Of a stretch of DNA of 64,000 nucleotides, positions 1 to 64,000 are shown piece after piece; the first letter of the stretch is position 1; each line of letters starts with the position of its first letter. This DNA comes from Planctomycetota bacterium. GTDB taxonomy: Bacteria; Planctomycetota; MHYJ01; WSZJ01. A program made the position numbers and the translations under genes. The DNA lies in NCBI GenBank assembly GCA_038060895.1, contig JBBTCT010000034.1, forward strand, positions 1-64,000, written 5' to 3'. A model generated the notes under the pieces. It had not been told where the DNA came from, made no database searches, and was given only the letters and a program-made list of their open reading frames with translations.

Positions 1-32
1 CCGACGACGTCGAGACGGTCGAAGAGGCGTGA
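1..32 (+). CDS. 3' end of an upstream gene (partial)
   Basis: Frame ...DDVETVEEA ends in TGA at 30-32, overlapping the recG GTG (GTGA coupling). Confidence 0.4.
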   Translation, partial: DDVETVEEA

Positions 33-2095
33 GGGCGAAGACGAAGTCCGCCCCGGCGCCTTCCGTGGACCTGCTGAAAGGCCTCGGCGCGCCGCGCATC
101 GAAGCGCTTCGCGCCGCGGGATTCACGACGCTGCGCGCGCTGCTGTTTCACCTGCCCAAGGGGCACCTCGACCGGGCCACCGTGACGCCGATCGCGCAGC
201 TCGCCGAGGGCGAGCACACGGTTCGAGCGAAGGTGCGATCCCTCACCGTCCCGCGCTTTCGCCGCCGTGTCGCGATCGCGCAGGCGGTGCTCGGGGACGA
301 AACGGGCAAGGTTGGCGCGGTGTGGTTCGGGCGGTACGACGTGAAAAAGCGGCTGGCGCCGGGGGTCGAGCTTCTCGTGAGCGGCCGCGTCGGCCATGGA
401 AAGAAAGGGGGGCTGCAGTTTCACAACCCGGACTTCGAAGAAATCGGCGGCGAGGCCGAGGGGATCGCGACGGGCGGGATCATCCCGGTTTATCCGCCGA
501 TTCCCGGGGTAGGGCCGAACAGCCTGCGGAGAGCGATGCGGCAGGCGTTGGAGATCGCGGGTGAGAAAGTCACGGAGTACCTTCCGGAAGGAGCGGAGAC
601 GGCCCCGCTGCCCGGGGCACTGGCCGACGTCCATTTCCCGCCCGACACGGCCGCACTCGAGCGAACCCGGTCCCGGTGGATCTTCGAGGAGTTCTTCCTG
701 TACGAGCTTGCCATGGCGCTGCGCCGCCGGGCGGCGACGCGCCTGGGCGGCGCCGGGCGCATAGAGGCCCCTCCCGACGTGGATCGCCGCATCCGCGCCC
801 GGCTTCCCTTCGCCCTGACCGCGGCCCAGGAACGCGCCGTCACGGAAATCCACGCCGACCTAGCCAGCGGCCGACCCATGAACCGGCTCCTGCAGGGCGA
901 CGTGGGAAGCGGCAAGACGGCGGTTGCGTTCGCGACGATGCTTGCGGCCGTCGCCGCGGGAGGGCAGGCGGCGCTTCTCGTCCCGACCGAGACGCTGGCG
1001 GAACAGCACTTCAGGACCATCAGCGGCTGGCTGAAAGGCTCGCGGACGGAGTGCGTCCTCCTGACCGGCTCGCTCAAGGCCGCAGCGCGGCGGGAGGCCC
1101 TGGAACATCTCGGCGACGGCACGGCTCATCTTGCGATCGGAACCCACGCCCTCATCGAGCCAGACGTCGCCTTCCGCCGCCTCCTCGTCGCGGTCGTCGA
1201 TGAACAGCACCGCTTCGGCGTCCTCCAGCGGGCGGCGCTCGCCGCCAAAGGCGACCGGCCGCACGTGCTCGTCATGACAGCGACCCCGATCCCTCGAACG
1301 CTCGCCATCACTGCCTTCGGCGACCTCGACGTCACGACGCTCGACGAACTCCCCCCGGGCCGGACTCCAGTCGCCACTCGCGTGGTCGCCGCCTCCGATC
1401 TCGACCCCGTCTGGCACACCGTCCGCCTGGAAGTCGCAGCGGGCCGGCAGGCGTTCCTCGTCTACCCGCTGGTCGACGCAAGCGACCGCGTCGCCGCGAA
1501 GTCCGCGATCGAAATGCACGGACACCTCTCGCGGGAGGTCTTTCCCGACCTGGCCGTCGGCCTGCTGCACGGCCGCATGAAGTCCGAAGAAAAAGCCTCG
1601 GCGATGCTCGCGTTCCGCGCCAACCGCACCCAGGTGCTCGTCTCCACCGTCGTCATCGAAGTCGGCGTAGACGTCCCCAACGCCACCGTGATGATCGTCG
1701 GCAACGCCGAACGCTTCGGCCTCGCCACACTTCACCAGCTCCGCGGGCGGATCGGCCGGTCGTCGCATCCCTCGAAGTGCTTCCTCGCGGCGGGCGAAGC
1801 CGGCGGGGACGCCCTGAAGCGTCTGCGGATTCTCGAGGAGACGCAGGACGGATTCCGGATCGCGGAGGAAGACCTGCGCCTGCGCGGCCCCGGCGAATTT
1901 CTCGGCGCGCGGCAGAGCGGCGCGCCTGAGTTTCATCTCGCGGACCTGTGCCGCGACGCCGAAGTCCTCTCCAGGGCGCGAGACGCGGCGTTCGCGCTGG
2001 TGCGCGAGGATCCGGAATTGAAGCGGCATCCGCTGCTGAAACGAGAGATTCTGGTTCGTCTCGGCGACCGCATGGGACTCGTCGACATCCTTTAG
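29..2095 (+). CDS. recG: ATP-dependent DNA helicase RecG
   Basis: N-terminal OB/wedge region; MNRLLQGDVGSGKT, DEQHRFG, MTATPIPRT, QLRGRIGR and DGFRIAEEDLRLRGPGE (TRG) motifs. Confidence 0.97.
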   Translation: MRAKTKSAPAPSVDLLKGLGAPRIEALRAAGFTTLRALLFHLPKGHLDRATVTPIAQLAEGEHTVRAKVRSLTVPRFRRRVAIAQAVLGDETGKVGAVWFGRYDVKKRLAPGVELLVSGRVGHGKKGGLQFHNPDFEEIGGEAEGIATGGIIPVYPPIPGVGPNSLRRAMRQALEIAGEKVTEYLPEGAETAPLPGALADVHFPPDTAALERTRSRWIFEEFFLYELAMALRRRAATRLGGAGRIEAPPDVDRRIRARLPFALTAAQERAVTEIHADLASGRPMNRLLQGDVGSGKTAVAFATMLAAVAAGGQAALLVPTETLAEQHFRTISGWLKGSRTECVLLTGSLKAAARREALEHLGDGTAHLAIGTHALIEPDVAFRRLLVAVVDEQHRFGVLQRAALAAKGDRPHVLVMTATPIPRTLAITAFGDLDVTTLDELPPGRTPVATRVVAASDLDPVWHTVRLEVAAGRQAFLVYPLVDASDRVAAKSAIEMHGHLSREVFPDLAVGLLHGRMKSEEKASAMLAFRANRTQVLVSTVVIEVGVDVPNATVMIVGNAERFGLATLHQLRGRIGRSSHPSKCFLAAGEAGGDALKRLRILEETQDGFRIAEEDLRLRGPGEFLGARQSGAPEFHLADLCRDAEVLSRARDAAFALVREDPELKRHPLLKREILVRLGDRMGLVDIL

Positions 2096-2104
2096 GAGGA
2101 CACC

Positions 2105-2506
2105 GTGGACGAGGAAATGGTGCGCACGCTGAAGTCAGGCTTCCGGGTCTTCCCCCCATGGGTCGAACTCGTTCTGGGAACCGTCCTCGCCATTGCCGGC
2201 CTCTCGCTGTGTCTGGCGCTTCTGCTTTCCGGCTACATCCACTCCATCGCGCTGTTCCTTCCCCTCGTCGGACTCTTCGCTGTTTTCAATGGCGCCATTC
2301 GGCAGCGGAAGAAGGTCCACCTCGAGAGCCAGATTCGGGTCGTGCAAGAGAAGGGTGATGCTCTCGTGAATGAGCTCGCAATGGCCCTTCGGTCCAACCA
2401 GCCTGCCTCGCGAATTTTCCAGGACCTGGGCATCGACGACGACCGGATCCGCGCCTACCTGCTCTTCCTTGCCAAGGGCCGCGCCCGCAGCGCAGGCCCC
2501 CCGTAG
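2105..2506 (+). CDS. Small membrane protein (two predicted TM helices)
   Basis: AGGAGG SD before GTG; two hydrophobic stretches; directly follows recG. Confidence 0.75.
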   Translation: MDEEMVRTLKSGFRVFPPWVELVLGTVLAIAGLSLCLALLLSGYIHSIALFLPLVGLFAVFNGAIRQRKKVHLESQIRVVQEKGDALVNELAMALRSNQPASRIFQDLGIDDDRIRAYLLFLAKGRARSAGPP

Positions 2507-2517
2507 CTTCGGCGCTC

Positions 2518-3276
2518 TTAGAGTTTCTCGGCGACGAATTCCAGCAGCGGCGTCCCGAACACCGGCGGCTCGCGGTTGAGGTCGACGGACAGCTCGTCCC
2601 ACCAGCTCGGCGGCACCGCGCGCACGCGCTCGCGTATCTCCACCTTCACCTTGTCCTCGACGTTCATCCGCTCCAGCCACTGCCCCATGTCGTACTGCCG
2701 GCGGTACCGGGCGGAGTGAACGATCCGCAGCCCCGCCCCCAGGGCCAGTCCTTCCCACGCCCGCGTGGACCAGCAGCACACGTGCGACGGGTCCCTGAGA
2801 GATTCGACCGTGTCGATCCAGCGGCCGATCGGCTCGGAATCCGGGGCGGAGAGGTCGAACAGGTAGAAGCGCGACTTGCGATGCATGACGCGCGAGATTT
2901 CGCGGAGCGCGGCGAGCGGATTACTGAAGTGGTGCGCGGCGATGCGGCAGACGACGATGTCGAACCCGCCCGAACGGCACGGGATGCGGTGCGCGTCGCC
3001 GAGCGCCACCTCGAAAGACAGCCCGCGCTTCTTACCTTCCGCTCCGCACGCTTTGAGCATTTCGGGAGTCCCATCGAGCGCCACGACGCGGCACCCCGCC
3101 TGCGCGAGCGCCCAGGTCGAGTGGCCGCCGCCGCAGGCGATGTCGAGCGCGTGCTTGTCGCGCGAGGCGCCCGACAGCGCGCACATGCGCGCAAGGGACA
3201 CAGGGTCCGCGTGCGACGTGGAACGCACGTACTGGGTCGCGGCGGGCCCGAATGAATCGCGGTAGGCGGTGCTCAT
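2518..3276 (-). CDS. Class I SAM-dependent methyltransferase
   Basis: LDIACGGGH motif I, GDAHRIP, FDIVVCRIAAHHF, LRDPSH. Confidence 0.9.
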   Translation of the reverse strand: MSTAYRDSFGPAATQYVRSTSHADPVSLARMCALSGASRDKHALDIACGGGHSTWALAQAGCRVVALDGTPEMLKACGAEGKKRGLSFEVALGDAHRIPCRSGGFDIVVCRIAAHHFSNPLAALREISRVMHRKSRFYLFDLSAPDSEPIGRWIDTVESLRDPSHVCCWSTRAWEGLALGAGLRIVHSARYRRQYDMGQWLERMNVEDKVKVEIRERVRAVPPSWWDELSVDLNREPPVFGTPLLEFVAEKL

Positions 3277-3336
3277 GATGAGAGGTCGATTCTGCGCTCG
3301 GGGTGCGGGGGCGCGAAAGAGAATTCCGGATCCGGG

Positions 3337-4698
3337 CTATTCCTTGGGTTCGCCGCCGAAGCACATCGTCCAGAATTCTCCTTCGCGGGCGATCGCGACG
3401 CGCGAATAGTCCCCGAAAATCAGGTTCCGGTGGTGTCCCGGCGAATCCTGGAGCGCCTGGAGGATCAGGTCCGGCGGATCGTCCCCGCGCGCCAGGTTTT
3501 CGCCGATCCACGCCGACTTGTAGCCGGCCAGCTCGAAGCGCCTGGCCACCGTCGCGTATTTCGCGACCGGCGACACGTGGGAGAAATAATCGAGCTTTGC
3601 CATTTCTTCCGTGTGCTGCCGGGCGCAGGCGTCGAGCTTGTCGTCCCAACGGAGGGGCGCCCGGCCGAGGCGGAGGCGGTAAAGCGCGAGGAGACGGAGA
3701 AGCGCCCTCTCGGACTCGCCGAGCTTGAGTTCTCCGTTGTCGGCATCGACTTTCGCGCGAAGCGTCTTGTAAGGGTCGATGCCGTGATACACCGCGTCGT
3801 TTCCGATCTTCTCGCGGAATGTGGAGCGAAGCGCTGCGGCGCGATCTTCGTTTCCGAGTGCAGCATCGGCCCGGGCCAGCCTCAGCTCATCGCGCGCCAG
3901 GCCGGAATCCGCTTCCATGAACGCCGCCGCGGGATCCGCGCCGATCTTCTCCAGCGTCGTGATCCACTCGCGTACCTGCGTCCGCTGCTCGTCCGTCGCC
4001 GCCTTTTTCACGTAGCGTTCTTCGTCCGTCACCAGCCCTGTCAGCATCCCCCGCACCGCTTTGGCGCGATCCTGAAGCGACGAAACGACTGTGCTCTCTT
4101 TCGCCAGAGCCGCCGTGAGCCTTTCCCGGGATTCGTCCGCAATCTTCTCCATCTCGGCGCGCCCGTCCCATTCCAGCTTCGCAAGCGCCCTCCTCGCCTC
4201 GCCCCGCTCGACCAGGTCTTCGCTCCCCATCCTGTCGAGCAGGTCCAGGACCTGCCCGCGCAGCGGCGTCACCATCTCGCCCGCACGCTCGATCAGCCCC
4301 TGCGCCTTCGCCGCCTCGGCGGAGGTCATCCACTTCCCTTCGTACAGGACATGCCCCAGTGCTTTATGCGCTTCCTCGTTCGAAGGATCCGCGGCCGCGA
4401 CCGCGGCCCACTCCGCCAGCTCTTCAGCCTGCAGCTGCTTTTCCCGGCACCAGATCGCAAGCGCGCGATGTTCCGCTGCGGAAGCGGCCTTCGCGGCGCG
4501 GGCGCGGTATTCCTCGCGCTGCTGCGCGGTGGTTTCGATTCGGTCGATGTCGGCCCGCGCGACCCAGATTGCGCCCTTCGGCAGCCGGATCTTGACGCGC
4601 TCGGCCTGCTCCTCGACGACGTCACCGGTCCAGGTTCGGCCGTCCTTCAGGAAGATCAGGTCGGCGGCGAAGGAAAGGAGAAGCACCGGTAGAAGCAT
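3337..4698 (-). CDS. Secreted CAP (SCP) domain protein
   Basis: Start moved to ATG 4698 (signal-like MLLPVLLLSFAA); C-terminal ARQHTEEMAKLDYFSH, GENLARG, SPGHHRNL CAP motifs. Confidence 0.85.
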   Translation of the reverse strand: MLLPVLLLSFAADLIFLKDGRTWTGDVVEEQAERVKIRLPKGAIWVARADIDRIETTAQQREEYRARAAKAASAAEHRALAIWCREKQLQAEELAEWAAVAAADPSNEEAHKALGHVLYEGKWMTSAEAAKAQGLIERAGEMVTPLRGQVLDLLDRMGSEDLVERGEARRALAKLEWDGRAEMEKIADESRERLTAALAKESTVVSSLQDRAKAVRGMLTGLVTDEERYVKKAATDEQRTQVREWITTLEKIGADPAAAFMEADSGLARDELRLARADAALGNEDRAAALRSTFREKIGNDAVYHGIDPYKTLRAKVDADNGELKLGESERALLRLLALYRLRLGRAPLRWDDKLDACARQHTEEMAKLDYFSHVSPVAKYATVARRFELAGYKSAWIGENLARGDDPPDLILQALQDSPGHHRNLIFGDYSRVAIAREGEFWTMCFGGEPKE

Positions 4699-4742
4699 GG
4701 TGGAAATTCTAACAGAGGTGCCCGGGGAGTTTGGGGTTGTGA

Positions 4743-4935
4743 GTTCCGGAGGTTGAGTTCCGGGATCCGGGTTCCGAGTTCCGGGTGGGGTTTGGAGTTC
4801 GCGGTTCCGGGTTAACACATGCCCCAGACTCGAGACTCAACGAAGAACGCTCAACTCACGGAACAACTCCAGACTGCAAACCCGGAACCCCACCCGGAAC
4901 TCGGAACCCGGATCTCGGAACTCAACTTCCGGAAC
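4743..4935. repeat. Long inverted repeat built of GAGTTCC/CGGAAC-type short units
   Basis: 4743-4790 is the reverse complement of 4888-4935 with 2 mismatches in 48 bp; intergenic. Confidence 0.85.
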
Positions 4936-4944
4936 CAGAAACTC

Positions 4945-5388
4945 TCAACTGACGTCCAGCACAAATGTCGCCGGCCCTGCGTTCAACAGCGACACATCCA
5001 TCATCGCCCCAAACCTCCCGGTGCTCACCTTCCGCGCCACGCGCTTTCCCAGCTCCGCGACGACTGCGTCGCAGAGCCGCTTCGCCTCCTCGGGCGGCGC
5101 CGCGGCGTCGAACCCGGGCCTGTTCCCCTTCTTCAGATCTGCCGCGAGCGTGAACTGCGACACGACCAGCGCTTCCCCGCCTGCCGGGTCGAGCGCGAAG
5201 TTCATCTTGCCTGCGTCGTCTTCGAAAATCCGGAGCGCGGCGAGCTTTTCCGCCATCTTCAACGCGGTCGCGTCCGTGTCGCCCTTAAGAACGCACAGGA
5301 GCACCAGCATGCCCTTGCCGATTTTGCCGACGCACTCGGCGCCGACCTCGACGGAAGCACGGCTGACACGCTGAACGACGGCGCGCAT
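4945..5388 (-). CDS. dtd: D-aminoacyl-tRNA deacylase
   Basis: MRAVVQRV, SQFTL, KGNRPGF, FGAMMDV, NAGP. Confidence 0.96.
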   Translation of the reverse strand: MRAVVQRVSRASVEVGAECVGKIGKGMLVLLCVLKGDTDATALKMAEKLAALRIFEDDAGKMNFALDPAGGEALVVSQFTLAADLKKGNRPGFDAAAPPEEAKRLCDAVVAELGKRVARKVSTGRFGAMMDVSLLNAGPATFVLDVS

Positions 5389-5401
5389 CTTCGTCTCCTC
5401 G

Positions 5402-6718
5402 CTACTTCTTCTCTTTCGCGCCGACGCCCGGCTTCATTTCCTCAAACGTCGCGTGCTCGAGCATTCCGGCAACGGCCGCCTTCGCGTCCGCCTCGGCGCC
5501 GCCCTCTGCGAGGAACACCTTCTTGCCCTCGCGCTTGATCTCCACCCAGCCGCGCTCAGTGTCGTGCGACAACCCGTTGCCGTCCGCCTTGACCTCGTCG
5601 AGCCCGGGAAGCTTCTTCCGGATCGCTTTCACGTAGGCCGAAGTGAATTCGCGCGCATCGACCTCGGTGTCCCACACCGTCGTCCACGCGAGCAGGTGCT
5701 TCCCGTCCTTCGCATAAAGGCGGAAGGCGTCGCCGTCCCACCCCTCCGCCGCCTTTTCGCCGCTTTCCTTCGACTTCGGCTTCAGCGTCAGGAACACCAT
5801 CCGCACGCTGAACTCGCCCATCACGTTCTCTTCCACCTTCTCCCAGCCGTCCAGACCGTCGATTTTCGCCGGCAACTTCACCGTCTGCGGCATGTCGCGC
5901 TCGAGATAGCGCTCGGGATGCAGGATCTGCTCCGTCGAAACCGGCAGGTCCGCCCACGCCGCGTTCACGCCGTCCCAGCCGCCCTTGCGCTTCAGCCCCA
6001 CGCAGAACTTGAACCCGTCGATATACGACCCCACCAGGCTCTCCTTGATGATCGGCGGCGCAGCGTCCAGCTTCTGCGCTCCCGCCATACCGCCCGCCGA
6101 GCCCATCAGGCCGTCGATGATCCCCTCAATCCCCGGAATCTGGTCGCACGTCGTCCCCTGCGTCTGCAGAAACGAATGGTCGAACATCACCATCGTCGCC
6201 TCGCCCTCGACCAGGCACTTGAACGCCTGCGCCATGTCGTCGTTCTTCGCCGTGAGATCCTGGAGACGCGTCAGGTCGAAGTGCTGGTCCTGCATCGCGT
6301 GGTTCAGCTCGTGGATGATCACCGTCTCCTCCTCGAGCCCCTTCCCCGCCTTCCCCTTGATCAGGCACAGGATCTTCTTCTTCGGGTGATAAAACCCCGC
6401 CACCTGTTCCACCATCAGCTCGAGGAACTCCTTCCGCAGGTCGTACCCCTTCGGCGTCAGCCCGAACGCGAAAAGTACGTCCTGCATCTGCTTCGCCTTC
6501 GCTTCCGGCAGCTCTTCGTCGAAATCCGCGGTCATCATCTTCTTCAGCTCGGCCTCGTCCCAGAACCGGACCGAGGGGTTCTTCTCGAACTTGAGGCCTC
6601 GAAGCACTTCGGTGCGCTGGATGTGTCCGAGCGTCGTGGCGTTCGGTCCGTCTTCCGCGTCCTCGGCCATCGTGGGCAGGACGAGCAACAGGGCGAGGGC
6701 GGCGGCATGGAAGCGCAT
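5402..6718 (-). CDS. Secreted putative zinc metalloprotease-like protein
   Basis: Signal peptide; HELNHAMQDQHFDL (HExxH) with downstream EGEA; P.STEQILHPERY and AAEGWDGD motifs. Confidence 0.75.
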   Translation of the reverse strand: MRFHAAALALLLVLPTMAEDAEDGPNATTLGHIQRTEVLRGLKFEKNPSVRFWDEAELKKMMTADFDEELPEAKAKQMQDVLFAFGLTPKGYDLRKEFLELMVEQVAGFYHPKKKILCLIKGKAGKGLEEETVIIHELNHAMQDQHFDLTRLQDLTAKNDDMAQAFKCLVEGEATMVMFDHSFLQTQGTTCDQIPGIEGIIDGLMGSAGGMAGAQKLDAAPPIIKESLVGSYIDGFKFCVGLKRKGGWDGVNAAWADLPVSTEQILHPERYLERDMPQTVKLPAKIDGLDGWEKVEENVMGEFSVRMVFLTLKPKSKESGEKAAEGWDGDAFRLYAKDGKHLLAWTTVWDTEVDAREFTSAYVKAIRKKLPGLDEVKADGNGLSHDTERGWVEIKREGKKVFLAEGGAEADAKAAVAGMLEHATFEEMKPGVGAKEKK

Positions 6719-6802
6719 GGTGAGGCCTCGATGGAGTTGCGGACAGGAACGGGCAGGAAGTGATACTCGCGCGCGGCCCGCCCGTTTGCAGTTCCGGCCG
6801 CC

Positions 6803-7966
6803 CTACCTGGGCCGCTCGTCGTCCACGAGTCCGTCGCGCGAGCCGACCGCGCTGAATCCGGACCAGAGGAAGAGGCGACCGGAGGACGTCTCGATGGTCG
6901 CGCACTGCCGGAATTCCTGTGTTCCTGGCCGATTGAGCCGCTCGGCCTTCCGGAAAATGACGCCGGTGGAGAAATCCACGCCGTTGCGGGTGTCGCCGAT
7001 GGTCTCGCCGGAGTTCACGATGAAGATCTCCGAGCGCCACTTGCCGGTCACGCGGACGTGCACGTCGAAGCGAAACCCTGTCGGGAAGAGCCCGATGAAT
7101 TCGACCCGCAGGTCCGCGGGAGTCTTGAGCCGGGCGATGTCTTCGGAATCGTGTCTATACCCGCCGAAGAGCGCGGCGAAACGGTACTCATAGGTGGTCA
7201 GGCCTCGAGCCGTGACGTCCTCGAATTTCGGCTCAAACAGAACCCCCTGATTGATCGGCGCACCCCACTCCTGTGTCCCGTCCTCGCGTCTAAAGACAAG
7301 ATAGGCAACCGGCACTTCCGGCCGGGCCAGCGACGCAAAAACCAGCTTATCCGTGTTCCAGGCCAGGGTGACGTTGCCGGTCTCCCAATCGGAAGACGCG
7401 TCGATCGTATCCTGCGCGACAGTCCCGGGGTGTTTCTCAGGAAGCGCAGGCCGCGGGTCGGCAGGGTTGCCCGCAGCGACGGCGCGCGGCAACTCCTGAT
7501 CCCCGACCGGGCTCCCCTCCGTCTTCTCATACGGCCAGGGAACAACGATGGTCTCGCGTGCGACCGTCTCGGAGGAGTGCGCCTTGTCCAGGAGAGACTG
7601 CATCTGTTCGACGACACGAAGGGCCGCCGTGATCTGGTCGTGGAAGCGTTTCTGGTCGGCATTCCGGTCCGCGCGAAGGAGAAGCACCGACAGGATGATG
7701 GCCGCCGCGGCCCCGAGGCGCGCTCCCCACCGCCAGAGCGCCTCGCGCCGCGCGAGTGAACCGAAAACGCCGCCTGCGATCCTGTGGCCGAAGGGCTCCG
7801 GGCCGAGGGCCGCTTCGAGGAGTCCCGCGTTGCGGCGGAACTCGTCGGCGAGCTTCCTGCAGGGCGCGCAGCTCGCGACGTGGGCTTCGGCGCGGCGGGC
7901 GTCGTCCGCCTTCGCCTCGCCATCGACCCATTTCGAGATCAGCAGCCCGTAGCCTTCGCAGCTCAC
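6803..7966 (-). CDS. zf-HC2 anti-sigma factor with TM helix and extracytoplasmic domain
   Basis: GTG 7966 overlaps sigma stop (GTGA); HVASCAPC (HxxxCxxC); TM LGAAAAIILSVLLL. Confidence 0.85.
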   Translation of the reverse strand: MSCEGYGLLISKWVDGEAKADDARRAEAHVASCAPCRKLADEFRRNAGLLEAALGPEPFGHRIAGGVFGSLARREALWRWGARLGAAAAIILSVLLLRADRNADQKRFHDQITAALRVVEQMQSLLDKAHSSETVARETIVVPWPYEKTEGSPVGDQELPRAVAAGNPADPRPALPEKHPGTVAQDTIDASSDWETGNVTLAWNTDKLVFASLARPEVPVAYLVFRREDGTQEWGAPINQGVLFEPKFEDVTARGLTTYEYRFAALFGGYRHDSEDIARLKTPADLRVEFIGLFPTGFRFDVHVRVTGKWRSEIFIVNSGETIGDTRNGVDFSTGVIFRKAERLNRPGTQEFRQCATIETSSGRLFLWSGFSAVGSRDGLVDDERPR

Positions 7967-8523
7967 TCGTAGAACTCCGCCAGTGCGTCCTTGAGCATCA
8001 GTTTGGCCCTGTACAAGCGCGACTCCACCGTCGCCTCGGTCACGTTCAGCTTCTTCGCTATCTGCGCGTACGTCAGTTTCTCGAGGTGTTTCATCAGCAT
8101 CGTCTCGCGGTACACCTTTGGCAGCCCGTTCACGACCCGCAGGACTTTCGCGTAGAGCTCTTCCTGTTCCAGCGATCCTTCCTTCGGCGTCGGGGCGACC
8201 GGTTCTTTCCCCTCCGCTTCCAGCTTGTCGAGCGACTGGTCCTTCGACTTCTTGCGCAACCAGTCGATCGCCGTCGTCCGCGCGATTCCACACAGCCAGG
8301 CCCGGAATCGCGTCGGGTCCTCCAGTGTCTCGAGCCGGCGGTGGACCTTCAGAAACGTTTCCTGGGCCACGTCGGCCGCGCCCTCGGAATCGCCAATCAC
8401 CTGGTAGGCGATGCCGCCGACGAGCGCCGAGTGCCGGTGGACGAGTTGCTCGAACGCCTGCCGGTCGCCACTTCGCAACCGGCTGACAAGAAGCGCGTCG
8501 TCCTGGTCCGTTTTCTGGTCCAT
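7963..8523 (-). CDS. ECF RNA polymerase sigma-70 factor
   Basis: GDRQAFEQLV, DVAQETF, FRAWLCGIAR, region 4 YAQIAKKLNVTEATVESRLYRAK. Confidence 0.93.
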   Translation of the reverse strand: MDQKTDQDDALLVSRLRSGDRQAFEQLVHRHSALVGGIAYQVIGDSEGAADVAQETFLKVHRRLETLEDPTRFRAWLCGIARTTAIDWLRKKSKDQSLDKLEAEGKEPVAPTPKEGSLEQEELYAKVLRVVNGLPKVYRETMLMKHLEKLTYAQIAKKLNVTEATVESRLYRAKLMLKDALAEFYE

Positions 8524-8638
8524 GTCACCGCTGGGGAGAAGAGGAAGGCCCCGCAAGGTAGACGAGGGCGGCGAGGGGTAACCCTGCAGGGAGTCAGTTT
8601 AACATAAGAGATTGGTGGAACTTGGGTTGCGGAAGACA

Positions 8639-8800
8639 ACGGCAGGGGATGGGGGACGACAGGAGTGGGATAGAGGGGGATAGGGCTGGGGATTGGGATG
8701 GGGCAGCGAAGCCCACTTTGTTGGCTTTGCCCCATCCATCCCTATCCCGTTCCCCAGCCCCCCCCCCATCTCCTCGCCCGTGCTTCCCATCCCCTGCCGT
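8639..8800. repeat. Imperfect inverted repeat of GGGAT(G/A)G/CCATCCC-type units
   Basis: Outer arms ACGGCAGGGGATGGG / CCCATCCCCTGCCGT; inner arms GGATGGGGCA / TGCCCCATCC. Confidence 0.8.
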
Positions 8801-8805
8801 GTCCT

Positions 8806-9579
8806 TTACTTCACCTTCAACAGCGCCTTCACCTCAGCCGGCACTTCCTCATCCAATCCTTCCCCATGCTTCGTCAGCTCCACCGTCAGAATCTGGTCCA
8901 TCCCCCCACTCGCCGCCGCCAGCTCCGGCCGGCCCTTCATCGCCGACTCCGCAATCACGACCTTCGTGTCGCGCACGATCCGCCGGATCACCAGGTCCTC
9001 TTTCGAAATAAAAATACGGTAGATCATGTACGACTCCTTCTCGTTCAGCGGCAGGTTCTTGATGAACCCCGCGTACTCCGGCCGGTAGTACTTCGCCGCC
9101 GCTTCCATGTACTCCTTCAGCTTCGCCTGCGGCGCTTCACATTCGATCACCTTGCATTCCTTCCCCCCGACTTCCTCGTCCTGGTTGTACTTCGCCGCCT
9201 TCGCGACGCTGAGGGCTTCCAGGAGAAGCGCATCCGGGGTGGGAGAGCCGACCACGGCCTGTTCGTCCCTGCCGAGGGAAGCGGCGCCGACGTATTTGCC
9301 GCTCTTGTCCTTGGCGAAGGCGGTTTTTTCGCGGCGCCAGATGTCGGTCCCCTGCTTGGTCGTCTGCTTGACGAGGCCGCTGAGCCAGGTGATGCCCGTG
9401 GTATCGAGGGATTGTTCGCCGATGCTGCCGGTGTAGGAGAAGTGGTAGCCCGGGAGTTTCCGCAGTTCGGCCGCGGATTTCGTGAACAGGGCGGGCGCCG
9501 TCGTCTTTCCGACCTTGTCGTCTGCGGTGACGGCGAGCGCGAGAACGGCGAGGGCGGACGCGGCAAGGAACGATCGCAT
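8806..9579 (-). CDS. Secreted hypothetical protein (possible LolA/LppX-like beta fold)
   Basis: AAGGAGG SD before ATG 9579; signal peptide; EEVGGKECKVI and YRIFISKEDLVIRRI strands. Confidence 0.7.
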   Translation of the reverse strand: MRSFLAASALAVLALAVTADDKVGKTTAPALFTKSAAELRKLPGYHFSYTGSIGEQSLDTTGITWLSGLVKQTTKQGTDIWRREKTAFAKDKSGKYVGAASLGRDEQAVVGSPTPDALLLEALSVAKAAKYNQDEEVGGKECKVIECEAPQAKLKEYMEAAAKYYRPEYAGFIKNLPLNEKESYMIYRIFISKEDLVIRRIVRDTKVVIAESAMKGRPELAAASGGMDQILTVELTKHGEGLDEEVPAEVKALLKVK

Positions 9580-9684
9580 GAAGGCCTCCTTGGAGGGGTT
9601 GGACAATATACGCGGCCGCCGTCGGGGCGTTGGCCGCGTGAATTCGGATTAGCGCCGGCCGCTCCCGTGCCGTAGATTCCCCGG

Positions 9685-10656
9685 ATGCGCATTCTGGCGA
9701 TTCTGCTCACAGCCGCCGTCGTGATCGCGACCGGATGCGACCTCAAGCTGCGCCGCCGCCCCGCCCCGGCCACGCCCGCAGCCCCCCCTGCCCCCACCCG
9801 GCCGACCGCGGAAGCCGTGGAAGCGGCGGCGTGGGAGGAAATGGAGGCCAGGTCCGCCGCCCTCGTCGCAAGCCAGCAGTTCGGCGGCGCGCTCCGCTTC
9901 CTCGACTCCGCCGCCGCCCATCATCCGGCACGCGTGGAGAGAATCCGCTCGCTGAAGGAAGCGGTGATGGCCGCGGCCCTGGCGCGGGCGGACGAGCTGG
10001 ACCGCGTCGCGCGGGAGGCCATCGAGCGCGGGGACGAGGCCGCTGCCCAGGCAGCCTGGAAGGCGGCGCTCGAACTGGACGTCAACGAAGTGTCCGACCG
10101 GATCCGGACCTCGATCCAGGCGGGAGAAGCGATTCTCTTCAGGAAGCAGCGCGCCCGCGCCTGGCCGAAGCTGGGTCCCGTGCTCCTCGAGCTCCAGAAG
10201 TACCTGCTCGCCCGCGACGACAAGGCCTCGCTGGATTTCCTGACGCGCACGAACGCCGCGCACCCGGACCTTCTCCAGGAAATCGACTGGCTGCGGGGCA
10301 CGGTGATAGAGGCCGGCGGCGTGTACAAGGCGGTCGAGTGCGGGCTGAACTTGCTCAAGGACTCCGAAGTGACGCTCGGCGCGGAAGGCGCGACGGTTGT
10401 CGGGGCGACGGCGGAAACTGCGTCGTTTCGCAGGCCTGCCGGGGACATGCTCGCGCTCCCGCTGGCCCAGCTTCCGCCCGACCTATTCCTCAAGGCCGCC
10501 CTCCGCGGCGGCCACTCCGCGGACTTCGTCGGACAGTATTTCCTCTTCACGGGCCGCGTCGCCGAAGCACGGGCCGCGTTCAAGGGACTGAACCGGCAGG
10601 ATCTGGACACGCTCGCGGACTCCGTTGAGCGCGCGATCGCGGGAAGCGACAAGTGA
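9685..10656 (+). CDS. Hypothetical lipoprotein
   Basis: Lipobox-like IATGC after a hydrophobic core; stop overlaps the kinase start (GTGA). Confidence 0.8.
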   Translation: MRILAILLTAAVVIATGCDLKLRRRPAPATPAAPPAPTRPTAEAVEAAAWEEMEARSAALVASQQFGGALRFLDSAAAHHPARVERIRSLKEAVMAAALARADELDRVAREAIERGDEAAAQAAWKAALELDVNEVSDRIRTSIQAGEAILFRKQRARAWPKLGPVLLELQKYLLARDDKASLDFLTRTNAAHPDLLQEIDWLRGTVIEAGGVYKAVECGLNLLKDSEVTLGAEGATVVGATAETASFRRPAGDMLALPLAQLPPDLFLKAALRGGHSADFVGQYFLFTGRVAEARAAFKGLNRQDLDTLADSVERAIAGSDK

Positions 10657-13600
10657 ATCCGAAACCACCCCGCAACACGGGCTCCTCCCGCGGCGCGCCG
10701 GAAGATCTGCGCGCGGCGATCGAGGCCGCCCGGCGAAATCCAAACCTGAACCTCGGTCGCGTGGTTCTGCTCGAAGAACTCGGCCGCGGCGGCATGGGCG
10801 TCGTGTACCGCGGGTGGCAGGAGGACCTGCGAAGCGTCGTCGCCGTCAAGGTCCTCCCGGGCGGCACCGACGAAAAGGACCGGGCGCGCTTCATGCGCGA
10901 AGCCCGTGTCGCCTCGAAGCTGCGCCACCCCAACATCGTGCCGGTGCACGAAGCAGGCGAGGCCGGCGGCCGCTGCTATTTCACGATGGACCTCGTCGAA
11001 GGGGGGTCGTTCCAGCGGGTCCTCAAGGAAAAGCGATTCGACCTCCGCACGCTGTGCGAAAAAGTGCGTCTCATCGCGCTCGCCCTGGACCACGCGCACA
11101 AAGCCGGAATCGTCCACCGCGACATCAAGCCCGCCAACATCCTCGTGTCACCGGACGATACGCCGTTTCTCACGGATTTCGGCCTTGCCCAGGACGCCAG
11201 CGCCATGACTCGGCTGACGCTGAGCGGCGCCATCATGGGAACGCCGGCCTACATGTCGCCGGAGCAGGCGGAGGGTCGCACGGGCGCGATCGACGCGCGC
11301 ACCGACATCTACTCGCTCGGCGCCGTCCTCTACGAAGGCCTGACCGGCCACACTCCGGTCGAAGGCGGCGACATCGCGGCCATGATCTGGTCGATCCTCA
11401 AGTCCGATCCCGCGCGGCCGTCGTCGCGCGTGCCCGGGATTCCACGCGATGTCGAGACGATCTGCATGAAGTGCCTCGAGAAGGACGCGAATCGCCGTTA
11501 CGCGACCGCCGCGGACCTGGCGCGCGACCTGCAGCACTTCCTGGACAAGGAGTCGATCGAGGCCGTCCCACCCGGCACCTTCACGATGTGGTGGCTTCGG
11601 GCGAAGCGGCGGCCGCTGCCTTATGTGGTGAGCGCGGCGTCCGTTCTGCTGCTGGCGGCGATCGGCGCGATGTGGGCGCAGGACGTGGCGAACCGGAAGA
11701 AGCTGGATGCGCTGAGTCGCAAGGAGGCGCAGGACGCCGAGAGCATGAAAAAAACGAACGGGCTGACCGTGAAACTCACGGAGGAGGAGAGGAAGACGCT
11801 GGAGGACTTCGCGCAAATCCGGGCGCTGCAGCAGCGTTTCGTCGCTTCATCCGATCCGGCCGCCAGGGACCGGCTGCTGGGAGAAATCGCCCTGAAATTC
11901 GCGGAGCTGGGCGGGACAGCGGCGAACCCGGGCACCGGTCACACGCCTCCGCCGGCAGCACAATCCCCCTGGCCCTCCGTCGAGGCGCACGTGCGCTCGC
12001 TGGCGGCCGCGTGGCAATTCGGAGCGGCGCTCTCAGCCCTGGACATCTTCCAGCGGACCCTGCCCGCCGAACGCGCGAAGGCGGAGGAATCAAGACGCGG
12101 CGTGATGCAGGCGGCGCGGACGGCGTGGAGGCGGATCGAGAGCGAGGCTTCGCGTCTCAGCAAATCAGGCGAATTCGAGGCGGCCGACGGACTGCTCGGC
12201 CGCTCGGCACAGTGGGCCATCCCGGAAATCGAAAGCGAAGCGCAGGCACGGCAGGAAATCGTCGCGGCGGCGCGCCGGGAGGCCGATGCACGGATGGTCC
12301 GGCGCAAAGAGCTGCAACCCCGTGTCGAGGAAGCGCGTCGGAGCGTGGCGCCCCTCCTGCAGAATGGGGACATCGAGGGCGCCCGGGCGGTCGTGAAGGC
12401 GCTCCTGGCGCAGGCCGAAGAGCTGGCGCCGGATGTCGAAGCGCTGGAGCGCGCGGTCGCGGCCGTGGCGGCGTACGAGGATGCGGTCCTCGCAGGCGCG
12501 GCCGCTTCCCGCGGCACAAGGTTGCGCGCCGGCCCGGTCACCTACGAACTCGCCGGTGCTGACGGGAGACGATTGAGCGTCAAGGCGAACGGCGTTACGA
12601 CATCGCTCGACCTTTCGAAATTCGTGCCGGAAGACATCGAGACCCTCGCCGTGGCCGGCCACGTTTCGCCGGCTTCGCTCGGGCTCGCGCGTCTCTTCCA
12701 CGGAAAAGTCGCGGAAGCGCGAAAGACGTGGGAGGCGGAAGCCGACCGACCCACGCTCGACGGGATTGCGGATGCGATCGCGCTGGCCCTGGGCGCGCAG
12801 GAACGCGAACGCCAGGCGAATGCCGCGATCGACGAAGCGAAGGCGTTCGCGAAAAAAAAACAGGTCGACAAGGCGCGGGCGGCGCTCGTCAAGGCTCGCG
12901 GGATTGGGGACACGGAAGCGCTTCGAAAGCGCGCCTCTGAAATAGCGCAGTTCGCCTCGGCGCTTGTGGAGGCCAACATCTCGGCGCCCTTCGTCGCCAA
13001 GCCGTCGTGGTCACCGGACGGGTACGAGTGGACCTACGATTTCACTTCGGCGCAGCAGGCGCGCGACTGGCCGGCGCTCTCCAATTCATGGAACACCTGC
13101 ACGCGCGGTTACGGTGCCCGCGTCGTCGCCGGCGGCCTCTGGACCTGCAATACCGAAGCGCGCTTCATCGCCCCCTTTGAGGGCGCCATGGCGATCACGT
13201 GCGAGTTTCAGTATGCCGGAAGCGAGGACCGCCTGGTGGGAGTCGGTATCGGCGCTTACGGCGTCGCTGTCTGGGGTGGGCTGGCTGACGAACGCGCGGG
13301 AGTGGTGATCTCCCCGACAGACGGCGTGCTGCGCAAGTTCTCCCCTGCGGCGGTTCAGCCCGGGATCCGGGTCCCCGTCGAGCTGCGGCTCGCGAACGGT
13401 CGCCTTCGGGCGGTCTGGAACGGCCAGGTCGTTTTCGACGACGTGATCATCGACCCGCCGCGGCCGGTCTCGCCGGGGCTCTTTGTGGACCAGAACACGG
13501 CCGCGGTCTGGCACAACGTGCGCGTCACGGGGACGCCGCGCGCGGGATGGGCGGAAGAACGGGCTGCGGAGGACCTCGAGGTTGAATTCGTCCGCAAGGC

Positions 13601-14579
13601 GAAAGGAAATGGCCGTGAGTACCTGAAGCCGTCGTCGGACGGCAGGAAGTTCGGGCTCTTCACGAAGCAGGAAGACGTGGAATGGACGAAGGCGGATGAC
13701 GGGGGCCTCGAGGCCAACGCCCTGGAAGACGCCACCCGGTCCGCGTACGAAACCTCGAGGGTCGCCGAGCTTCATGCCATCTCGGAAGACGCGCAGTTCC
13801 GGAACGGTCGCATCACCTTTGACTACCGGGTTTTTTCCGGGGCGTACGTCGAGCTCTGCACGCGCCAGGGGTCCGAAGCGAACCCGACGTTTTACCTGCC
13901 GTGCGATCGTCCCGACGACTGGCTCACCGTGGAAATCGTCATCGCGGAAGCTTCCTACGACGCGCTCGTGTTCTCGAAGAAAGGCACCGCCGACGAATCC
14001 GTCACGCGTCTCCTCCCGCACGGGCCGCGGCTGGCGGTCTGGCCCGGCGGGCTCCGGCTCAAGGTCAAGAACGGACGGGCCTCTTTCCGCAATTTCCGCG
14101 TCCAGGAGGCGCAGGGTCTGAAGCCGGTTCCTGTCTTTACCGAATTGCTGACAGGCAAGAAGGAGGGCGGCGTCACCTGGTCCGAAGGCTGGGTCGTGGA
14201 GGATCATCCGCTCGGCGGCAAGCGCCTCACGCGCACAGGCGGGGAGTCCTGGGTCGAATTCACCGTTCCCGCAGGCGACGCCGAGATCCTCTTCGGGTAC
14301 GACATCCTCCGCGATCCCGGCGCAACGGACGCCCCCCCGCTTCCCACGGTCCGCCTCACCGTCAACGACGTGGACCTCTGTACCGAGCGACTGTTCAAGC
14401 ACAACGAGCCGCGCGGGATCCACCTGATCGCGCGAGGAGGCAAGGCGTTCGTCGAATACGACCGCTGGCCGATCTTCTCGGGAAGGGACGTCGGCCGGGG
14501 ACCTTTCAAGGTGCGGATCGGGCTGGAGGGACCCATCGCGGTGACCACGATTTATTTCCGCAGGCCCGTCGGCCGATAA
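10653..14579 (+). CDS. Membrane Ser/Thr protein kinase with large C-terminal region
   Basis: LGRGGMGVVY, VAVK, HRDIKPANIL, DFGLA, GTPAYMSPEQ; one TM helix; helical then beta-rich C-terminus. Confidence 0.93.
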   Translation: MNPKPPRNTGSSRGAPEDLRAAIEAARRNPNLNLGRVVLLEELGRGGMGVVYRGWQEDLRSVVAVKVLPGGTDEKDRARFMREARVASKLRHPNIVPVHEAGEAGGRCYFTMDLVEGGSFQRVLKEKRFDLRTLCEKVRLIALALDHAHKAGIVHRDIKPANILVSPDDTPFLTDFGLAQDASAMTRLTLSGAIMGTPAYMSPEQAEGRTGAIDARTDIYSLGAVLYEGLTGHTPVEGGDIAAMIWSILKSDPARPSSRVPGIPRDVETICMKCLEKDANRRYATAADLARDLQHFLDKESIEAVPPGTFTMWWLRAKRRPLPYVVSAASVLLLAAIGAMWAQDVANRKKLDALSRKEAQDAESMKKTNGLTVKLTEEERKTLEDFAQIRALQQRFVASSDPAARDRLLGEIALKFAELGGTAANPGTGHTPPPAAQSPWPSVEAHVRSLAAAWQFGAALSALDIFQRTLPAERAKAEESRRGVMQAARTAWRRIESEASRLSKSGEFEAADGLLGRSAQWAIPEIESEAQARQEIVAAARREADARMVRRKELQPRVEEARRSVAPLLQNGDIEGARAVVKALLAQAEELAPDVEALERAVAAVAAYEDAVLAGAAASRGTRLRAGPVTYELAGADGRRLSVKANGVTTSLDLSKFVPEDIETLAVAGHVSPASLGLARLFHGKVAEARKTWEAEADRPTLDGIADAIALALGAQERERQANAAIDEAKAFAKKKQVDKARAALVKARGIGDTEALRKRASEIAQFASALVEANISAPFVAKPSWSPDGYEWTYDFTSAQQARDWPALSNSWNTCTRGYGARVVAGGLWTCNTEARFIAPFEGAMAITCEFQYAGSEDRLVGVGIGAYGVAVWGGLADERAGVVISPTDGVLRKFSPAAVQPGIRVPVELRLANGRLRAVWNGQVVFDDVIIDPPRPVSPGLFVDQNTAAVWHNVRVTGTPRAGWAEERAAEDLEVEFVRKAKGNGREYLKPSSDGRKFGLFTKQEDVEWTKADDGGLEANALEDATRSAYETSRVAELHAISEDAQFRNGRITFDYRVFSGAYVELCTRQGSEANPTFYLPCDRPDDWLTVEIVIAEASYDALVFSKKGTADESVTRLLPHGPRLAVWPGGLRLKVKNGRASFRNFRVQEAQGLKPVPVFTELLTGKKEGGVTWSEGWVVEDHPLGGKRLTRTGGESWVEFTVPAGDAEILFGYDILRDPGATDAPPLPTVRLTVNDVDLCTERLFKHNEPRGIHLIARGGKAFVEYDRWPIFSGRDVGRGPFKVRIGLEGPIAVTTIYFRRPVGR

Positions 14580-14661
14580 TAGAACGGCTCTTCCTCGACG
14601 CACGCCCGGCGATTTCCCATAATCGGCGTCCCCTCCCCGCGCACCCTTTTTCGACGAATCC

Positions 14662-15405
14662 ATGATCCGCACCGTAGAGGAAGCCAAATCCGCGCTGGCG
14701 GAGATCATTGTGCTGCCTCATCGGCGCATGCAGATCATCCAGATGCAGGTCAAGATGGCGACCTGCCTGGATTCGAAGGCGCGGAAGTTCCTGTCGAACG
14801 CGCTGGAAGTGCTGGTCAAGCGGCGCGGGAAGAAATTCGGGGGACAGGGTGCGCCTGCAGGGGCGGCGGCGCCTCCCGTCGGAGTGACCGCCGGCGCCCC
14901 CGCCGCGGCGCCGCCCACGACCCCGCTCGAGGAAATCCCGGAAACGACGGAGTTCGACGACCTCAAGATGGCGAGCCTCGTGAGGGACGTCTTCAGCGAA
15001 ACCCACCAGGACCTCCCCGAATGGCAGGTCGCCCGCGCCATCCTCGCCAACCGCGACAACCTCCGCGAATTCCTCATCGAGGCCATCAAGGCGAAAAACG
15101 CCAAGGACTTCGAGGCCTACAACGAGCAGGCGCTCAAGGTCTTCGACCTCATTCTCGGCGTGCAGATGCAGATGGGTCGAAGCGCCGACAAGGTGAACAA
15201 GTTCATCCGCGAGGTCGTGGAGAAGCTGAACGCCTCCGACCCGGGGCTTGAGATCGAGCGCGACGAAACGGGCCAGATCGTCAACGCGATCATGATGTTC
15301 GATCCGCGGATCAAGACGATGCTGGGCTTCCAGGCGGAGGGGGCGCCGGGAGTGGAGAAGGCGATGGTGGAGGTGAACCGGCTGCTGACGAAGCTGAGGG
15401 GGTGA
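14662..15405 (+). CDS. Hypothetical protein
   Basis: Strong GC3 codon bias, 247 aa, no recognised motif. Confidence 0.8.
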
Positions 15406-15423
15406 AAACGGCAACAACGAAGG

Positions 15424-15530
15424 GAAAAACGAAAAAGGAAAAACAAAAAACGAAAAGTGAACGGCCAGGAAACCGGGGCCCCTGTTTCCTGGCCGTTCAC
15501 TTTTCATTTTTCGTTTTTTGTTTTTCGTTT
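15424..15530. repeat. Hairpin with GAAAAAC/TTTTCGT heptamer arms and a 22-bp perfect core
   Basis: GAAAAGTGAACGGCCAGGAAAC (15452-15473) / GTTTCCTGGCCGTTCACTTTTC (15484-15505); T-rich tail could act as a terminator. Confidence 0.85.
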
Positions 15531-15592
15531 CTTTGTAGCCCTTTTCCTTCCCGCGGCGCCCCCTCACCAGGATCTGGTAAGCTCCCTTCCCC

Positions 15593-17371
15593 ATGTCCCT
15601 TTACTCCCGCCTCGAGCCTCTCCTCCCCCTCGTCAAAGCTCCCGCCCAGTACATCGGCGGCGAGGTGAATTCCGTCGTCAAGGATCACGCGAAAGTCGCC
15701 GTCAAGGTCGCCCTCGCCTTCCCCGACACCTACAAGATCGGGATGTCCCACCTCGGCCTGCAGATCCTCTACGGCCTTGTGAACCGCGAGAGCAGCATGC
15801 TCGCCGAACGCGTTTTCGCGCCGTGGCCCGACATGGAAGCGCGGATGCGCGAGGCCGGCGTGCCGTTGTATTCCCTCGAGACGAAAACCCCGGTGGCCGC
15901 ATTCGACATCCTCGGGTTCTCGCTTCAGTACGAACTCTCGTTCACCAACGTCATCAACATGCTCGATCTCGCGGGGATTCCTCTTCGAAGCGACGACCGC
16001 GGCCCGAACGACCCGCTGATCATTGCCGGCGGCTCCTGCACGTTCCAGCCGGAGCCGATCGCGGAGTTCCTCGACATCTGCGTGTTGGGCGACGGCGAAG
16101 AGCGCCTGATTGAACTCGCCAAAGTCGTCGCGGAGCTGAAGGGCAAGTTCCGCAGCCGCCGCGAGTACTGCCGCGAACTCGTGAAGCGCGTCCCGAACCT
16201 CTACGCGCCGAACCTGTACGACGTCGAGCACGCGGTGGACGGCCGCATTGCAGCGATCACGCCGAATTGCGACGAGGCGCCGCTTTTCGTGCAGCGCGCT
16301 TCAGTCTCGAATTTCGAAACGTCGTTCTTCCCGACCCATCCCATCGTCCCCGCCGTCGAATGCGTCCACGAACGCATCAACCTCGAGGTCATGCGCGGCT
16401 GTCCGCACGCGTGCCGCTTCTGCCAGGCCGGCATGATCAAGCTGCCGGTGCGGGCGAGGAGCGTGGAGACGCTGGTGAAGTACGCGCTGGAGACGTACCA
16501 CGCGACGGGGTACGACGAGATCGCGCTGACGAGCCTGTCGACGGCGGACTACCCGCACCTGGAAGAGCTGATGGCGCGGCTCAAACAGGAGTTCGACGGC
16601 AAGAAGGTCGGCATTTCGCTGCCCTCCCTCCGCGTCAACGAGCGCATCCGCAGCATCCCGGGAATTCTGAACACGATCCGCAAGGCCGGCTTCACCATGG
16701 CCCCCGAGGCCGGCACCGAGCGCATGCGCAAGGTCATCCACAAGCTCATCAAGGACGACGACCTCTACGCCGCCGCCACCGCCGCCTACCGCGAGGGCTG
16801 GGACGTCATCAAGGTCTACTACATGATCGGCCTCCCCCACGAGGAGGACGCCGACATCGACGCGACGTGCGAAGCGATCCTCAAGACGTCGCGGTGCGCG
16901 CGCGAATCCCAGAACCGCGACGGCGAACTCAACGTCACCGTGTCGCCCTTCGTGCCGAAGGCCCACACGCCCTTCCAGTGGGAACCGATGGCCAGCGCGG
17001 ATCGGTTCAAAGAAATCCGCAGCCGCATGCACAACCGCATCCGCTCCAAGAAAATCCACCTCAAGGTCCACGACCCCGAGCGCGCCTACGTCGAAGGCGT
17101 CGTCAGCCGCGGCGACCGCCGCCTCGCGCCAATGCTGGTGGAAGCCGTGAAGAGCGGCTGCACCTTCGACGCCTGGGACGAGTGCTTCTCCTACAAGCGC
17201 TGGATGGACATCTTCGCCCGCTGCGGCATCGACCAGGCCAACCACAACTTCCGCGAGCGCCCCGATGACGAAGTCTTCGCCTGGGACCACCTCGACGGCG
17301 GACCGCCGAAGCGGACGCTTCTGCGCAGCCGCGTGAAGGCGGAGACGCTGGCGGAGTCGTACTCTGCCTGA
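15593..17371 (+). CDS. B12-binding radical SAM protein (TIGR03960-like)
   Basis: PAQYIGGEVN, FPDTYKIGMSHLG, GFSLQYEL, RGCPHACRFCQAG (CxxxCxxC), FVPKAHTPFQW. Confidence 0.93.
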   Translation: MSLYSRLEPLLPLVKAPAQYIGGEVNSVVKDHAKVAVKVALAFPDTYKIGMSHLGLQILYGLVNRESSMLAERVFAPWPDMEARMREAGVPLYSLETKTPVAAFDILGFSLQYELSFTNVINMLDLAGIPLRSDDRGPNDPLIIAGGSCTFQPEPIAEFLDICVLGDGEERLIELAKVVAELKGKFRSRREYCRELVKRVPNLYAPNLYDVEHAVDGRIAAITPNCDEAPLFVQRASVSNFETSFFPTHPIVPAVECVHERINLEVMRGCPHACRFCQAGMIKLPVRARSVETLVKYALETYHATGYDEIALTSLSTADYPHLEELMARLKQEFDGKKVGISLPSLRVNERIRSIPGILNTIRKAGFTMAPEAGTERMRKVIHKLIKDDDLYAAATAAYREGWDVIKVYYMIGLPHEEDADIDATCEAILKTSRCARESQNRDGELNVTVSPFVPKAHTPFQWEPMASADRFKEIRSRMHNRIRSKKIHLKVHDPERAYVEGVVSRGDRRLAPMLVEAVKSGCTFDAWDECFSYKRWMDIFARCGIDQANHNFRERPDDEVFAWDHLDGGPPKRTLLRSRVKAETLAESYSA

Positions 17372-17816
17372 AGTAACATTTCCGATTCTTCCTTACCGCG
17401 GCGCTGGTGTCCTTGTTTTCGGACTGTCGCGCGAAGAAGTCAAATCCGTTCTGCGCGAGCCCCCAACGGAATTTCAGAAGGGGGCAGGGTCGCGTACGGC
17501 GGACGCGTTCAACTCCCATCAACTTCACGTGTATTACGATGAGAACTACTTGCTGCTGGCCGTGGACTTTTGGGGAGATTCACGGGTTTCCTTCGACGGC
17601 AGAACCTTGCTTGGGAGACCTTATCGTGCCGAGGAAGACTTCTTCCGTTCGTTAGATCCGGAGATTGAAACTGACGGATCAGGATTCATTTCACGCCGCT
17701 TGGGAATCACCCTCTATGCGTCTGGGGCCATGAAAGAGCCCCAAACGCCCGTCGAGGCGGTAACTGTGTTCGAGAGGGGCTACTACGAGCGCGGCGATCC
17801 CGGACTGGACGCCTAG
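17364..17816 (+). CDS. Hypothetical protein, likely starting at a non-canonical CTG
   Basis: The frame of the 17529 ORF is open upstream to a stop at 17334; reads ILPYRGAGVLVFGLSREEVKSVL; GGAG at 17353-17356 is 7 nt before CTG 17364. Confidence 0.55.
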   Translation: MPEVTFPILPYRGAGVLVFGLSREEVKSVLREPPTEFQKGAGSRTADAFNSHQLHVYYDENYLLLAVDFWGDSRVSFDGRTLLGRPYRAEEDFFRSLDPEIETDGSGFISRRLGITLYASGAMKEPQTPVEAVTVFERGYYERGDPGLDA

Positions 17817-17875
17817 CACTGCGCTCTTGCCCGAGTCCCGCTCGCTCGGATTTGGGGTTGGTGCCGGATACGAAT

Positions 17876-18259
17876 TCAGCTTCCTGAGAAGCGAGACACA
17901 TTCCGGAGTTTCATCTCCTCTCGTCGCTTCCGCCACCCGCGCCGTGCCGCCTCTGACCGCCGCCAAGCCGCTAGACCTCGCTTGATAGATCCCGCCTCAG
18001 TGACAAATCGGATTTGGCGGAGAACTCGGTAGTTTGGAACCCACTCCGTTCGCAGGCAGTTCATTCGAAAGAAGAACGGATCGTCGTCGGAGAGACTCAT
18101 TCGGTTTTTCGACTTGAAGAAATTCCGCATGCTTCCGAACCTGGACGGAACGACGCGCAGCAGAAGCGTGCCGTCCATCCGGATCTCAACCGGGCGCTTG
18201 GTCTTTTCAATCAGTTCGAAGATCCGGCGCATCCAGTCTCGGATCTTCCGGACGCTCAC
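17876..18259 (-). CDS. Phd-like orphan or degenerate antitoxin-like protein
   Basis: VSVRKIRDWMRRIFELIEKTKRPVEIRMDGTLLLRVVP resembles the Phd/YefM N-terminal pattern; start uncertain. Confidence 0.35.
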   Translation of the reverse strand: MSVRKIRDWMRRIFELIEKTKRPVEIRMDGTLLLRVVPSRFGSMRNFFKSKNRMSLSDDDPFFFRMNCLRTEWVPNYRVLRQIRFVTEAGSIKRGLAAWRRSEAARRGWRKRREEMKLRNVSRFSGS

Positions 18260-18436
18260 GCTGCGCCCGGGGCCGAGGCGGGGATGAGGCGAGGGAGGAA
18301 TCGGACCAATCTGGGCGGGACGGGGATGCCTGGGAATGGCGGGGCGGAAGTTGGGGAAGGCACGCTCCCTGTGGGTTCGATTGGAGTGTTGGATCTTCAT
18401 CGCCCAAGCAGGCAACTGGTTCACGGCCGAGCAGTT

Positions 18437-18841
18437 CTAGGCCACCCAGTTGTCGACCTTCAAACCCGGGATATCGGTGAAGTCGCGAACGTTTCGCGTC
18501 ACCATGATCAAACCGTGCTCCAACGCGGTTACGCCGATCATGAGGTCCATTTCCGGCAGAGTCCGTCCGCGCCTCCTGAGGCGCTCGTCGATGTCGGACG
18601 TGGCAAGGGCAAGCTTCTTCGTGAAATCCAGGACCGTCAGCCGCTTCAGAAGTCCCCGCTCAAGAGATTCCCAGGCCGCATCGGGGTCAGGATTCCTCGC
18701 TGTGCCCCGGCGCAGTTCGAGGAGGACCAGGGAGCTCGTTGCTCCTGAGCCGAGCGGGACCGACTCGAAGCGCTCGTTGAGGCCGGCAGGTGGCTTGCGC
18801 CGCGTCAGGTCGATAAGGATGTTCGAGTCGAAGAGGTACAT
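18437..18841 (-). CDS. vapC: VapC-like PIN-domain toxin
   Basis: YLFDSNILI, LLEL, DLMIGVTAL, VTRNVRDF, VDNW. Confidence 0.92.
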   Translation of the reverse strand: MYLFDSNILIDLTRRKPPAGLNERFESVPLGSGATSSLVLLELRRGTARNPDPDAAWESLERGLLKRLTVLDFTKKLALATSDIDERLRRRGRTLPEMDLMIGVTALEHGLIMVTRNVRDFTDIPGLKVDNWVA

Positions 18842-19131
18842 CAGCGCCTCGGGAACGCTGGGTGAGCGCGCATCTTGCGCGACTTTCGTTCGGCGATGAT
18901 CTCTTCCATGTCGGCGAAGAAGGGATTGTTGTCCTTGAAGATGAGGTGCTTTCGCCACTCGGAGCCGATAGTTTCTTCAATGGGGATGAGGCGCGCGACA
19001 TTCTTGCCGCGACGGGCGATGTTGATCGGCTTGCCGGAGCGAAGAATCCGGTCAATAAGGGCAATCAAATCGCGCTTCGCGTCGGCGATGCCGACGGTGT
19101 CCGGCGGCAACTTCAAAGGGGCTCGTTTCAT
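18841..19131 (-). CDS. Phd/YefM family antitoxin
   Basis: VGIADAKRDLIALIDRI..GKPINIARRGKNVARLIP; stop overlaps the toxin start (TGATG). Confidence 0.88.
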   Translation of the reverse strand: MKRAPLKLPPDTVGIADAKRDLIALIDRILRSGKPINIARRGKNVARLIPIEETIGSEWRKHLIFKDNNPFFADMEEIIAERKSRKMRAHPAFPRR

Positions 19132-19166
19132 ATGGTCATTATGACCATCTGAACGGTTCCACTCAA
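19132..19166 (-). promoter_or_regulatory. Sigma70 promoter with overlapping palindromic operator (leaderless TA operon)
   Basis: Minus strand TTGAGT-17nt-CATAAT-6nt-ATG; perfect inverted repeat ATGGTCAT-T-ATGACCAT at 19132-19148. Confidence 0.8.
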
Positions 19167-20221
19167 GCGCGCACATAGGCTTCTCCTTCCCGTTTCGCCC
19201 GCCCTCGCTTCTCCAGCCCCTCGAGCGCGTGCTCCACCTCCTCGCACCCAAGCCCCGTCTCCTCGACCAGGTCCCCCGCACCGCGAGCGCCGGCCCGAAG
19301 CGCTTCCAGCACCCGGTCCTCCGTCGCCGAGAGCGGCGTGGTCATGCGCTCGAAGCCGATCTCCTCGAGGATGTCGTCGGCGCAGGCGGCGAGCTTGGCG
19401 CCCTGCTTGATGAGGTTGTGGCAGCCGCGGGAAGCGGTGCTGGAGATGGGGCCCGGGACGGCGAAAACTTCCTTGCCCTGCTCGACGGCCCAGTCGGCGG
19501 TGATGAGGGCTCCGGAGGATTCGCCGGACTCGACGACGACGGTGCCGAGGCCGAGGGCGGCGATGAGGCGGTTGCGGCGGGGGAAGTGGACGGCGTTGGG
19601 CTCGGCGCGAAGGGGGAATTCGCTGAGGAGGCAGCCGCGGGTGGCGATGCGGGCGGCGAGGGAAGCGTTGTCCTCGGGGTAGACGCGCAGGACGCCGCTG
19701 CCCAGCACCGCGATCGTACGGCCCGCCCTTAAGGCCCCACGGTGGGCGGCGGTGTCGATGCCGCGGGCGAGGCCGGAGACGACGGTCATGCCGGCCTCGG
19801 CGAGGTCGCGGGCGAGGCGTTCGGAGGCGTTGAGGCCGTAGGGGGTGGCCTCGCGGGTGCCGACGACGGAGACTGCGGCGGCGTCATCGGGCAACAGGCT
19901 CCCGCGGACGTAGAGGACGAGCGGGGCGTCGTAGAGGAGCTTGAAGCCCGGCGGAGTTTCCGGGTCGTCATGCGCAATGAGCCTCACGCCCAGGAGCTGC
20001 GCCTCTTCCAGCTCGCGCGCGCCCTTACGGTCCGCAATCATCCTGCGGACATCCGCGGCCGAGGACGGCCCGACGCCCTCGACGCCGGCGAGGGAGTGTT
20101 CCGAAGCGGCGGCAATGCCCTGGAGGGAGCCGAAGCGGTCCAGCAGGCGCCTGAGGAGGACGCATCCGACGCGCTCGCTGGCGTTGATGGCGACGAGGAC
20201 TTCGAGGTCTGCACGATCCAT
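19163..20221 (-). CDS. dprA: DNA-protecting protein DprA
   Basis: VVGTREATPYG, VVSGLARGIDTAAH, FPRRNRLIA, SGALITA, EVFAVPG; C-terminal wHTH. Confidence 0.95.
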   Translation of the reverse strand: MDRADLEVLVAINASERVGCVLLRRLLDRFGSLQGIAAASEHSLAGVEGVGPSSAADVRRMIADRKGARELEEAQLLGVRLIAHDDPETPPGFKLLYDAPLVLYVRGSLLPDDAAAVSVVGTREATPYGLNASERLARDLAEAGMTVVSGLARGIDTAAHRGALRAGRTIAVLGSGVLRVYPEDNASLAARIATRGCLLSEFPLRAEPNAVHFPRRNRLIAALGLGTVVVESGESSGALITADWAVEQGKEVFAVPGPISSTASRGCHNLIKQGAKLAACADDILEEIGFERMTTPLSATEDRVLEALRAGARGAGDLVEETGLGCEEVEHALEGLEKRGRAKREGEAYVRA

Positions 20222-20283
20222 GCAGATCACTTTACGCGACAACATCCCTCATGTCAAGTGCTGCCGGTGAAATAAAGCGAATA

Positions 20284-21360
20284 TCACATATTTCTGACCA
20301 CGGACTGCCAGGCATCCTCGATCCCGGCCACCGGCAGGTCTTCCGCCACCCGCGCGGACCCGATCCGGTTCAGCACGACATAGCGCACGCGCCCGCCGCG
20401 CGCCTTTTTGTCCCCCGCGGCAAGCCGTTGCAGCTCCTCGGCTTTCAGCCCGAGCGCCCGGTCGGGCAGCCCCAGCTGCTTCACCAGCGCACGCACGCGC
20501 GCCTCCAGCCCCTTCCCCGACAGCCGCGCAGCCGCACACACCCCGATCGCCACCGCTTCCCCGTGCAGGTACTTTCGAAATCCGGTCGCCGCTTCGATCG
20601 CGTGCCCGAACGTGTGCCCCAGGTTGAGGAGCATGCGCGGGCCGGACTCCCGCTCGTCGCCGGCGACCACGCGGGCCTTGTGCGAAGCGCACTTCACGAC
20701 GATTTTCTCGAGCAGGGCGGGGCGGCGGACGAGGATGTCGCCGGCGTTTTTTTCGAGGAGGCTGAAGAGGCCGGCGTCGCCGATGAGGCCGTACTTGACG
20801 ACCTCGGCGAGGCCGGCGCGGAACTCGCGATCGGGGAGTGTCTTGAGCGTTTCGAGGTCGGCGATGACGGCGCGGGGCTGGTGGAAGGCGCCGACGAGAT
20901 TCTTGCCCTGCGGAAGGTTGATTCCGGTTTTTCCGCCGATCGAGGCATCGACCATGGCGAGAAGCGTCGTCGGGACCTGGACGAGGTCGATCCCGCGGTT
21001 CCACGTCGCCGCGGCGAATCCCGCGAGGTCGCCCACCACTCCCCCGCCGACCGCGACCACGACGGCGTCGCGCCCGGCCTGCGCTTGCGCGAGAGCCGCC
21101 CACAATCGCGCCAGCTGTCCCGCCTGCTTCGTGCTCTCCCCCGCCGGGACTTCGATCGAATGCACCGCAAACCCGGCGGTCTCCAGGGAAGCGGCGACGA
21201 CGCGGCCGTAGCGCGGGGCGGTGTTGGCGTCGGCGACGACGAGGGCGACGGCGGTTCTGCCGAGCGTGCTGCGGAATCGACGGCCGATCGAGGCGAGCGT
21301 CCCTCTTCCCACGAACACGGGATAAGAACGTTCTCCGAGCCTGACGGTGATCGTGGGCAT
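20284..21360 (-). CDS. aroB: 3-dehydroquinate synthase
   Basis: GGGVVGDLAGF, PTTLLAMVDASIGGKTGIN, KNLVGAFHQP, LNLGHTFGHAIE, HGEAV. Confidence 0.97.
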   Translation of the reverse strand: MPTITVRLGERSYPVFVGRGTLASIGRRFRSTLGRTAVALVVADANTAPRYGRVVAASLETAGFAVHSIEVPAGESTKQAGQLARLWAALAQAQAGRDAVVVAVGGGVVGDLAGFAAATWNRGIDLVQVPTTLLAMVDASIGGKTGINLPQGKNLVGAFHQPRAVIADLETLKTLPDREFRAGLAEVVKYGLIGDAGLFSLLEKNAGDILVRRPALLEKIVVKCASHKARVVAGDERESGPRMLLNLGHTFGHAIEAATGFRKYLHGEAVAIGVCAAARLSGKGLEARVRALVKQLGLPDRALGLKAEELQRLAAGDKKARGGRVRYVVLNRIGSARVAEDLPVAGIEDAWQSVVRNM

Positions 21361-21457
21361 GGCGGCGAAAGTTACCGGAAAAAGAGGACTTCAACATTCC
21401 AATTCTCAAGCCACTCCTGCTCAACCAAAGGTCCACCGGCCTGCGCCACAAAACAAA

Positions 21458-21489
21458 GCGAACTACAAAAGTTGCCTTTTGTAGTTCGC
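21458..21489. repeat. 14-bp perfect hairpin within an AACTACA-type repeat tract (possible terminator)
   Basis: GCGAACTACAAAAG-TTGC-CTTTTGTAGTTCGC, downstream of the 21534 gene. Confidence 0.7.
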
Positions 21490-21533
21490 GGTTTGCTTGA
21501 AAGTTTGCATTCTTGAAGTTGTAGTTCCCGTCC

Positions 21534-22019
21534 TTATTGCGCCTCCTGCTCCTCGGTCTCGTCCACGCGCTCATCGCGCGACCGTCCGCGGTACTTCTCC
21601 CACAGCGCCGCGCCGAGCGCCTTCTTCATGAACTCCGGGCTGTAGAAACCGAACTCCTCGAGGAACGCCTTCAGCGAGTCGATCCGCGCGTACGCCTGCT
21701 CCTCGCCCCGCGCCTTCGAGATGTCGTCCAGGAAGCCCTTCACCTTCGCCCGGAACTCAGAGTTGTGCGCCTCGTAGTCGCCGAGGGAGTCGATGTCGTG
21801 CACGAACTCGTCGTTGGCGGCCTTGGTCCGCGCCGCAAACGCCTTCTTGCCCTCCTCGATCAGGCGCCGGTAAGCGCCTTCGCGGAAGAGACCGATTTCC
21901 TGGAGTTTCTTCCTGAGGAGCGGAGCCATGGCCAGCTTGCCTTTCCGGACCTCGTCGCGCAGGAACGTCACGGCCGCGATGGCGTCCTTGGGCGTGGGTG
22001 CGAAGGTCTTGCTTTCCAT
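21534..22019 (-). CDS. Hypothetical protein
   Basis: AAGGAGG SD before ATG 22019; strong codon bias. Confidence 0.8.
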   Translation of the reverse strand: MESKTFAPTPKDAIAAVTFLRDEVRKGKLAMAPLLRKKLQEIGLFREGAYRRLIEEGKKAFAARTKAANDEFVHDIDSLGDYEAHNSEFRAKVKGFLDDISKARGEEQAYARIDSLKAFLEEFGFYSPEFMKKALGAALWEKYRGRSRDERVDETEEQEAQ

Positions 22020-22371
22020 GGCGACCTCCTTCGTGAGCTTGGCGCGACTCGGACGGTCCTTCATGCGTATAAGACGCTGTTCGGTTCAAGTCAGTTTGTT
22101 TTTCCTGCGAAATCTGAAGTGTGCAATCGGGGTGCCGGGTTCCGGGGTTGAGATTAAGGATTGGATTGTTTTCTTAACTCGTTGCAATTCAATGATTTAT
22201 GGTTGTTTTCTGAATTTGGAGCACTTTCAGGGCTGCGTCACCCGTGTCCGCTTCGGTAAACAGTTGTACTTTCGGCGCCATTTTGTGCTCTCCCCGCCGC
22301 CGATTTCATGACTCCCGCCGCTCCCCTTCGTTTCACCTGTCGGGTTTGATTGGACCGGAACCCGACCGGCG

Positions 22372-22377
22372 TATAAT
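22372..22377 (+). promoter_or_regulatory. -10 box of a leaderless clpS promoter
   Basis: TATAAT 6 nt upstream of ATG 22384; no SD. Confidence 0.7.
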
Positions 22378-22383
22378 GCGCGC

Positions 22384-22707
22384 ATGCCCTCCCCAGGCAT
22401 CAGCGTCTCCCCACAGCTCGATACCGACACCGAAACGCGCCTCGCGCCGCTCTTTCACGTCGTCCTCATCGACGACCAGCAGCACACGTACGAGTATGTG
22501 GTCGAAATGGTCTCGAAGGTTTTCCGCAAGTCCTGGGAAGCCTCCCTTCGCCACGCCGTCGAAGTAGACGGCACCGGCCGCACGATCCTGCAGACGTGCG
22601 CGCTGGAAATCGCGGAGCTGAAGCGCGACCAGGTGAAGTCCTACGGCGGGGACTGGCGACTGGGCTCGGTCACTTCGATGCATGCGGAGCTTGAGCGCGC
22701 CGAGTAG
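22384..22707 (+). CDS. clpS: ATP-dependent Clp protease adaptor ClpS
   Basis: PLFHVVLIDDQQHTYEYVVEM..KVF, AVEVDGTGR, EIAELK, terminal M.AELE. Confidence 0.9.
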   Translation: MPSPGISVSPQLDTDTETRLAPLFHVVLIDDQQHTYEYVVEMVSKVFRKSWEASLRHAVEVDGTGRTILQTCALEIAELKRDQVKSYGGDWRLGSVTSMHAELERAE

Positions 22708-22754
22708 GTAGCGCGGGCGCGGTGGTGGCCAGGGCGGTGCGGGGAAGACCCTTC

Positions 22755-23435
22755 TCACCTCTCCGCACTCAACCTCCTCGCCCCTTCCAGAATCTCCCCA
22801 AACATCTCTTTCGTCAGCCTCCCCGTATTCGTGTTCTGCCGCGACACGTGGTACGAGTCCAGAAGCGCTGGCCGGGCGGGCACCCGGTGTACGGCCCCGT
22901 GCGCGAACGGCCACTTCGCCAGCCTTTCTCCCCAGATCCGCAGAACCGCCTCGTGCCCGAGCCGGCCGATCGCGAGGAGGACTCGGACCCCGGGCAGAAG
23001 GGCCAGCTCCTTCGCCAACCAGGGCCGGCATGCGGCCAGCTCAGAAGGGGCAGGCTTGTTCCCGGGGGGCGCGCACCGCGCGGCGGCGGTGATCCAGCAG
23101 CCGCGAAGAGTCAGGCCGTCGTCGCGGGAAGTGGCGCGCGGCTGCGAGCAGAGACCTGCCCGGTGCAGCGCCGGATAGAGAAAGTCGCCGCTTGCGTCCC
23201 CCGTGAACATCCGGCCCGTTCGATTGGAGCCGTGGGCGCCGGGCGCGAGCCCCACCAGCACGATGCGCGCCGCGGGGTCGCCGAAACCGGGAACGGGCCG
23301 CGCCCAGTAAGGCTCGTTCGAGTGGCGGCGCGGCGGCCGCTTCGCAATCTCGCGCCGGTACTTCGTGAGCCGCGGGCAGACCTCGCAGCGGCAGATCTCC
23401 CGTTCGAGACTCGCGAGGCCGCCGGCCGACGTCAC
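22755..23435 (-). CDS. Uracil-DNA glycosylase, family 5 (UdgB-like, 4Fe-4S)
   Basis: CEVCPRL, YWARPVPGFGDP, GLAPGAHGSNRTGRMFTGD, RCAPPGNKP, YHVSRQNTNTG; GTG coupled to the upstream stop. Confidence 0.92.
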   Translation of the reverse strand: MTSAGGLASLEREICRCEVCPRLTKYRREIAKRPPRRHSNEPYWARPVPGFGDPAARIVLVGLAPGAHGSNRTGRMFTGDASGDFLYPALHRAGLCSQPRATSRDDGLTLRGCWITAAARCAPPGNKPAPSELAACRPWLAKELALLPGVRVLLAIGRLGHEAVLRIWGERLAKWPFAHGAVHRVPARPALLDSYHVSRQNTNTGRLTKEMFGEILEGARRLSAER

Positions 23436-26158
23436 TTCGCCAGGTCCTTCGCGTCCGCTTCCGTCGACAGGACCGACTCCAGTCCATCGCGATGAAATTT
23501 CACCACTCCTGTTTCGTCCGCGATCCACCAGGTCCCGGCGTCGCCGTTGCCGGCCACTTCATATTTTCGCGTGGCGACTTCCTTGCCGTCGGCCTTGAGG
23601 CGTTCTTTGCCCGCGAAGACAAGGGTTGTGGTTGTCAATCTGGAGCCGCCCAGCAGGTCCCAGGTTGAAACCTGGAGGCATTCGAGGCGGGCGAGGCTGG
23701 CCCGTTCGAGAAGGAGCGGCAGGAGATCCGAAGGAAGTATGGCGCCGCGAGCGGTGCCCGAAAGAGTCTTGGTGTCCCCCTGGACGGCCAGCTGCTCCCC
23801 GTCTATCCGGACTTTTTTCAGGGCGATGCTCGTTCCCCGAAACTCGGCCGAGATGACGATGTGGCTGCCCCGCGCGTGCATATCGACTTCGGCATCGAGC
23901 GAATTCGTGACGCCGAAGTCCGGGCCCGTAAAGGTGGCGTCGAGGTTGCCCTCGTCCGGCGCAGCAACGTCTTCGCAGGACCCGACGGACAGCGACCAGC
24001 GCCCCTCGACGTCCGCCTTCGCACCAAGCCGCTTCCACCCTCGGCGGACGCCGCCCTTCCGGTTCGCGAACCAGCGGGCGCCCCCGATTTTGGCAATCTC
24101 GGCTCGACCGAACGCGGGATCGAGCCAGCGACAGAGCGACTCGAGGCGGGACTTACAGGCGGAGTCCTTCTCGGAAACCGCGGCCTCCCGGAGAGCGGGG
24201 AGAGATTCGGGCGAAGTCTGAAGAGCCAGCAGGGCCTCGTTCGCGGCGCTCGCGTCGTTGCCGCGAAGAGCGTCGAGGCGGGATTTGAAAATGCGGGCGA
24301 CCAGAGATGCCTCGTCCCAGCCGGAAGAGAGCCACTCGTCGCGGGTGATGGGGGTGACCGTGCAGTCGTGGTACGTCATGCGCACGAGGCCCTCCGCGTC
24401 CGTGAACCAGTAGTGCTCGAGATTGGAGCCGGCGACGACGTAGTGGCGGACCAAGCAGGCGACGCCGTTTCGAGTCTCAGTCGCTTCGCCCTCGAACTTC
24501 ACCTTCGCGAACCTCACGGCCTCGCCTTCCTCCTGGCCGAGCCTCCACGTCTGGAGGCGGACCTCGGGAAGGCGGCAGAGTGAGACGCGCTCGAGCAAAG
24601 CGGAAAGGCATGGGTCAAACGTCGGCGCGGCGCGGGAGGCATTGTCCTCGTCGTTCCCGTAGCCGCTCGCGCCGTCGTAACGCGGCTTCTCGCCTTCGAT
24701 CGAGCGGACGACCGCGCGGCCCTCCACGACGCCGACGTGCCACCGCGCCACGTGCCCTTCCTCCGAAACATGGCGGAATTCTGCTTCAAGCGGCGTCAGG
24801 AACGAGTCGAAGCGCGTGCGGCCGGACCACGAGGAGCGGATGGTCCCCCGGGTGCCCTCCGAAGCGCACTCCCCTGTCCAGGAGAGGGCCGGCGACCCGC
24901 CGGCGTCAACGACGGTCGCGCCGAAGCGCTCGGCGCCCACGCGACGCTTTTCGATTTCGACCTGGAAGTAGCGCTCCCGCCAGGTCCTCGCCATGTCGGC
25001 TCTCGCGAACTCCGGGTTAAGCCAGTTTGCGCAACGAGTCAGTCTGGCATTGAGGTCGTCGTCGAGCGGCCCCGTCAGCGCTTCCCGGACCGGTCCAAGC
25101 GCCTCGGGAGTGGCGAGCACCGCGAGTTCCGCAGACGACCGGGAGTTGTCTCCCTGTGAGGCCAGCAGTTCCTCCACGCGCTGCTTCGCTTCCTTCAGCC
25201 GCATCGAAGCCGGGTCGAGTCCCGCCGCACGCGCGGTGGCCTCGTCCACGCGCGTTAACTCCAGCCGGTCAATGACCGCCCTCACCAGGCCGAGGGTGTC
25301 CGAGACCCAGAATTCTGCGGCGGGTCCGCCCTGGTGGAAGTAGCGCCGGGCTTCGATCCGCTTTCCGGCGACCTCCACCGTCTGCACGCCGCCGAACTGC
25401 GCCACGTAAGGAAGGCACTTCGTGCCGGAGCCCTCCATGAAGTAGTTGGCGAGGAATTCGATGCGGTCGAGCCGTGCGAGGGAAGCGCGCTCGATGCGCT
25501 CGGCAATGAGGGCGTCCACCGTGAAGGGGATGTCCCCATCGCGCTCGAGCGGCATCGTCCCGCGGGACCTGCGCAGGAGACTGGAGCCCTTCCCGGTGTT
25601 CTCAATCACCTCCGAGTTGAGTTGCCCGGCCTTCCAGGTGAACTTCAGCCGGGCCGTGCCTTCCGGGCCGGTGACCTGGAGCTCCCCGTCAACCGGCGTC
25701 ATATGCGGATCGTGTCGGGCGCGCAGCACCAGCCTGAAGTGTTCCGGATGAGATTCCTTGAGGATGCAGTCGCTTTCGTGCGTGAAGCGCCACGTGCGCA
25801 ATCCCGCGTCGTCCTCGAGAACGGCCTGCTGGCGTTCGGTACCGACAATCTCTCCTTCCTCGCGCACGACGAACCAGCGGTCTTTCCACGCGGCCTCCAG
25901 CGGCGCGCATTTCGACTGCACCGCCATCCAGTCGACGATCGGGCCCAGGCGCGCTTTGACTTCCGCGTCGGTCGACTTCTCCAGTACGGCCTTCGCACGT
26001 TCCCACGCCGAGCCGTCCGTGTTCCACAGCAGCTTTTCGGCGGCGTCGCGTTTTTCGGATTCGTCCGCGCCGAGATCGACGAGCGCCTGGTCCACGGCGT
26101 CGCCGGCCAGGGCGGAAGTCACGCAGGCGAGGAACATCGCGACGATCAGTGTGCGCAT
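23432..26158 (-). CDS. Secreted 908-aa protein with three internal repeats
   Basis: Signal peptide; three copies of a helix-pair plus beta-rich unit (ERASLARL / ERVSLCRL / ERASLARL). Confidence 0.8.
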   Translation of the reverse strand: MRTLIVAMFLACVTSALAGDAVDQALVDLGADESEKRDAAEKLLWNTDGSAWERAKAVLEKSTDAEVKARLGPIVDWMAVQSKCAPLEAAWKDRWFVVREEGEIVGTERQQAVLEDDAGLRTWRFTHESDCILKESHPEHFRLVLRARHDPHMTPVDGELQVTGPEGTARLKFTWKAGQLNSEVIENTGKGSSLLRRSRGTMPLERDGDIPFTVDALIAERIERASLARLDRIEFLANYFMEGSGTKCLPYVAQFGGVQTVEVAGKRIEARRYFHQGGPAAEFWVSDTLGLVRAVIDRLELTRVDEATARAAGLDPASMRLKEAKQRVEELLASQGDNSRSSAELAVLATPEALGPVREALTGPLDDDLNARLTRCANWLNPEFARADMARTWRERYFQVEIEKRRVGAERFGATVVDAGGSPALSWTGECASEGTRGTIRSSWSGRTRFDSFLTPLEAEFRHVSEEGHVARWHVGVVEGRAVVRSIEGEKPRYDGASGYGNDEDNASRAAPTFDPCLSALLERVSLCRLPEVRLQTWRLGQEEGEAVRFAKVKFEGEATETRNGVACLVRHYVVAGSNLEHYWFTDAEGLVRMTYHDCTVTPITRDEWLSSGWDEASLVARIFKSRLDALRGNDASAANEALLALQTSPESLPALREAAVSEKDSACKSRLESLCRWLDPAFGRAEIAKIGGARWFANRKGGVRRGWKRLGAKADVEGRWSLSVGSCEDVAAPDEGNLDATFTGPDFGVTNSLDAEVDMHARGSHIVISAEFRGTSIALKKVRIDGEQLAVQGDTKTLSGTARGAILPSDLLPLLLERASLARLECLQVSTWDLLGGSRLTTTTLVFAGKERLKADGKEVATRKYEVAGNGDAGTWWIADETGVVKFHRDGLESVLSTEADAKDLAK

Positions 26159-26281
26159 GGGAGCCTCGGGAGTGGGATGCCGGGGCCCATTCTGCCGTCA
26201 CACGAGCGGGGACATTCGAGAATTCGGCGGCGGGCCGCGCGTTTTCTTCCCAGCCGGGTGCGCATTCCGTACAAGGAAGCG

Positions 26282-26881
26282 ATGACTGCCGCCCAGAGGC
26301 TGCTTCCCCCGATGGCCGCCGCGATCGCCGTCGGCGACGAGGCGGGGACGGGGCGGGCGGCGGGGCGCGCGAAGCGGGGCGGAGTCAGGGTCGAGGCGAT
26401 TTTCGAAGCGGCGCTCCAGATGTACCTGTTCGCGGGCTACCCGCGGGCGATCACGGGTCTGGCGGCGGTGGAGAAAGCGTGCGGAGCCGCGAAGAAGCCG
26501 CTGACGAAGGGAACCCCGGGCGGGTGGAAAAAGCGCGGCATCAAGCTCTGCCGCCGGATTTACGCCGGCTCGACCGACCGCATGCTCGCGAACATGCGCG
26601 CGCTTCATCCTGCGCTCGCCGAGTGGATCGTCTGGGAAGGCTACGGGAAAGTGCTGTCGCGTCCCGGTCTGACGCCGGCCGAACGCGAAGCCTGCGCCGT
26701 GGCCGCGCTTGCGGCTCTTCGCGCCTGGCCCCAGCTCGAAAGCCATGCCCGCGGCGCCCTCCGGGTCGGCCTCCCGGCGGCGGCACTGCGGCTCGCGGCG
26801 GGCCGTTCCCCCCAGGCCCAAAGGATCGTGCGACTGGCAGAACGTGATATTCTGGCCAACCCGAAGGCGGGCAAGTCGTAG
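26282..26881 (+). CDS. Carboxymuconolactone decarboxylase/AhpD-like protein
   Basis: LQMYLFAGYPRA, EGYGKVLSRPGL, REACAVAALA, QLESHARGALRVG; start at ATG 26282. Confidence 0.85.
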   Translation: MTAAQRLLPPMAAAIAVGDEAGTGRAAGRAKRGGVRVEAIFEAALQMYLFAGYPRAITGLAAVEKACGAAKKPLTKGTPGGWKKRGIKLCRRIYAGSTDRMLANMRALHPALAEWIVWEGYGKVLSRPGLTPAEREACAVAALAALRAWPQLESHARGALRVGLPAAALRLAAGRSPQAQRIVRLAERDILANPKAGKS

Positions 26882-26909
26882 AAGAGAGGACCCCCAAGCG
26901 GAGAACACG

Positions 26910-27281
26910 ATGCGTTCATTCCTGATCGGGCTGGTGCTGGCGGTGATGGCGTCGCCGGTGATGGCGCAGTCCACGACGCTTGTGAACGATGAGCCGCCGC
27001 ACATCGGGCCGAGCGAGACCGAGAACGTGGTCGGGAAAATGACCGGCAAGCTGGCGCGGGGGTTCGTGAACATCCTGACCTGCATCGGGGAAATCCCGAA
27101 CCAGATGGTGAAGATGGGACATGACAAGGGATTCTGGGCGGCGATTTCGCTGGGGTTCCTGAAGGGGCTCGGGATGTTCGTCGTGCGGTTTGCCGCGGGC
27201 GCATTCGACATGGTGTTTTTCCTGTCGCCGTGGCCGGATGACTGGAAGCCGATACTTGAGCCGGAATACGTCTGGGAATAA
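26910..27281 (+). CDS. Exosortase-system-associated protein (TIGR04073-like)
   Basis: Signal peptide; KLARGFVNILTCIGEIP, R..AGAFD..F..P.P, PEYVW. Confidence 0.8.
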   Translation: MRSFLIGLVLAVMASPVMAQSTTLVNDEPPHIGPSETENVVGKMTGKLARGFVNILTCIGEIPNQMVKMGHDKGFWAAISLGFLKGLGMFVVRFAAGAFDMVFFLSPWPDDWKPILEPEYVWE

Positions 27282-27348
27282 CGGCGGCAACCCGACGCGC
27301 CCTTCTCCGGAATATTCACCCCTCTAGTGCCGTAGACTTCTCACTGTC

Positions 27349-29970
27349 ATGAAGCGCTTTCTCCTCGCACTCTCGGTCCTTCTCCTCTCCGCGGCCACCA
27401 CCCGCGCCGACCGCGCGGCCTCCGAAGCCGCGGTCCGCGAGGGCGACGCCGCCCTCCAGGCAAAGAACCTCCCCGCCGCGATCGAGGCCTACTCCCGCGC
27501 GATCGAAGCCGATCGCAGCTACGGCCAGGCCTGGGGGAAACGCGGGATCGCCCGGTATCGGACCTCATCCGCTGCGGCGCTCGAAGACCTCGGCATCGCG
27601 AAGTCGCTCGAGCCGAACGTCAAGGACTGGAAGTTCTGGAACGCGCAGACGTATATCCACCTCGATCGCGTCATCGAAGCGCTCGAGGAGACCGAAGCGC
27701 TTCACAAGGCCTTTCCCGATGATCTCGACGCCCGCTGCCTCTACGGCCGCGCGCTCATCCGCGCCGGCGACGTCGATGGCGGCATCGCGCAGCAGGAAGC
27801 GGCGTTCGAGGCGTCGCGCGGCGACGCTCTGCTGCCGCTTCGGACGGAGGGCTACCAGCGGCGCGGGGACTGGAAGCGGATGCGCGACACGGCGGAGCAT
27901 GGGATCAAGGGAGGCGCGCCGAGCACGATCCTGCATTTTCACAGGGTGATCGCGCTGACGGAGGCGGGCGACTTCGCAGGCGCGGACGCGGCGGCGAAGG
28001 AGATCGAGGCGAAGACGCAGGGGGTGACGGCGAAGATGAGCCGCCTGTATCTCGAATCGTCCCCGGACGCGGGCGCCTTCTTCAATGCGGACTCCTCGGC
28101 GACGGACATTGCGATCGTCCTCGCCAATTCGAACAACACCGAGGCGAACAATGCCGCGGCACGGGCGCTCTTCCTCACCGGCCGGGCGCGCGAGGCGCTC
28201 GACCTCCTCGAAAGCCGCGGCCGGCGGACCAACTTCGAGACGCTTTTCTGGATCGGCGCCTGCAACTGGAAGCTCGGGCGGCTGCCTGAAGCGCGGGCGG
28301 CGCTCGAGGACGCGCGGCGGTACAACCCGTACCTCGCGAAGCACTCGATCCGCGTGAAGGGATTCGACGAATTCGTATCGATGGTGGACCGGGAGCTGCA
28401 GGGCGAGGGCGCGCAGCCGGAGCGGTTGAAGCTGGGGCGCGAGATGGCGGTGCACCTCCTGACGGTCGCCGAGATCGAGGCGCTGGTGCGGCGGTACCGT
28501 TTCTCCCGCGCCGCGGCCGAGTACGAGACGCTGCTGCCGACGCTGAAAAGTGCGCTTCGGCGGTCGGAAGTCGAGGCTCGGCTGCCGCAGGTGAAAGGGA
28601 TGGCGGGGGCGCTCGCGAAGCTGGTGGCGGGCGTGAACGGCGGCAAGGTCAAACTGAAAACGAAGGTCGGGAAGACCGAGCTCACGATCACCCGGGCCAA
28701 TCCGGAGACGTTCGAGTTCGCGATCGCGGGCGGCCAGGGCAAATTCCCCTGGGCCTACCTGGACGTCGAGGTGTTCTGCGATTTCGCGACGCAGGCCGGA
28801 CTGACCGCGGACGAAACCTACGGCCTCGGCTGCCTCGCCTGGGACGCCGGGCTGCGCGAGCGCGCGGCGGCGCTCTTTGCCGAAGTCTGGAAATCAAAGG
28901 CGGCGCTTCGCACCGGCATCACCGCCTTCATCGCGCGGCGTCGGGGAGTCTCCGCGCCCGGCGACGGCTTCATCTGGTTCCGCGGGCAGTATGCGACGAG
29001 GGAAGAGAAGGCGAATCTCGAGAAGGGGCTGTTGCCGTGGGAGGGCGGGTGGGTTCCGGCGAAGGACCGGGAGATGCTGGCGAAAGGGATGGTGCAGGTG
29101 GACGGGAAGTGGCTGCCGGGGGACGAGGCGCAGCTGCTGAGAAAAGGGTTCCGGAAGCTCGACGGCAAGTGGGTGACGGGCGAGGAGTGGGACGAGCATC
29201 ACAAGGTGTGGGCGAACGCGTGGGTCGAGGAGACGGCGCACTACACGATCCGCACGAACGAGTCCGAGGCGTTCGCGAAGGACCTCGCGAGCCTGATGGA
29301 GCCGGCGTACGAGGCGTATAAGGCGTTCTACGGCGGCGACGAGCCGAAGCTGCCTGCGAAGGAGAAGATGACGCTGTTCGGGTTCCGCACCTACGAGGAT
29401 TACCGCCGCTACTGCACGGAGCAGAACGCGGAGGACCACCTCGGGGCGGCCGGCTTCGCGATGAGCAACTCAAACGTCGTCGTCGGCTGGAACAAGACCG
29501 GCAACCGGCTTCAGTTCCTGCAGACGATGGCCCACGAGGCCGCGCACCTCTACTGGTTCCGCGTCGCGCCCTCCGGCAGGGCCCCGAGCTGGTTCGCGGA
29601 GGGGATGGCGACGTACTTCGAGGGGTTCGACTGGGACGGCAAGTCCTGGAAGTTTGGCGGCGTGCCCGACAGCCGCCTCCCGCGCATCCGCGACGCGATG
29701 CAAGAAGGAAAGCACCTCAAGCTCGAAGAACTGTGGAAGGGCGACGCGCTGGCGCTCATCAACAACGACTCGCAGAAGGCGCTGCTGTTCTACTCGGAAT
29801 GCTGGGCGCTGAACTACTACCTCGCCGAAACCGAAAACAAAACATACAGGGCCGCGTTCGCGGATTACCGGAAGGCGATCGCGGCCGGCCGCGACGAGCC
29901 GCTGTCGAAGTACATCCCGGACCTGGAGAAGTTCGAGAAGGACTGGGTGAGGTTTGTGACGGGGCTCTGA
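27349..29970 (+). CDS. Secreted TPR protein with C-terminal gluzincin (DUF1570-like) domain
   Basis: Signal peptide, TPR-like helices, repeated KG....GKW units, AHEAAH...WFAEGMATYFE. Confidence 0.85.
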   Translation: MKRFLLALSVLLLSAATTRADRAASEAAVREGDAALQAKNLPAAIEAYSRAIEADRSYGQAWGKRGIARYRTSSAAALEDLGIAKSLEPNVKDWKFWNAQTYIHLDRVIEALEETEALHKAFPDDLDARCLYGRALIRAGDVDGGIAQQEAAFEASRGDALLPLRTEGYQRRGDWKRMRDTAEHGIKGGAPSTILHFHRVIALTEAGDFAGADAAAKEIEAKTQGVTAKMSRLYLESSPDAGAFFNADSSATDIAIVLANSNNTEANNAAARALFLTGRAREALDLLESRGRRTNFETLFWIGACNWKLGRLPEARAALEDARRYNPYLAKHSIRVKGFDEFVSMVDRELQGEGAQPERLKLGREMAVHLLTVAEIEALVRRYRFSRAAAEYETLLPTLKSALRRSEVEARLPQVKGMAGALAKLVAGVNGGKVKLKTKVGKTELTITRANPETFEFAIAGGQGKFPWAYLDVEVFCDFATQAGLTADETYGLGCLAWDAGLRERAAALFAEVWKSKAALRTGITAFIARRRGVSAPGDGFIWFRGQYATREEKANLEKGLLPWEGGWVPAKDREMLAKGMVQVDGKWLPGDEAQLLRKGFRKLDGKWVTGEEWDEHHKVWANAWVEETAHYTIRTNESEAFAKDLASLMEPAYEAYKAFYGGDEPKLPAKEKMTLFGFRTYEDYRRYCTEQNAEDHLGAAGFAMSNSNVVVGWNKTGNRLQFLQTMAHEAAHLYWFRVAPSGRAPSWFAEGMATYFEGFDWDGKSWKFGGVPDSRLPRIRDAMQEGKHLKLEELWKGDALALINNDSQKALLFYSECWALNYYLAETENKTYRAAFADYRKAIAAGRDEPLSKYIPDLEKFEKDWVRFVTGL

Positions 29971-30309
29971 GAAAGCCGCGAAGGGCACACGCGAACTCGC
30001 TGGGACAAGAATGGCACCCTTCCAGGCGCTACCGTACTTTACATTTGGTAACTACAAATGCTCACCCGGCGCCTCTTGCACGGCGGACTGCCGCCGGCTC
30101 TCCTCGCGGACGAAAAGAGGCCTGGGCTCTACCGCGAGTGGCTTGATTCGACCTTTCCGCTATCGGTCCTAAATGCAACATACTGCACTTACAATGCCGT
30201 TTTCGTGCAGTGCAGTGCGGATCGAGCCCCATGTCAGGCGGTCCGGAAGTCCGTGTGATGCCGCATTGGAGATGGCTGCTGGACTGAAAGCAGGTATGGT
30301 CCCCGCTCC

Positions 30310-31191
30310 ATGACCGCCGCCCTCGTCCTCACCGGCCCCACCGCCTCCGGCAAGACCGCGGTCGCGCTTCTCGTCGCGGAGAAGCTCGGCGCGGAAATCC
30401 TCGCGATGGACTCCGCCACCGTCTACCGCGGCATGAACATCGGGACCGCGAAACCGACGGCCGCGGAGCGCGCGCGCGTGCCGCATCACCTCCTCGACAT
30501 CGCCGATCCGGCGGCTTCGTTTTCGATCGCGGACTGGCTGGGCGCCGCGAAGGCCGCGGAATTGGATGTCGTGGCGCGGAAGCGCAAGCCGCTGTTTTCC
30601 GGCGGCACCCCGCTCTACCTCAAGGCGCTCCTCGAGGGCCTCTTCGAAGGTCCCGCGCAGGACCCGGCGCTGCGGCGGCGGCTGGAAGCGCTACCGGATC
30701 TCCACGCCGAGCTGGCGAAGGTCGATGCAGCGTCGGCGAAGCGGCTGCACCCGAACGACACGAAGCGGCTGGTGCGTGCGCTCGAAGTTTTCCGGCTGAC
30801 CGGGAAGCCGATTTCGGAGCACCAGACGCAGTGGGGCGCTGCGACGAAACGCCCCGCCCGGATCGTGCTGCTCGACCCGCCGCGCGACGTGCTGCGCAAG
30901 CGGATCGCGGAGCGCGCGAAGGCGATGCTGGCGGGCGGGCTGGTTGAGGAGGCGAAGCGGCTGACGTTTTCGACGGAGACGCGGAAATTCATCGGGTACG
31001 AGGAAGCGCTGGCGGTCGGGTCGGGGAAGATGACGGTGGCCGAGGCCGAAGCGCAGATGGCGTCGCGAACCTGGGTGCTCGTCCGTCGGCAGTCGACGTG
31101 GTTCCGGAAGCTCGACGGCGCGCTTCGAATAGAATCGGGCTCGGCGGCGCAGATGGCGGACCGCGCCGCCTCGCTCCTTGCCGGCTCGTGA
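30310..31191 (+). CDS. miaA: tRNA dimethylallyltransferase
   Basis: GPTASGKT, DSATVYRGMNIGTAKP, PHHLLD, GGTPLY, HPND.KRLVRALEV, RRQSTWFR. Confidence 0.96.
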   Translation: MTAALVLTGPTASGKTAVALLVAEKLGAEILAMDSATVYRGMNIGTAKPTAAERARVPHHLLDIADPAASFSIADWLGAAKAAELDVVARKRKPLFSGGTPLYLKALLEGLFEGPAQDPALRRRLEALPDLHAELAKVDAASAKRLHPNDTKRLVRALEVFRLTGKPISEHQTQWGAATKRPARIVLLDPPRDVLRKRIAERAKAMLAGGLVEEAKRLTFSTETRKFIGYEEALAVGSGKMTVAEAEAQMASRTWVLVRRQSTWFRKLDGALRIESGSAAQMADRAASLLAGS

Positions 31192-31267
31192 ATTCCAGGA
31201 ACTTCGACAGTGCGGGCGCGTCCAATCAGCCATAACTGACCGATTCAAAAAAAAACGGGAGCCCGCC

Positions 31268-32449
31268 ATGATTCGCTTCGCGACCTTCGCCTTGTTCGCC
31301 GCCCTGATCGCTGCCCCGGTTTTCGCGCAGGATGCCGGCGAAGAGGGGAATCGGGTTGAGGACGACCGGAAGGGCGACCGGGCGTTGCGCGAGCAGGAAG
31401 CCGGCGGCGGCGCGGCGGGAAAAGCGCGCGAGCCGGGCGGCGAAGCATTGCGGGCGCCGAGGAGGCCGAATCCTGACAGCAAGCAAGTGCCGCTTCCGGT
31501 CGTCGTCCCGGCCCCCGAAATGCTGACTGCCCTTCCCGCCGACGGGCGCGTCGCGCCGTATGGCGACGGATTCGCCCTTCTCGAATCCGGCGCTTCGGGT
31601 GACCGCCTCGTGGCGTTCGACAAGGACGGCAAAAACCCCGTGGAGCTTCTCAACGCCGGCCAGAAAGTGGAGCGCTGGTGGCTCTCGGCGGACGGGAAGC
31701 GCGTGCTCTGGGTCGGTGGCGGGAAGCTGTTCGCCGCGACGCCGGGCTCCAAGGTTTCGGAGTCGCTGGGAGAGTCACCGCTCGGTGCTCCCTCGGTTTC
31801 GCCGGACGGCGCGCGGGTCGCCTTCATCCGCGGCGGAAAACTCGTTGTGCGCGCGTTCGGCGGAAGCGAAGAAAAGCTGATCGCACCGGCCGACGGTCTC
31901 CTGCTCGGCGCTGCCGCCGCCTGGGCGATCGACGGCAAGAAAGTTTTCACGCTCGTCGGCGCGACTGCCAATGAGCCGGACGGCATCGGCGCCGCGGACC
32001 TCGCCGGCGAAGCTCCGAGTGTCGTCCGCGTCTACCAGGCAACCAGCGCCATCCTCTCCAGTCTCTCCCTCTCCCCCACCGGCCGCTGGCTCATGTTCGT
32101 CCAGACCGCCAAGGCCGAACCGCGCCAGGCCGCCCTGCGCCTCCTCGCCCCCGACGGCTCCGAGTTCCGCACGCTGGCCCGCGCTTCTGCCATCGACGAC
32201 CCCGTCTTCTCCCCCGACAACCTCCACGCCTACTTCTCCGCCCGGGGCGCCAACGGCCTGTGGCAGGCGTGGGAGGCGGGGCTGGAGCCGGATGCCGCTT
32301 CGGGAGAGATTCCCGTCCGGCGAATCGTGGAAGAGGAGAACCGGCAGTTCGTCAGGCCCGTCGTGGGACGCGATGCGAATCTAGGGTGGTTCATCCGCGA
32401 GGATGCGAGCGGGAAGGGCGCGCAAATTGGGAAGGTAAAGCTGCGGTAG
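31268..32449 (+). CDS. Secreted TolB-like (PD40) beta-propeller protein
   Basis: Signal peptide; repeated S(A/P)DG..V.(W/F), SPTGRWL, PVFSPD motifs. Confidence 0.75.
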   Translation: MIRFATFALFAALIAAPVFAQDAGEEGNRVEDDRKGDRALREQEAGGGAAGKAREPGGEALRAPRRPNPDSKQVPLPVVVPAPEMLTALPADGRVAPYGDGFALLESGASGDRLVAFDKDGKNPVELLNAGQKVERWWLSADGKRVLWVGGGKLFAATPGSKVSESLGESPLGAPSVSPDGARVAFIRGGKLVVRAFGGSEEKLIAPADGLLLGAAAAWAIDGKKVFTLVGATANEPDGIGAADLAGEAPSVVRVYQATSAILSSLSLSPTGRWLMFVQTAKAEPRQAALRLLAPDGSEFRTLARASAIDDPVFSPDNLHAYFSARGANGLWQAWEAGLEPDAASGEIPVRRIVEEENRQFVRPVVGRDANLGWFIREDASGKGAQIGKVKLR

Positions 32450-32474
32450 AGCGGAGGGAAGAAGCGCCGCCGCC

Positions 32475-33371
32475 CTACTCGTCGTCCTCGACGTCTTCCT
32501 GGAGAGCCTCAAAGGCGTCCTGCACGATGGTGAGGTTTTTGCCGAAGACGGCGTCGAGAGCCTTGGCCGGGCAATTCTTCAGGTAATAGGCCTGGAACTT
32601 GAGGGTCTGCAGTGCCGCCGGCTCTGAGGCCACCTCGTAGTCCACGTAGGCGACGTGGTAATCGTCCACGAGTTTAAGAAGGGCCTTTTCCCAGACGCTC
32701 TCGCATTTGTGGAACAGGGAGCTGGTGTCCGGCTCGATCTGCGCATCCACCACCTTGTCCACTCTCGATTTGTAAATGCGGGAGTCAAATCGGGCGCGGA
32801 AGGACTTCACATCCTCGGACTTGCGCACCACGACGCTCGCGAGAATCGCGGTCTTGAGACTCTCCCCGGTGGCGGTGTTGAACGCCTGCTCGAGCGTGTC
32901 CAGCGCGCCTTTCTTGACTTCAAGCACCGCGTCGACAGGCAGATCGGTGTACACCGCCATGGCGGCCAGCATCAGGTCGGCCGCCAGGTCCTTCTCCATC
33001 GCTGCCCACGCGTCGTTCGCCGCCTTCTTCGCGATATCGCCCAGCTTTTCCCCTCGCTTGCGGTACGCGAGCATTTCTTCGGTGAAGTCGACGTGCAGGC
33101 CTTTCGTCAGCTTGTAGGCCGCTTTTCCCCGGTCGACCAGCGCCTTGACCTTTTCGTCTTCCGGAAACTTCTCGGCAATCTTCTTCACTTCTTCAAGCGC
33201 CCGCGTGTCGTCCTTCGAAAGTTCGTAGAGCATCCCGTCGGCGAACTTGATTCGCGACTCGAACTCGCGCAGGTAGTAATCCACTTTCGAGATTTCCGAG
33301 GCGGGCGCCTGGGCGAGGGAGGAAACCGCGCAGGCGAGGGCGCAGAGCAGGACCGGGAACGGTCGGATCAT
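32475..33371 (-). CDS. Secreted hypothetical protein
   Basis: GGAGG SD; signal peptide; no recognised motif. Confidence 0.65.
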   Translation of the reverse strand: MIRPFPVLLCALACAVSSLAQAPASEISKVDYYLREFESRIKFADGMLYELSKDDTRALEEVKKIAEKFPEDEKVKALVDRGKAAYKLTKGLHVDFTEEMLAYRKRGEKLGDIAKKAANDAWAAMEKDLAADLMLAAMAVYTDLPVDAVLEVKKGALDTLEQAFNTATGESLKTAILASVVVRKSEDVKSFRARFDSRIYKSRVDKVVDAQIEPDTSSLFHKCESVWEKALLKLVDDYHVAYVDYEVASEPAALQTLKFQAYYLKNCPAKALDAVFGKNLTIVQDAFEALQEDVEDDE

Positions 33372-33533
33372 CGGGTGGCCTCCGGCAGGTGAGCGCCAAA
33401 TGCTAATGAATCGGGTTGGGCTGTCGTCATGAAATTCAGCGACTGCATTCGGATGGTGGCAGCAGCAACCGGCGCAGGTCAGCCTCCGCAGCCTCCCCGG
33501 TTCGCGCGTGAACCTCTCCCTGGCCTCACCCGC

Positions 33534-36320
33534 TCATCCCACAGGCCTTACGACCGGTCTAACTCCATAGATCCATCGAAGCGTCGTCGGAAAATCCGCA
33601 CGCCGGTCCGCGGCCCTCGCGTTCGGTCCCGACAACGCCCACGCGCCGCCGCGCATGCACCGCCATTCGCGAAACGGAACCTGCGGCGCGTTGGCGCACC
33701 AGGTTTCCATCCCTCCCGACAGGTCGCGGATGCCGTAGACGGATTCGTCGGTGGGGAATGTGCCGACAGGCAGGACCACGCCTCCGCCCTGCCTGGAGGA
33801 AGTCGAGTGCGCGTAGGCGGCGTCGTATTCGTTGCCGAAGGAGAAGACGCGTCCGTCCACGCCGCGGCAGCTCTTTTCGTATTCCTCTTCGTGAATGAGC
33901 TCGAAGAGCAGGCCGGTCTGCGCTGACTTCCACTGGCACCACGCCAGCGCGTCCTTCCAGCTGACGGAGAAGACGGGCCATCGCGGATCCCACGCAAACC
34001 TGGTGTCTTCCTGCCGCGTCGGGAACCGGAAGCGCCCTTCGCTTTCGATCCAGTACTTCTTCTCGCCCTCGCGCGGCTGATGCCGGCGGGCCTCCTCGAT
34101 CCGCCCGCGCGCCGCGAGGGAGTTCAGGAATTCCAGGTAGTCGGCGCAGGTCGCCGGGAAGCGCGCGACAAACAGGTCCTGCGTCGTCAGTACTTCCCGG
34201 GGTGCGCCGCCCGCCCACTCGCCGCCGAAGATGAAGGGCCCGCCCGGGACATAGCAGAAGCCGGGAGGAATGTCCGCAGGGCGGTAGAGCGTGACGTCCT
34301 GGGACCAGGTCAGGCCGCGATCGATCCGGAACGGAAGCGTCACGGGAGCGAATCCCTCGGCCCGGAGAGTGCAGACCCACGAGCCGGACTCAAGCATCAC
34401 GGGGGCCAGCGGCGTCTTCCCGACCGCGCGTTCGGGGCCTGCGACGAGGCGCTTGTCGCGCTCCTCGATCTTCGCGATCGAGACTTCCACGCCGGCGACG
34501 TCATGGCGCGGACACGACGCCGTGTGACCGAACTTCACGCCCTCCGGGAGTGTCGAGATTTCCGGGACGGGTCGGTCGGTGTCCAGGAGCGCGAGGTCGG
34601 CCCGGCGCCGGCCGTCGCGCCAGGGCACCCTTGTGGCCTCCTCGATCTGCACGCGCCACTCCGGGTGCTTCACCGGGCGCAGGCAGTCGCACGCATAGGC
34701 CTTTGTCCGCACCGAAAACGTCCCGGGCGCCTCGAGGAGCGCCTTGTACCGGCCTTCGCGGTCGAACTGGGCCAGCGTGTTCCGGTGGAGGTGCATGTCC
34801 TCCGTGTGGCGCTTCGCCTCCGCCTCGAGAAACCGGTCGAAGAACAAGTCGCAGATCCCGTCGGAGGCTTCAACGCAGTCCGGATCCACGACGAGAGCCT
34901 GCGCGAAGTCCGCCCACGCCCGCGAAAACGCGTCGATTCGCTCCTCCTGGAGCGATCGCAGGCGCGTTTCCGCTGCCCAGAGCGGCTGTTTTTCGGCGGC
35001 CGGCTGCCACGGCTGGATTTTCGAACCCCACTCCCCGACCGCGGTCGCCTGCCGGGCGATCTCGTCTTTCAGCGCCGCGAAGCGAGCCGCGTGGACTCGT
35101 CCGTTGCCGACGCGATGGACCGCCTCTCTCTGCTTCTGCTCCCGCTCCTTGACGCCGTCGAGGAAGACCTGGATGTCGTCGTGCAGGTCCATCGCGGACT
35201 GGAAGCGGTCCTCGGGGCGGAAGGCGAGGGCCTTCCGGCAGAGGGCGTCCAGTTCCGGCGGAATCGGTTCCTCGGCCACGAGCGGCGCCAGGGCCCTTGC
35301 AGGTCCTTCCGGATCCCCGGGAACCCGCGCGACATGCCGGGTGGGCTTCGAGAACTTCCCGCTCTTGATCCGGGTGTTGCGATCCCCGGACTCGTCTCCC
35401 TCGAAGGGCGGCTGATACGTCAGGATCTCGTAGAGGATGGCGCCCAGCGAGAAGACGTCGCTTCGGGAATCGAGCTGTCCGACTTCGCCGGCGGCCTGCT
35501 CGGGAGACATGTACGCCATCGTGCCTTCAATCTCGCCCGAGTTCGGCGCGCCAACCTTGTCCGAGATCACCTGCGCCAGTCCCCAGTCCACGATCAGCGT
35601 TTCCCCGTACTCGCCGATCATCACGTTCCCGGGTTTCAGGTCGCGGTGAATCACGCCGCGGTCATGCGCGTAAGCGACGCCGAGGCAGACCTCCTGGAAA
35701 ATCCCCAGGAGCCGCGTGCGCGAATAGCTCTTCCGCGTCTCCTCGTCCCCGCGCGCCAGGTCCTGCAGCAGCTTCCCCAGGTCGCGGCCCGCGATTTTCT
35801 TCATGCAGAGGAACATCCGGAGATTTCCCGGCAGCCTCCCGAAGTCATGGATCGGGACGATGTTCGGATGCTCCAGCCGCGCCGTCAGCTTCGCTTCCTT
35901 CTCGAACACCTCGGCAAACGCCGCAGGCAGGTCCTCCCGCACCAGCTTCACCGCGACGGTGCGCGCGAGCGCGCTGTCAAACGCCTCCAGGACCTGCCCC
36001 AGTCCGCCGCGCGCGAGTTCCGGCCCGAGCCGGTAGCGGCCCTCCGCCGCCTCCGGCGGTCCGCCTGCGGGCTTGTCCTTCAGGTCCGGCGTCGCAAAGG
36101 TCGTCATGGCTGCCGTCGAAGAGGGACGGCGACGCGCTTCCAGCAGCCGCTTCACCTCCGCACATTGCGCGCCGCTCAGCATGCCGCGGCTCATAAGCGC
36201 GGCCTCGACGGACTTCCCAGGGTCGCGCGAGCACTCGAGGAGCTGCTGCTGTGAGATCAGCCGCAGTTCCAGCGCCGCCTGGCCAAAAAGCATGTCCAAA
36301 TCGTCGGGCACGAAGGTCAA
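33534..36320 (-). CDS. Ser/Thr kinase fused to an FGE-sulfatase (SUMF1/C-type lectin fold) domain
   Basis: LARGGLGQV, HRDLKPGN, DWGLA, YMSPEQ; C-terminal VPGGPF, PVFSVSWKDA, EYEKSCRG.DGR.F.FG, SVYGIRDLSG, RGGAW. Confidence 0.9.
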   Translation of the reverse strand: MTFVPDDLDMLFGQAALELRLISQQQLLECSRDPGKSVEAALMSRGMLSGAQCAEVKRLLEARRRPSSTAAMTTFATPDLKDKPAGGPPEAAEGRYRLGPELARGGLGQVLEAFDSALARTVAVKLVREDLPAAFAEVFEKEAKLTARLEHPNIVPIHDFGRLPGNLRMFLCMKKIAGRDLGKLLQDLARGDEETRKSYSRTRLLGIFQEVCLGVAYAHDRGVIHRDLKPGNVMIGEYGETLIVDWGLAQVISDKVGAPNSGEIEGTMAYMSPEQAAGEVGQLDSRSDVFSLGAILYEILTYQPPFEGDESGDRNTRIKSGKFSKPTRHVARVPGDPEGPARALAPLVAEEPIPPELDALCRKALAFRPEDRFQSAMDLHDDIQVFLDGVKEREQKQREAVHRVGNGRVHAARFAALKDEIARQATAVGEWGSKIQPWQPAAEKQPLWAAETRLRSLQEERIDAFSRAWADFAQALVVDPDCVEASDGICDLFFDRFLEAEAKRHTEDMHLHRNTLAQFDREGRYKALLEAPGTFSVRTKAYACDCLRPVKHPEWRVQIEEATRVPWRDGRRRADLALLDTDRPVPEISTLPEGVKFGHTASCPRHDVAGVEVSIAKIEERDKRLVAGPERAVGKTPLAPVMLESGSWVCTLRAEGFAPVTLPFRIDRGLTWSQDVTLYRPADIPPGFCYVPGGPFIFGGEWAGGAPREVLTTQDLFVARFPATCADYLEFLNSLAARGRIEEARRHQPREGEKKYWIESEGRFRFPTRQEDTRFAWDPRWPVFSVSWKDALAWCQWKSAQTGLLFELIHEEEYEKSCRGVDGRVFSFGNEYDAAYAHSTSSRQGGGVVLPVGTFPTDESVYGIRDLSGGMETWCANAPQVPFREWRCMRGGAWALSGPNARAADRRADFPTTLRWIYGVRPVVRPVG

Positions 36321-36381
36321 CCTCTCGAGGGGACCTCAATCATAACCTGTGGCCGGCGACTCCTCTCCCAACTCCACCCCC

Positions 36382-36624
36382 TCAACGTCCACTCCCATGG
36401 CACTTGCTGCAACTCCCCGTTCCGTTGCAGTGGCTGCAACTGCGCCCCGAACCTCCGCTTCGCCGGGTCCCCTGGCAAGTGCTGCACTTCCCGCTTCCGT
36501 GGCACCGCGTGCAGGCCCGGCCCCCGTGATCCACCATGCCGGAGCCTTCATAGGGGGTGGCCGTGCACCCCGGGAATGCGACGCCGACGCAAAGGACCAG
36601 AAAAGCCGCTACTGCCTTGCGCAT
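36382..36624 (-). CDS. Small lipoprotein with four CxxCxG repeats (DnaJ-type zinc-finger-like)
   Basis: Lipobox-like FPGC; CTRCHGSG, CSTCQGT, CSHCNGTG, CSKCHGSG. Confidence 0.7.
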   Translation of the reverse strand: MRKAVAAFLVLCVGVAFPGCTATPYEGSGMVDHGGRACTRCHGSGKCSTCQGTRRSGGSGRSCSHCNGTGSCSKCHGSGR

Positions 36625-36707
36625 GATGCCGTCCCTCATCGGGGCCACGCCTACGACCATAGCGGAACGGGCGGTTTGCCGGAAGTGCGCCCTCTCAGGG
36701 GAAGCGT

Positions 36708-38171
36708 TTAAGGCGGCCCCTCGTCGAGCGCCGGAACGCCGGCCTGGGCGCAGGCGGCCCGCATTTCCTCCGCGGAAATCTGGAGTTTCGCGGCGGCGCC
36801 GATCCCGCGGAGGATCTCTGCCGCATCCCGCCAGAGTCCGCGAGCCTCCGCGACGCTCCCCTGCACCAACCGGAGCAGGGAGAATTCCAGGAGGTGCAAT
36901 CCCTCGCAGACGCGATTGCCGGTCTCGCGGTGGATCGCGAGAGCTTTCTCGAGATGTGGTTCCACCGGTTCCCTGCTGCCGGCGCGGCGCAGGATTCCGG
37001 CCAGGTTCCCCAGGGCCACTCCCGCGTGCCGTCGGTCCCCGACCTCCAGGAATATCGCGAGCGCCTCCCGGCAGGCCCGCTCGGCTTCCCCCGACTTCCC
37101 CGCTTCGTCGTACACCGTCGCCAGGTTGCCCAGCGCCACGCCCTCAAATCTGCGATTCCCGACCTCCCGGTGCATCGCCAGCGCTTGCTCGTGCGCCCGC
37201 TCGGCCAGCCCCGGCCTTCCCGTGTCCCGGAACACCTGGGCCAGGTTTCCCAGGGACATCCCCTCGGCGCGACGGTCTCCCAGCCCGCGGGCGATCTCAA
37301 GCGCCTCGCCCTGGGTCCGCTCCGCCTCCTCCATGCGGCCGGCAATGCGGAAGTGCGCCGCCATGTTTCCCAGGGCGATCCCCGCCGCGCCCGGATCGTC
37401 CGTCTCGCGCGCAATCGCCACCGCCTGCCGCGACATCCGCTCGGCCTCCCCGAAGCGGCGCGCCTCGGCGTAAAGAATGGCGAGGCTCCCGTACGCGAGC
37501 CCCTCGCACCGGCGGTTGCCCACCTCCCGATGGATCGCCAGCGCCTCTTCCTGCAGCCGCTCCGCCTCCGCGAGCCGCCCCGTCTCCCGCGCCAGGATCG
37601 CAAGGAACTCTATCGCCACTCCCTCCACCCGGCGCGCCCCCTGCGTCTTCGCAAGATCCAGCGCCTCCCGGAACATCGCTTCCGCCACCTTCGCCCGCCC
37701 GAGCCTCAACGCGGCGCCGCCGGCGCGGGTGATCGCCGCCGCCCGGGTCGCCCCCTCGCTGATCTCCGACAACTCCCGCCACAGGTCCTGCGCCGCCGCG
37801 GGGCGGAAGTTCCGTTCTGCGAAAAGCGCGGCGCGATGAACGTACAGCCGATGCGCGCCGGAGAGCCCGCCGCCGGCCCGCTTCGCATGCTCGGCCAGCT
37901 CCGAGGAAAACGCATCCGTCCGATGCGGCCGGTGCGTCGCCGAATCCAATTCCGGCGGAGGCGGCTCCGGTGCCCTGCCGCCGGCCAGCGCTTCGATCAG
38001 CTCGAACGCCAGCCCGTGAAGCCGCGCGCGGTCGCCGGGGAGCTGAAGCTGGTAGGCGGCGTCGCGCAGAAGAGCGTGTCGGAAGAGATACGCCGCTTCC
38101 GCTGAAGGCGGCCTGAGCGCTTCGACTCGACCAGCCTGGGCGAGCGTGAGCGAGTCGAAGGCGGCGTTCAT
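36708..38171 (-). CDS. TPR repeat protein
   Basis: YLFRHALLRDAAY (as seen after STAND-type ATPase domains), then ~40-aa TPR repeats ALAIHREVGNRR.EG.ALGNLA. Confidence 0.85.
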   Translation of the reverse strand: MNAAFDSLTLAQAGRVEALRPPSAEAAYLFRHALLRDAAYQLQLPGDRARLHGLAFELIEALAGGRAPEPPPPELDSATHRPHRTDAFSSELAEHAKRAGGGLSGAHRLYVHRAALFAERNFRPAAAQDLWRELSEISEGATRAAAITRAGGAALRLGRAKVAEAMFREALDLAKTQGARRVEGVAIEFLAILARETGRLAEAERLQEEALAIHREVGNRRCEGLAYGSLAILYAEARRFGEAERMSRQAVAIARETDDPGAAGIALGNMAAHFRIAGRMEEAERTQGEALEIARGLGDRRAEGMSLGNLAQVFRDTGRPGLAERAHEQALAMHREVGNRRFEGVALGNLATVYDEAGKSGEAERACREALAIFLEVGDRRHAGVALGNLAGILRRAGSREPVEPHLEKALAIHRETGNRVCEGLHLLEFSLLRLVQGSVAEARGLWRDAAEILRGIGAAAKLQISAEEMRAACAQAGVPALDEGPP

Positions 38172-38273
38172 GGACGGAGTATGCCTCAGGCGGCCCTCGG
38201 CCGAGCCGATTCCGACCGCCGGGCCTCGGTGATGATCCGATAGACTGTGCCCGGATCATTTGCGGAGGACTCC

Positions 38274-40919
38274 ATGACACTTCGAGCTGCCCTTGCCCTT
38301 TTGCTTTTCTGCATTTTCTCCGGCGCTTCCCGCGCCGACGGCCCGACTGCCCTGAAGTATCTCAACGAGTCCAACGCGGCGATCGAGCGCGGGGAATACG
38401 AAGAGGCGGAGAGACTCGCGACGCGGGCGGTCGAGGAGGCGCCCGGGGAGCCGGACTTGTGGTGCCAGCGCGCCGTGACGCGGATCTACCTGGAGCGGAT
38501 CCCCGGCGCGTACGAGGACCTGGCCCGGTCCGAGGCGCTCGAGAAAGCCCGGCCCGAGCCGCGAAACTCCCTGCTCGGCAACCTGGCGAGCGCGCGTTGC
38601 TCGATCCTCACGGGCCAGGGACGGTACCGCGAGGCCCTGGGGCAGGCGGACGAGGCGATCCGCCTGCGCCCGGACGACGCGGGCAACGTTGCGGTCCGGG
38701 GCAGAATCCTCGTGCTCCTCGGCAATCCCGAGGAGGGAATCCCCCTCATCCGGAAGGTCGCCGACCTGGACCCGGGCTGGTGCCCGAGCTACTGCAGCGC
38801 CATGGTCTGGCAGGCGGACTGGCAGGCGGTGCTGGACTATGCGCTGAAGGGCGAAAAGGGCGGCAACACCGTCCATATGGCCGAGTTCTTCAAGGGCGTG
38901 GCCGGAACCCACCTCGGGCACGCAGAAGAATGCCTCCAGCTGGGGGTGGACCTGACCGCCAGCGGCAAGGACCTCGGCGTCGGGCGCGCGCTGCAGGGTT
39001 ACGTCCTGTCCACCCCGGGGCACTCGAAGTCGAACCCGGTCGAGGGCCTCGCCATCATCCGCCAGGCCTCCGGCCTGCCGGACGTGCCGAACGTCGAGGC
39101 CATCATCGCACGGTCCTTTTACTACGCAGACCGCTGCCAGGACGCCATCGATCACCTCGCCTCCCGGTCCGACGGGCCCACCTTTCTCAGCCTGTTCTGG
39201 CGCGGCGCCGCGGAATGGAAGCTCGAGAGATTCGCCGACGCCCGCGCGACGTTCTCCGACGCTCGCCGGATGAATCCGCACATGACGAAGTACGCGCAGC
39301 AGATCCCGGGCCTGCCGGAATTCCTGACATCGATCGACCGCGTGATCGCGTCCGAGCTCGCGTCAGGCGCGAAGCTCGGCCGGCTCGACGCCGAGCGCAC
39401 GACGTGGATCTTCACCTTCTCGGAAATCGCGACGCTCGTCCGCCGCTACGAATTCACGCGCGCGGCGAAAGAGTACGAAAGGCTCATCCCGACGATCGTG
39501 TCCCCCGTCCTCAAGTCGCTCATCGAGGGACGCCTCGCCGACGTCAAGGGGATGGGCGCGACGCACGACAAACTGGTTGCGGCCGTGAACAAGAAAGGCT
39601 TCGACGGCCAGGTCAAGGTCGCCGGCCTGGACCTCGTCATCGTGAAGGCCGACGACCGGGCCTTCGATTTCAAGATCCCACGGGGCTCCGGCAAATTCCC
39701 GTGGGCCTACCTCGACCCGATGGACTATTGCCGCCTCGCCGCACCGCCCGGCATCACGCCGGCCGATCGCTACGCCCTCGCCGTCCTTCTCTGGGACTCC
39801 GAAGAGGATCTGAAGGCCCAGCAGGCCCTCGCCGAGGCCGCCAAGGACCCGGCGCTCAAGGCTCGCGTCGACGGCCTCGTCTCCCGGAAGCGCGGCCTCG
39901 ATACTCCGGCCGGCGGCTTCGTCACGTTCAAGGGCCGCTTCGTCACGCCCGAGGAAAAAGAAAACCTCGAGAAGGGCCTCGTGCGCTTCCAGGGCAAGTG
40001 GGTGACGCCGGCCGACAAGGACAAGCTGGCGAAGGGAATGGTGAAGGTGGGGGACAAATGGCTCCCCGGGGACGAGAAGAAGCTGGCGGAGGCGGGATAC
40101 CGGAAGTTCAAGGACACGTGGATGAGCGCCGAGGACTACGCGGAAGCGCGCTCCGCCTGGGAGAACGCGTTCGAGCAGGAGACGGCGCATTTCAAGATCC
40201 GCTCCAACGCCGGCGAACAGTTCACGCAGGACCTCGCGGAGGTCGCCGAACTCGGGTACGCGGAGATGAAGAAGTTCTGGGACGGCCGCGAGCCGAAGCT
40301 CGCGAAGGACGAGAAGCTCACGCTCTACGCCTTCGGCGGCTTCAACGACTACCGCCGCCACTGCGCGGAGCGGAAGGCCGACAGCAACATCAACGCTGCC
40401 GGATTCGCCACCTCGGACTCCCCCGTCGTCGCGGGCTGGAACAAGACCGGCAATCACCAGAACTTCCTCAAGACGATGGTCCACGAAGCCGCGCACCTCT
40501 ATTACTTCCGCACTTCCACCCCCACCGGCCTCAAGTCGTGGCACGCCGAGGGGCTCGCGACGTACTTCGAAGGCTTCCAGCGCAAGGACGGCAAGTGGCT
40601 GTTCACGTACGCCAACACGGAGCGGCTCGCGTTCGCCAAGCGGGCGTTTTCGGACGGAAGCGCGTTGTCGCTGAAGGACCTGATGGCCGCGGACGCCCTG
40701 GTGCTGATCAACAGCGACGGCCAGAAGGCGCTGACGTTTTACGCGCAGTGCTGGTCGCTGAACTACTTCCTGTCGCAGACCAGCGACGAGGCGTATCGCA
40801 CGGCGTACAAGGAGTATCGAATGAGCGTGGAGGCGGGGAAGTCGGACCCGCTGTCGAAGTACGTGAAGGACATGGCGGCGCTGGAGAAGGAATGGAAGGC
40901 GTACATCGCGTCGCAGTAG
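38274..40919 (+). CDS. Secreted TPR + gluzincin protein, paralogue of 27349-29970
   Basis: GGAGG SD; shared GKFPWAYLD, EEK.NLEKGL, GWNKTGN, VHEAAHLY, EGLATYFEGF. Confidence 0.85.
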   Translation: MTLRAALALLLFCIFSGASRADGPTALKYLNESNAAIERGEYEEAERLATRAVEEAPGEPDLWCQRAVTRIYLERIPGAYEDLARSEALEKARPEPRNSLLGNLASARCSILTGQGRYREALGQADEAIRLRPDDAGNVAVRGRILVLLGNPEEGIPLIRKVADLDPGWCPSYCSAMVWQADWQAVLDYALKGEKGGNTVHMAEFFKGVAGTHLGHAEECLQLGVDLTASGKDLGVGRALQGYVLSTPGHSKSNPVEGLAIIRQASGLPDVPNVEAIIARSFYYADRCQDAIDHLASRSDGPTFLSLFWRGAAEWKLERFADARATFSDARRMNPHMTKYAQQIPGLPEFLTSIDRVIASELASGAKLGRLDAERTTWIFTFSEIATLVRRYEFTRAAKEYERLIPTIVSPVLKSLIEGRLADVKGMGATHDKLVAAVNKKGFDGQVKVAGLDLVIVKADDRAFDFKIPRGSGKFPWAYLDPMDYCRLAAPPGITPADRYALAVLLWDSEEDLKAQQALAEAAKDPALKARVDGLVSRKRGLDTPAGGFVTFKGRFVTPEEKENLEKGLVRFQGKWVTPADKDKLAKGMVKVGDKWLPGDEKKLAEAGYRKFKDTWMSAEDYAEARSAWENAFEQETAHFKIRSNAGEQFTQDLAEVAELGYAEMKKFWDGREPKLAKDEKLTLYAFGGFNDYRRHCAERKADSNINAAGFATSDSPVVAGWNKTGNHQNFLKTMVHEAAHLYYFRTSTPTGLKSWHAEGLATYFEGFQRKDGKWLFTYANTERLAFAKRAFSDGSALSLKDLMAADALVLINSDGQKALTFYAQCWSLNYFLSQTSDEAYRTAYKEYRMSVEAGKSDPLSKYVKDMAALEKEWKAYIASQ

Positions 40920-40995
40920 GGGGGATGGGAAGGCTGGGGGGGCGGGAAAACGGCCAGGACAAATCCCAACCCCAACTCCAACCCCAAATCCCAAC
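40920..40995. repeat. G-rich / CCCAAC short-repeat tract after the stop
   Basis: GGGGGATGGGA..GGGGGGG followed by CCCAAC CCCAAC TCCAAC CCCAAA TCCCAAC. Confidence 0.55.
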
Positions 40996-41006
40996 GGCGG
41001 ACTCGC

Positions 41007-41130
41007 TTCGCTCGCCCGTCAACCCGCGAAGGCATCCCAGATGGCATGAGGGTCCTGCAGTTTTTCAGCGATCGCCATCGGGAAACGACGGCGGACGTAT
41101 TCGTCGAAGAGCCTTTTCCGTTCGACAAGG
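41007..41130 (+). pseudogene. Remnant resembling a nucleotidyltransferase-like family
   Basis: GMRVLQFFSDRHRETTADVFVEEPFPFD resembles an internal segment of such proteins; no plausible N- or C-terminus. Confidence 0.35.
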
Positions 41131-41241
41131 GCGGAGACCGCCCGGAAGCTGGGACCTCCGCCCCGTCATCGGACGCGGAAACCAAGCCGCTGAGTCGCGC
41201 GACTTCCATTTCCGGACATCTCTCATTCGCGCGGCGCACGA

Positions 41242-41697
41242 TCACAGTCGGCCAAGAGGCAGCATGAGCAGTGTGAAGAACGCGAACGCATACACCGCGA
41301 CTGCCAGCAGACCGAGACCCAGCAGGCCCCAGGGAACCCACCGAGCCTTGAGGGGCGTGAGTCTTCGCTGGACGAGCCAGATTCCGCCGAGGAATGGAAT
41401 GAAGAAAACAGCCCAGAGGAATCCTGAAGACAGGCAGGGATCGGCGGTCTTCCACACGGCGTGGGCGACGGGGCGATATCGATCCAGGTAAGGATCGTCC
41501 ATGTCCTGTCCCCAGATCTCCGCCAGGATCGAATTCGACTCCCTGTGAATCTCCGTCATCGACCACGCGAGAAAAAGCGTCCACGCCGCGACGATCCAGA
41601 ACGCCACGCGACCAGCCGAAGCGCCCGCGCGGCCAACCCGTTCTTCGGTGAGCGCTCCCGTCGAATCCGTGAAGGCGGCAAGATGTTCAGGGGTCAC
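41242..41697 (-). CDS. Hypothetical membrane protein
   Basis: Three hydrophobic segments. Confidence 0.6.
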   Translation of the reverse strand: MTPEHLAAFTDSTGALTEERVGRAGASAGRVAFWIVAAWTLFLAWSMTEIHRESNSILAEIWGQDMDDPYLDRYRPVAHAVWKTADPCLSSGFLWAVFFIPFLGGIWLVQRRLTPLKARWVPWGLLGLGLLAVAVYAFAFFTLLMLPLGRL

Positions 41698-41789
41698 GGA
41701 CTTTCACTCTATCACCCGAAAGCGCGTGGCCCGACGTCGTTCGAGCGAACCTTTCCCCGGCCGAAACGATCGACTACATTGCGCCCCCC

Positions 41790-43046
41790 ATGGGAATCCA
41801 GGCACCGCTAGGGTTCGAAGACCACCTCCCCGACCGCATGCCGGTCTGGCGTCGCATTGAAGAGGCCGCAAAGCGCGTCGCCGAGACGTATGGCTACCGC
41901 GAGATGCGCACTCCCCTTCTCGAATCAACCGAGCTCTTCATCCGCTCCGTCGGCGAGGTCACCGACATCGTCGAGAAGGAGATGTTCACCTTCGATAAAG
42001 GCGAAAAGGACTCGCTCACCCTCCGCCCCGAGCTCACCGCCTCCTTCGTCCGCGCCTGCGTCGAACACGGCCTCTTCAAGAAGAAGGCCTTCCAGAAACT
42101 GTTCTACATCGGCGCCAACTTCCGCAAGGAACGCCCGCAGAAGGGCCGCCTGCGCCAGTTCCACCAGTTCGGCGTCGAGGCCCTCGGCGCGACCGATCCC
42201 CTGCTCGACGCCGAGACCGTCCTCCTCGCGCTCCGCTTCTTCGAGGAGCTCGGCGTCCCCGGCGTGAAGACCAAGGTCAACTCGATCGGCTGCCCCAACT
42301 GCCGCCCGAAATACCGCGACGCCCTCAAGGCGAAGTTCGCCCCCATCATCGGCCAGTTCTGCGAGAACTGCCGGCGGCGCTTCGACCGCAACGTCTTCCG
42401 CATCCTCGACTGCAAGGTCGAGAAGGACGTCGCCCTCACCGCCGACGCCCCGCGCGTCCAGGACTCCCTCTGCGCCGACTGCCTCGCCCACGACAAGGCC
42501 TTCGTCGACGCCCTGTCGCGCGCCGGCGCTCCCTTCGCCCAGGACCCCCGCCTCGTCCGCGGCTTCGACTACTACACCCGCACCGTCTACGAGTTCACCG
42601 CCCCCGGCCTCGGCGCCCAGGACGCCATCGGCGGCGGCGGCCGCTACGACAACCTCATCGAGGAAATGGGCGGCGACAAGGCCGGCGCCGTCGGCTTCGC
42701 CATCGGCCTCGAACGCGTCGTCATCGCCCTCGAAGCCGCCGGCAAGGCCCCCGAGGAGGAATGGTTCTCCACCCGCGTCTTCGTCACCCACATCGGCCCC
42801 GAAACCCGCGTCCCCGCCTTCGACCTCGTCCGCCAGCTCCGCGCCGACGGCATCGCCGCCGACATGGACTACGAGGGAAGGTCGCTCAAGGCCCAGATGC
42901 GAAGCGCGAACCGCGTGAAGGCGCCGTGGGTTGTGATCATCGGCGGGGATGAGCTGGCGAAGGGGGTGGTGAAGTTGAGGGATATGGGGAAGAGTGTGGA
43001 GGTGGAGGTGAAGCCGGGGGAGTTGGGGGAGAGGGTACGGGGCTAA
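41790..43046 (+). CDS. hisS: Histidine--tRNA ligase
   Basis: [56 protein letters not shown], anticodon domain [11 protein letters not shown]. Confidence 0.98.
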
Positions 43047-43066
43047 GTCGGCGCCGGGGCCGACTT
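43045..43066 (+). terminator. Hairpin at the hisS stop
   Basis: AAGTCGGC-6nt-GCCGACTT; U-tract weak. Confidence 0.4.
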
Positions 43067-43200
43067 CGCTGTTCCACTTTTTGGCTGCTCCGCCCCAATT
43101 TCAAGCGCCACTCTGGTTGATCGCTCGGCGCAGCTCGCCTCGAACTGACGTTCACGGCCGGGCACCATTGCCGTCGACGCTCAGAATCTGACAATGCCCC

Positions 43201-43241
43201 TTGCGCAATAGTGTTATCTATGGTAACTTATTTTATAACAC
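43201..43241 (+). promoter_or_regulatory. AT-rich promoter with inverted repeat
   Basis: TTGCGC-17nt-TAACTT; GTGTTAT (43211-43217) / ATAACAC (43235-43241). Confidence 0.55.
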
Positions 43242-43262
43242 ATTCTATAAGTGAGAACAGCG

Positions 43263-43823
43263 ATGACGAAGTCGACCGTGATTACAAAGGAGTTCGACGC
43301 AATCAAGACAGCGTTAGAAGTCTTGGAGCCGCTAGACGCCAAGCAGCGCCAGTTTGTCGTGGGAATGATCCTCTCACGGCTCGACATGGCAGCGCCGGTG
43401 GCGAACGAAGTGGCCGGCGAATCGTCCGCGGGGAGCGGCGCTGAGCATGCGGGGGCCGCGTCGACCAAGGCACCCGGTGTGCGCGATTTTCTCAAGAGGA
43501 AGAGTCCGGCCACGGATCTCGAACGATTTGCCTGCCTCGCCTTTTACCTGACGCAGCACATGGGGTCAGCCGCGTTTACTACGCGCGACATCACAAAACT
43601 CAATGGCGAGGCAGGCGGGCAAGACTTCTCAAATCCGGCCGCCACGGCCATGAATGCGACGCGCCAGAGCAAGCTGCTCAGCAAAGCGGGCGGCGGCAAG
43701 AAGCGCATTACCATTCACGGAGAGGATCTCGTCAATGCCTTGCCTGATCGGGTGAAGGTAAAGGAGGTCATGAAGTCCAAGACCGTTCGGAAAAGGACGG
43801 CCCGGAAGCCGTCCAAGAAATAG
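43263..43823 (+). CDS. Hypothetical protein, probable winged-helix C-terminal domain
   Basis: FLKRKSPATDLERFACLAFYL..FTTRDI..LSKAGGGKKRITIHGE; basic tail. Confidence 0.75.
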   Translation: MTKSTVITKEFDAIKTALEVLEPLDAKQRQFVVGMILSRLDMAAPVANEVAGESSAGSGAEHAGAASTKAPGVRDFLKRKSPATDLERFACLAFYLTQHMGSAAFTTRDITKLNGEAGGQDFSNPAATAMNATRQSKLLSKAGGGKKRITIHGEDLVNALPDRVKVKEVMKSKTVRKRTARKPSKK

Positions 43824-43837
43824 GACGAGGCAACGGA

Positions 43838-44611
43838 ATGATCGCGACAATCAGACAAGGTCTCGCGGCCGCTCTAGATAGCAGTCTCGTCGACGAGTTG
43901 CTCGCGGCACACCAGGAGGCGAAGAGAAATTACTACCTCGGCGGCTTGCGGCTAAGCGCAGTAGAGGGCGGCCGCTTCTGTGAGGCGGCGTTTCGACTGC
44001 TCCAACAGCGGACATCGAAAACCTTCGACAGACTTGGTGTCCAACTCGACACAGAGAAGCTCATCAAGCAGCTCGGCAACATCCCTGCCGCTCAGGAGCT
44101 CGACGCTGTGCGGCTTCACATACCACGGGCGCTTCGCGTCGTCTACGACATCAGAAACAAGCGTAACAATGCCCACCTCGCGGACGGGATCGACCCGAAC
44201 TTGCAGGATGCGACGCTGGTCATTGGAGTCATAGATTGGGTTCTCGCTGAATTTGTTCGGCTCTACCACGCTGTTCCGGCCAACGATGCAAGGCAGATGG
44301 TGGAAAACATCGTCACTCGTTCTGCGCCCGCCATTCAGGACTTTGAGGGATTTCAAAAGGTCCTGCGTACCGATCTTAGCGCCAGCAATTTCGTCGTCCT
44401 TCTCCTTTACGCGAAAGGAAGTGCCGGCGCCAGCATCGAGCAGGTCGAGGGGTGGGTTCGTCCAAAGATGAGAGCCAACCTCCTGCGCACCTTGCATCAG
44501 CTGGAGCATGAGAAGGCGTTCATTCACCGGCGAGAAGGGATGCTGTTTATCACCCACTCAGGACAAAAACATGTAGAAGCGAATCGCCTCATGGCTCCGG
44601 AGCCTGCGTGA
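43838..44611 (+). CDS. HEPN-like protein with C-terminal wHTH
   Basis: GRFCEAAFRLL and YDIRNKRNNAH (E...R-x-H pattern); C-terminal LHQLEHEKAFIH..FITHSGQKHVE. Confidence 0.7.
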   Translation: MIATIRQGLAAALDSSLVDELLAAHQEAKRNYYLGGLRLSAVEGGRFCEAAFRLLQQRTSKTFDRLGVQLDTEKLIKQLGNIPAAQELDAVRLHIPRALRVVYDIRNKRNNAHLADGIDPNLQDATLVIGVIDWVLAEFVRLYHAVPANDARQMVENIVTRSAPAIQDFEGFQKVLRTDLSASNFVVLLLYAKGSAGASIEQVEGWVRPKMRANLLRTLHQLEHEKAFIHRREGMLFITHSGQKHVEANRLMAPEPA

Positions 44612-44693
44612 CCCGGAGTCTGAACCCCTGATGCGACGCGGGCATCTTGCGCCGGAAACTCGAAGATGCCACCCAGCGGTGACTCTTACCAAC

Positions 44694-47600
44694 CTACTTG
44701 ATCCACCACCCCTTGTTATTCGCGAACTTGAAGCCGAGTTCTTTCAGTCGTGCTGCCACGGGTCCTTCCGTACCAAGGTGGTAGACCCAGAGTGCGCCCA
44801 ACTTTGCGCGGTGATCCGCCGATTTCAAATTCTGTCCTCGGCATAGTTGCTCTACCTCCCGCAGCATCTTGGGATCAAGGTCATCGCTCTCCCGTCTAGA
44901 GAACAGGGTCTGCTGAGCATCTAGCGGCGCGGCCGTCCGCTCAGCGGCGGGGCGATCCGTGGCGGTGACACTTCGGAGAGGAGGGGCCACGAAATCGGCT
45001 CTGGCGCCCTGTGGTCCGACGGGAGGAATCTCGCTCGAAGTCGCGACTGTCGGACACTCTTGGAAAGCGTTGAGGGTGGCACGCTTTTCCATGGATGGCG
45101 AAACCGTCCGCCGTTCGGTGTGAATGCTTCTGCGGGCCCCGGCAGCGCCCACAGGTTCTATTCCGCGCTCCCGCAGACTCTTCTGCAGGTCTTCGATCAC
45201 GTGTCCTCGCCGACGGAGGAAGGCGGACGCAAAACAACGCCAGAATACCCAGCCTGCTCGTTCGAGTACGCGTTGGCGTCGCATGTCACTCGCCCATTGG
45301 TCAGCCCCGTGATACTGATCGCCGTCACACTCGATCGCTAGCCTCTCGTCGTTGCCTCCCTCCACGACCAGGTCGATTCGATACTGGCCGACGCCGACCT
45401 GCGGCGTGACGAGATACCCGCGCGAAATCAGTTCGTCATACATCTCCCTCTCAAAAGGTGACTCGCAGAGTTTGCGCAGATCGGCTGCACGAACCTCGTC
45501 CTGGGCGAAGGGTGAGGAAAAGTGTGCGATCAAACTTCGCCGCAGCTTGTCGGCGTCGCTGAGGTTCTCCGGCCCTACAGAGCGCACCAGGTACATTCGG
45601 TCACGCGCCCGCGACGCCGCCACGTTGAACCTCTGTTCAAAGGTTGCGCGAGTCGGCGGGGCGCCGACATCGTTCGGCGCGGACACCATCGAGAGAAACA
45701 TGATGTCACGTTCTTTTCCCTGGAACGTCCGAGCGTCTCCGCACGCAATCTGGTGACGCCTGATCACGTCGGGACCTACTTCTGCCGTCAACCGCTCCCA
45801 AACCGCGAAGGCCTGTTTGTCAGCCAGGAGCGATACGACTCCGATCGACCGATCCTTCATCCTCGGATCTGCGACGATATGCCTGATTTCATCGACGATG
45901 AAGCGGACCTCCGGCAAGTTCACGTCCTCCGTGCGGAATCCGTTCTCCACGACGACATCAATGAGGGGTGGATCCAATCGCTCCGAGGCCCTGGGAATTC
46001 TCAGGGGACGCAGTTCGTGGTTGTAGAACTCTCGCTTTGAGTACTCGATGATCGACGTCACGCACCGGAAGTGCTCTTTCAGCGTGACCGAGCTGCCAGC
46101 GAACACGACCTTGAAGAGGTCGTACATGGAACGATCAGGCGCCATCTGTGGGCCGAATGTTGGAACCTGGTCCGCGAGGAATCGACCCATCAGGTTCCGG
46201 ACCTTGTCTTCTTCCAAGCCAACTCCTTCGGGCGATACCTGCTTGTCATCTCCGACTACAAGAATCTTCTTTGCTCGAAGCATCGCAGGAAGTGCAGTCA
46301 GGTCTGATTGCGAGGCTTCGTCGATGACAACCAGGTCAAAGCAGCCAATTCGTGGAGGTAGCGATTCCGACACTCGATAGTGCGGCATGATCCAAGCGGG
46401 GACCGCGGGATTGGCCAATTCAGCCGCCTTGCGAGCGTCCTGGCGATAGCGAACGGCACGTTTGCCGGTCCCCTTGCCGATCTTCATGATCGCGTTGAGG
46501 TACCCCTGCAGCGCAGCGCGAACGCTGTGTGACGCGTTTTGAGTGAGATTCAGCCACGTTCGCTTTCCTACGATGTCGCGGTAGGCGCGCGCAAGATCTG
46601 TGGAGAGTTCTTCTCGCTCCCTTGCAAGTTTCTTCAGTGCAAGATGGGCATCGATGGAATCCAGGTGGCTCGCAAGGCGTCTCACTCTCCAGACCGATTT
46701 CAGGTTGTCCGGCAAGAGTGGGTCATGTGCGCCCTGGAGGGGCTGCCTGAGGGACTCCGCGAATTGCGACGCCCCCGAATCCTCGATGAGCGCACATACA
46801 TCTCGCACCGTCGCCAAGGCGGATTTGAGAGCCAGCACTCGTGAGAGCTCGGTCATCAATGCTGACCAGGTAGACTGAAGTGTCGCCTCTGAAACTTGCG
46901 AATTCCCAAGCGTTTCCTTCAAGAACCGACGAAGGTCCTCCACGACGCGACCTTGACGCCCGTCGAGGACCTTTGAAAATCTCCCCATCGTGTTCCAGAC
47001 ATTTGCCAGTCGGTTCTTCGCCAAGTGATGGCGCAACGCTCTCTCAAGATCGTCAAGCTTCTCCGCGTCTTCGGAGACAAGTCGGTGATGCGGCCATCGT
47101 GGAAACACACGCACCGCCTGATCCCGAAGGTCTGACTCCGCCTGCACGATCGCTCTGACCTTGGCGTAAAGTCCGTACAACTCAGCGGCCTTCAGGCCGC
47201 CTTCCGCGGCATCTCCAGGAACTGGCGCAAGTCCGATCGGAGCTGCCAGCTGATTCCAGCGAAGCGCAAGGGCACGCAGCCGCTGCAGGTGATCAAGGAA
47301 TGCCAGAACCTGTCTCCAATCTGCTGCGGACGCGGGAGGATTGCCAAGGATGAGAATTCCCCGCAGCCGTCTCTTCTGTTCGGACTTTCCGAGCAAACCA
47401 GCGATGAGTCCGAATGGGCTTCTTCCTTCGGCCAGGTTCCCGATGGCTGCCCGGACTTCCAGATCCCGCTCGACCTCCCCGGGAGTTTCCACCGGTCGCG
47501 CCAGGAATGATTTCTGAGCCGCGGACTCGGCGTTCAGCTCGGCACCGAGCGCTTCCAGCATCTTGAAAAGTTCGGCCTTTTCTTTTCTTCGCAGGTTTTC

Positions 47601-49679
47601 CCGGGCGTCGTTTGTCCAGGCCTGATTTGCCCTCACCACCTCTTCACGAAGGCCTCTCAGCGTTTCCACGAGAACTGCCAGGTTGGCCGCTCGAGCGAGC
47701 GTGTCCGGACCCGAATCCGCCAGAGTAGGGACCTCGCCCCGTTCGATACCGAGTTTCAGCTTTTCGAGTTCACATAGGTCAACGTGGGCGTCGAGCAGCG
47801 CGCGAGCCTCGGGAAACTCGACTAGTTGCGGAAGAGATGCGTGCAGGTAGTCGATGTCAATACCCAACTCCCGGCGAGCCTCTCGCAACTGAACAATTTC
47901 GGAATCGGAGAAGCGAGGAGCGAATGTCGGAGCAACACCGATCTCGTCCGGAATCAAGCCAAGAAGTGCCTCGTTGCTAACGACCTCGCGCGCAGCGTCT
48001 TGTGGGTCGATCTCCTGGTCATCTAGTCGGATCTTTGCGAGATTTCGTCTGGCCCAATCAGAAATCTTGCGGTCAATTCCTGCCAGGCTGCCGTGCAACG
48101 CTTCGATCCGTTCTTGCAGACGAAGTATCTCTCGTTTCGTGGCGCCTAGGTCGAGCGACTGTACTTCCGATGCGATCTTGTGGATCGCGTGCTCGAACTG
48201 CTTCATGCCACCGTGTTCACTGGCTAGAAGAGCAATCGAGAGCGGTCGGATCTCTTCCGGCAACTGCTCCTGAAGGACCGCGAGCGCCGGATCCTTCATC
48301 GACGTCACAAGGACGCGCTTGCCGTTCGCAAGAAAGTGGCAAATGACATTTGCAATCGTATGCGTCTTGCCTGTCCCAGGAGGTCCCTGTACGACGACGC
48401 CGTTGAAGACCTCTAGCAGCTGGACGATCCGGACCTGTTCGTCGTTGAAGGCCTTTGGAAAGTAAAGGTCTCGCACCTTGGACTTGGGTGACGAGGAGCC
48501 ACTTTCGCCAGCGTAGGCAACAGACAAGCCGCGGAACTCAGGCAAGTCAATTTCGCGGCTGGTGGTTTCCGGATCCGTCACCAGAGCTTTGACGGCGGGG
48601 GGAAGCTCTTCCTTTCCCTCAGACTCCTGAATCGCTTCCTTCAGCTTTTCCAGGTCCTGCAAAAAGACGCCTTGAGTTCTGGGGCGTGCGAAAACTACCC
48701 ACGTATTTGTCACCTTGAGGTGCTCATCGGCGTCAGGAATGCTGCGATCTTCGGAAGGCACCGTTTCGGGCCAGTAGACCCCGTGCGCGTCCAGGGTAGT
48801 TGCCGCCGAGCGGAGTAAGGATTCAAAGGTGCTCTGATCGAATGGAGAGAAAGTGGTCGTGACCGCCGCAAAATGGTCCTTTGCTGTCTTCTCCAGAACG
48901 CTTACTTCGCAATTCTCTACGCCGGAGCACCAGTCGATTTCAAGTCGAGCATCTGCCTGTCTTGGCCTCACCTTCAAGTTCCCGTTTTCGGGGTCGAGTG
49001 CCAGCTCCACAAGGCGAGTGACTAGCGGGTACGCCACGCGCATCCCATCACAATTCCAGACGCAGATGCCTGCGCCCCATACGAGCTCGATTTGTGACTC
49101 GACGATCCCCCCCTCAAGCTGTTGTTTCAGCGTGAAGAGCTTCGAGTAGAGTTGGATCGATCGCCTTCGCGGCTTCTCCCGTTCTGCCCAAGGCCTCCAC
49201 TCTGAGTCGAGGTAGTCGGAAAATTGGGACCTGACGATCGATGCCTTCGCGAAGTCAGCCAAGGAGACGAACGACAACGAATCTCCGACCTTAGCGCCCG
49301 CACTCGATGTGATACCTGCTTTCGAGTTCTGGCCGGTCTCTGGCGCGGCAGTCGTCGCCCCCAGAAACCTAAGATCAATCTGGCCAAGCAATTTGGGAGG
49401 CTCGGTCGGCAGGTCCTGGACTTCAACCCAGGGTCGGAGGATCTCACTTTTGATTCTCGGCGGCGGGTCCGGATGGAGTCGTTCCACCGAGAGCCACACT
49501 TCGTCATCGCCCTCGGCATCGTGAAGATCTAGATGGATCCCTGGCAGACCCTGAATCTCATGCTCGTGCATCGAGAAGAGTCGGTGCTGCGCGACGCTCG
49601 AAACGAACTTGCTCCGCAGGCGCGCAGATTGCTGCGCGAACTCGATCAGTGAGACCAAACGATCATGGGCGGAACTCAC
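44694..49679 (-). CDS. Large SF1 (Upf1/DNA2-like) helicase with C-terminal Vsr/MTES_1575-like nuclease
   Basis: QGPPGTGKT, DEASQ, VGDDKQ, LKEHFRC, FQGKERD, RFNVAASRAR; ESPFE..PQV.VG.YRIDLVV..AIECDG..YH..RQRVLERAGW; start probably GTG 49679 (track gives 49736). Confidence 0.9.
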   Translation of the reverse strand: MSSAHDRLVSLIEFAQQSARLRSKFVSSVAQHRLFSMHEHEIQGLPGIHLDLHDAEGDDEVWLSVERLHPDPPPRIKSEILRPWVEVQDLPTEPPKLLGQIDLRFLGATTAAPETGQNSKAGITSSAGAKVGDSLSFVSLADFAKASIVRSQFSDYLDSEWRPWAEREKPRRRSIQLYSKLFTLKQQLEGGIVESQIELVWGAGICVWNCDGMRVAYPLVTRLVELALDPENGNLKVRPRQADARLEIDWCSGVENCEVSVLEKTAKDHFAAVTTTFSPFDQSTFESLLRSAATTLDAHGVYWPETVPSEDRSIPDADEHLKVTNTWVVFARPRTQGVFLQDLEKLKEAIQESEGKEELPPAVKALVTDPETTSREIDLPEFRGLSVAYAGESGSSSPKSKVRDLYFPKAFNDEQVRIVQLLEVFNGVVVQGPPGTGKTHTIANVICHFLANGKRVLVTSMKDPALAVLQEQLPEEIRPLSIALLASEHGGMKQFEHAIHKIASEVQSLDLGATKREILRLQERIEALHGSLAGIDRKISDWARRNLAKIRLDDQEIDPQDAAREVVSNEALLGLIPDEIGVAPTFAPRFSDSEIVQLREARRELGIDIDYLHASLPQLVEFPEARALLDAHVDLCELEKLKLGIERGEVPTLADSGPDTLARAANLAVLVETLRGLREEVVRANQAWTNDARENLRRKEKAELFKMLEALGAELNAESAAQKSFLARPVETPGEVERDLEVRAAIGNLAEGRSPFGLIAGLLGKSEQKRRLRGILILGNPPASAADWRQVLAFLDHLQRLRALALRWNQLAAPIGLAPVPGDAAEGGLKAAELYGLYAKVRAIVQAESDLRDQAVRVFPRWPHHRLVSEDAEKLDDLERALRHHLAKNRLANVWNTMGRFSKVLDGRQGRVVEDLRRFLKETLGNSQVSEATLQSTWSALMTELSRVLALKSALATVRDVCALIEDSGASQFAESLRQPLQGAHDPLLPDNLKSVWRVRRLASHLDSIDAHLALKKLAREREELSTDLARAYRDIVGKRTWLNLTQNASHSVRAALQGYLNAIMKIGKGTGKRAVRYRQDARKAAELANPAVPAWIMPHYRVSESLPPRIGCFDLVVIDEASQSDLTALPAMLRAKKILVVGDDKQVSPEGVGLEEDKVRNLMGRFLADQVPTFGPQMAPDRSMYDLFKVVFAGSSVTLKEHFRCVTSIIEYSKREFYNHELRPLRIPRASERLDPPLIDVVVENGFRTEDVNLPEVRFIVDEIRHIVADPRMKDRSIGVVSLLADKQAFAVWERLTAEVGPDVIRRHQIACGDARTFQGKERDIMFLSMVSAPNDVGAPPTRATFEQRFNVAASRARDRMYLVRSVGPENLSDADKLRRSLIAHFSSPFAQDEVRAADLRKLCESPFEREMYDELISRGYLVTPQVGVGQYRIDLVVEGGNDERLAIECDGDQYHGADQWASDMRRQRVLERAGWVFWRCFASAFLRRRGHVIEDLQKSLRERGIEPVGAAGARRSIHTERRTVSPSMEKRATLNAFQECPTVATSSEIPPVGPQGARADFVAPPLRSVTATDRPAAERTAAPLDAQQTLFSRRESDDLDPKMLREVEQLCRGQNLKSADHRAKLGALWVYHLGTEGPVAARLKELGFKFANNKGWWIK

Positions 49680-49825
49680 GCCCAGCCATGCAACATCGCT
49701 GACATCATGTCGGTCAAGGGTACTGTAGACTTCCACCGCGGAGTGACGACTCGCCCCGTTGCCGGTCTGCGACGCCTAGCAGTATTCCGGCCTCCGATCG
49801 AAGTGTTGCCGCCTCCAAGGACACG

Positions 49826-50428
49826 ATGGACAACCCAGCTCCCACACACGCGCAGGCGATTCGAAAACCGGCGACCATCGATCAGGCTTTCGTCCGTGAA
49901 GTCGTCGGCGAGTTTCCGCATGGAAGCTGGAAATCCCTGCGAGGTTCAAACCTCAGCTCGTCGACCGAAGCCAACTCAAAAGCACGATCTTGGAAGTGCG
50001 TGCGATGCCTCCATAAAGTCGGAGGCGTCTACGCATTCTTGTTTCCGGAGAGCCACTTTCTCGAAGAGCGCGAAATCTCACTCGACGGACCGCTGAAGCG
50101 AAGCATCCCATTCAGATTTAGTCACAAGACTCACCCTGCACACGAGGGGTACGTCGTGGCCTACGTCGGAAAAGCCACGAACCTGAGTCAGCGATTCAAG
50201 TTGCACTTCAGCAGGACCGAAAGGAGCACCGTCGTGCAGGTCAGAGCCGGTCTCGTCAAGTCGGGTTTCTGCGTGGATCGCCACCTTGCGCTGGATTTCA
50301 TGCTCCAGCACGCGGTGATCAGGTATCGAGAACTGACAGGAGATGAGCACGCCGCCAACCGCGACCTCCTGGAGTTGTCGCTGTGCGCGCGCTTCGCGCC
50401 ACCGTTCAACATCAAATCTGAACGGTGA
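49826..50428 (+). CDS. GIY-YIG-like nuclease
   Basis: GGVYAF...YVGKATNLSQRFKLH...E..C....PPFN. Confidence 0.7.
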   Translation: MDNPAPTHAQAIRKPATIDQAFVREVVGEFPHGSWKSLRGSNLSSSTEANSKARSWKCVRCLHKVGGVYAFLFPESHFLEEREISLDGPLKRSIPFRFSHKTHPAHEGYVVAYVGKATNLSQRFKLHFSRTERSTVVQVRAGLVKSGFCVDRHLALDFMLQHAVIRYRELTGDEHAANRDLLELSLCARFAPPFNIKSER

Positions 50429-50576
50429 GCTCTCGTCGAACTTGCAGAGCACGAGACTTGAGTGGCGCGGTGTCTCGGTGGGCTTGCTTTCACCACACCG
50501 GAGGCTACGATTCCAGTTTGATGCAGTTCACGGCCCGCGAGCCGCACTAATCCGCAGGCTCTCCGGAGAGTGAAAG

Positions 50577-51587
50577 TTGAGCGAACGTCATCGCCTGCTC
50601 GAATCGATCGCGAAGATAACGTCGGACTACCGCACCGGCGAAGTCGCAGCTCCTTCTCCGGAGCACGTCGAGAGGTGGGTCGCTCAGTTCGATCCAAAGG
50701 TTCGCGATCCGCTCCTCGCCGAGATGGAGCACGTCCTGCGGCGCAGTTACCTGAGTCGCAAGACCGTCACGACCTTCCTGGGGAAGCAGGTGATGAACAA
50801 CAAGCTCGCAGGCGCTTCACCCTGCGCCTTCTGGAAAGCCGCGCACTTCCTCAGGATCCAGAAGAACGGTCACAGCCAGGAGGAGATGCTCGACCTGTTC
50901 GCCGACTGCCTGAAGTCTCAGTGCAGCATCGACCTGGCTGACTGCGGCAGCGCGGAAGGAGCCTACATCTACCTCGATGACGCGTCGTTCAGCGGCAGCA
51001 GGATGGGCAGCGACCTCGAAGAGTGGATCCTCACGAAGGCTCCCAAGAAGGCAACCGTCCACGTTCTCGTCATCGCGGTCCACGCCCTCGGCGAGTTTCT
51101 GGCAACCAACCGCCTGGACAAGGCCGCGGATCGAGCCGGGAAGAAGATCGACTTCCACATCTGGCGGGCGATCACGATCGAGAATCGCAAAGCGTACCGC
51201 CACTCGTCCGAGGTTCTGTGGCCGGTCAGTCTGCCGAGGAACAAGGACGTGCAGGCCTACGCCGACGAGGAGGACCGGTATCCGTTCGAACCAAGGACTG
51301 CCATTCCCACGAGCACGCAGACCTTCTTCACGTCCGAAGCTGGACGCCAACTCCTCGAGCGAGAAATGCTCCTGGCAGGTGTACGAATCCGCTCGATGAG
51401 CGCGAACCCAAAGAAGATCATGAGGCCGTTGGGCTTCAGTGCCTTCGGGTTGGGCTTTGGGTCGATGATCGTGACGTTCCGAAACTGTCCGAACAACTGT
51501 CCGCTCGCCTTGTGGTGGGGTGACCCGGACTCGACTTCGGAAGGACCGCTGAACTGGTATCCGTTGTTTCCCCGCAAAACCTACTAG
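50577..51587 (+). CDS. Phosphoribosyltransferase-like protein (conflict-type, PRTase-CE-like)
   Basis: GGAG SD + TTG; PRPP-loop-like YIYLDDASFSGS; C-terminal PLGF..GFG..TFRNCPNNCPLALWW..WYPLFPR. Confidence 0.75.
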   Translation: MSERHRLLESIAKITSDYRTGEVAAPSPEHVERWVAQFDPKVRDPLLAEMEHVLRRSYLSRKTVTTFLGKQVMNNKLAGASPCAFWKAAHFLRIQKNGHSQEEMLDLFADCLKSQCSIDLADCGSAEGAYIYLDDASFSGSRMGSDLEEWILTKAPKKATVHVLVIAVHALGEFLATNRLDKAADRAGKKIDFHIWRAITIENRKAYRHSSEVLWPVSLPRNKDVQAYADEEDRYPFEPRTAIPTSTQTFFTSEAGRQLLEREMLLAGVRIRSMSANPKKIMRPLGFSAFGLGFGSMIVTFRNCPNNCPLALWWGDPDSTSEGPLNWYPLFPRKTY

Positions 51588-51602
51588 AGTACGGTGGTGG
51601 TC

Positions 51603-52241
51603 ATGAATCCATCGGGCGCAAAGCGACGTTCGGAGACACGCACCTACCGGCGTTCCGCTTGCGTCGTTTTCTGCAAGACGGCTGAGGAATTCGGTGGTCT
51701 GTCGAACATGGCGGGAGGCTTCCCGCTGGAGATAAACGGGATTCCGATCCTCACTGCAGAGGCCCTGTACCAGGCCTGCAGATTTCCGCACCGTCCCGAG
51801 ATTCAGCGCCTGATCATCGATCAAAAGAGTCCCATGACGGCGAAGATGAAAAGCAAGCCACATCGCGCGGACTCAAGAAGTGACTGGGACGCTGCGCGAG
51901 TCACGATCATGAGGTGGTGCGTGAGGGCGAAGCTCGTGCAAAACCGGTCGAAGTTCGGACCGCTTTTACTATCGACGCTGGATCGCCCCATCGTTGAGGA
52001 ATCGCGGAGAGATGACTTCTGGGGCGCGCAACCCGTCGATGCGGAGGTTCTGGTCGGATCCAATCTCCTTGGCAGGCTGCTGATGGAACTTCGGCAGCAG
52101 TTCCGCGAGACGAATGGGGATGGTTTCAAGCACCTCGACCCTCCCAGAATCCCGAACTTTCAGATTTACGGTGAGCCCATCCGAGTCGTCACGCCACCTT
52201 CGCCGAAGCGGCGGCGCGGTGGAGACTTGTTCGGGAGTTAA
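51603..52241 (+). CDS. NADAR (YbiA-like) N-glycosidase family protein
   Basis: GGLSNMA, TAEALYQACRF, RSDWD, MRWCVRAKL, IVEES.RDDFWG, G.NLLGRLLMELR. Confidence 0.9.
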   Translation: MNPSGAKRRSETRTYRRSACVVFCKTAEEFGGLSNMAGGFPLEINGIPILTAEALYQACRFPHRPEIQRLIIDQKSPMTAKMKSKPHRADSRSDWDAARVTIMRWCVRAKLVQNRSKFGPLLLSTLDRPIVEESRRDDFWGAQPVDAEVLVGSNLLGRLLMELRQQFRETNGDGFKHLDPPRIPNFQIYGEPIRVVTPPSPKRRRGGDLFGS

Positions 52242-52394
52242 CGGGCTCAGCTTGAATGCACATTCCTCCACGACGACTCCATCACAGAGCGGCGAACTTC
52301 GAGCTCGATCGCTGTGGGGCGCGTCGAGCCGCTCGGATCAACCAGCTCGGCGACCACGAAAGCAATATTCGAATTCAAGGAGGCTCAATTCACG

Positions 52395-52988
52395 ATGGGC
52401 AACAAGACAGACTTTCACCGAAAGTTGGATGACTTGTGGAGCCGTCGAACCGAAGAGCTTCGGGCCCTTGTAGGAATTCGTCATCGCGGTCCAAGACTGA
52501 AATTTAACAAGAAGATCCGCGAACAGCGGATCCGGGAGCTCACGGAGCTGGCGACAGAGATTCTGAGGGAAGACGCTAAGGACGAAATCGAAGCTCGCCT
52601 AAACCAAACCGGACGGAGACACATTCGTGGGTACGGCATTCAGGACAGATTCGATCGCATCTGGGACTGGGCCGAATCCTGGATTCGCGGGCCGATCGTG
52701 TATCTCTTCTGGAAAGGAAGTCGCTGCCTCTACGTGGGAAGGGGAAATTCCTGGAAGCGGCTGGGAAGCTACGAAAAGTCGTGGTACCTGAAGGAGGCTG
52801 ACTTGCTGGAAGTCCTTTGCGTCGCAGGAAAGAGCAATCTTCCGTTGGTGGAGTGCCTTTGTGTCCATCTCTATGAACCTCGGGACAACAAGTCGAAGCC
52901 GGCCAACAAAAAGTGGGGCAAGTCCTGCCCAATCTGTCTCACTCACGACCGAATCCAGGACGAATTGAGGTTCGTCTTTGCAACCTGA
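52395..52988 (+). CDS. GIY-YIG-like hypothetical protein
   Basis: AAGGAGG SD; PIVYLF..CLYVGRG..RL; E.L..HLYEP..N; C-terminal CPIC. Confidence 0.65.
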   Translation: MGNKTDFHRKLDDLWSRRTEELRALVGIRHRGPRLKFNKKIREQRIRELTELATEILREDAKDEIEARLNQTGRRHIRGYGIQDRFDRIWDWAESWIRGPIVYLFWKGSRCLYVGRGNSWKRLGSYEKSWYLKEADLLEVLCVAGKSNLPLVECLCVHLYEPRDNKSKPANKKWGKSCPICLTHDRIQDELRFVFAT

Positions 52989-53014
52989 GAGTTCGTTGCC
53001 CTCCCCACACCTCC

Positions 53015-53165
53015 CTACTCCATGTCCTCCGCCTCCACGATCTCCGTCCTCGGCTTGCCCGTAGCCTTGCTCTTCATGTTGAGCACCTCGAACGTGTACT
53101 TCCCTTTGTGGGCGACGTCGGCGGGGAAGGTCGCCTGGCCGACGCCGTTGAGCGCCTTCAGCACG
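53015..53165 (-). pseudogene. Probable 3' remnant of an unidentified gene
   Basis: Host-like codon frame VLKALNGVGQATFPADVAHKGKYTFEVLNMK...EAEDME* with no credible start. Confidence 0.3.
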
Positions 53166-53214
53166 CGGTTCGTTCGACTCGCCCGCTTCCACGGCGAGCG
53201 GCCCGCAGTTCCCA

Positions 53215-53576
53215 CTCGTGAAACAGCCCGCACGATCCGTTTCCCGCCGCGATACCATTCGCAACGCGTTCGATCCGGCGTCCCAGTGAGGCGGCATGCT
53301 GCGGAAGACATGGCTGGCACTTCTCCTCTGCGCGGCCCCGCTCGCGGCCGAGGAGGGCTACGACGCGGGCGACAGCTGCCCCGACTTTGAGCTCTTCAAC
53401 ACGGACGGCCGCGCCGTCCGGCTCTCCGAATTCCGCGGGCGCGTCGTGGTGCTTCACCTGTTCGCCACGTGGTGAGGCGGCTGCCAGGCGGGCGGGGCGC
53501 CGATCGCGCAGTTCGCGCGGGAGATGAAGGACGACGGGCGGGTGGCGTTCGTCGAGATCGCGGGCGGGGAGACGCC
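53215..53576 (+). repeat. Direct repeat copy A (upstream region + 5' part of a Sec-redoxin gene)
   Basis: Matches 61089-61450 with about 8 differences in 362 bp (counted by eye). Confidence 0.95.
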
Positions 53577-53652
53577 CGAAGCCGCGGCGGAGCGCGAGAG
53601 TTCGACTATGATCACGGGCGATGGAAGTCTCCCTCCACGCGAACATGTGTGA
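53296..53652 (+). pseudogene. Truncated secreted TlpA/AhpC-TSA redoxin with UxxC (selenocysteine) active site
   Basis: Signal peptide, G..CPDFEL...DG..VRLSEFRGRVVVLHLFATW-TGA(53473)-GGC; frame continues; diverges from copy B after GGETP. Confidence 0.8.
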
Positions 53653-53737
53653 CGCGACAACAAGTCGAATCGCTCACGCTCTTCGCGCTCCCTTCAAGTC
53701 TCTTGGCAGCGCCCTGAGCAAGGATTACGGCGGGACG

Positions 53738-54091
53738 ATGAAGAATCTGTGGATTGACCTGGAATTGATCGAGTCGCGCGCGAAGCCTCGGCCCTTTCGC
53801 TTCCAGAAGAAGGTGGGTGGAAGTTCACCGGACAAGCTCACGGGATTACCCAGAGAAGTTCATGAGAATGTCGGCCACTACAGCGTCTGCCCTGACTTCG
53901 AGAAGCTTCGCCAACTCCCGCAAGACTCGGTTGTCAGCTACGTGCTGGGTGTCGTCTACGTCTCGACTTCGGTACTCCTCGACAAAAGGAAAAAGCTCGG
54001 AGGACTCGATGCCGAGCGATTCCGCGCCGATTTCGTCACGGCCTGCGAACAGCTCGGCCATGCGGTGATCGCGGAGAACGGGCCGGGCTAG
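53738..54091 (+). CDS. Hypothetical protein (possible immunity-like)
   Basis: ATG 53738; 117 aa; no secure motif. Confidence 0.55.
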   Translation: MKNLWIDLELIESRAKPRPFRFQKKVGGSSPDKLTGLPREVHENVGHYSVCPDFEKLRQLPQDSVVSYVLGVVYVSTSVLLDKRKKLGGLDAERFRADFVTACEQLGHAVIAENGPG

Positions 54092-54121
54092 CCTACAGAG
54101 GGCAGCCTCCGTCGACAGGAC

Positions 54122-54260
54122 TTACTCGACGCTCTCGGCGCCTCGACGCGAAGCCCCTCTCGTGTCGGCCTCGAAGTCCTTCCGCTTGATCTTCGCCCGC
54201 CGGCCATCGGGGTGGCGAAAGACGATGCCCTCCGCAAGGTGCCCGGGCGAGGACCGAGCA
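54122..54260 (-). pseudogene. C-terminal remnant of an RNA ligase (DUF5565-like)
   Basis: Minus frame PGHLAEGIVFRHPDGRAKIKRKDF (nucleotidyltransferase motifs IV and V); N-terminal part absent. Confidence 0.6.
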
Positions 54261-54329
54261 CCGGGCGCTGGGCGGCGGCCATGGATTCCTTCTGAGGCGA
54301 GGGAGAAGCGAAAACGCTAGATTCGCGGC

Positions 54330-55283
54330 ATGCGAAACGTCCGAACGGGACCGGCGCCCCGGAAAAGGGTGCCGGAAGTCTGGCTCGTGGCCGCGGAGAC
54401 ACCCGAGGGACTCATCGAGTACAGGACGTTCGGCACGCGGCGCGAAGCGCTGGCCTGTCATCGCGAAGAGCCGACAGTCCAGTGGGGAGACGAGACTTTT
54501 CGCACGGTTGTCGTCCGGGACTCGCCGGACCTGGTTCTCCGCACCAACGACATCCGGCTGAAACGGGGCTTCGACGTGACGCGGCGCGAAATCTGGCTGA
54601 AGCGTTGCGCGCCATGGCTCAAGGGCCTGCAATCGAGCGCGCGGACAACGCGGGTCTTTGTGTGGGAGGACGTCCCGCCGAAGGGCTTGCTCGAGACGCG
54701 CCTCGGCGGGCCACCTCTTCTGCGGTATGGCGAAACCCATCCCCGGTGCGCGGACTGCAGCAGCATGATGTCGTTCGTGGGCGCCCTGGACTTCCGCGGA
54801 TCGCAGTTCCGACGCCAAGCCGGCGGCGACCTGCTCGCAGCCTGGTTCTGTTTCGAATGCGGCGCTTCCCCGAGCCACGCCGCGCGCTGGTACTCGCGCG
54901 GCGACGCGATCCTGGAGGCGTGCACGCCGCTAGAAGCCAAGTCGTTTCCGTGCCGAGCCGGCCGCGCCGTGACGACGATCGACCTGCCCGCGCGGATGGG
55001 CGACGAGCGGCATCCCTACTGGAATCCCGCGACGCAGGATCACTTTCTCGTCGGGCGGAGCGCCTACGGTAAGGTCACGGCCTGGGGGACGAAGATCGGG
55101 GGGCACCAGTTCTGGGTTCAGGGAGAGCAAGTCCCGAAGTGCCGCTGCCGGAAGCCGATGAGGTGGCTCGGGCAATTCTCGAGCGCCTTCGAAGTGCAGA
55201 TGGATGACGCCGGGATCATGTACATTTTCTTCTGCGCGAAAGGGCGCTGCGGGCTTACCACACTGGTTACGCAGGGGTTCTAG
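54330..55283 (+). CDS. YwqG/DUF1963-like protein
   Basis: TRLGGPP, PRCADC...MSFVGALD, TKIGGHQFWVQ..PKC.C...MRWLGQ, DAGIMYIFFC, terminal Q. Confidence 0.7.
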   Translation: MRNVRTGPAPRKRVPEVWLVAAETPEGLIEYRTFGTRREALACHREEPTVQWGDETFRTVVVRDSPDLVLRTNDIRLKRGFDVTRREIWLKRCAPWLKGLQSSARTTRVFVWEDVPPKGLLETRLGGPPLLRYGETHPRCADCSSMMSFVGALDFRGSQFRRQAGGDLLAAWFCFECGASPSHAARWYSRGDAILEACTPLEAKSFPCRAGRAVTTIDLPARMGDERHPYWNPATQDHFLVGRSAYGKVTAWGTKIGGHQFWVQGEQVPKCRCRKPMRWLGQFSSAFEVQMDDAGIMYIFFCAKGRCGLTTLVTQGF

Positions 55284-55398
55284 AAAGACACGAATCCCCG
55301 GCGGCGCCGCAGAAGGCGGTTGCGAAGCTGCGATTGTTTCATGAACTCTGGAGTGGCGGTTTCGTTAGCGTGATGAGGCCCGCTTTGGAGCCACATCA

Positions 55399-57648
55399 AT
55401 GCCGCTTTGTCCACGTCTGCTGACGGGCGTCCTGGCCTCGAGCCTCTTTCTGCTGAGTCCTGTCCATGCCGAAGATGCCTCGCCCAAGGTGACGGATTGG
55501 CGTGGGGGCGCGAAACTCGCGGGGCTGACCGACGCCGAGGTCGAGCGGCTCGCGAAACAGAAAATCCTGATCGCCGGCCCTCAGCGACTGCAGGTTTTTC
55601 AGGTCTACGAAGGCTCGAGGGTGCCTACCTTCGTCACGTCCGATGCGGTGCTCAACGCCTTCCACGTCCTCTTTGAAGAGAGCGTGGTCCGCCTTGAGAG
55701 GTCGCGTTCAGAACGGCTTGCGGGCGTGCTGCGTCCGATCTGGGACGGCATCCCGGAGGCGATCAAGCGATTCGAATGGCCGGAAGACGAGAAGCAGGAT
55801 GCCGTTCGTCGCGCGCAGATCACGATCGGCGTGGGGTTGCGCCTGCTCGGCGCGGAATCGCCGGGAGCCTCGAAGGATGTCCTGGATGCGATCGAGGCCG
55901 AAATCGGGCGCGTCCTCGCGGGGAAAGAGCGCCTGCGACCGGAATGGCTCGGCCCGCATGACGACGGATTTCCGTTCATCGACTACAGCCGGTTCGAGCC
56001 GCGCGGTTTCTACACGCGCGACGAACGCCTCCGGGCCTACTTCCGCGCGTCCGCCTGGCTGCAGGCCGTTCCCTTCAGGACCGGACAGGACCGCGAGATA
56101 CTGACAGCGGCGGTGATTTCCGAAGCGATCGGAGACCGCGCTGGACGGTGGGAGTACGAGCACTTCAATCGCGTCCGGACATCACTCCTCGGCCGCTACG
56201 GGGACCTGACGATCCCTTTCCGCGCGTTTTCAGACCGGCCGTGGTCGAAGGAGGACCTCAGGACTTATCGCAAGGATTGCGAGGAATCCTGGAAAAGCGC
56301 AAATCCACAGAAGGACGACCCTGTGGACGCCCTGGCTCCGCGCTTTCACGGGTTTGAGCCATGCCTGCGGGTCTTCCCCGCCGCCTTGTTGCCGGAGGGA
56401 CGGCTCTTCGATCTCTGGTGCGACCCGCGCGTGCAACCCACCAGGGAGCCGTCGGGATTGTTCGTCGCGGCCGCGCTGGGCGGAGACTTCGCGCGCGCGG
56501 AGGCCCTGGCGCATCGAACGCCGGGCGAAGCGGAGGAACTGGCCCGAGTCATTGACGCCTGCCGGTCCCTTCCGAGTTGCGGCGGCCTCTACGGCGACTA
56601 TCTGCATTGCCTCGAAGCGCTTCTCGACGAAGCCGAGCCCGATGCTCCGGCATTCGTGTCGTCAGACCCATGGAAGCGCAAGAGCACGAATGCAGCCCTG
56701 GCGGGCTGGGCGCAAGCCCGGCACACATGGGTTCTGCAGGCCCGTGAAGACGTCATGTGGGGCGGAAAGGAAGACACGCTGGCCGGGTTCGTCGAACCTG
56801 ACCCTGAGTTCTTCTCGAGGCTGGCCGAACTCATCGAGAGAAGCTCGACGCTTCTGGAGAAGGAGGGTGCCTTCGATGAAAGCCTGTCACGGCAGGAATT
56901 CCTGTGGCTCGCGAAGGATCTCGCCGAATCGCTTCGCGGCGGTGGCAGCCCGCGAGCCTGGACGGAGATCGAGGGGATGGTGATGTATGGTCGAAAGTCC
57001 GGGATTGTGGACTGGTTCTCCTGTCTGCGATCGGGCGAGGAGTTCGCGGGGATTCCGAGCCAGCAAGAGCTCACCCCTGAGGAGCTTCCGAAGGTCCTGA
57101 AGGCGGTGGAACGGGACATCAAGCTCCTTGAAGGAAGCGATCCCCTGCCTCGCTTGCTCGCTTCGTGCGTTTCGGACATCACGCCGCCGCTTCAGCTCAC
57201 CTGGCGAAGGCTCGAAAGGCTCTGCAGGCGTCTCGAAGCGATGTCCCAGAAGCAGCTGAGGGGCAGGCCCTGGGACCAGGAAGAGCGGCATTTCCTGTTG
57301 AACTTCGGGCCCGAGTTGGGCGCGGCGATGCTCTACGAAGGAAATTCCTACGAACACCCCAACGACGACGCGCCTCGCGTGTCGTCGGTGTACGCTGACC
57401 TGCGTGACCCGCGGGCGCCTCGTTACTTCCAGGCGGGAATCGCACGGCCTCGTGCGCTGTACGTCCTCTACCCGTGGAACGGTGAGGAGTGTCTCTGCCG
57501 CGGCGTGGTCGTGCCCTACCGCGAATTCGTCGGCCCGAATCGCCTCGGCGACGCGGAGTGGCGGGCGCTGCTGGACTCGAAGGATGCGCCTCCGTCCCCG
57601 TCGTGGATGGAGCCCGTGGTTTCGCCAGAACCGCCCGGGAAGAAATAG
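55399..57648 (+). CDS. DUF3160-like secreted protein
   Basis: PTFVTSDAVLNAFH, DYSRFEPRGFYT..L.AYFRA..W, ALAGWAQARH..L.A, GFVEPDPEFF, G.V.PYREF. Confidence 0.85.
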   Translation: MPLCPRLLTGVLASSLFLLSPVHAEDASPKVTDWRGGAKLAGLTDAEVERLAKQKILIAGPQRLQVFQVYEGSRVPTFVTSDAVLNAFHVLFEESVVRLERSRSERLAGVLRPIWDGIPEAIKRFEWPEDEKQDAVRRAQITIGVGLRLLGAESPGASKDVLDAIEAEIGRVLAGKERLRPEWLGPHDDGFPFIDYSRFEPRGFYTRDERLRAYFRASAWLQAVPFRTGQDREILTAAVISEAIGDRAGRWEYEHFNRVRTSLLGRYGDLTIPFRAFSDRPWSKEDLRTYRKDCEESWKSANPQKDDPVDALAPRFHGFEPCLRVFPAALLPEGRLFDLWCDPRVQPTREPSGLFVAAALGGDFARAEALAHRTPGEAEELARVIDACRSLPSCGGLYGDYLHCLEALLDEAEPDAPAFVSSDPWKRKSTNAALAGWAQARHTWVLQAREDVMWGGKEDTLAGFVEPDPEFFSRLAELIERSSTLLEKEGAFDESLSRQEFLWLAKDLAESLRGGGSPRAWTEIEGMVMYGRKSGIVDWFSCLRSGEEFAGIPSQQELTPEELPKVLKAVERDIKLLEGSDPLPRLLASCVSDITPPLQLTWRRLERLCRRLEAMSQKQLRGRPWDQEERHFLLNFGPELGAAMLYEGNSYEHPNDDAPRVSSVYADLRDPRAPRYFQAGIARPRALYVLYPWNGEECLCRGVVVPYREFVGPNRLGDAEWRALLDSKDAPPSPSWMEPVVSPEPPGKK

Positions 57649-57849
57649 CTCGAGTCGCAAGGTCTTGTTCGTGGTCCTGCGCGTCCTGTCCAGATGCCCG
57701 CCTCCCGTGCCCCGTTGCACGGGCTCGCCGTTGCGGCGGAAACGGCGGCTTCTAAGTTCGTAACTGTAAGGGCGGTCAAGATCGGCGAGCGATCGTGTAC
57801 CGTAACGTCGGCTCGTTGACAGGTGCATCCCGTGCTTCGGAGGAAGTCC

Positions 57850-59403
57850 ATGAACGCGCTTCGCCGGCTCACACTCGCCTCCGCCGTCGCCGTCGCTGTG
57901 CTCGCGCCGCTTCCCACATCCGCCTGCCTGGGCGAGTACCGGAGCCTGGACTGGATGGTGGGGCACGCCACGCTGATCTTCGTTGGGACGGTGGAATCGG
58001 TAGAGAAGGCGCCTTCGGGGCGGGAAGACGCGCGGAGAGGCCCCTCGCAGGACGGGCCGACAGTGGCGACGGTGAAAATCGTGCGCGTGCTGCATGGCAC
58101 GGCGCCGGACGCGACGATCCGGCTCCGGTCCGGGCCGGTCGCGTCCTGAGCACCGGAGGCCATCTACTTCGGTTTCGAAGTCGGTCAGACTTCGATTTTC
58201 ATCCTGATCGGTTCGACGTCCAGCGGTACGGCAACGCTGTCGCGGGGCGCCTGCGTGCAGGGCTTGGAAGACCTGGAGGCCTTGCGGTCGCGCATCGTCC
58301 GCGCAAAGGCGTGGCGGGCGGAGCACCTCGAGCAACTGCGAAGGACGGACCCGAAGCTTTTCGAGGCGGCCGAGGCGCTCAACGCAGAGATGAGGAAGGC
58401 AGTAGAAACGGCGCCCTTTCCCGATCCCAGGGATGATGGCTCGTCGTTCGAGGCTACTCATGAGGCGGTCGAAAAGCTGACGAAGCGCCTCGCCGAAATT
58501 GAACCGCAGGTCGCGTTCGAGGCCCTGGCGATGGATTGGCTGGACACGACGAAAGGGCACTGGTCCGGTGACGAATACAGTGTTTGGGGAAATGCGGTCA
58601 GGGATGCTTTCCGCGACCGCGAGAAAGAAGTAGCGACACTTCAGAAGAACGAAGCCGAACGCCTGCTTCTCCGTGCCGGCCTCTCGAAGACCCAGGTCGC
58701 GGAGTACATCGCGGCGGTGGACAGCGGCTTCGGAAGATCCCCCGAGTTCCCCCTTGATCCGCCGAACGGCTACCGACTCGACAAACTTTCGCCGGAGATC
58801 GCGACCACGGACTTCATCCTCCGCTGCGAAACGTACGACCGCGGGGCGATCTACTTGCTCTACGGCATGTGGGGAGAACGGCTTGCCAAGATCCTCCCCG
58901 CGCGCGTCCAGGACCGGATCCCGTCCATGCTCTCCAGCCCGGACGGCGACGCGTGGGTCGCGGCGCGTCTGATCGAGGAAGTGAAGGGATTCCACTTCGT
59001 CGATGAGGTCCTCCGTCGCCAGGTGGCCGGGGAGAGGCCGGGCGTGTTCCTCTTCCTCAACGCGGACGACAAGAACTGGAAAACCGATGTCCTCAACGAG
59101 ATGTTCAAGCGGGCAAGAACCGGGTACTCCCTCTGGGGAAGATCCCGGCTCTGGGACTCGTTGGGGACAAGCGGGATCGATGACCCCGTGTGCATCGGCG
59201 CTGCAATTGCGGATCTCGAGAACGAAGAAAAGGCCGGGAAGCGCACGGAGGATGAGGAACGCTGGGCCTCCGGGTTTCGCGATTCGCTTCGGCGTTATCT
59301 CACCTTCGCCCAGTCCGCCCGAAGCGCACAGGGGGACGCAAAGAAGTCCGCCGCGGAGTGGAATGAGTGGTTCGAGAAGAATCCGGCTCCGGCGAAAAAG
59401 TGA
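57850..59403 (+). CDS. Secreted protein with in-frame TGA at codon 100 (candidate selenoprotein, TIMP/NTR-like N-terminal domain)
   Basis: GGAGG SD + ATG; ORFs 57823-58149 and 58255-59403 share a frame with only TGA 58147-58149 between them; SECIS-like hairpin follows. Confidence 0.7.
58175..58195 (+). promoter_or_regulatory. Putative bacterial SECIS element
   Basis: TCGAAGTC-GGTCA-GACTTCGA: perfect 8-bp stem, G-initiated loop 33 nt after the TGA. Confidence 0.6.
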
Positions 59404-59486
59404 TCGGTCGGGGCGAGGCCAGGACGAAGCGCGGCGTCTTTCACAACCGAACCGTCATTGCTTCGGCTGGAAAACGAACCGCGGTT

Positions 59487-59647
59487 GGCTTCACCGCCGA
59501 CATGGACTACGAGGGCCGGTCGCTCAAGGCCCAGATGCGAAGCGCCAACCGCGTGAAAGCGCCGTGGGTCGTGATCATCGGCGGGGATGAGCCGTTCGAC
59601 TCGCTTCGCTCGCTCACTGTGGACTGGCGAAGGGGGTGCTGATGTTG
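59487..59647 (+). repeat. Displaced hisS 3' fragment, copy 2 (with a 32-bp insertion)
   Basis: 59487-59592 matches hisS 42849-42954 (7 differences); insertion 59592-59623; homology resumes at CTGGCGAAGGGGGTG (hisS 42954-42977). Confidence 0.92.
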
Positions 59648-59713
59648 GGCCGGTGTCGGATACAGTAGTCAGCGACTGGCCGTTCCCCTTCTACACGGTT
59701 CTACGCACACACC

Positions 59714-61009
59714 ATGAAAACAATCGGCTTCCTATCCTGCGTCCTCGGCGTTGCCATGTCGCTCCCGGCATACGCCCAGGGTGCTCCCGTATCAATCCCG
59801 ATCCGCACAGGAGTGCTTGGCGCCACGGAGCTCGGCTACCAGGGATACGCCGATGGGATCGAGCATCCCATCGAGGGGCAGAGCTTCGAAGCCTATGGCC
59901 ACGAAATCACACTCGATCGCAACGGTGCTCAGCCGACCGTGACAGTCGCGGGCAAGGCCACGAAGATCGCACGATTTCCGTGGATTCTCAAGCTGGGCTC
60001 AGGTGGCGAGGCCCGCGCAATCGAGATCGTGAGCCACGGCGAACGCCTGATGTGGACCAGCCATTGGGGCGCGACGTTCCAGCTCGACCAGCAGCCGTTC
60101 GCCGTCATCGATGCGGACGGCGACGGCGTGCTCTGGGAAATCGGAGAGGACGCGATTATCGGTCCCGACAGCTCGACGGCGACCCGCTACACGGGTGGGG
60201 CGTGGACCACGAAAGGCGGCTGGACCCTCGCGCCCGATGGCCCCCGGCTCCGGGCCTCCGCGATCGCGCTGTCATGTCCCCCGGAAATGCACAAGGCCTG
60301 GTGCCGATTCAACGTCGAGCGCCAGGCCGCGGGTTGCCAACCGGTCGCCTGGGACGAGGAGCTCGCGCGCGGTTGCCGCGCCCACGTCGCCTACTTGGCG
60401 CGCAACGACGTCCGCGGTCACGACGAAGATCCCAGCAAGCCCGGGTTCACCGAGATAGGTCGGACCGCCGCGAAGCAGTCCGTCCTGGGGTATCAATACG
60501 CCGACCCGCTCGAGGCGATCATCGAGCAATTTCGCACTGCCTACCACCTCGAGAATGTCATGAAACCCGGGCTCTTGAGCTCGGCGATGGCGATCCAGGG
60601 CACTCACTTCGCCTGCAACACCGAGGGTGGTAAGTCGGAGTCCGTCCAATCGGGATCGGTCGCCTGGGTCTGGCCTGCTCACGGCCGCCGCGATGCGTTT
60701 CGCGTGTTCAACGCGGGTGGCGAACAACCGATGCCAGTGCCGGGCCACGAGAAGGATTACCAAATGACCTTGGGGCAGGTCGTGTGCGCCAAGGTGACCC
60801 CGGGCAAGTGGGATCTGGTCGTCGAGACCGCCGCGGGCCAGCGCATCGAGGGCGTGCTGACCTTCCCCGGAAAGGGCATCGCCGGCAAGCCGGACAACGA
60901 CGAATTGGTGATCCTGGCGCCAGCGGCCTCGCTTCCCGTCGGCATGCTCCGCGCCACCTTGTCGCGCGACGGGGCGATCGAACGCCGGTGGTGGTTCGCC
61001 ACGCGTTGA
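59714..61009 (+). CDS. Secreted protein with CAP-like domain
   Basis: Signal peptide; DADGDG motif; N.ERQAAG..PVAWDEELARGCRAH..YLARN..GHDEDPSKPGFT..G, F.TAYH. Confidence 0.75.
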   Translation: MKTIGFLSCVLGVAMSLPAYAQGAPVSIPIRTGVLGATELGYQGYADGIEHPIEGQSFEAYGHEITLDRNGAQPTVTVAGKATKIARFPWILKLGSGGEARAIEIVSHGERLMWTSHWGATFQLDQQPFAVIDADGDGVLWEIGEDAIIGPDSSTATRYTGGAWTTKGGWTLAPDGPRLRASAIALSCPPEMHKAWCRFNVERQAAGCQPVAWDEELARGCRAHVAYLARNDVRGHDEDPSKPGFTEIGRTAAKQSVLGYQYADPLEAIIEQFRTAYHLENVMKPGLLSSAMAIQGTHFACNTEGGKSESVQSGSVAWVWPAHGRRDAFRVFNAGGEQPMPVPGHEKDYQMTLGQVVCAKVTPGKWDLVVETAAGQRIEGVLTFPGKGIAGKPDNDELVILAPAASLPVGMLRATLSRDGAIERRWWFATR

Positions 61010-61088
61010 ACAGCGACGTACAAGAAGCCCCTGTCGAGCACGAAACCATCCTCTTCCGCATCGTCTACTACGCGTCCTGCGCTTCCTG

Positions 61089-61450
61089 CTCGTGAAACAC
61101 CCCGCACCATCCGCTTCCCGCCGCGATACCATTCGCAACGCGTTCGATCCGGCGTCACAGGGAGGCGGCATGCTCCGGAAGACATGGCTGGCACTTCTCC
61201 TCTGCGCGGCCCCGCTCGCGGCCGAGGAGGGCTACGACGCGGGCGACAGCTGCCCCGACTTTGAGCTCTTCAACACGGACGGCCGCGCCGTCCGGCTCTC
61301 CGAATTCCGCGGGCGCGTCGTGGTGCTTCACCTGTTCGCCACGTGGTGAGGCGGCTGCCAGGCGGGCGGGGCGCCGATCGCGCAGTTCGCGCGGGAGGTG
61401 AAGGACGACGGGCGGGTGGCGTTCGTCGAGATCGCGGGCGGGGAGACCCC
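61089..61450 (+). repeat. Direct repeat copy B (upstream region + 5' part of the Sec-redoxin gene; ATG 61170, TGA 61347)
   Basis: Near-identical to 53215-53576; same W-TGA-GGC motif. Confidence 0.95.
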
Positions 61451-61484
61451 TTCGTGGTTCGACGCGCCTGATATACTTGCACCC

Positions 61485-61799
61485 ATGAAAGCGAATGGCT
61501 CCACGCACAAGTCGTCGCCGGCGGCCGAAGTGGCCCGGCTGCGGCGGCTGATCGAGCGAGTTGAGAAGAACCTGAGTGCCAAAATCGCACACCTTGAAGA
61601 GAAGCTCGAGGCTGGCGCGCGGGGCGGCGCTTCTGCACGGCTCCGCGAACGCAACGAGCTACGGGCGCGGGGCGGCGTGGCGCGCCTCCAGTCGGACCTG
61701 CGAACGCAGTACGAGATGGGCATCATCGATCGACAGGGCCGCCGGGTCCGCACGGGCTGGCCGGACAAGAAGCTTGAGCGCGGCTCCGACGTGGTGTGA
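61485..61799 (+). CDS. Small protein upstream of the zeta-like ATPase (putative antitoxin)
   Basis: TGATATACT extended -10 with ATG 7 nt later; stop overlaps the next gene (GTGA). Confidence 0.65.
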   Translation: MKANGSTHKSSPAAEVARLRRLIERVEKNLSAKIAHLEEKLEAGARGGASARLRERNELRARGGVARLQSDLRTQYEMGIIDRQGRRVRTGWPDKKLERGSDVV

Positions 61800-62434
61800 G
61801 CGCTTCAGCTCAAAAGCGGCCGCCGGTCATGGACCTCGTGGCGGGACCCCAGGGGAGCGGCAAATCCACGTTCTTCCCCGTCAGGGAGAGCGGCGTTGCG
61901 GCGTTCAACGTCGACGAACACCGCAAGAGCCTGAATCGCGGATCCTCGGAGAACATTCCCGAACACGTGCTGCGGAGAGCCCTCGCGGACTACGAGGCGT
62001 TCATCGAGGGGCACATCCGGGCGAAAGAGAGCTTCTCAATTGAAGTCACCCTGGGGAAAGACATCACGTTCCAGCAGGCGCGAAAAGCCAAGCGCGCGGG
62101 ATTCAGCGTGGAAATGACGTTCGTCGCCGCAGAGTTACAGGACTGCCTTGCGCGCGTAGCCAAACGACTGGAGGCCGGCGGGCACGGAGTTCCGCCCGAG
62201 GTCATCACGGCCACGCACGAGGCCAGCATGAAAAACCTGCCCCGCGCCCTTGCGCAATTCGACGCCGTGGTGGTCTACGAAAATGCCGGGCTCGCGGGGC
62301 CGGAAATCGATCCCGCTTCCCTGTTCCCTCGCCTGGTCCTTGAGGCGCAGTCGGGCCGGGTCACGTTTGTCGCCGAGGGGCCGCCGGAATGGCTGCGGAA
62401 GGCATTGGCGGGCAGCCGCTTCGAATTGAAGTAG
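61796..62434 (+). CDS. Zeta-toxin-like P-loop kinase/ATPase
   Basis: VAGPQGSGKSTF, FNVDE, SFSIEVTL, AKRAGF, ARVAKR...GGHGVP..VI. Confidence 0.8.
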   Translation: MSASAQKRPPVMDLVAGPQGSGKSTFFPVRESGVAAFNVDEHRKSLNRGSSENIPEHVLRRALADYEAFIEGHIRAKESFSIEVTLGKDITFQQARKAKRAGFSVEMTFVAAELQDCLARVAKRLEAGGHGVPPEVITATHEASMKNLPRALAQFDAVVVYENAGLAGPEIDPASLFPRLVLEAQSGRVTFVAEGPPEWLRKALAGSRFELK

Positions 62435-62461
62435 ACGCCCGTTCGCGCTTAACTTGAGCGC

Positions 62462-63112
62462 ATGCCTAAACTCGTGGTCCGCAGTTTCGCCATCTCCCTG
62501 GACGGCTTCAGCGCCGCTCCCGGGCAGAGCCAGAAGGAGCCCTTCGGGAAGAACGGCCTGAGGCTCATGGGGTGGGCCTTCGCCACCAAACACATGACCA
62601 CCCTGTTCGGCGGCACGGGCGGCGCCGAGGGCATGGACAACGACTTCCTGGCCCGATCGGACGAGAACATCGGCGCCAGCATCATGGGCCGCCACATGTT
62701 CGGCCCGCCCCCCGACGCCAAGGACAAGGAGTCCTGGAAGGGCTGGTGGGGCGAAAACCCTCCCTACCACCACCCCGTCTTCGTGCTGACCCACGAAAAG
62801 AAAGCCCCCCTCCCGATGGAAGGCGGCACTCGCTTCACCTTCGTGAACGACGGCATCGAATCCGCCCTGAAACAGGCCCTCGCCGCCGCCCAAGGCAAAG
62901 ACGTCCGCCTGGCCGGCGGCGCGGCCACCGTCCGCCAATACCTGAAAGCCGGCCTCATCGACGAGCTCCACCTGGTGCAGGTGCCCCTCCTGTTCGGCCA
63001 GGGGGAACGCATCTTTGAAGACCTGGGGGGCGTGGAGAGCCTGTACGAGTGCGTGGAGTTCACGCCTTCCAGGGCGGTGTCGCACTTGCGGATCGTCAGG
63101 AAGGCCAGGTAG
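62462..63112 (+). CDS. Dihydrofolate reductase-like (RibD C-terminal) protein
   Basis: ISLDGF, IMGRHMF, WWGENPPYHHPVFVLTH, GGAATVRQYL.AGLIDEL, P.LFGQGERIF. Confidence 0.9.
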   Translation: MPKLVVRSFAISLDGFSAAPGQSQKEPFGKNGLRLMGWAFATKHMTTLFGGTGGAEGMDNDFLARSDENIGASIMGRHMFGPPPDAKDKESWKGWWGENPPYHHPVFVLTHEKKAPLPMEGGTRFTFVNDGIESALKQALAAAQGKDVRLAGGAATVRQYLKAGLIDELHLVQVPLLFGQGERIFEDLGGVESLYECVEFTPSRAVSHLRIVRKAR

Positions 63113-63199
63113 GGAATCACCGCCGACATGGATTACGAGGGAAGATCGCTCACGGCCCGGATGCGAAACGCCAACCGCGTGAAGGCGCCGTGGGTCGTG
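63113..63199 (+). repeat. Displaced hisS 3' fragment, copy 3
   Basis: Matches hisS 42849-42935 with about 9 differences in 87 bp; same left boundary as copy 2. Confidence 0.9.
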
Positions 63200-63231
63200 G
63201 AGCCGCGCCGGCGCGGGACATCACGGGCCGC

Positions 63232-63260
63232 TTGACTTCACAAAGCCACACAACTATGAT
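63232..63260 (+). promoter_or_regulatory. Sigma70 promoter of the TA operon
   Basis: TTGACT-17nt-TATGAT; GGAGG SD before ATG 63286. Confidence 0.75.
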
Positions 63261-63285
63261 ATTTGCACTACTTGGAGGACTTCCC

Positions 63286-63558
63286 ATGATCCAGCATGTC
63301 TCCCCGCTGCACCTCCGCCAGAAGCTCGGCGACGTCCTGAACCGCGTCGCGCTTCGGCAGGACGAGTACGTCATCGAGCGCAAGGGGCATCCGCTCGCAG
63401 CGCTGGTGTCAGTCGAGAAGATGCGATCCCTCGTGGAGGCGGCGCGGCTGCACCTGCTGGCGGCGCTTCCGGCGCGCCGCACGAAACTCCCGCAGGCCGC
63501 GGCGGACGCGCTTGCGGACGAGGCCAAGCACCGGTCGCGTCCGAGGCGGAGGAAGTAG
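63286..63558 (+). CDS. Phd/YefM family antitoxin
   Basis: LRQKLGDVLNRV...EYVIERKGHPLAALV. Confidence 0.85.
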   Translation: MIQHVSPLHLRQKLGDVLNRVALRQDEYVIERKGHPLAALVSVEKMRSLVEAARLHLLAALPARRTKLPQAAADALADEAKHRSRPRRRK

Positions 63559-63561
63559 CCC

Positions 63562-63999
63562 GTGATTCGGGCCGTGCTGGACGCCAACGTCCTGGCGAGC
63601 GCGTTCATCCGCCCTCAAGGACATTCCGGGCAGATCCTGCGCCGGTTTCTCGAGCGGGGTGAATTCGACCTCGTGCTCTCGCGGCCGATCCTGGATGAGC
63701 TGGAACGGGTGCTCTTCTACCCGCGCCTTCGCAAGGAGTTGGCCGTGACGGACGACGAAATCCGGGCGCGCGTCGCCCACCTCGGGGTGCTGGCCGTGCT
63801 CGCGGAAGGCGAGGCGGGCGAGAGGATCGTCGAGGCGGATCCCGACGACGACAAGTACGTCGCGGCTGCGCTTCATGGGCAGGCGTCCTTCCTCGTCAGC
63901 GGCGACCGCCACCTGCTGGACCTCAAGGATTCCCGCGGGGTGCGGATCGTCAAGCCGAGGGAGTTTCTGGACGTCCTCTCTTCGACGCGCCCGGCCTGA
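63562..63999 (+). CDS. PIN-domain toxin (TIGR00305-like)
   Basis: RAVLDANVLASA, ILDEL, DPDDDKY..AA, LVSGDRHLL, IVKPREFL. Confidence 0.9.
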   Translation: MIRAVLDANVLASAFIRPQGHSGQILRRFLERGEFDLVLSRPILDELERVLFYPRLRKELAVTDDEIRARVAHLGVLAVLAEGEAGERIVEADPDDDKYVAAALHGQASFLVSGDRHLLDLKDSRGVRIVKPREFLDVLSSTRPA

Positions 64000-64000
64000 T

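Follow-up and report, generated by a model that had tools for sequence, protein, structure and literature searches.

Dead hisS tails and redoxin heads alternate in a probable integrase-less island stack downstream of hisS in an uncultured planctomycete

Introduction

What assembles a row of cargo blocks behind one housekeeping gene when the same two gene fragments recur alternately between them? To our knowledge, few mobile elements have been described in planctomycetes, and here a planctomycete genus gathers anti-phage and toxin-antitoxin genes at a single housekeeping gene without a visible insertion enzyme. The sequence under study comes from an uncultured groundwater planctomycete, represented by a metagenome bin that is 86.5% complete; the window, meaning the whole stretch of 64,000 nucleotides analysed, is the first 64 kb of a contig of 120,950 bp. 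The original prediction held that hisS and a redoxin gene were ancestral neighbours, that units of the form hisS tail–X–redoxin head–Y accumulated in tandem, and that the fragments serve as reusable recombination arms.

The region is a recombination hotspot of a rather common sort and does not amount to novel cassette machinery. It is probably a decayed, CIME-like stack of islands lacking an integrase, in which the redoxin is cargo. That the doubling of its units was built by homologous recombination is held more tentatively, as a serious possibility, and the combined explanation, graded as a compromise, is marginally probable.

Results

Organization of the array and its cargo blocks

The array extends for about 23 kb behind a single intact hisS (41790–43046, plus strand, 418 aa), which matches Pfam tRNA-synt_His and HGTP_anticodon over its full length. 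This is the only full hisS copy found by tblastn of the genome, and it is 93–97% identical to hisS of the congeneric genomes G001–G005 and 80–81% identical to that of G006 and G007. The blocks that follow are bounded by dead copies of the last 90–200 bases of hisS, and two neighbouring blocks each carry the same dead redoxin head, so that two fragment types alternate; pairwise sequence comparison within the contig bears out this predicted alternation. From hisS rightward, the order is Block A, redoxin head a, Block B, hisS tail f2, Block C, redoxin head b, Block D, hisS tail f3, insert E and hisS tail f4.

Block A (43047–53197) is defence cargo of low GC content (58.5% vs 65.8% for the genome). 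It holds two ORFs of no assigned family, a 1680-aa protein with helicase and REase parts (44694–49736, minus strand) that resembles Hhe/ProA-like helicase-nucleases below the cut-off, a GIY-YIG protein recognised by family match, and adjacent PRTase (50577–51587) and NADAR (51594–52241) genes, which together clear the NCBIfam cut-offs for the DS-32 anti-phage pair. A small-gene remnant (53005–53182, minus strand), retained in the hisS islands of G001, G003 and G004, and then a REP-like remnant close the block. Block B (53577–59486) contains orf156, orf317, a DUF3160 protein (55399–57648), orf108 and orf382. The last of these occupies the place where an integrase would be expected beside f2 and was considered as a candidate; in the ESM Atlas it resembles a helical-repeat protein rather than a recombinase, with all scores below 0.9, which makes these matches leads only.

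Block C (59642–61071) consists of a single gene for a CAP-domain protein (59714–61009), and Block D (61451–63112) of a small ORF and a zeta toxin gene (to 62434) followed by RibD_C (62462–63112). The order of RibD_C and then a hisS fragment is common to this genome and G006, so this junction is old. Insert E (contig 63200–65893, 2.7 kb, its left part at 63200–64000 lying within the window) carries a Phd/PIN pair (63295–63558 and 63562 to about 64002), a gene remnant of 53 bp (64110–64162) and a TPR gene (64162–65880, minus strand). The cargo labels given in the original prediction hold on family searches. Genes common to Blocks A and C or to Blocks B and D were sought by blastp and none was found, the tblastx output being compositional noise. 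Because neither pair has detectable homology, a simple in-place duplication would need later replacement of cargo or two pre-existing variants.

The hisS tail fragments are copies of one another

The template of the hisS-tail repeats is the last ~200 bp of hisS (42849–43046). Fragment f2 (59487–59641, plus strand, with a shortened right end) aligns through 59487–59592 with hisS 42849–42954 at 93% identity (E 2.5e-39), while f3 (63113–63199, plus strand) aligns with hisS 42849–42935 at 90% (E 2.7e-26); the predicted common start at hisS position 42849 is thereby recovered. Continuing past position 64000 revealed a fourth hisS piece, f4 (contig 65894–66059, plus strand), which reaches the stop codon of hisS. 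Positions 63175–63199, with which f3 ends, match 65894–65918 of f4 at 25/25 positions, and f3 and f4 are therefore a single tail split by insert E. The tail copies thus number three, in effect two plus one split, all oriented like hisS.

Two derived features tie these fragments together. Fragment f2 carries a 32-bp REP-like insertion at about 59593–59624, and an identically placed copy of it is present in f4; moreover, a G-to-A change that is missing from all 8 aligned hisS genes is common to f2 and f3. Since these features are shared, the fragments are copies of one another and not independent leftovers. It follows that a unit composed of hisS tail, X, redoxin head and Y was deposited twice. 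The tandem structure of the original prediction is supported in this respect.

The main rival to homologous recombination is an integrase that was lost or acted in trans. In this CIME-like alternative, successive elements of one family, with hisS-like arms starting near 42849, would have entered the hisS tail via a tyrosine integrase, and the redoxin relic would be a common backbone of related elements. We consider it unlikely, though it accounts for several features of the tails. The perfect 25-bp direct repeat flanking insert E resembles a site-specific core and to that extent counts against homologous recombination. Fragment starts cluster near hisS 42849–42858 (f2 and f3 here, fragment f3 of G003 and a weak 19/21 match in G001), as would also be expected from an integrase family with a fixed attP arm, which again counts against homologous recombination; breaks cluster as well, those in G001, G005 and G006 falling within about 10 bp of the 25-bp repeat, although all three may descend from one old event. 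Finally, the last ~25 bases of hisS vary among all tails and the preceding ~60 are nearly invariant, as if elements supplied a new gene end.

Against this alternative, the insertion common to f2 and f4 falls in the stretch that the model traces to two successive working hisS tails. A short identical core is confined to the ends of insert E, the larger units having only 80/87 and 78/87 matches: the pairwise identities among hisS, f2 and f3 are 80/87, 78/87 and 77/87, with scattered differences and no shared perfect core. Nor is there an attP-like counterpart: a DNA search of the genome found no second tail copy of this kind elsewhere, and an exact 20-mer of the 25-bp core has 0 matches in IMG/VR. 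Among JGI contigs the 20-mer has 12 matches, and BLAST showed none of them to be related to the region. A literature search on hisS as an island integration site gave nothing relevant.

Search for a recombinase

As predicted, no integrase or transposase is visible in the array: 0 of 104 ORFs between 42849 and 64000 match Pfam families of these kinds. Among the 7 matches to the tyrosine recombinase family PF00589 in the genome, none lies on this 121-kb contig, and the serine recombinase family PF00239 has none in the genome. Searches of the island ORFs with Pfam, NCBIfam, PADLOC and PHROGs uncovered no hidden recombinase, PHROGs returning nothing for the 12 unassigned ORFs queried. The units likewise contain no integration or transfer genes, as the definition of a CIME requires.

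The absence extends across the genus and weighs against the integrase alternative, since no PF00589 match occurs on any hisS-tail contig in 8 of 8 genus genomes. Conversely, besides the two top-scoring matches, five tyrosine recombinases are encoded elsewhere in this genome, and because the genomes are metagenome bins an integrase may sit on an unbinned contig. Features of integrons are equally missing, with no tyrosine recombinase (intI) on the contig and no attC-type folding of the hisS-tail repeats, whose single-stranded folds are no better than those of shuffled sequences (z between -0.33 and 0.81).

The redoxin heads are probably relics of foreign cargo

Copies a (53198–53576) and b (61072–61450), both on the plus strand, are 96.3% identical over 379 bp (E 2.6e-178), and their 100-bp flanks are at random level (23/100 and 26/100). 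Each has some 98 bp from in front of the gene, corresponding to its promoter region, then an ATG (53296 and 61170, respectively) and a signal-peptide-like start; codons 1–94 are covered, and both end at GGETP as predicted, with a shared extent of 379 bp. Copy b is fused in frame with the ORF upstream of the zeta toxin gene. At codon 60 both copies read W-TGA-G-G-C, the TGA standing in for the first Cys of CxxC. The host genome has 2 tRNA-Sec genes and SelB; a hairpin after the TGA scores z 0.02 against shuffles, the SECIS fold being uninformative in such GC-rich sequence. Family matches are weak: ResA and TlpA fall below cut-off, AhpC-TSA reaches 26.3 bits against a cut-off of 26, and copy b also matches Redoxin. 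Homologues of 176–213 aa align with the fragment over their first ~120 residues only, which means that about half of the gene, its 3' part, has been lost. Judged by these alignments, both copies appear to be dead fragments of a Sec-type TlpA/ResA-like gene. In 3 of 6 homologue alignments copy a extends 2–8 residues beyond the shared end, a weak hint that the truncation points of the two copies may differ.

An intact redoxin was sought widely. The C-terminal half is absent from the whole contig by tblastn with six homologues of 176–213 aa, and the two truncated copies are the only ones in the genome, so that the intact UxxC redoxin predicted beyond position 64000 is absent from the rest of the assembly. 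Protein searches found no intact version in 40 relatives (best match 46% identical), a best match of only 48% identity in a collection with one genome per GTDB species, no close relative in metagenome contigs, and no longer form in an index of 5.8 billion proteins or among 1.84 billion representatives. Together, all searches returned N-terminal pieces or relatives at most 51% identical; near-identical sequences are limited to three short metagenome ORFs, likewise ending at the TGA, and no resident paralogue exceeds 34% identity. The redoxin head is seen in this species only, and no redoxin lies near hisS in any of the 7 same-genus genomes compared. The redoxin is probably foreign cargo and not a former neighbour of hisS. 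The proposed ancestral hisS–redoxin locus is not supported, for the outcome that the original prediction itself named as refuting it, no intact redoxin by hisS in this genome or its relatives, is the one observed. The tandem units, the lack of a recombinase in cis and the plausibility of the fragments as recombination substrates stand.

These findings also bear on the strong form of the original prediction, in which hisS and redoxin were neighbours and a system for exchanging cassettes keeps their fragments as arms for repeated use. Strict alternation of two fragment types, arms of 87–379 bp without a recombinase, a recombination-like signature in the redoxin arm and the same left border of the redoxin module in the short metagenome ORFs are all in keeping with it. 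It is nevertheless quite improbable: besides the missing intact redoxin and the restriction of the arm to one species, the hisS fragments are decaying through REP insertion, truncation and splitting by E, unlike maintained arms, and the possibly different truncation points of copies a and b hint in the same direction.

Proposed route of unit doubling

The two redoxin copies differ unevenly along their length, with 12 mismatches in the first 104 bp vs 2 in the next 275 (Fisher p 6e-6), and 0 of 5000 permutations attain this heterogeneity. Such a switch is the trace that a recombination or conversion tract would leave, although past purifying selection on the coding part could, at least partly, produce it too. 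RecA-type homologous recombination between the long direct repeats (87–379 bp) would double the unit, either through Campbell-type insertion of a circle bearing the repeats or through unequal crossover between two island variants, and this doubling would be superimposed on at least one older insertion at the 25-bp site in the hisS tail. Which enzyme acted, and in what sequence the steps took place, is our inference.

Campbell-type insertion-duplication and unequal crossover are RecA-dependent, and tens to hundreds of bases of homology suffice. Recombination of this kind yields an intact gene, an insert and a 5'-truncated copy, as at this locus, and doubles the repeats on an incoming unit; the present case differs in that a natural donor circle or amplification intermediate was not observed. 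The fragments are plausible homologous-recombination substrates, given the switch in redoxin divergence. No deletion, circle, excision or cargo-swap junction was seen in the contigs searched, among which rare forms would be missed.

A genus-wide hotspot and similar sites

The hisS tail is a hotspot throughout the genus. Cargo follows hisS in 7 of 8 species and differs among them, consisting of defence systems and toxin-antitoxin pairs; G007 has none, and the other 6 of 7 relatives carry different gene sets. Specifically, G004 carries a Gabija-like OLD/TOPRIM and UvrD pair, G006 carries IS66, LAGLIDADG, NTase, RibD_C and DarT/Macro, and G003 carries DUF4240, DUF3027, Sel1, RhuM and zeta. Extra hisS-tail pieces occur in at least 5 species (G001, G002, G003, G005 and G006), and RibD_C, cyclophilin and an 804-aa gene are conserved old right-hand neighbours of the hotspot, a point against a redoxin as the ancestral neighbour.

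The same anatomy recurs on two further contigs, both without PF00589. On C6, a 1325-aa gene precedes an insert of 2.8 kb, beyond which 448 bp from its 3' end recur (97.5%), and on C15 four copies of the 3' part of a TPR gene surround a MazF/DUF433 pair. Comparable arrays at two other genes would each demand an integrase specificity of their own, a further point against the integrase alternative. They also invite a broader reading, in which dead gene fragments (hisS tail, redoxin head, TPR gene and 1325-aa gene) are portable homology arms through which RecA alone stacks defence and toxin-antitoxin cargo, excises it in circular form and swaps it. We regard such a recombinase-free exchanger as improbable; were it real, integrons and integrase-driven islands would have a general counterpart based on homology, which moves cargo between strains. 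If repeats alone drive stacking, hotspot gene flow would need no dedicated recombinase, which would bear on the origin of "integrase-less" defence islands generally.

Relation to known systems

The array is a further example of a known pattern, and the simplest view of its unusual second repeat is that of a relic that was duplicated. CIMEs and the tandem accretion of ICESt1/ICESt3-type elements at the 3' end of a protein gene are reviewed in PMC5704250, which has Pavlovic 2004 and Bellanger 2011 among its references. As in these CIMEs, an intact target gene is followed by direct copies of its 3' end, and the stacked units lack integration and transfer genes and vary in cargo among relatives. 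The same review describes a three-step route of integration, decay to a CIME and accretion of a further element, which gives the integrase alternative a precedent. The present locus differs in its target, hisS, in its planctomycete host, in the interleaving of an unrelated second fragment, the redoxin head, in having a perfect short core at unit E only, and in that no integrase was found near the site in 8 species.

Tycheposon islands of Prochlorococcus, according to the preprint 10.1101/2020.12.28.424599, hold scattered partial tRNAs and degenerate elements, which also favours an integrase origin. They likewise lie beside one housekeeping gene, with element remnants, partial target copies and cargo that includes defence and niche genes; in contrast to the hisS array, their targets are tRNA genes, their repeats are short and some of the genomes have integrase-bearing elements, of which none was found here. 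Integron cassette arrays are similar in that small cassettes, promoter-less or self-promoted and often toxin-antitoxin pairs, stand in a row with a recurring site between them, but here intI is missing and what recurs are gene fragments that do not fold like attC.

Assembly support

Every hisS-fragment junction is bridged by independent Logan contigs from two runs: f2 with both flanks lies on single contigs in runs X1 and X2, and contigs span the f3|E and E|f4 junctions. An apparent joint of 59591 to 65969 does not represent a deletion; it is the true hisS tail of a neighbouring contig, aligned to f2 and f4. In the Logan contigs the redoxin repeat collapses into a single piece of 333 bp that is entered by two paths and left by two, so the flank pairing across it lacks independent confirmation. 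This ambiguity would accommodate a different arrangement, in which D follows directly after hisS–A–redoxin head on the chromosome while redoxin head–B–f2–C, 7,874 bp long, forms a separate circle, or in which the repeat was wrongly joined in the bin. Read depth makes this very improbable: B–f2–C is as deep as A and D in both runs (14.9 vs 15 and 15.3 in X1; 11.6 vs 11.5 and 10.7 in X2), and coverage of the repeat piece is higher, at 24.8 vs 15, roughly the two-copy expectation. Nor could a replication gene be recognised in the 7,874-bp segment.

Across independent samples the array appears stable, parts at least 99% alike being present in 51 of 81 aligned contigs of run X3 and 26 of 28 of run X7, from two other studies. 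One X3 contig departs from the window sequence at 61031, in Block C.

Organization of the hisS array

The array is an integrase-less stack of islands at a gene 3' end, an arrangement of known type. It lies on a 120,950-bp contig, of which the window is the opening 64 kb, in a 5.4-Mb metagenome-derived bin of 86.5% completeness; the sequencing runs that contain this DNA are groundwater and aquifer metagenomes. Two repeat families, hisS tails and heads of a selenocysteine (Sec)-type TlpA/ResA redoxin gene, alternate as originally described, and repeat finding, alignment and self-BLAST confirm both. From the intact hisS (41790–43046), the sole copy in the assembly, the order runs through block A, redoxin-a (53198–53576), block B, hisS tail f2 (59487–59641), block C, redoxin-b (61072–61450), block D, tail f3 (63113–63199), block E and tail f4 (contig 65894–66059), a further copy that lies past the window and reaches the hisS stop. 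Both f2 and f3 begin at hisS position 42849. The two redoxin heads are 96.3% identical over 379 bp (E 2.6e-178), with flanks at the random level. The final 25 bases of f3 are identical to the opening 25 of f4, so that f3 and f4 constitute a single tail split by block E, a 2.7-kb insert. To the right of f4 lie more low-GC genes (GT2, radical SAM), followed by a cyclophilin gene.

The blocks carry diverse cargo, with no genes common to A and C or to B and D. Block A (GC 58.5% versus 65.8% for the genome) contains a PRTase(-CE) and NADAR pair (50577–52241) scoring above the NCBIfam cut-offs for the DS-32 anti-phage pair. This pair adjoins the gene for an SF1 helicase of 1680 aa that contains an MTES_1575 nuclease domain and is ZorC-like at its C-terminal end; the protein resembles Hhe, ProA and PDC-S37 below their cut-offs. 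A GIY-YIG protein is also encoded in the block. Block B encodes a DUF3160 protein with unknowns, block C a CAP-domain protein, block D a small ORF and a zeta toxin followed by RibD_C, and block E a Phd/PIN pair, a 53-bp gene remnant and a TPR gene, the last with internal 120-bp tandem repeats (contig 64338–65250). The contig also encodes two paralogues of 68% identity that lie 47 kb apart: a TPR/DUF1570 gene upstream of hisS (40014–40799) and its downstream counterpart (contig 87757–88542).

Continuity of the assembly

Independent Logan contigs from the probable source run (X1) and from a second run (X2) bridge B, f2 and C in one piece (53544–61144 in X2) and also span the D/f3, f3/E and E/f4 junctions, and one X2 contig extends from the hisS tail across block A as far as the left edge of redoxin-a. 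In these contigs a single collapsed piece of 333 bp stands for the redoxin repeat, at a depth of 24.8 versus 15 in X1 and 15.1 versus 11.5 in X2, and the pairing of flanks across it thus rests on the original assembly. The sole alternative order, in which the chromosome lacks B-f2-C and these form a separate 7,874-bp circle, is unlikely given the equal depths. No deletion or circle junctions occur among the contigs, which drop rare forms. Because parts of the array recur at 99% identity or above in two runs from two other studies (51 of 81 contigs in X3 and 26 of 28 in X7), the arrangement is a stable feature of the species. The locus is present in runs X1–X9, which come from three studies. 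A hint of a variant comes from one X3 contig, which departs from the window sequence at 61031, directly past the end of the CAP gene.

The hisS 3' end across the genus

No integrase, resolvase or transposase family is matched by any of the 104 ORFs of at least 50 aa between 42849 and 64000, and a PHROGs search of the unknown ORFs of the island returns no matches. Genome-wide, PF00589 has seven matches, none on this contig, and PF00239 has none; the contig likewise bears no tRNA genes. At the position expected of an integrase, adjoining f2, orf382 resembles helical-repeat proteins with weak scores. An attC-like folded site at the array was considered as well and is unsupported.

The gene hisS is present in all seven other species of the genus, and the DNA 3' of it differs in each. 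It is followed by a Gabija-like OLD/TOPRIM and UvrD pair in G004; by IS66, LAGLIDADG, nucleotidyltransferases and RibD_C, then a hisS fragment with DarT/Macro, in G006; and in G003 by three hisS tails delimiting cassettes 1.4 and 1.9 kb long, after which come RhuM and a zeta pair. A degenerate hisS-tail piece is found in G002, where RibD_C directly abuts the 804-aa gene that in the present genome occupies contig 71288–73702. G001 and G005 have additional tail pieces on separate contigs, and G007 is without an island. Since the DNA after hisS differs among the relatives and contigs bearing a hisS tail lack PF00589 in all eight genomes of the genus, the hisS tail is a genus-wide integrase-less hotspot. 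A junction of RibD_C with a hisS fragment is common to this genome and G006, whose hisS genes are the most distant pair compared (80%), which makes the junction old.

The old right flank of the hotspot is RibD_C, cyclophilin and the 804-aa gene rather than a redoxin. The original prediction derived the array from an ancestral hisS-redoxin locus; no intact redoxin gene is found, and none of the seven relatives has a redoxin near hisS, so this part is wrong by the refuting condition that accompanied the prediction, while tandem units, the lack of an integrase and repeat arms able to recombine are upheld.

On the side of the hotspot away from hisS, this genome and G004 each have a short remnant from the central part of hisS directly past the conserved cyclophilin gene: contig 69435–69491 here (aa 164–182, 95% DNA identity over 41 bp) and L025 of G004 (17546–17644, aa 209–241). 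They suggest an older, nearly erased hisS copy. Separately, a displaced tail at L024 of G003 (raw 16789–17082, minus strand) is an open 98-aa frame of very high third-position GC; it codes for a stand-alone HisRS anticodon-binding domain, whose expression may persist.

The redoxin head

With TGA read as Sec, both heads yield the same 94 residues, comprising a signal-peptide-like start and a TlpA/ResA-like thioredoxin fold with a W-U-G-G-C motif. This reading appears reasonable from sequence because the genome has SelB and two predicted tRNA-Sec genes, and because 28 of the 55 thioredoxin-like matches listed from a search of 40 relatives have one in-frame TGA each; Sec-containing thiol oxidoreductases seem to be plentiful in the lineage. 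A hairpin 3' of the TGA is no better than in shuffled sequences. The gene is cut, as single-domain homologues of 176–213 aa align only to about residue 120. The genome itself contains only the two heads, and no intact copy is found in the 40 relatives (best match 46% identity), among one genome per species (best match 48%) or in JGI contigs, and no longer protein form was found. Three short metagenome ORFs, 83–97% identical to the head, stop at the same TGA and have the left border of the module in common. Although an interleaved head of this kind is unusual, the simplest account of it is a cargo relic that was duplicated.

Doubling of the repeat units

Mismatches between the redoxin heads are concentrated at one end, with 12 in the first 104 bp versus 2 in the other 275 (Fisher p 6e-6; 0 of 5000 permutations as uneven). 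A tract left by recombination or conversion has this pattern, although past selection on the coding part may contribute to it. The hisS tails also have changes in common: a G-to-A change in f2 and f3 occurs in none of eight hisS genes, and a 32-bp insertion is shared, position included, by f2 and f4 (window 59593–59624; contig about 65938–65969). The inserted sequence is a single copy of a REP-like repeat dispersed through the genome, which matches at 46 places on 24 contigs when up to three mismatches are allowed; the flank of the repeat itself is similar to hisS at the point of insertion. Because a working hisS tail would not tolerate a frameshifting insert of 32 bp, f2 and f3/f4 are either copies of one decayed fragment or homogenised by conversion, or else the insertion is site-specific. 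The core of the REP-like repeat, about 22 nt long, is bounded by CCC and GGG, and tandem 10-nt units often come next; the G003 hisS island also contains copies, and there is a remnant immediately left of redoxin-a.

Two routes to the doubled units fit. In one, a circle or variant carrying tail-X-head-Y would recombine homologously with a resident tail or head, doubling both repeats to give exactly the observed alternation, and would require no enzyme in cis. In the other, CIME-like units would accrete site-specifically, with the integrase lost or acting in trans; an account of ICE/IME tandems includes such accretion (PMC5704250), and one of tycheposon islands includes degenerate elements (10.1101/2020.12.28.424599). 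Site-specific accretion is favored by the 25/25 repeat flanking insert E, by the bunching of fragment starts near 42849–42858 and, in four species, of breaks close to the 25-bp site, and by the hypervariability of the final ~25 bases of hisS; insert E, at least, looks site-specific in origin. For the doubling of units, homologous recombination is slightly ahead, and it also explains the same anatomy at two other genes of the genome. On contig C6 (locus L050), a 1325-aa gene has its 3' end repeated over 448 bp at 97.5% identity (20740–21187 / 24026–24473) beyond a 2.8-kb insert with an alpha/beta hydrolase and unknowns; no recombinase is found at this site, and PF00589 is absent from the contig. 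On contig C15 (L049, 164218–171672), where PF00589 is also absent, the 3' part of a TPR_12/TPR_10 gene recurs in four direct copies (76–510 bp, 94–97%) with small blocks between them, among these a MazF/PemK and DUF433 pair, which makes a second fragment-punctuated array.
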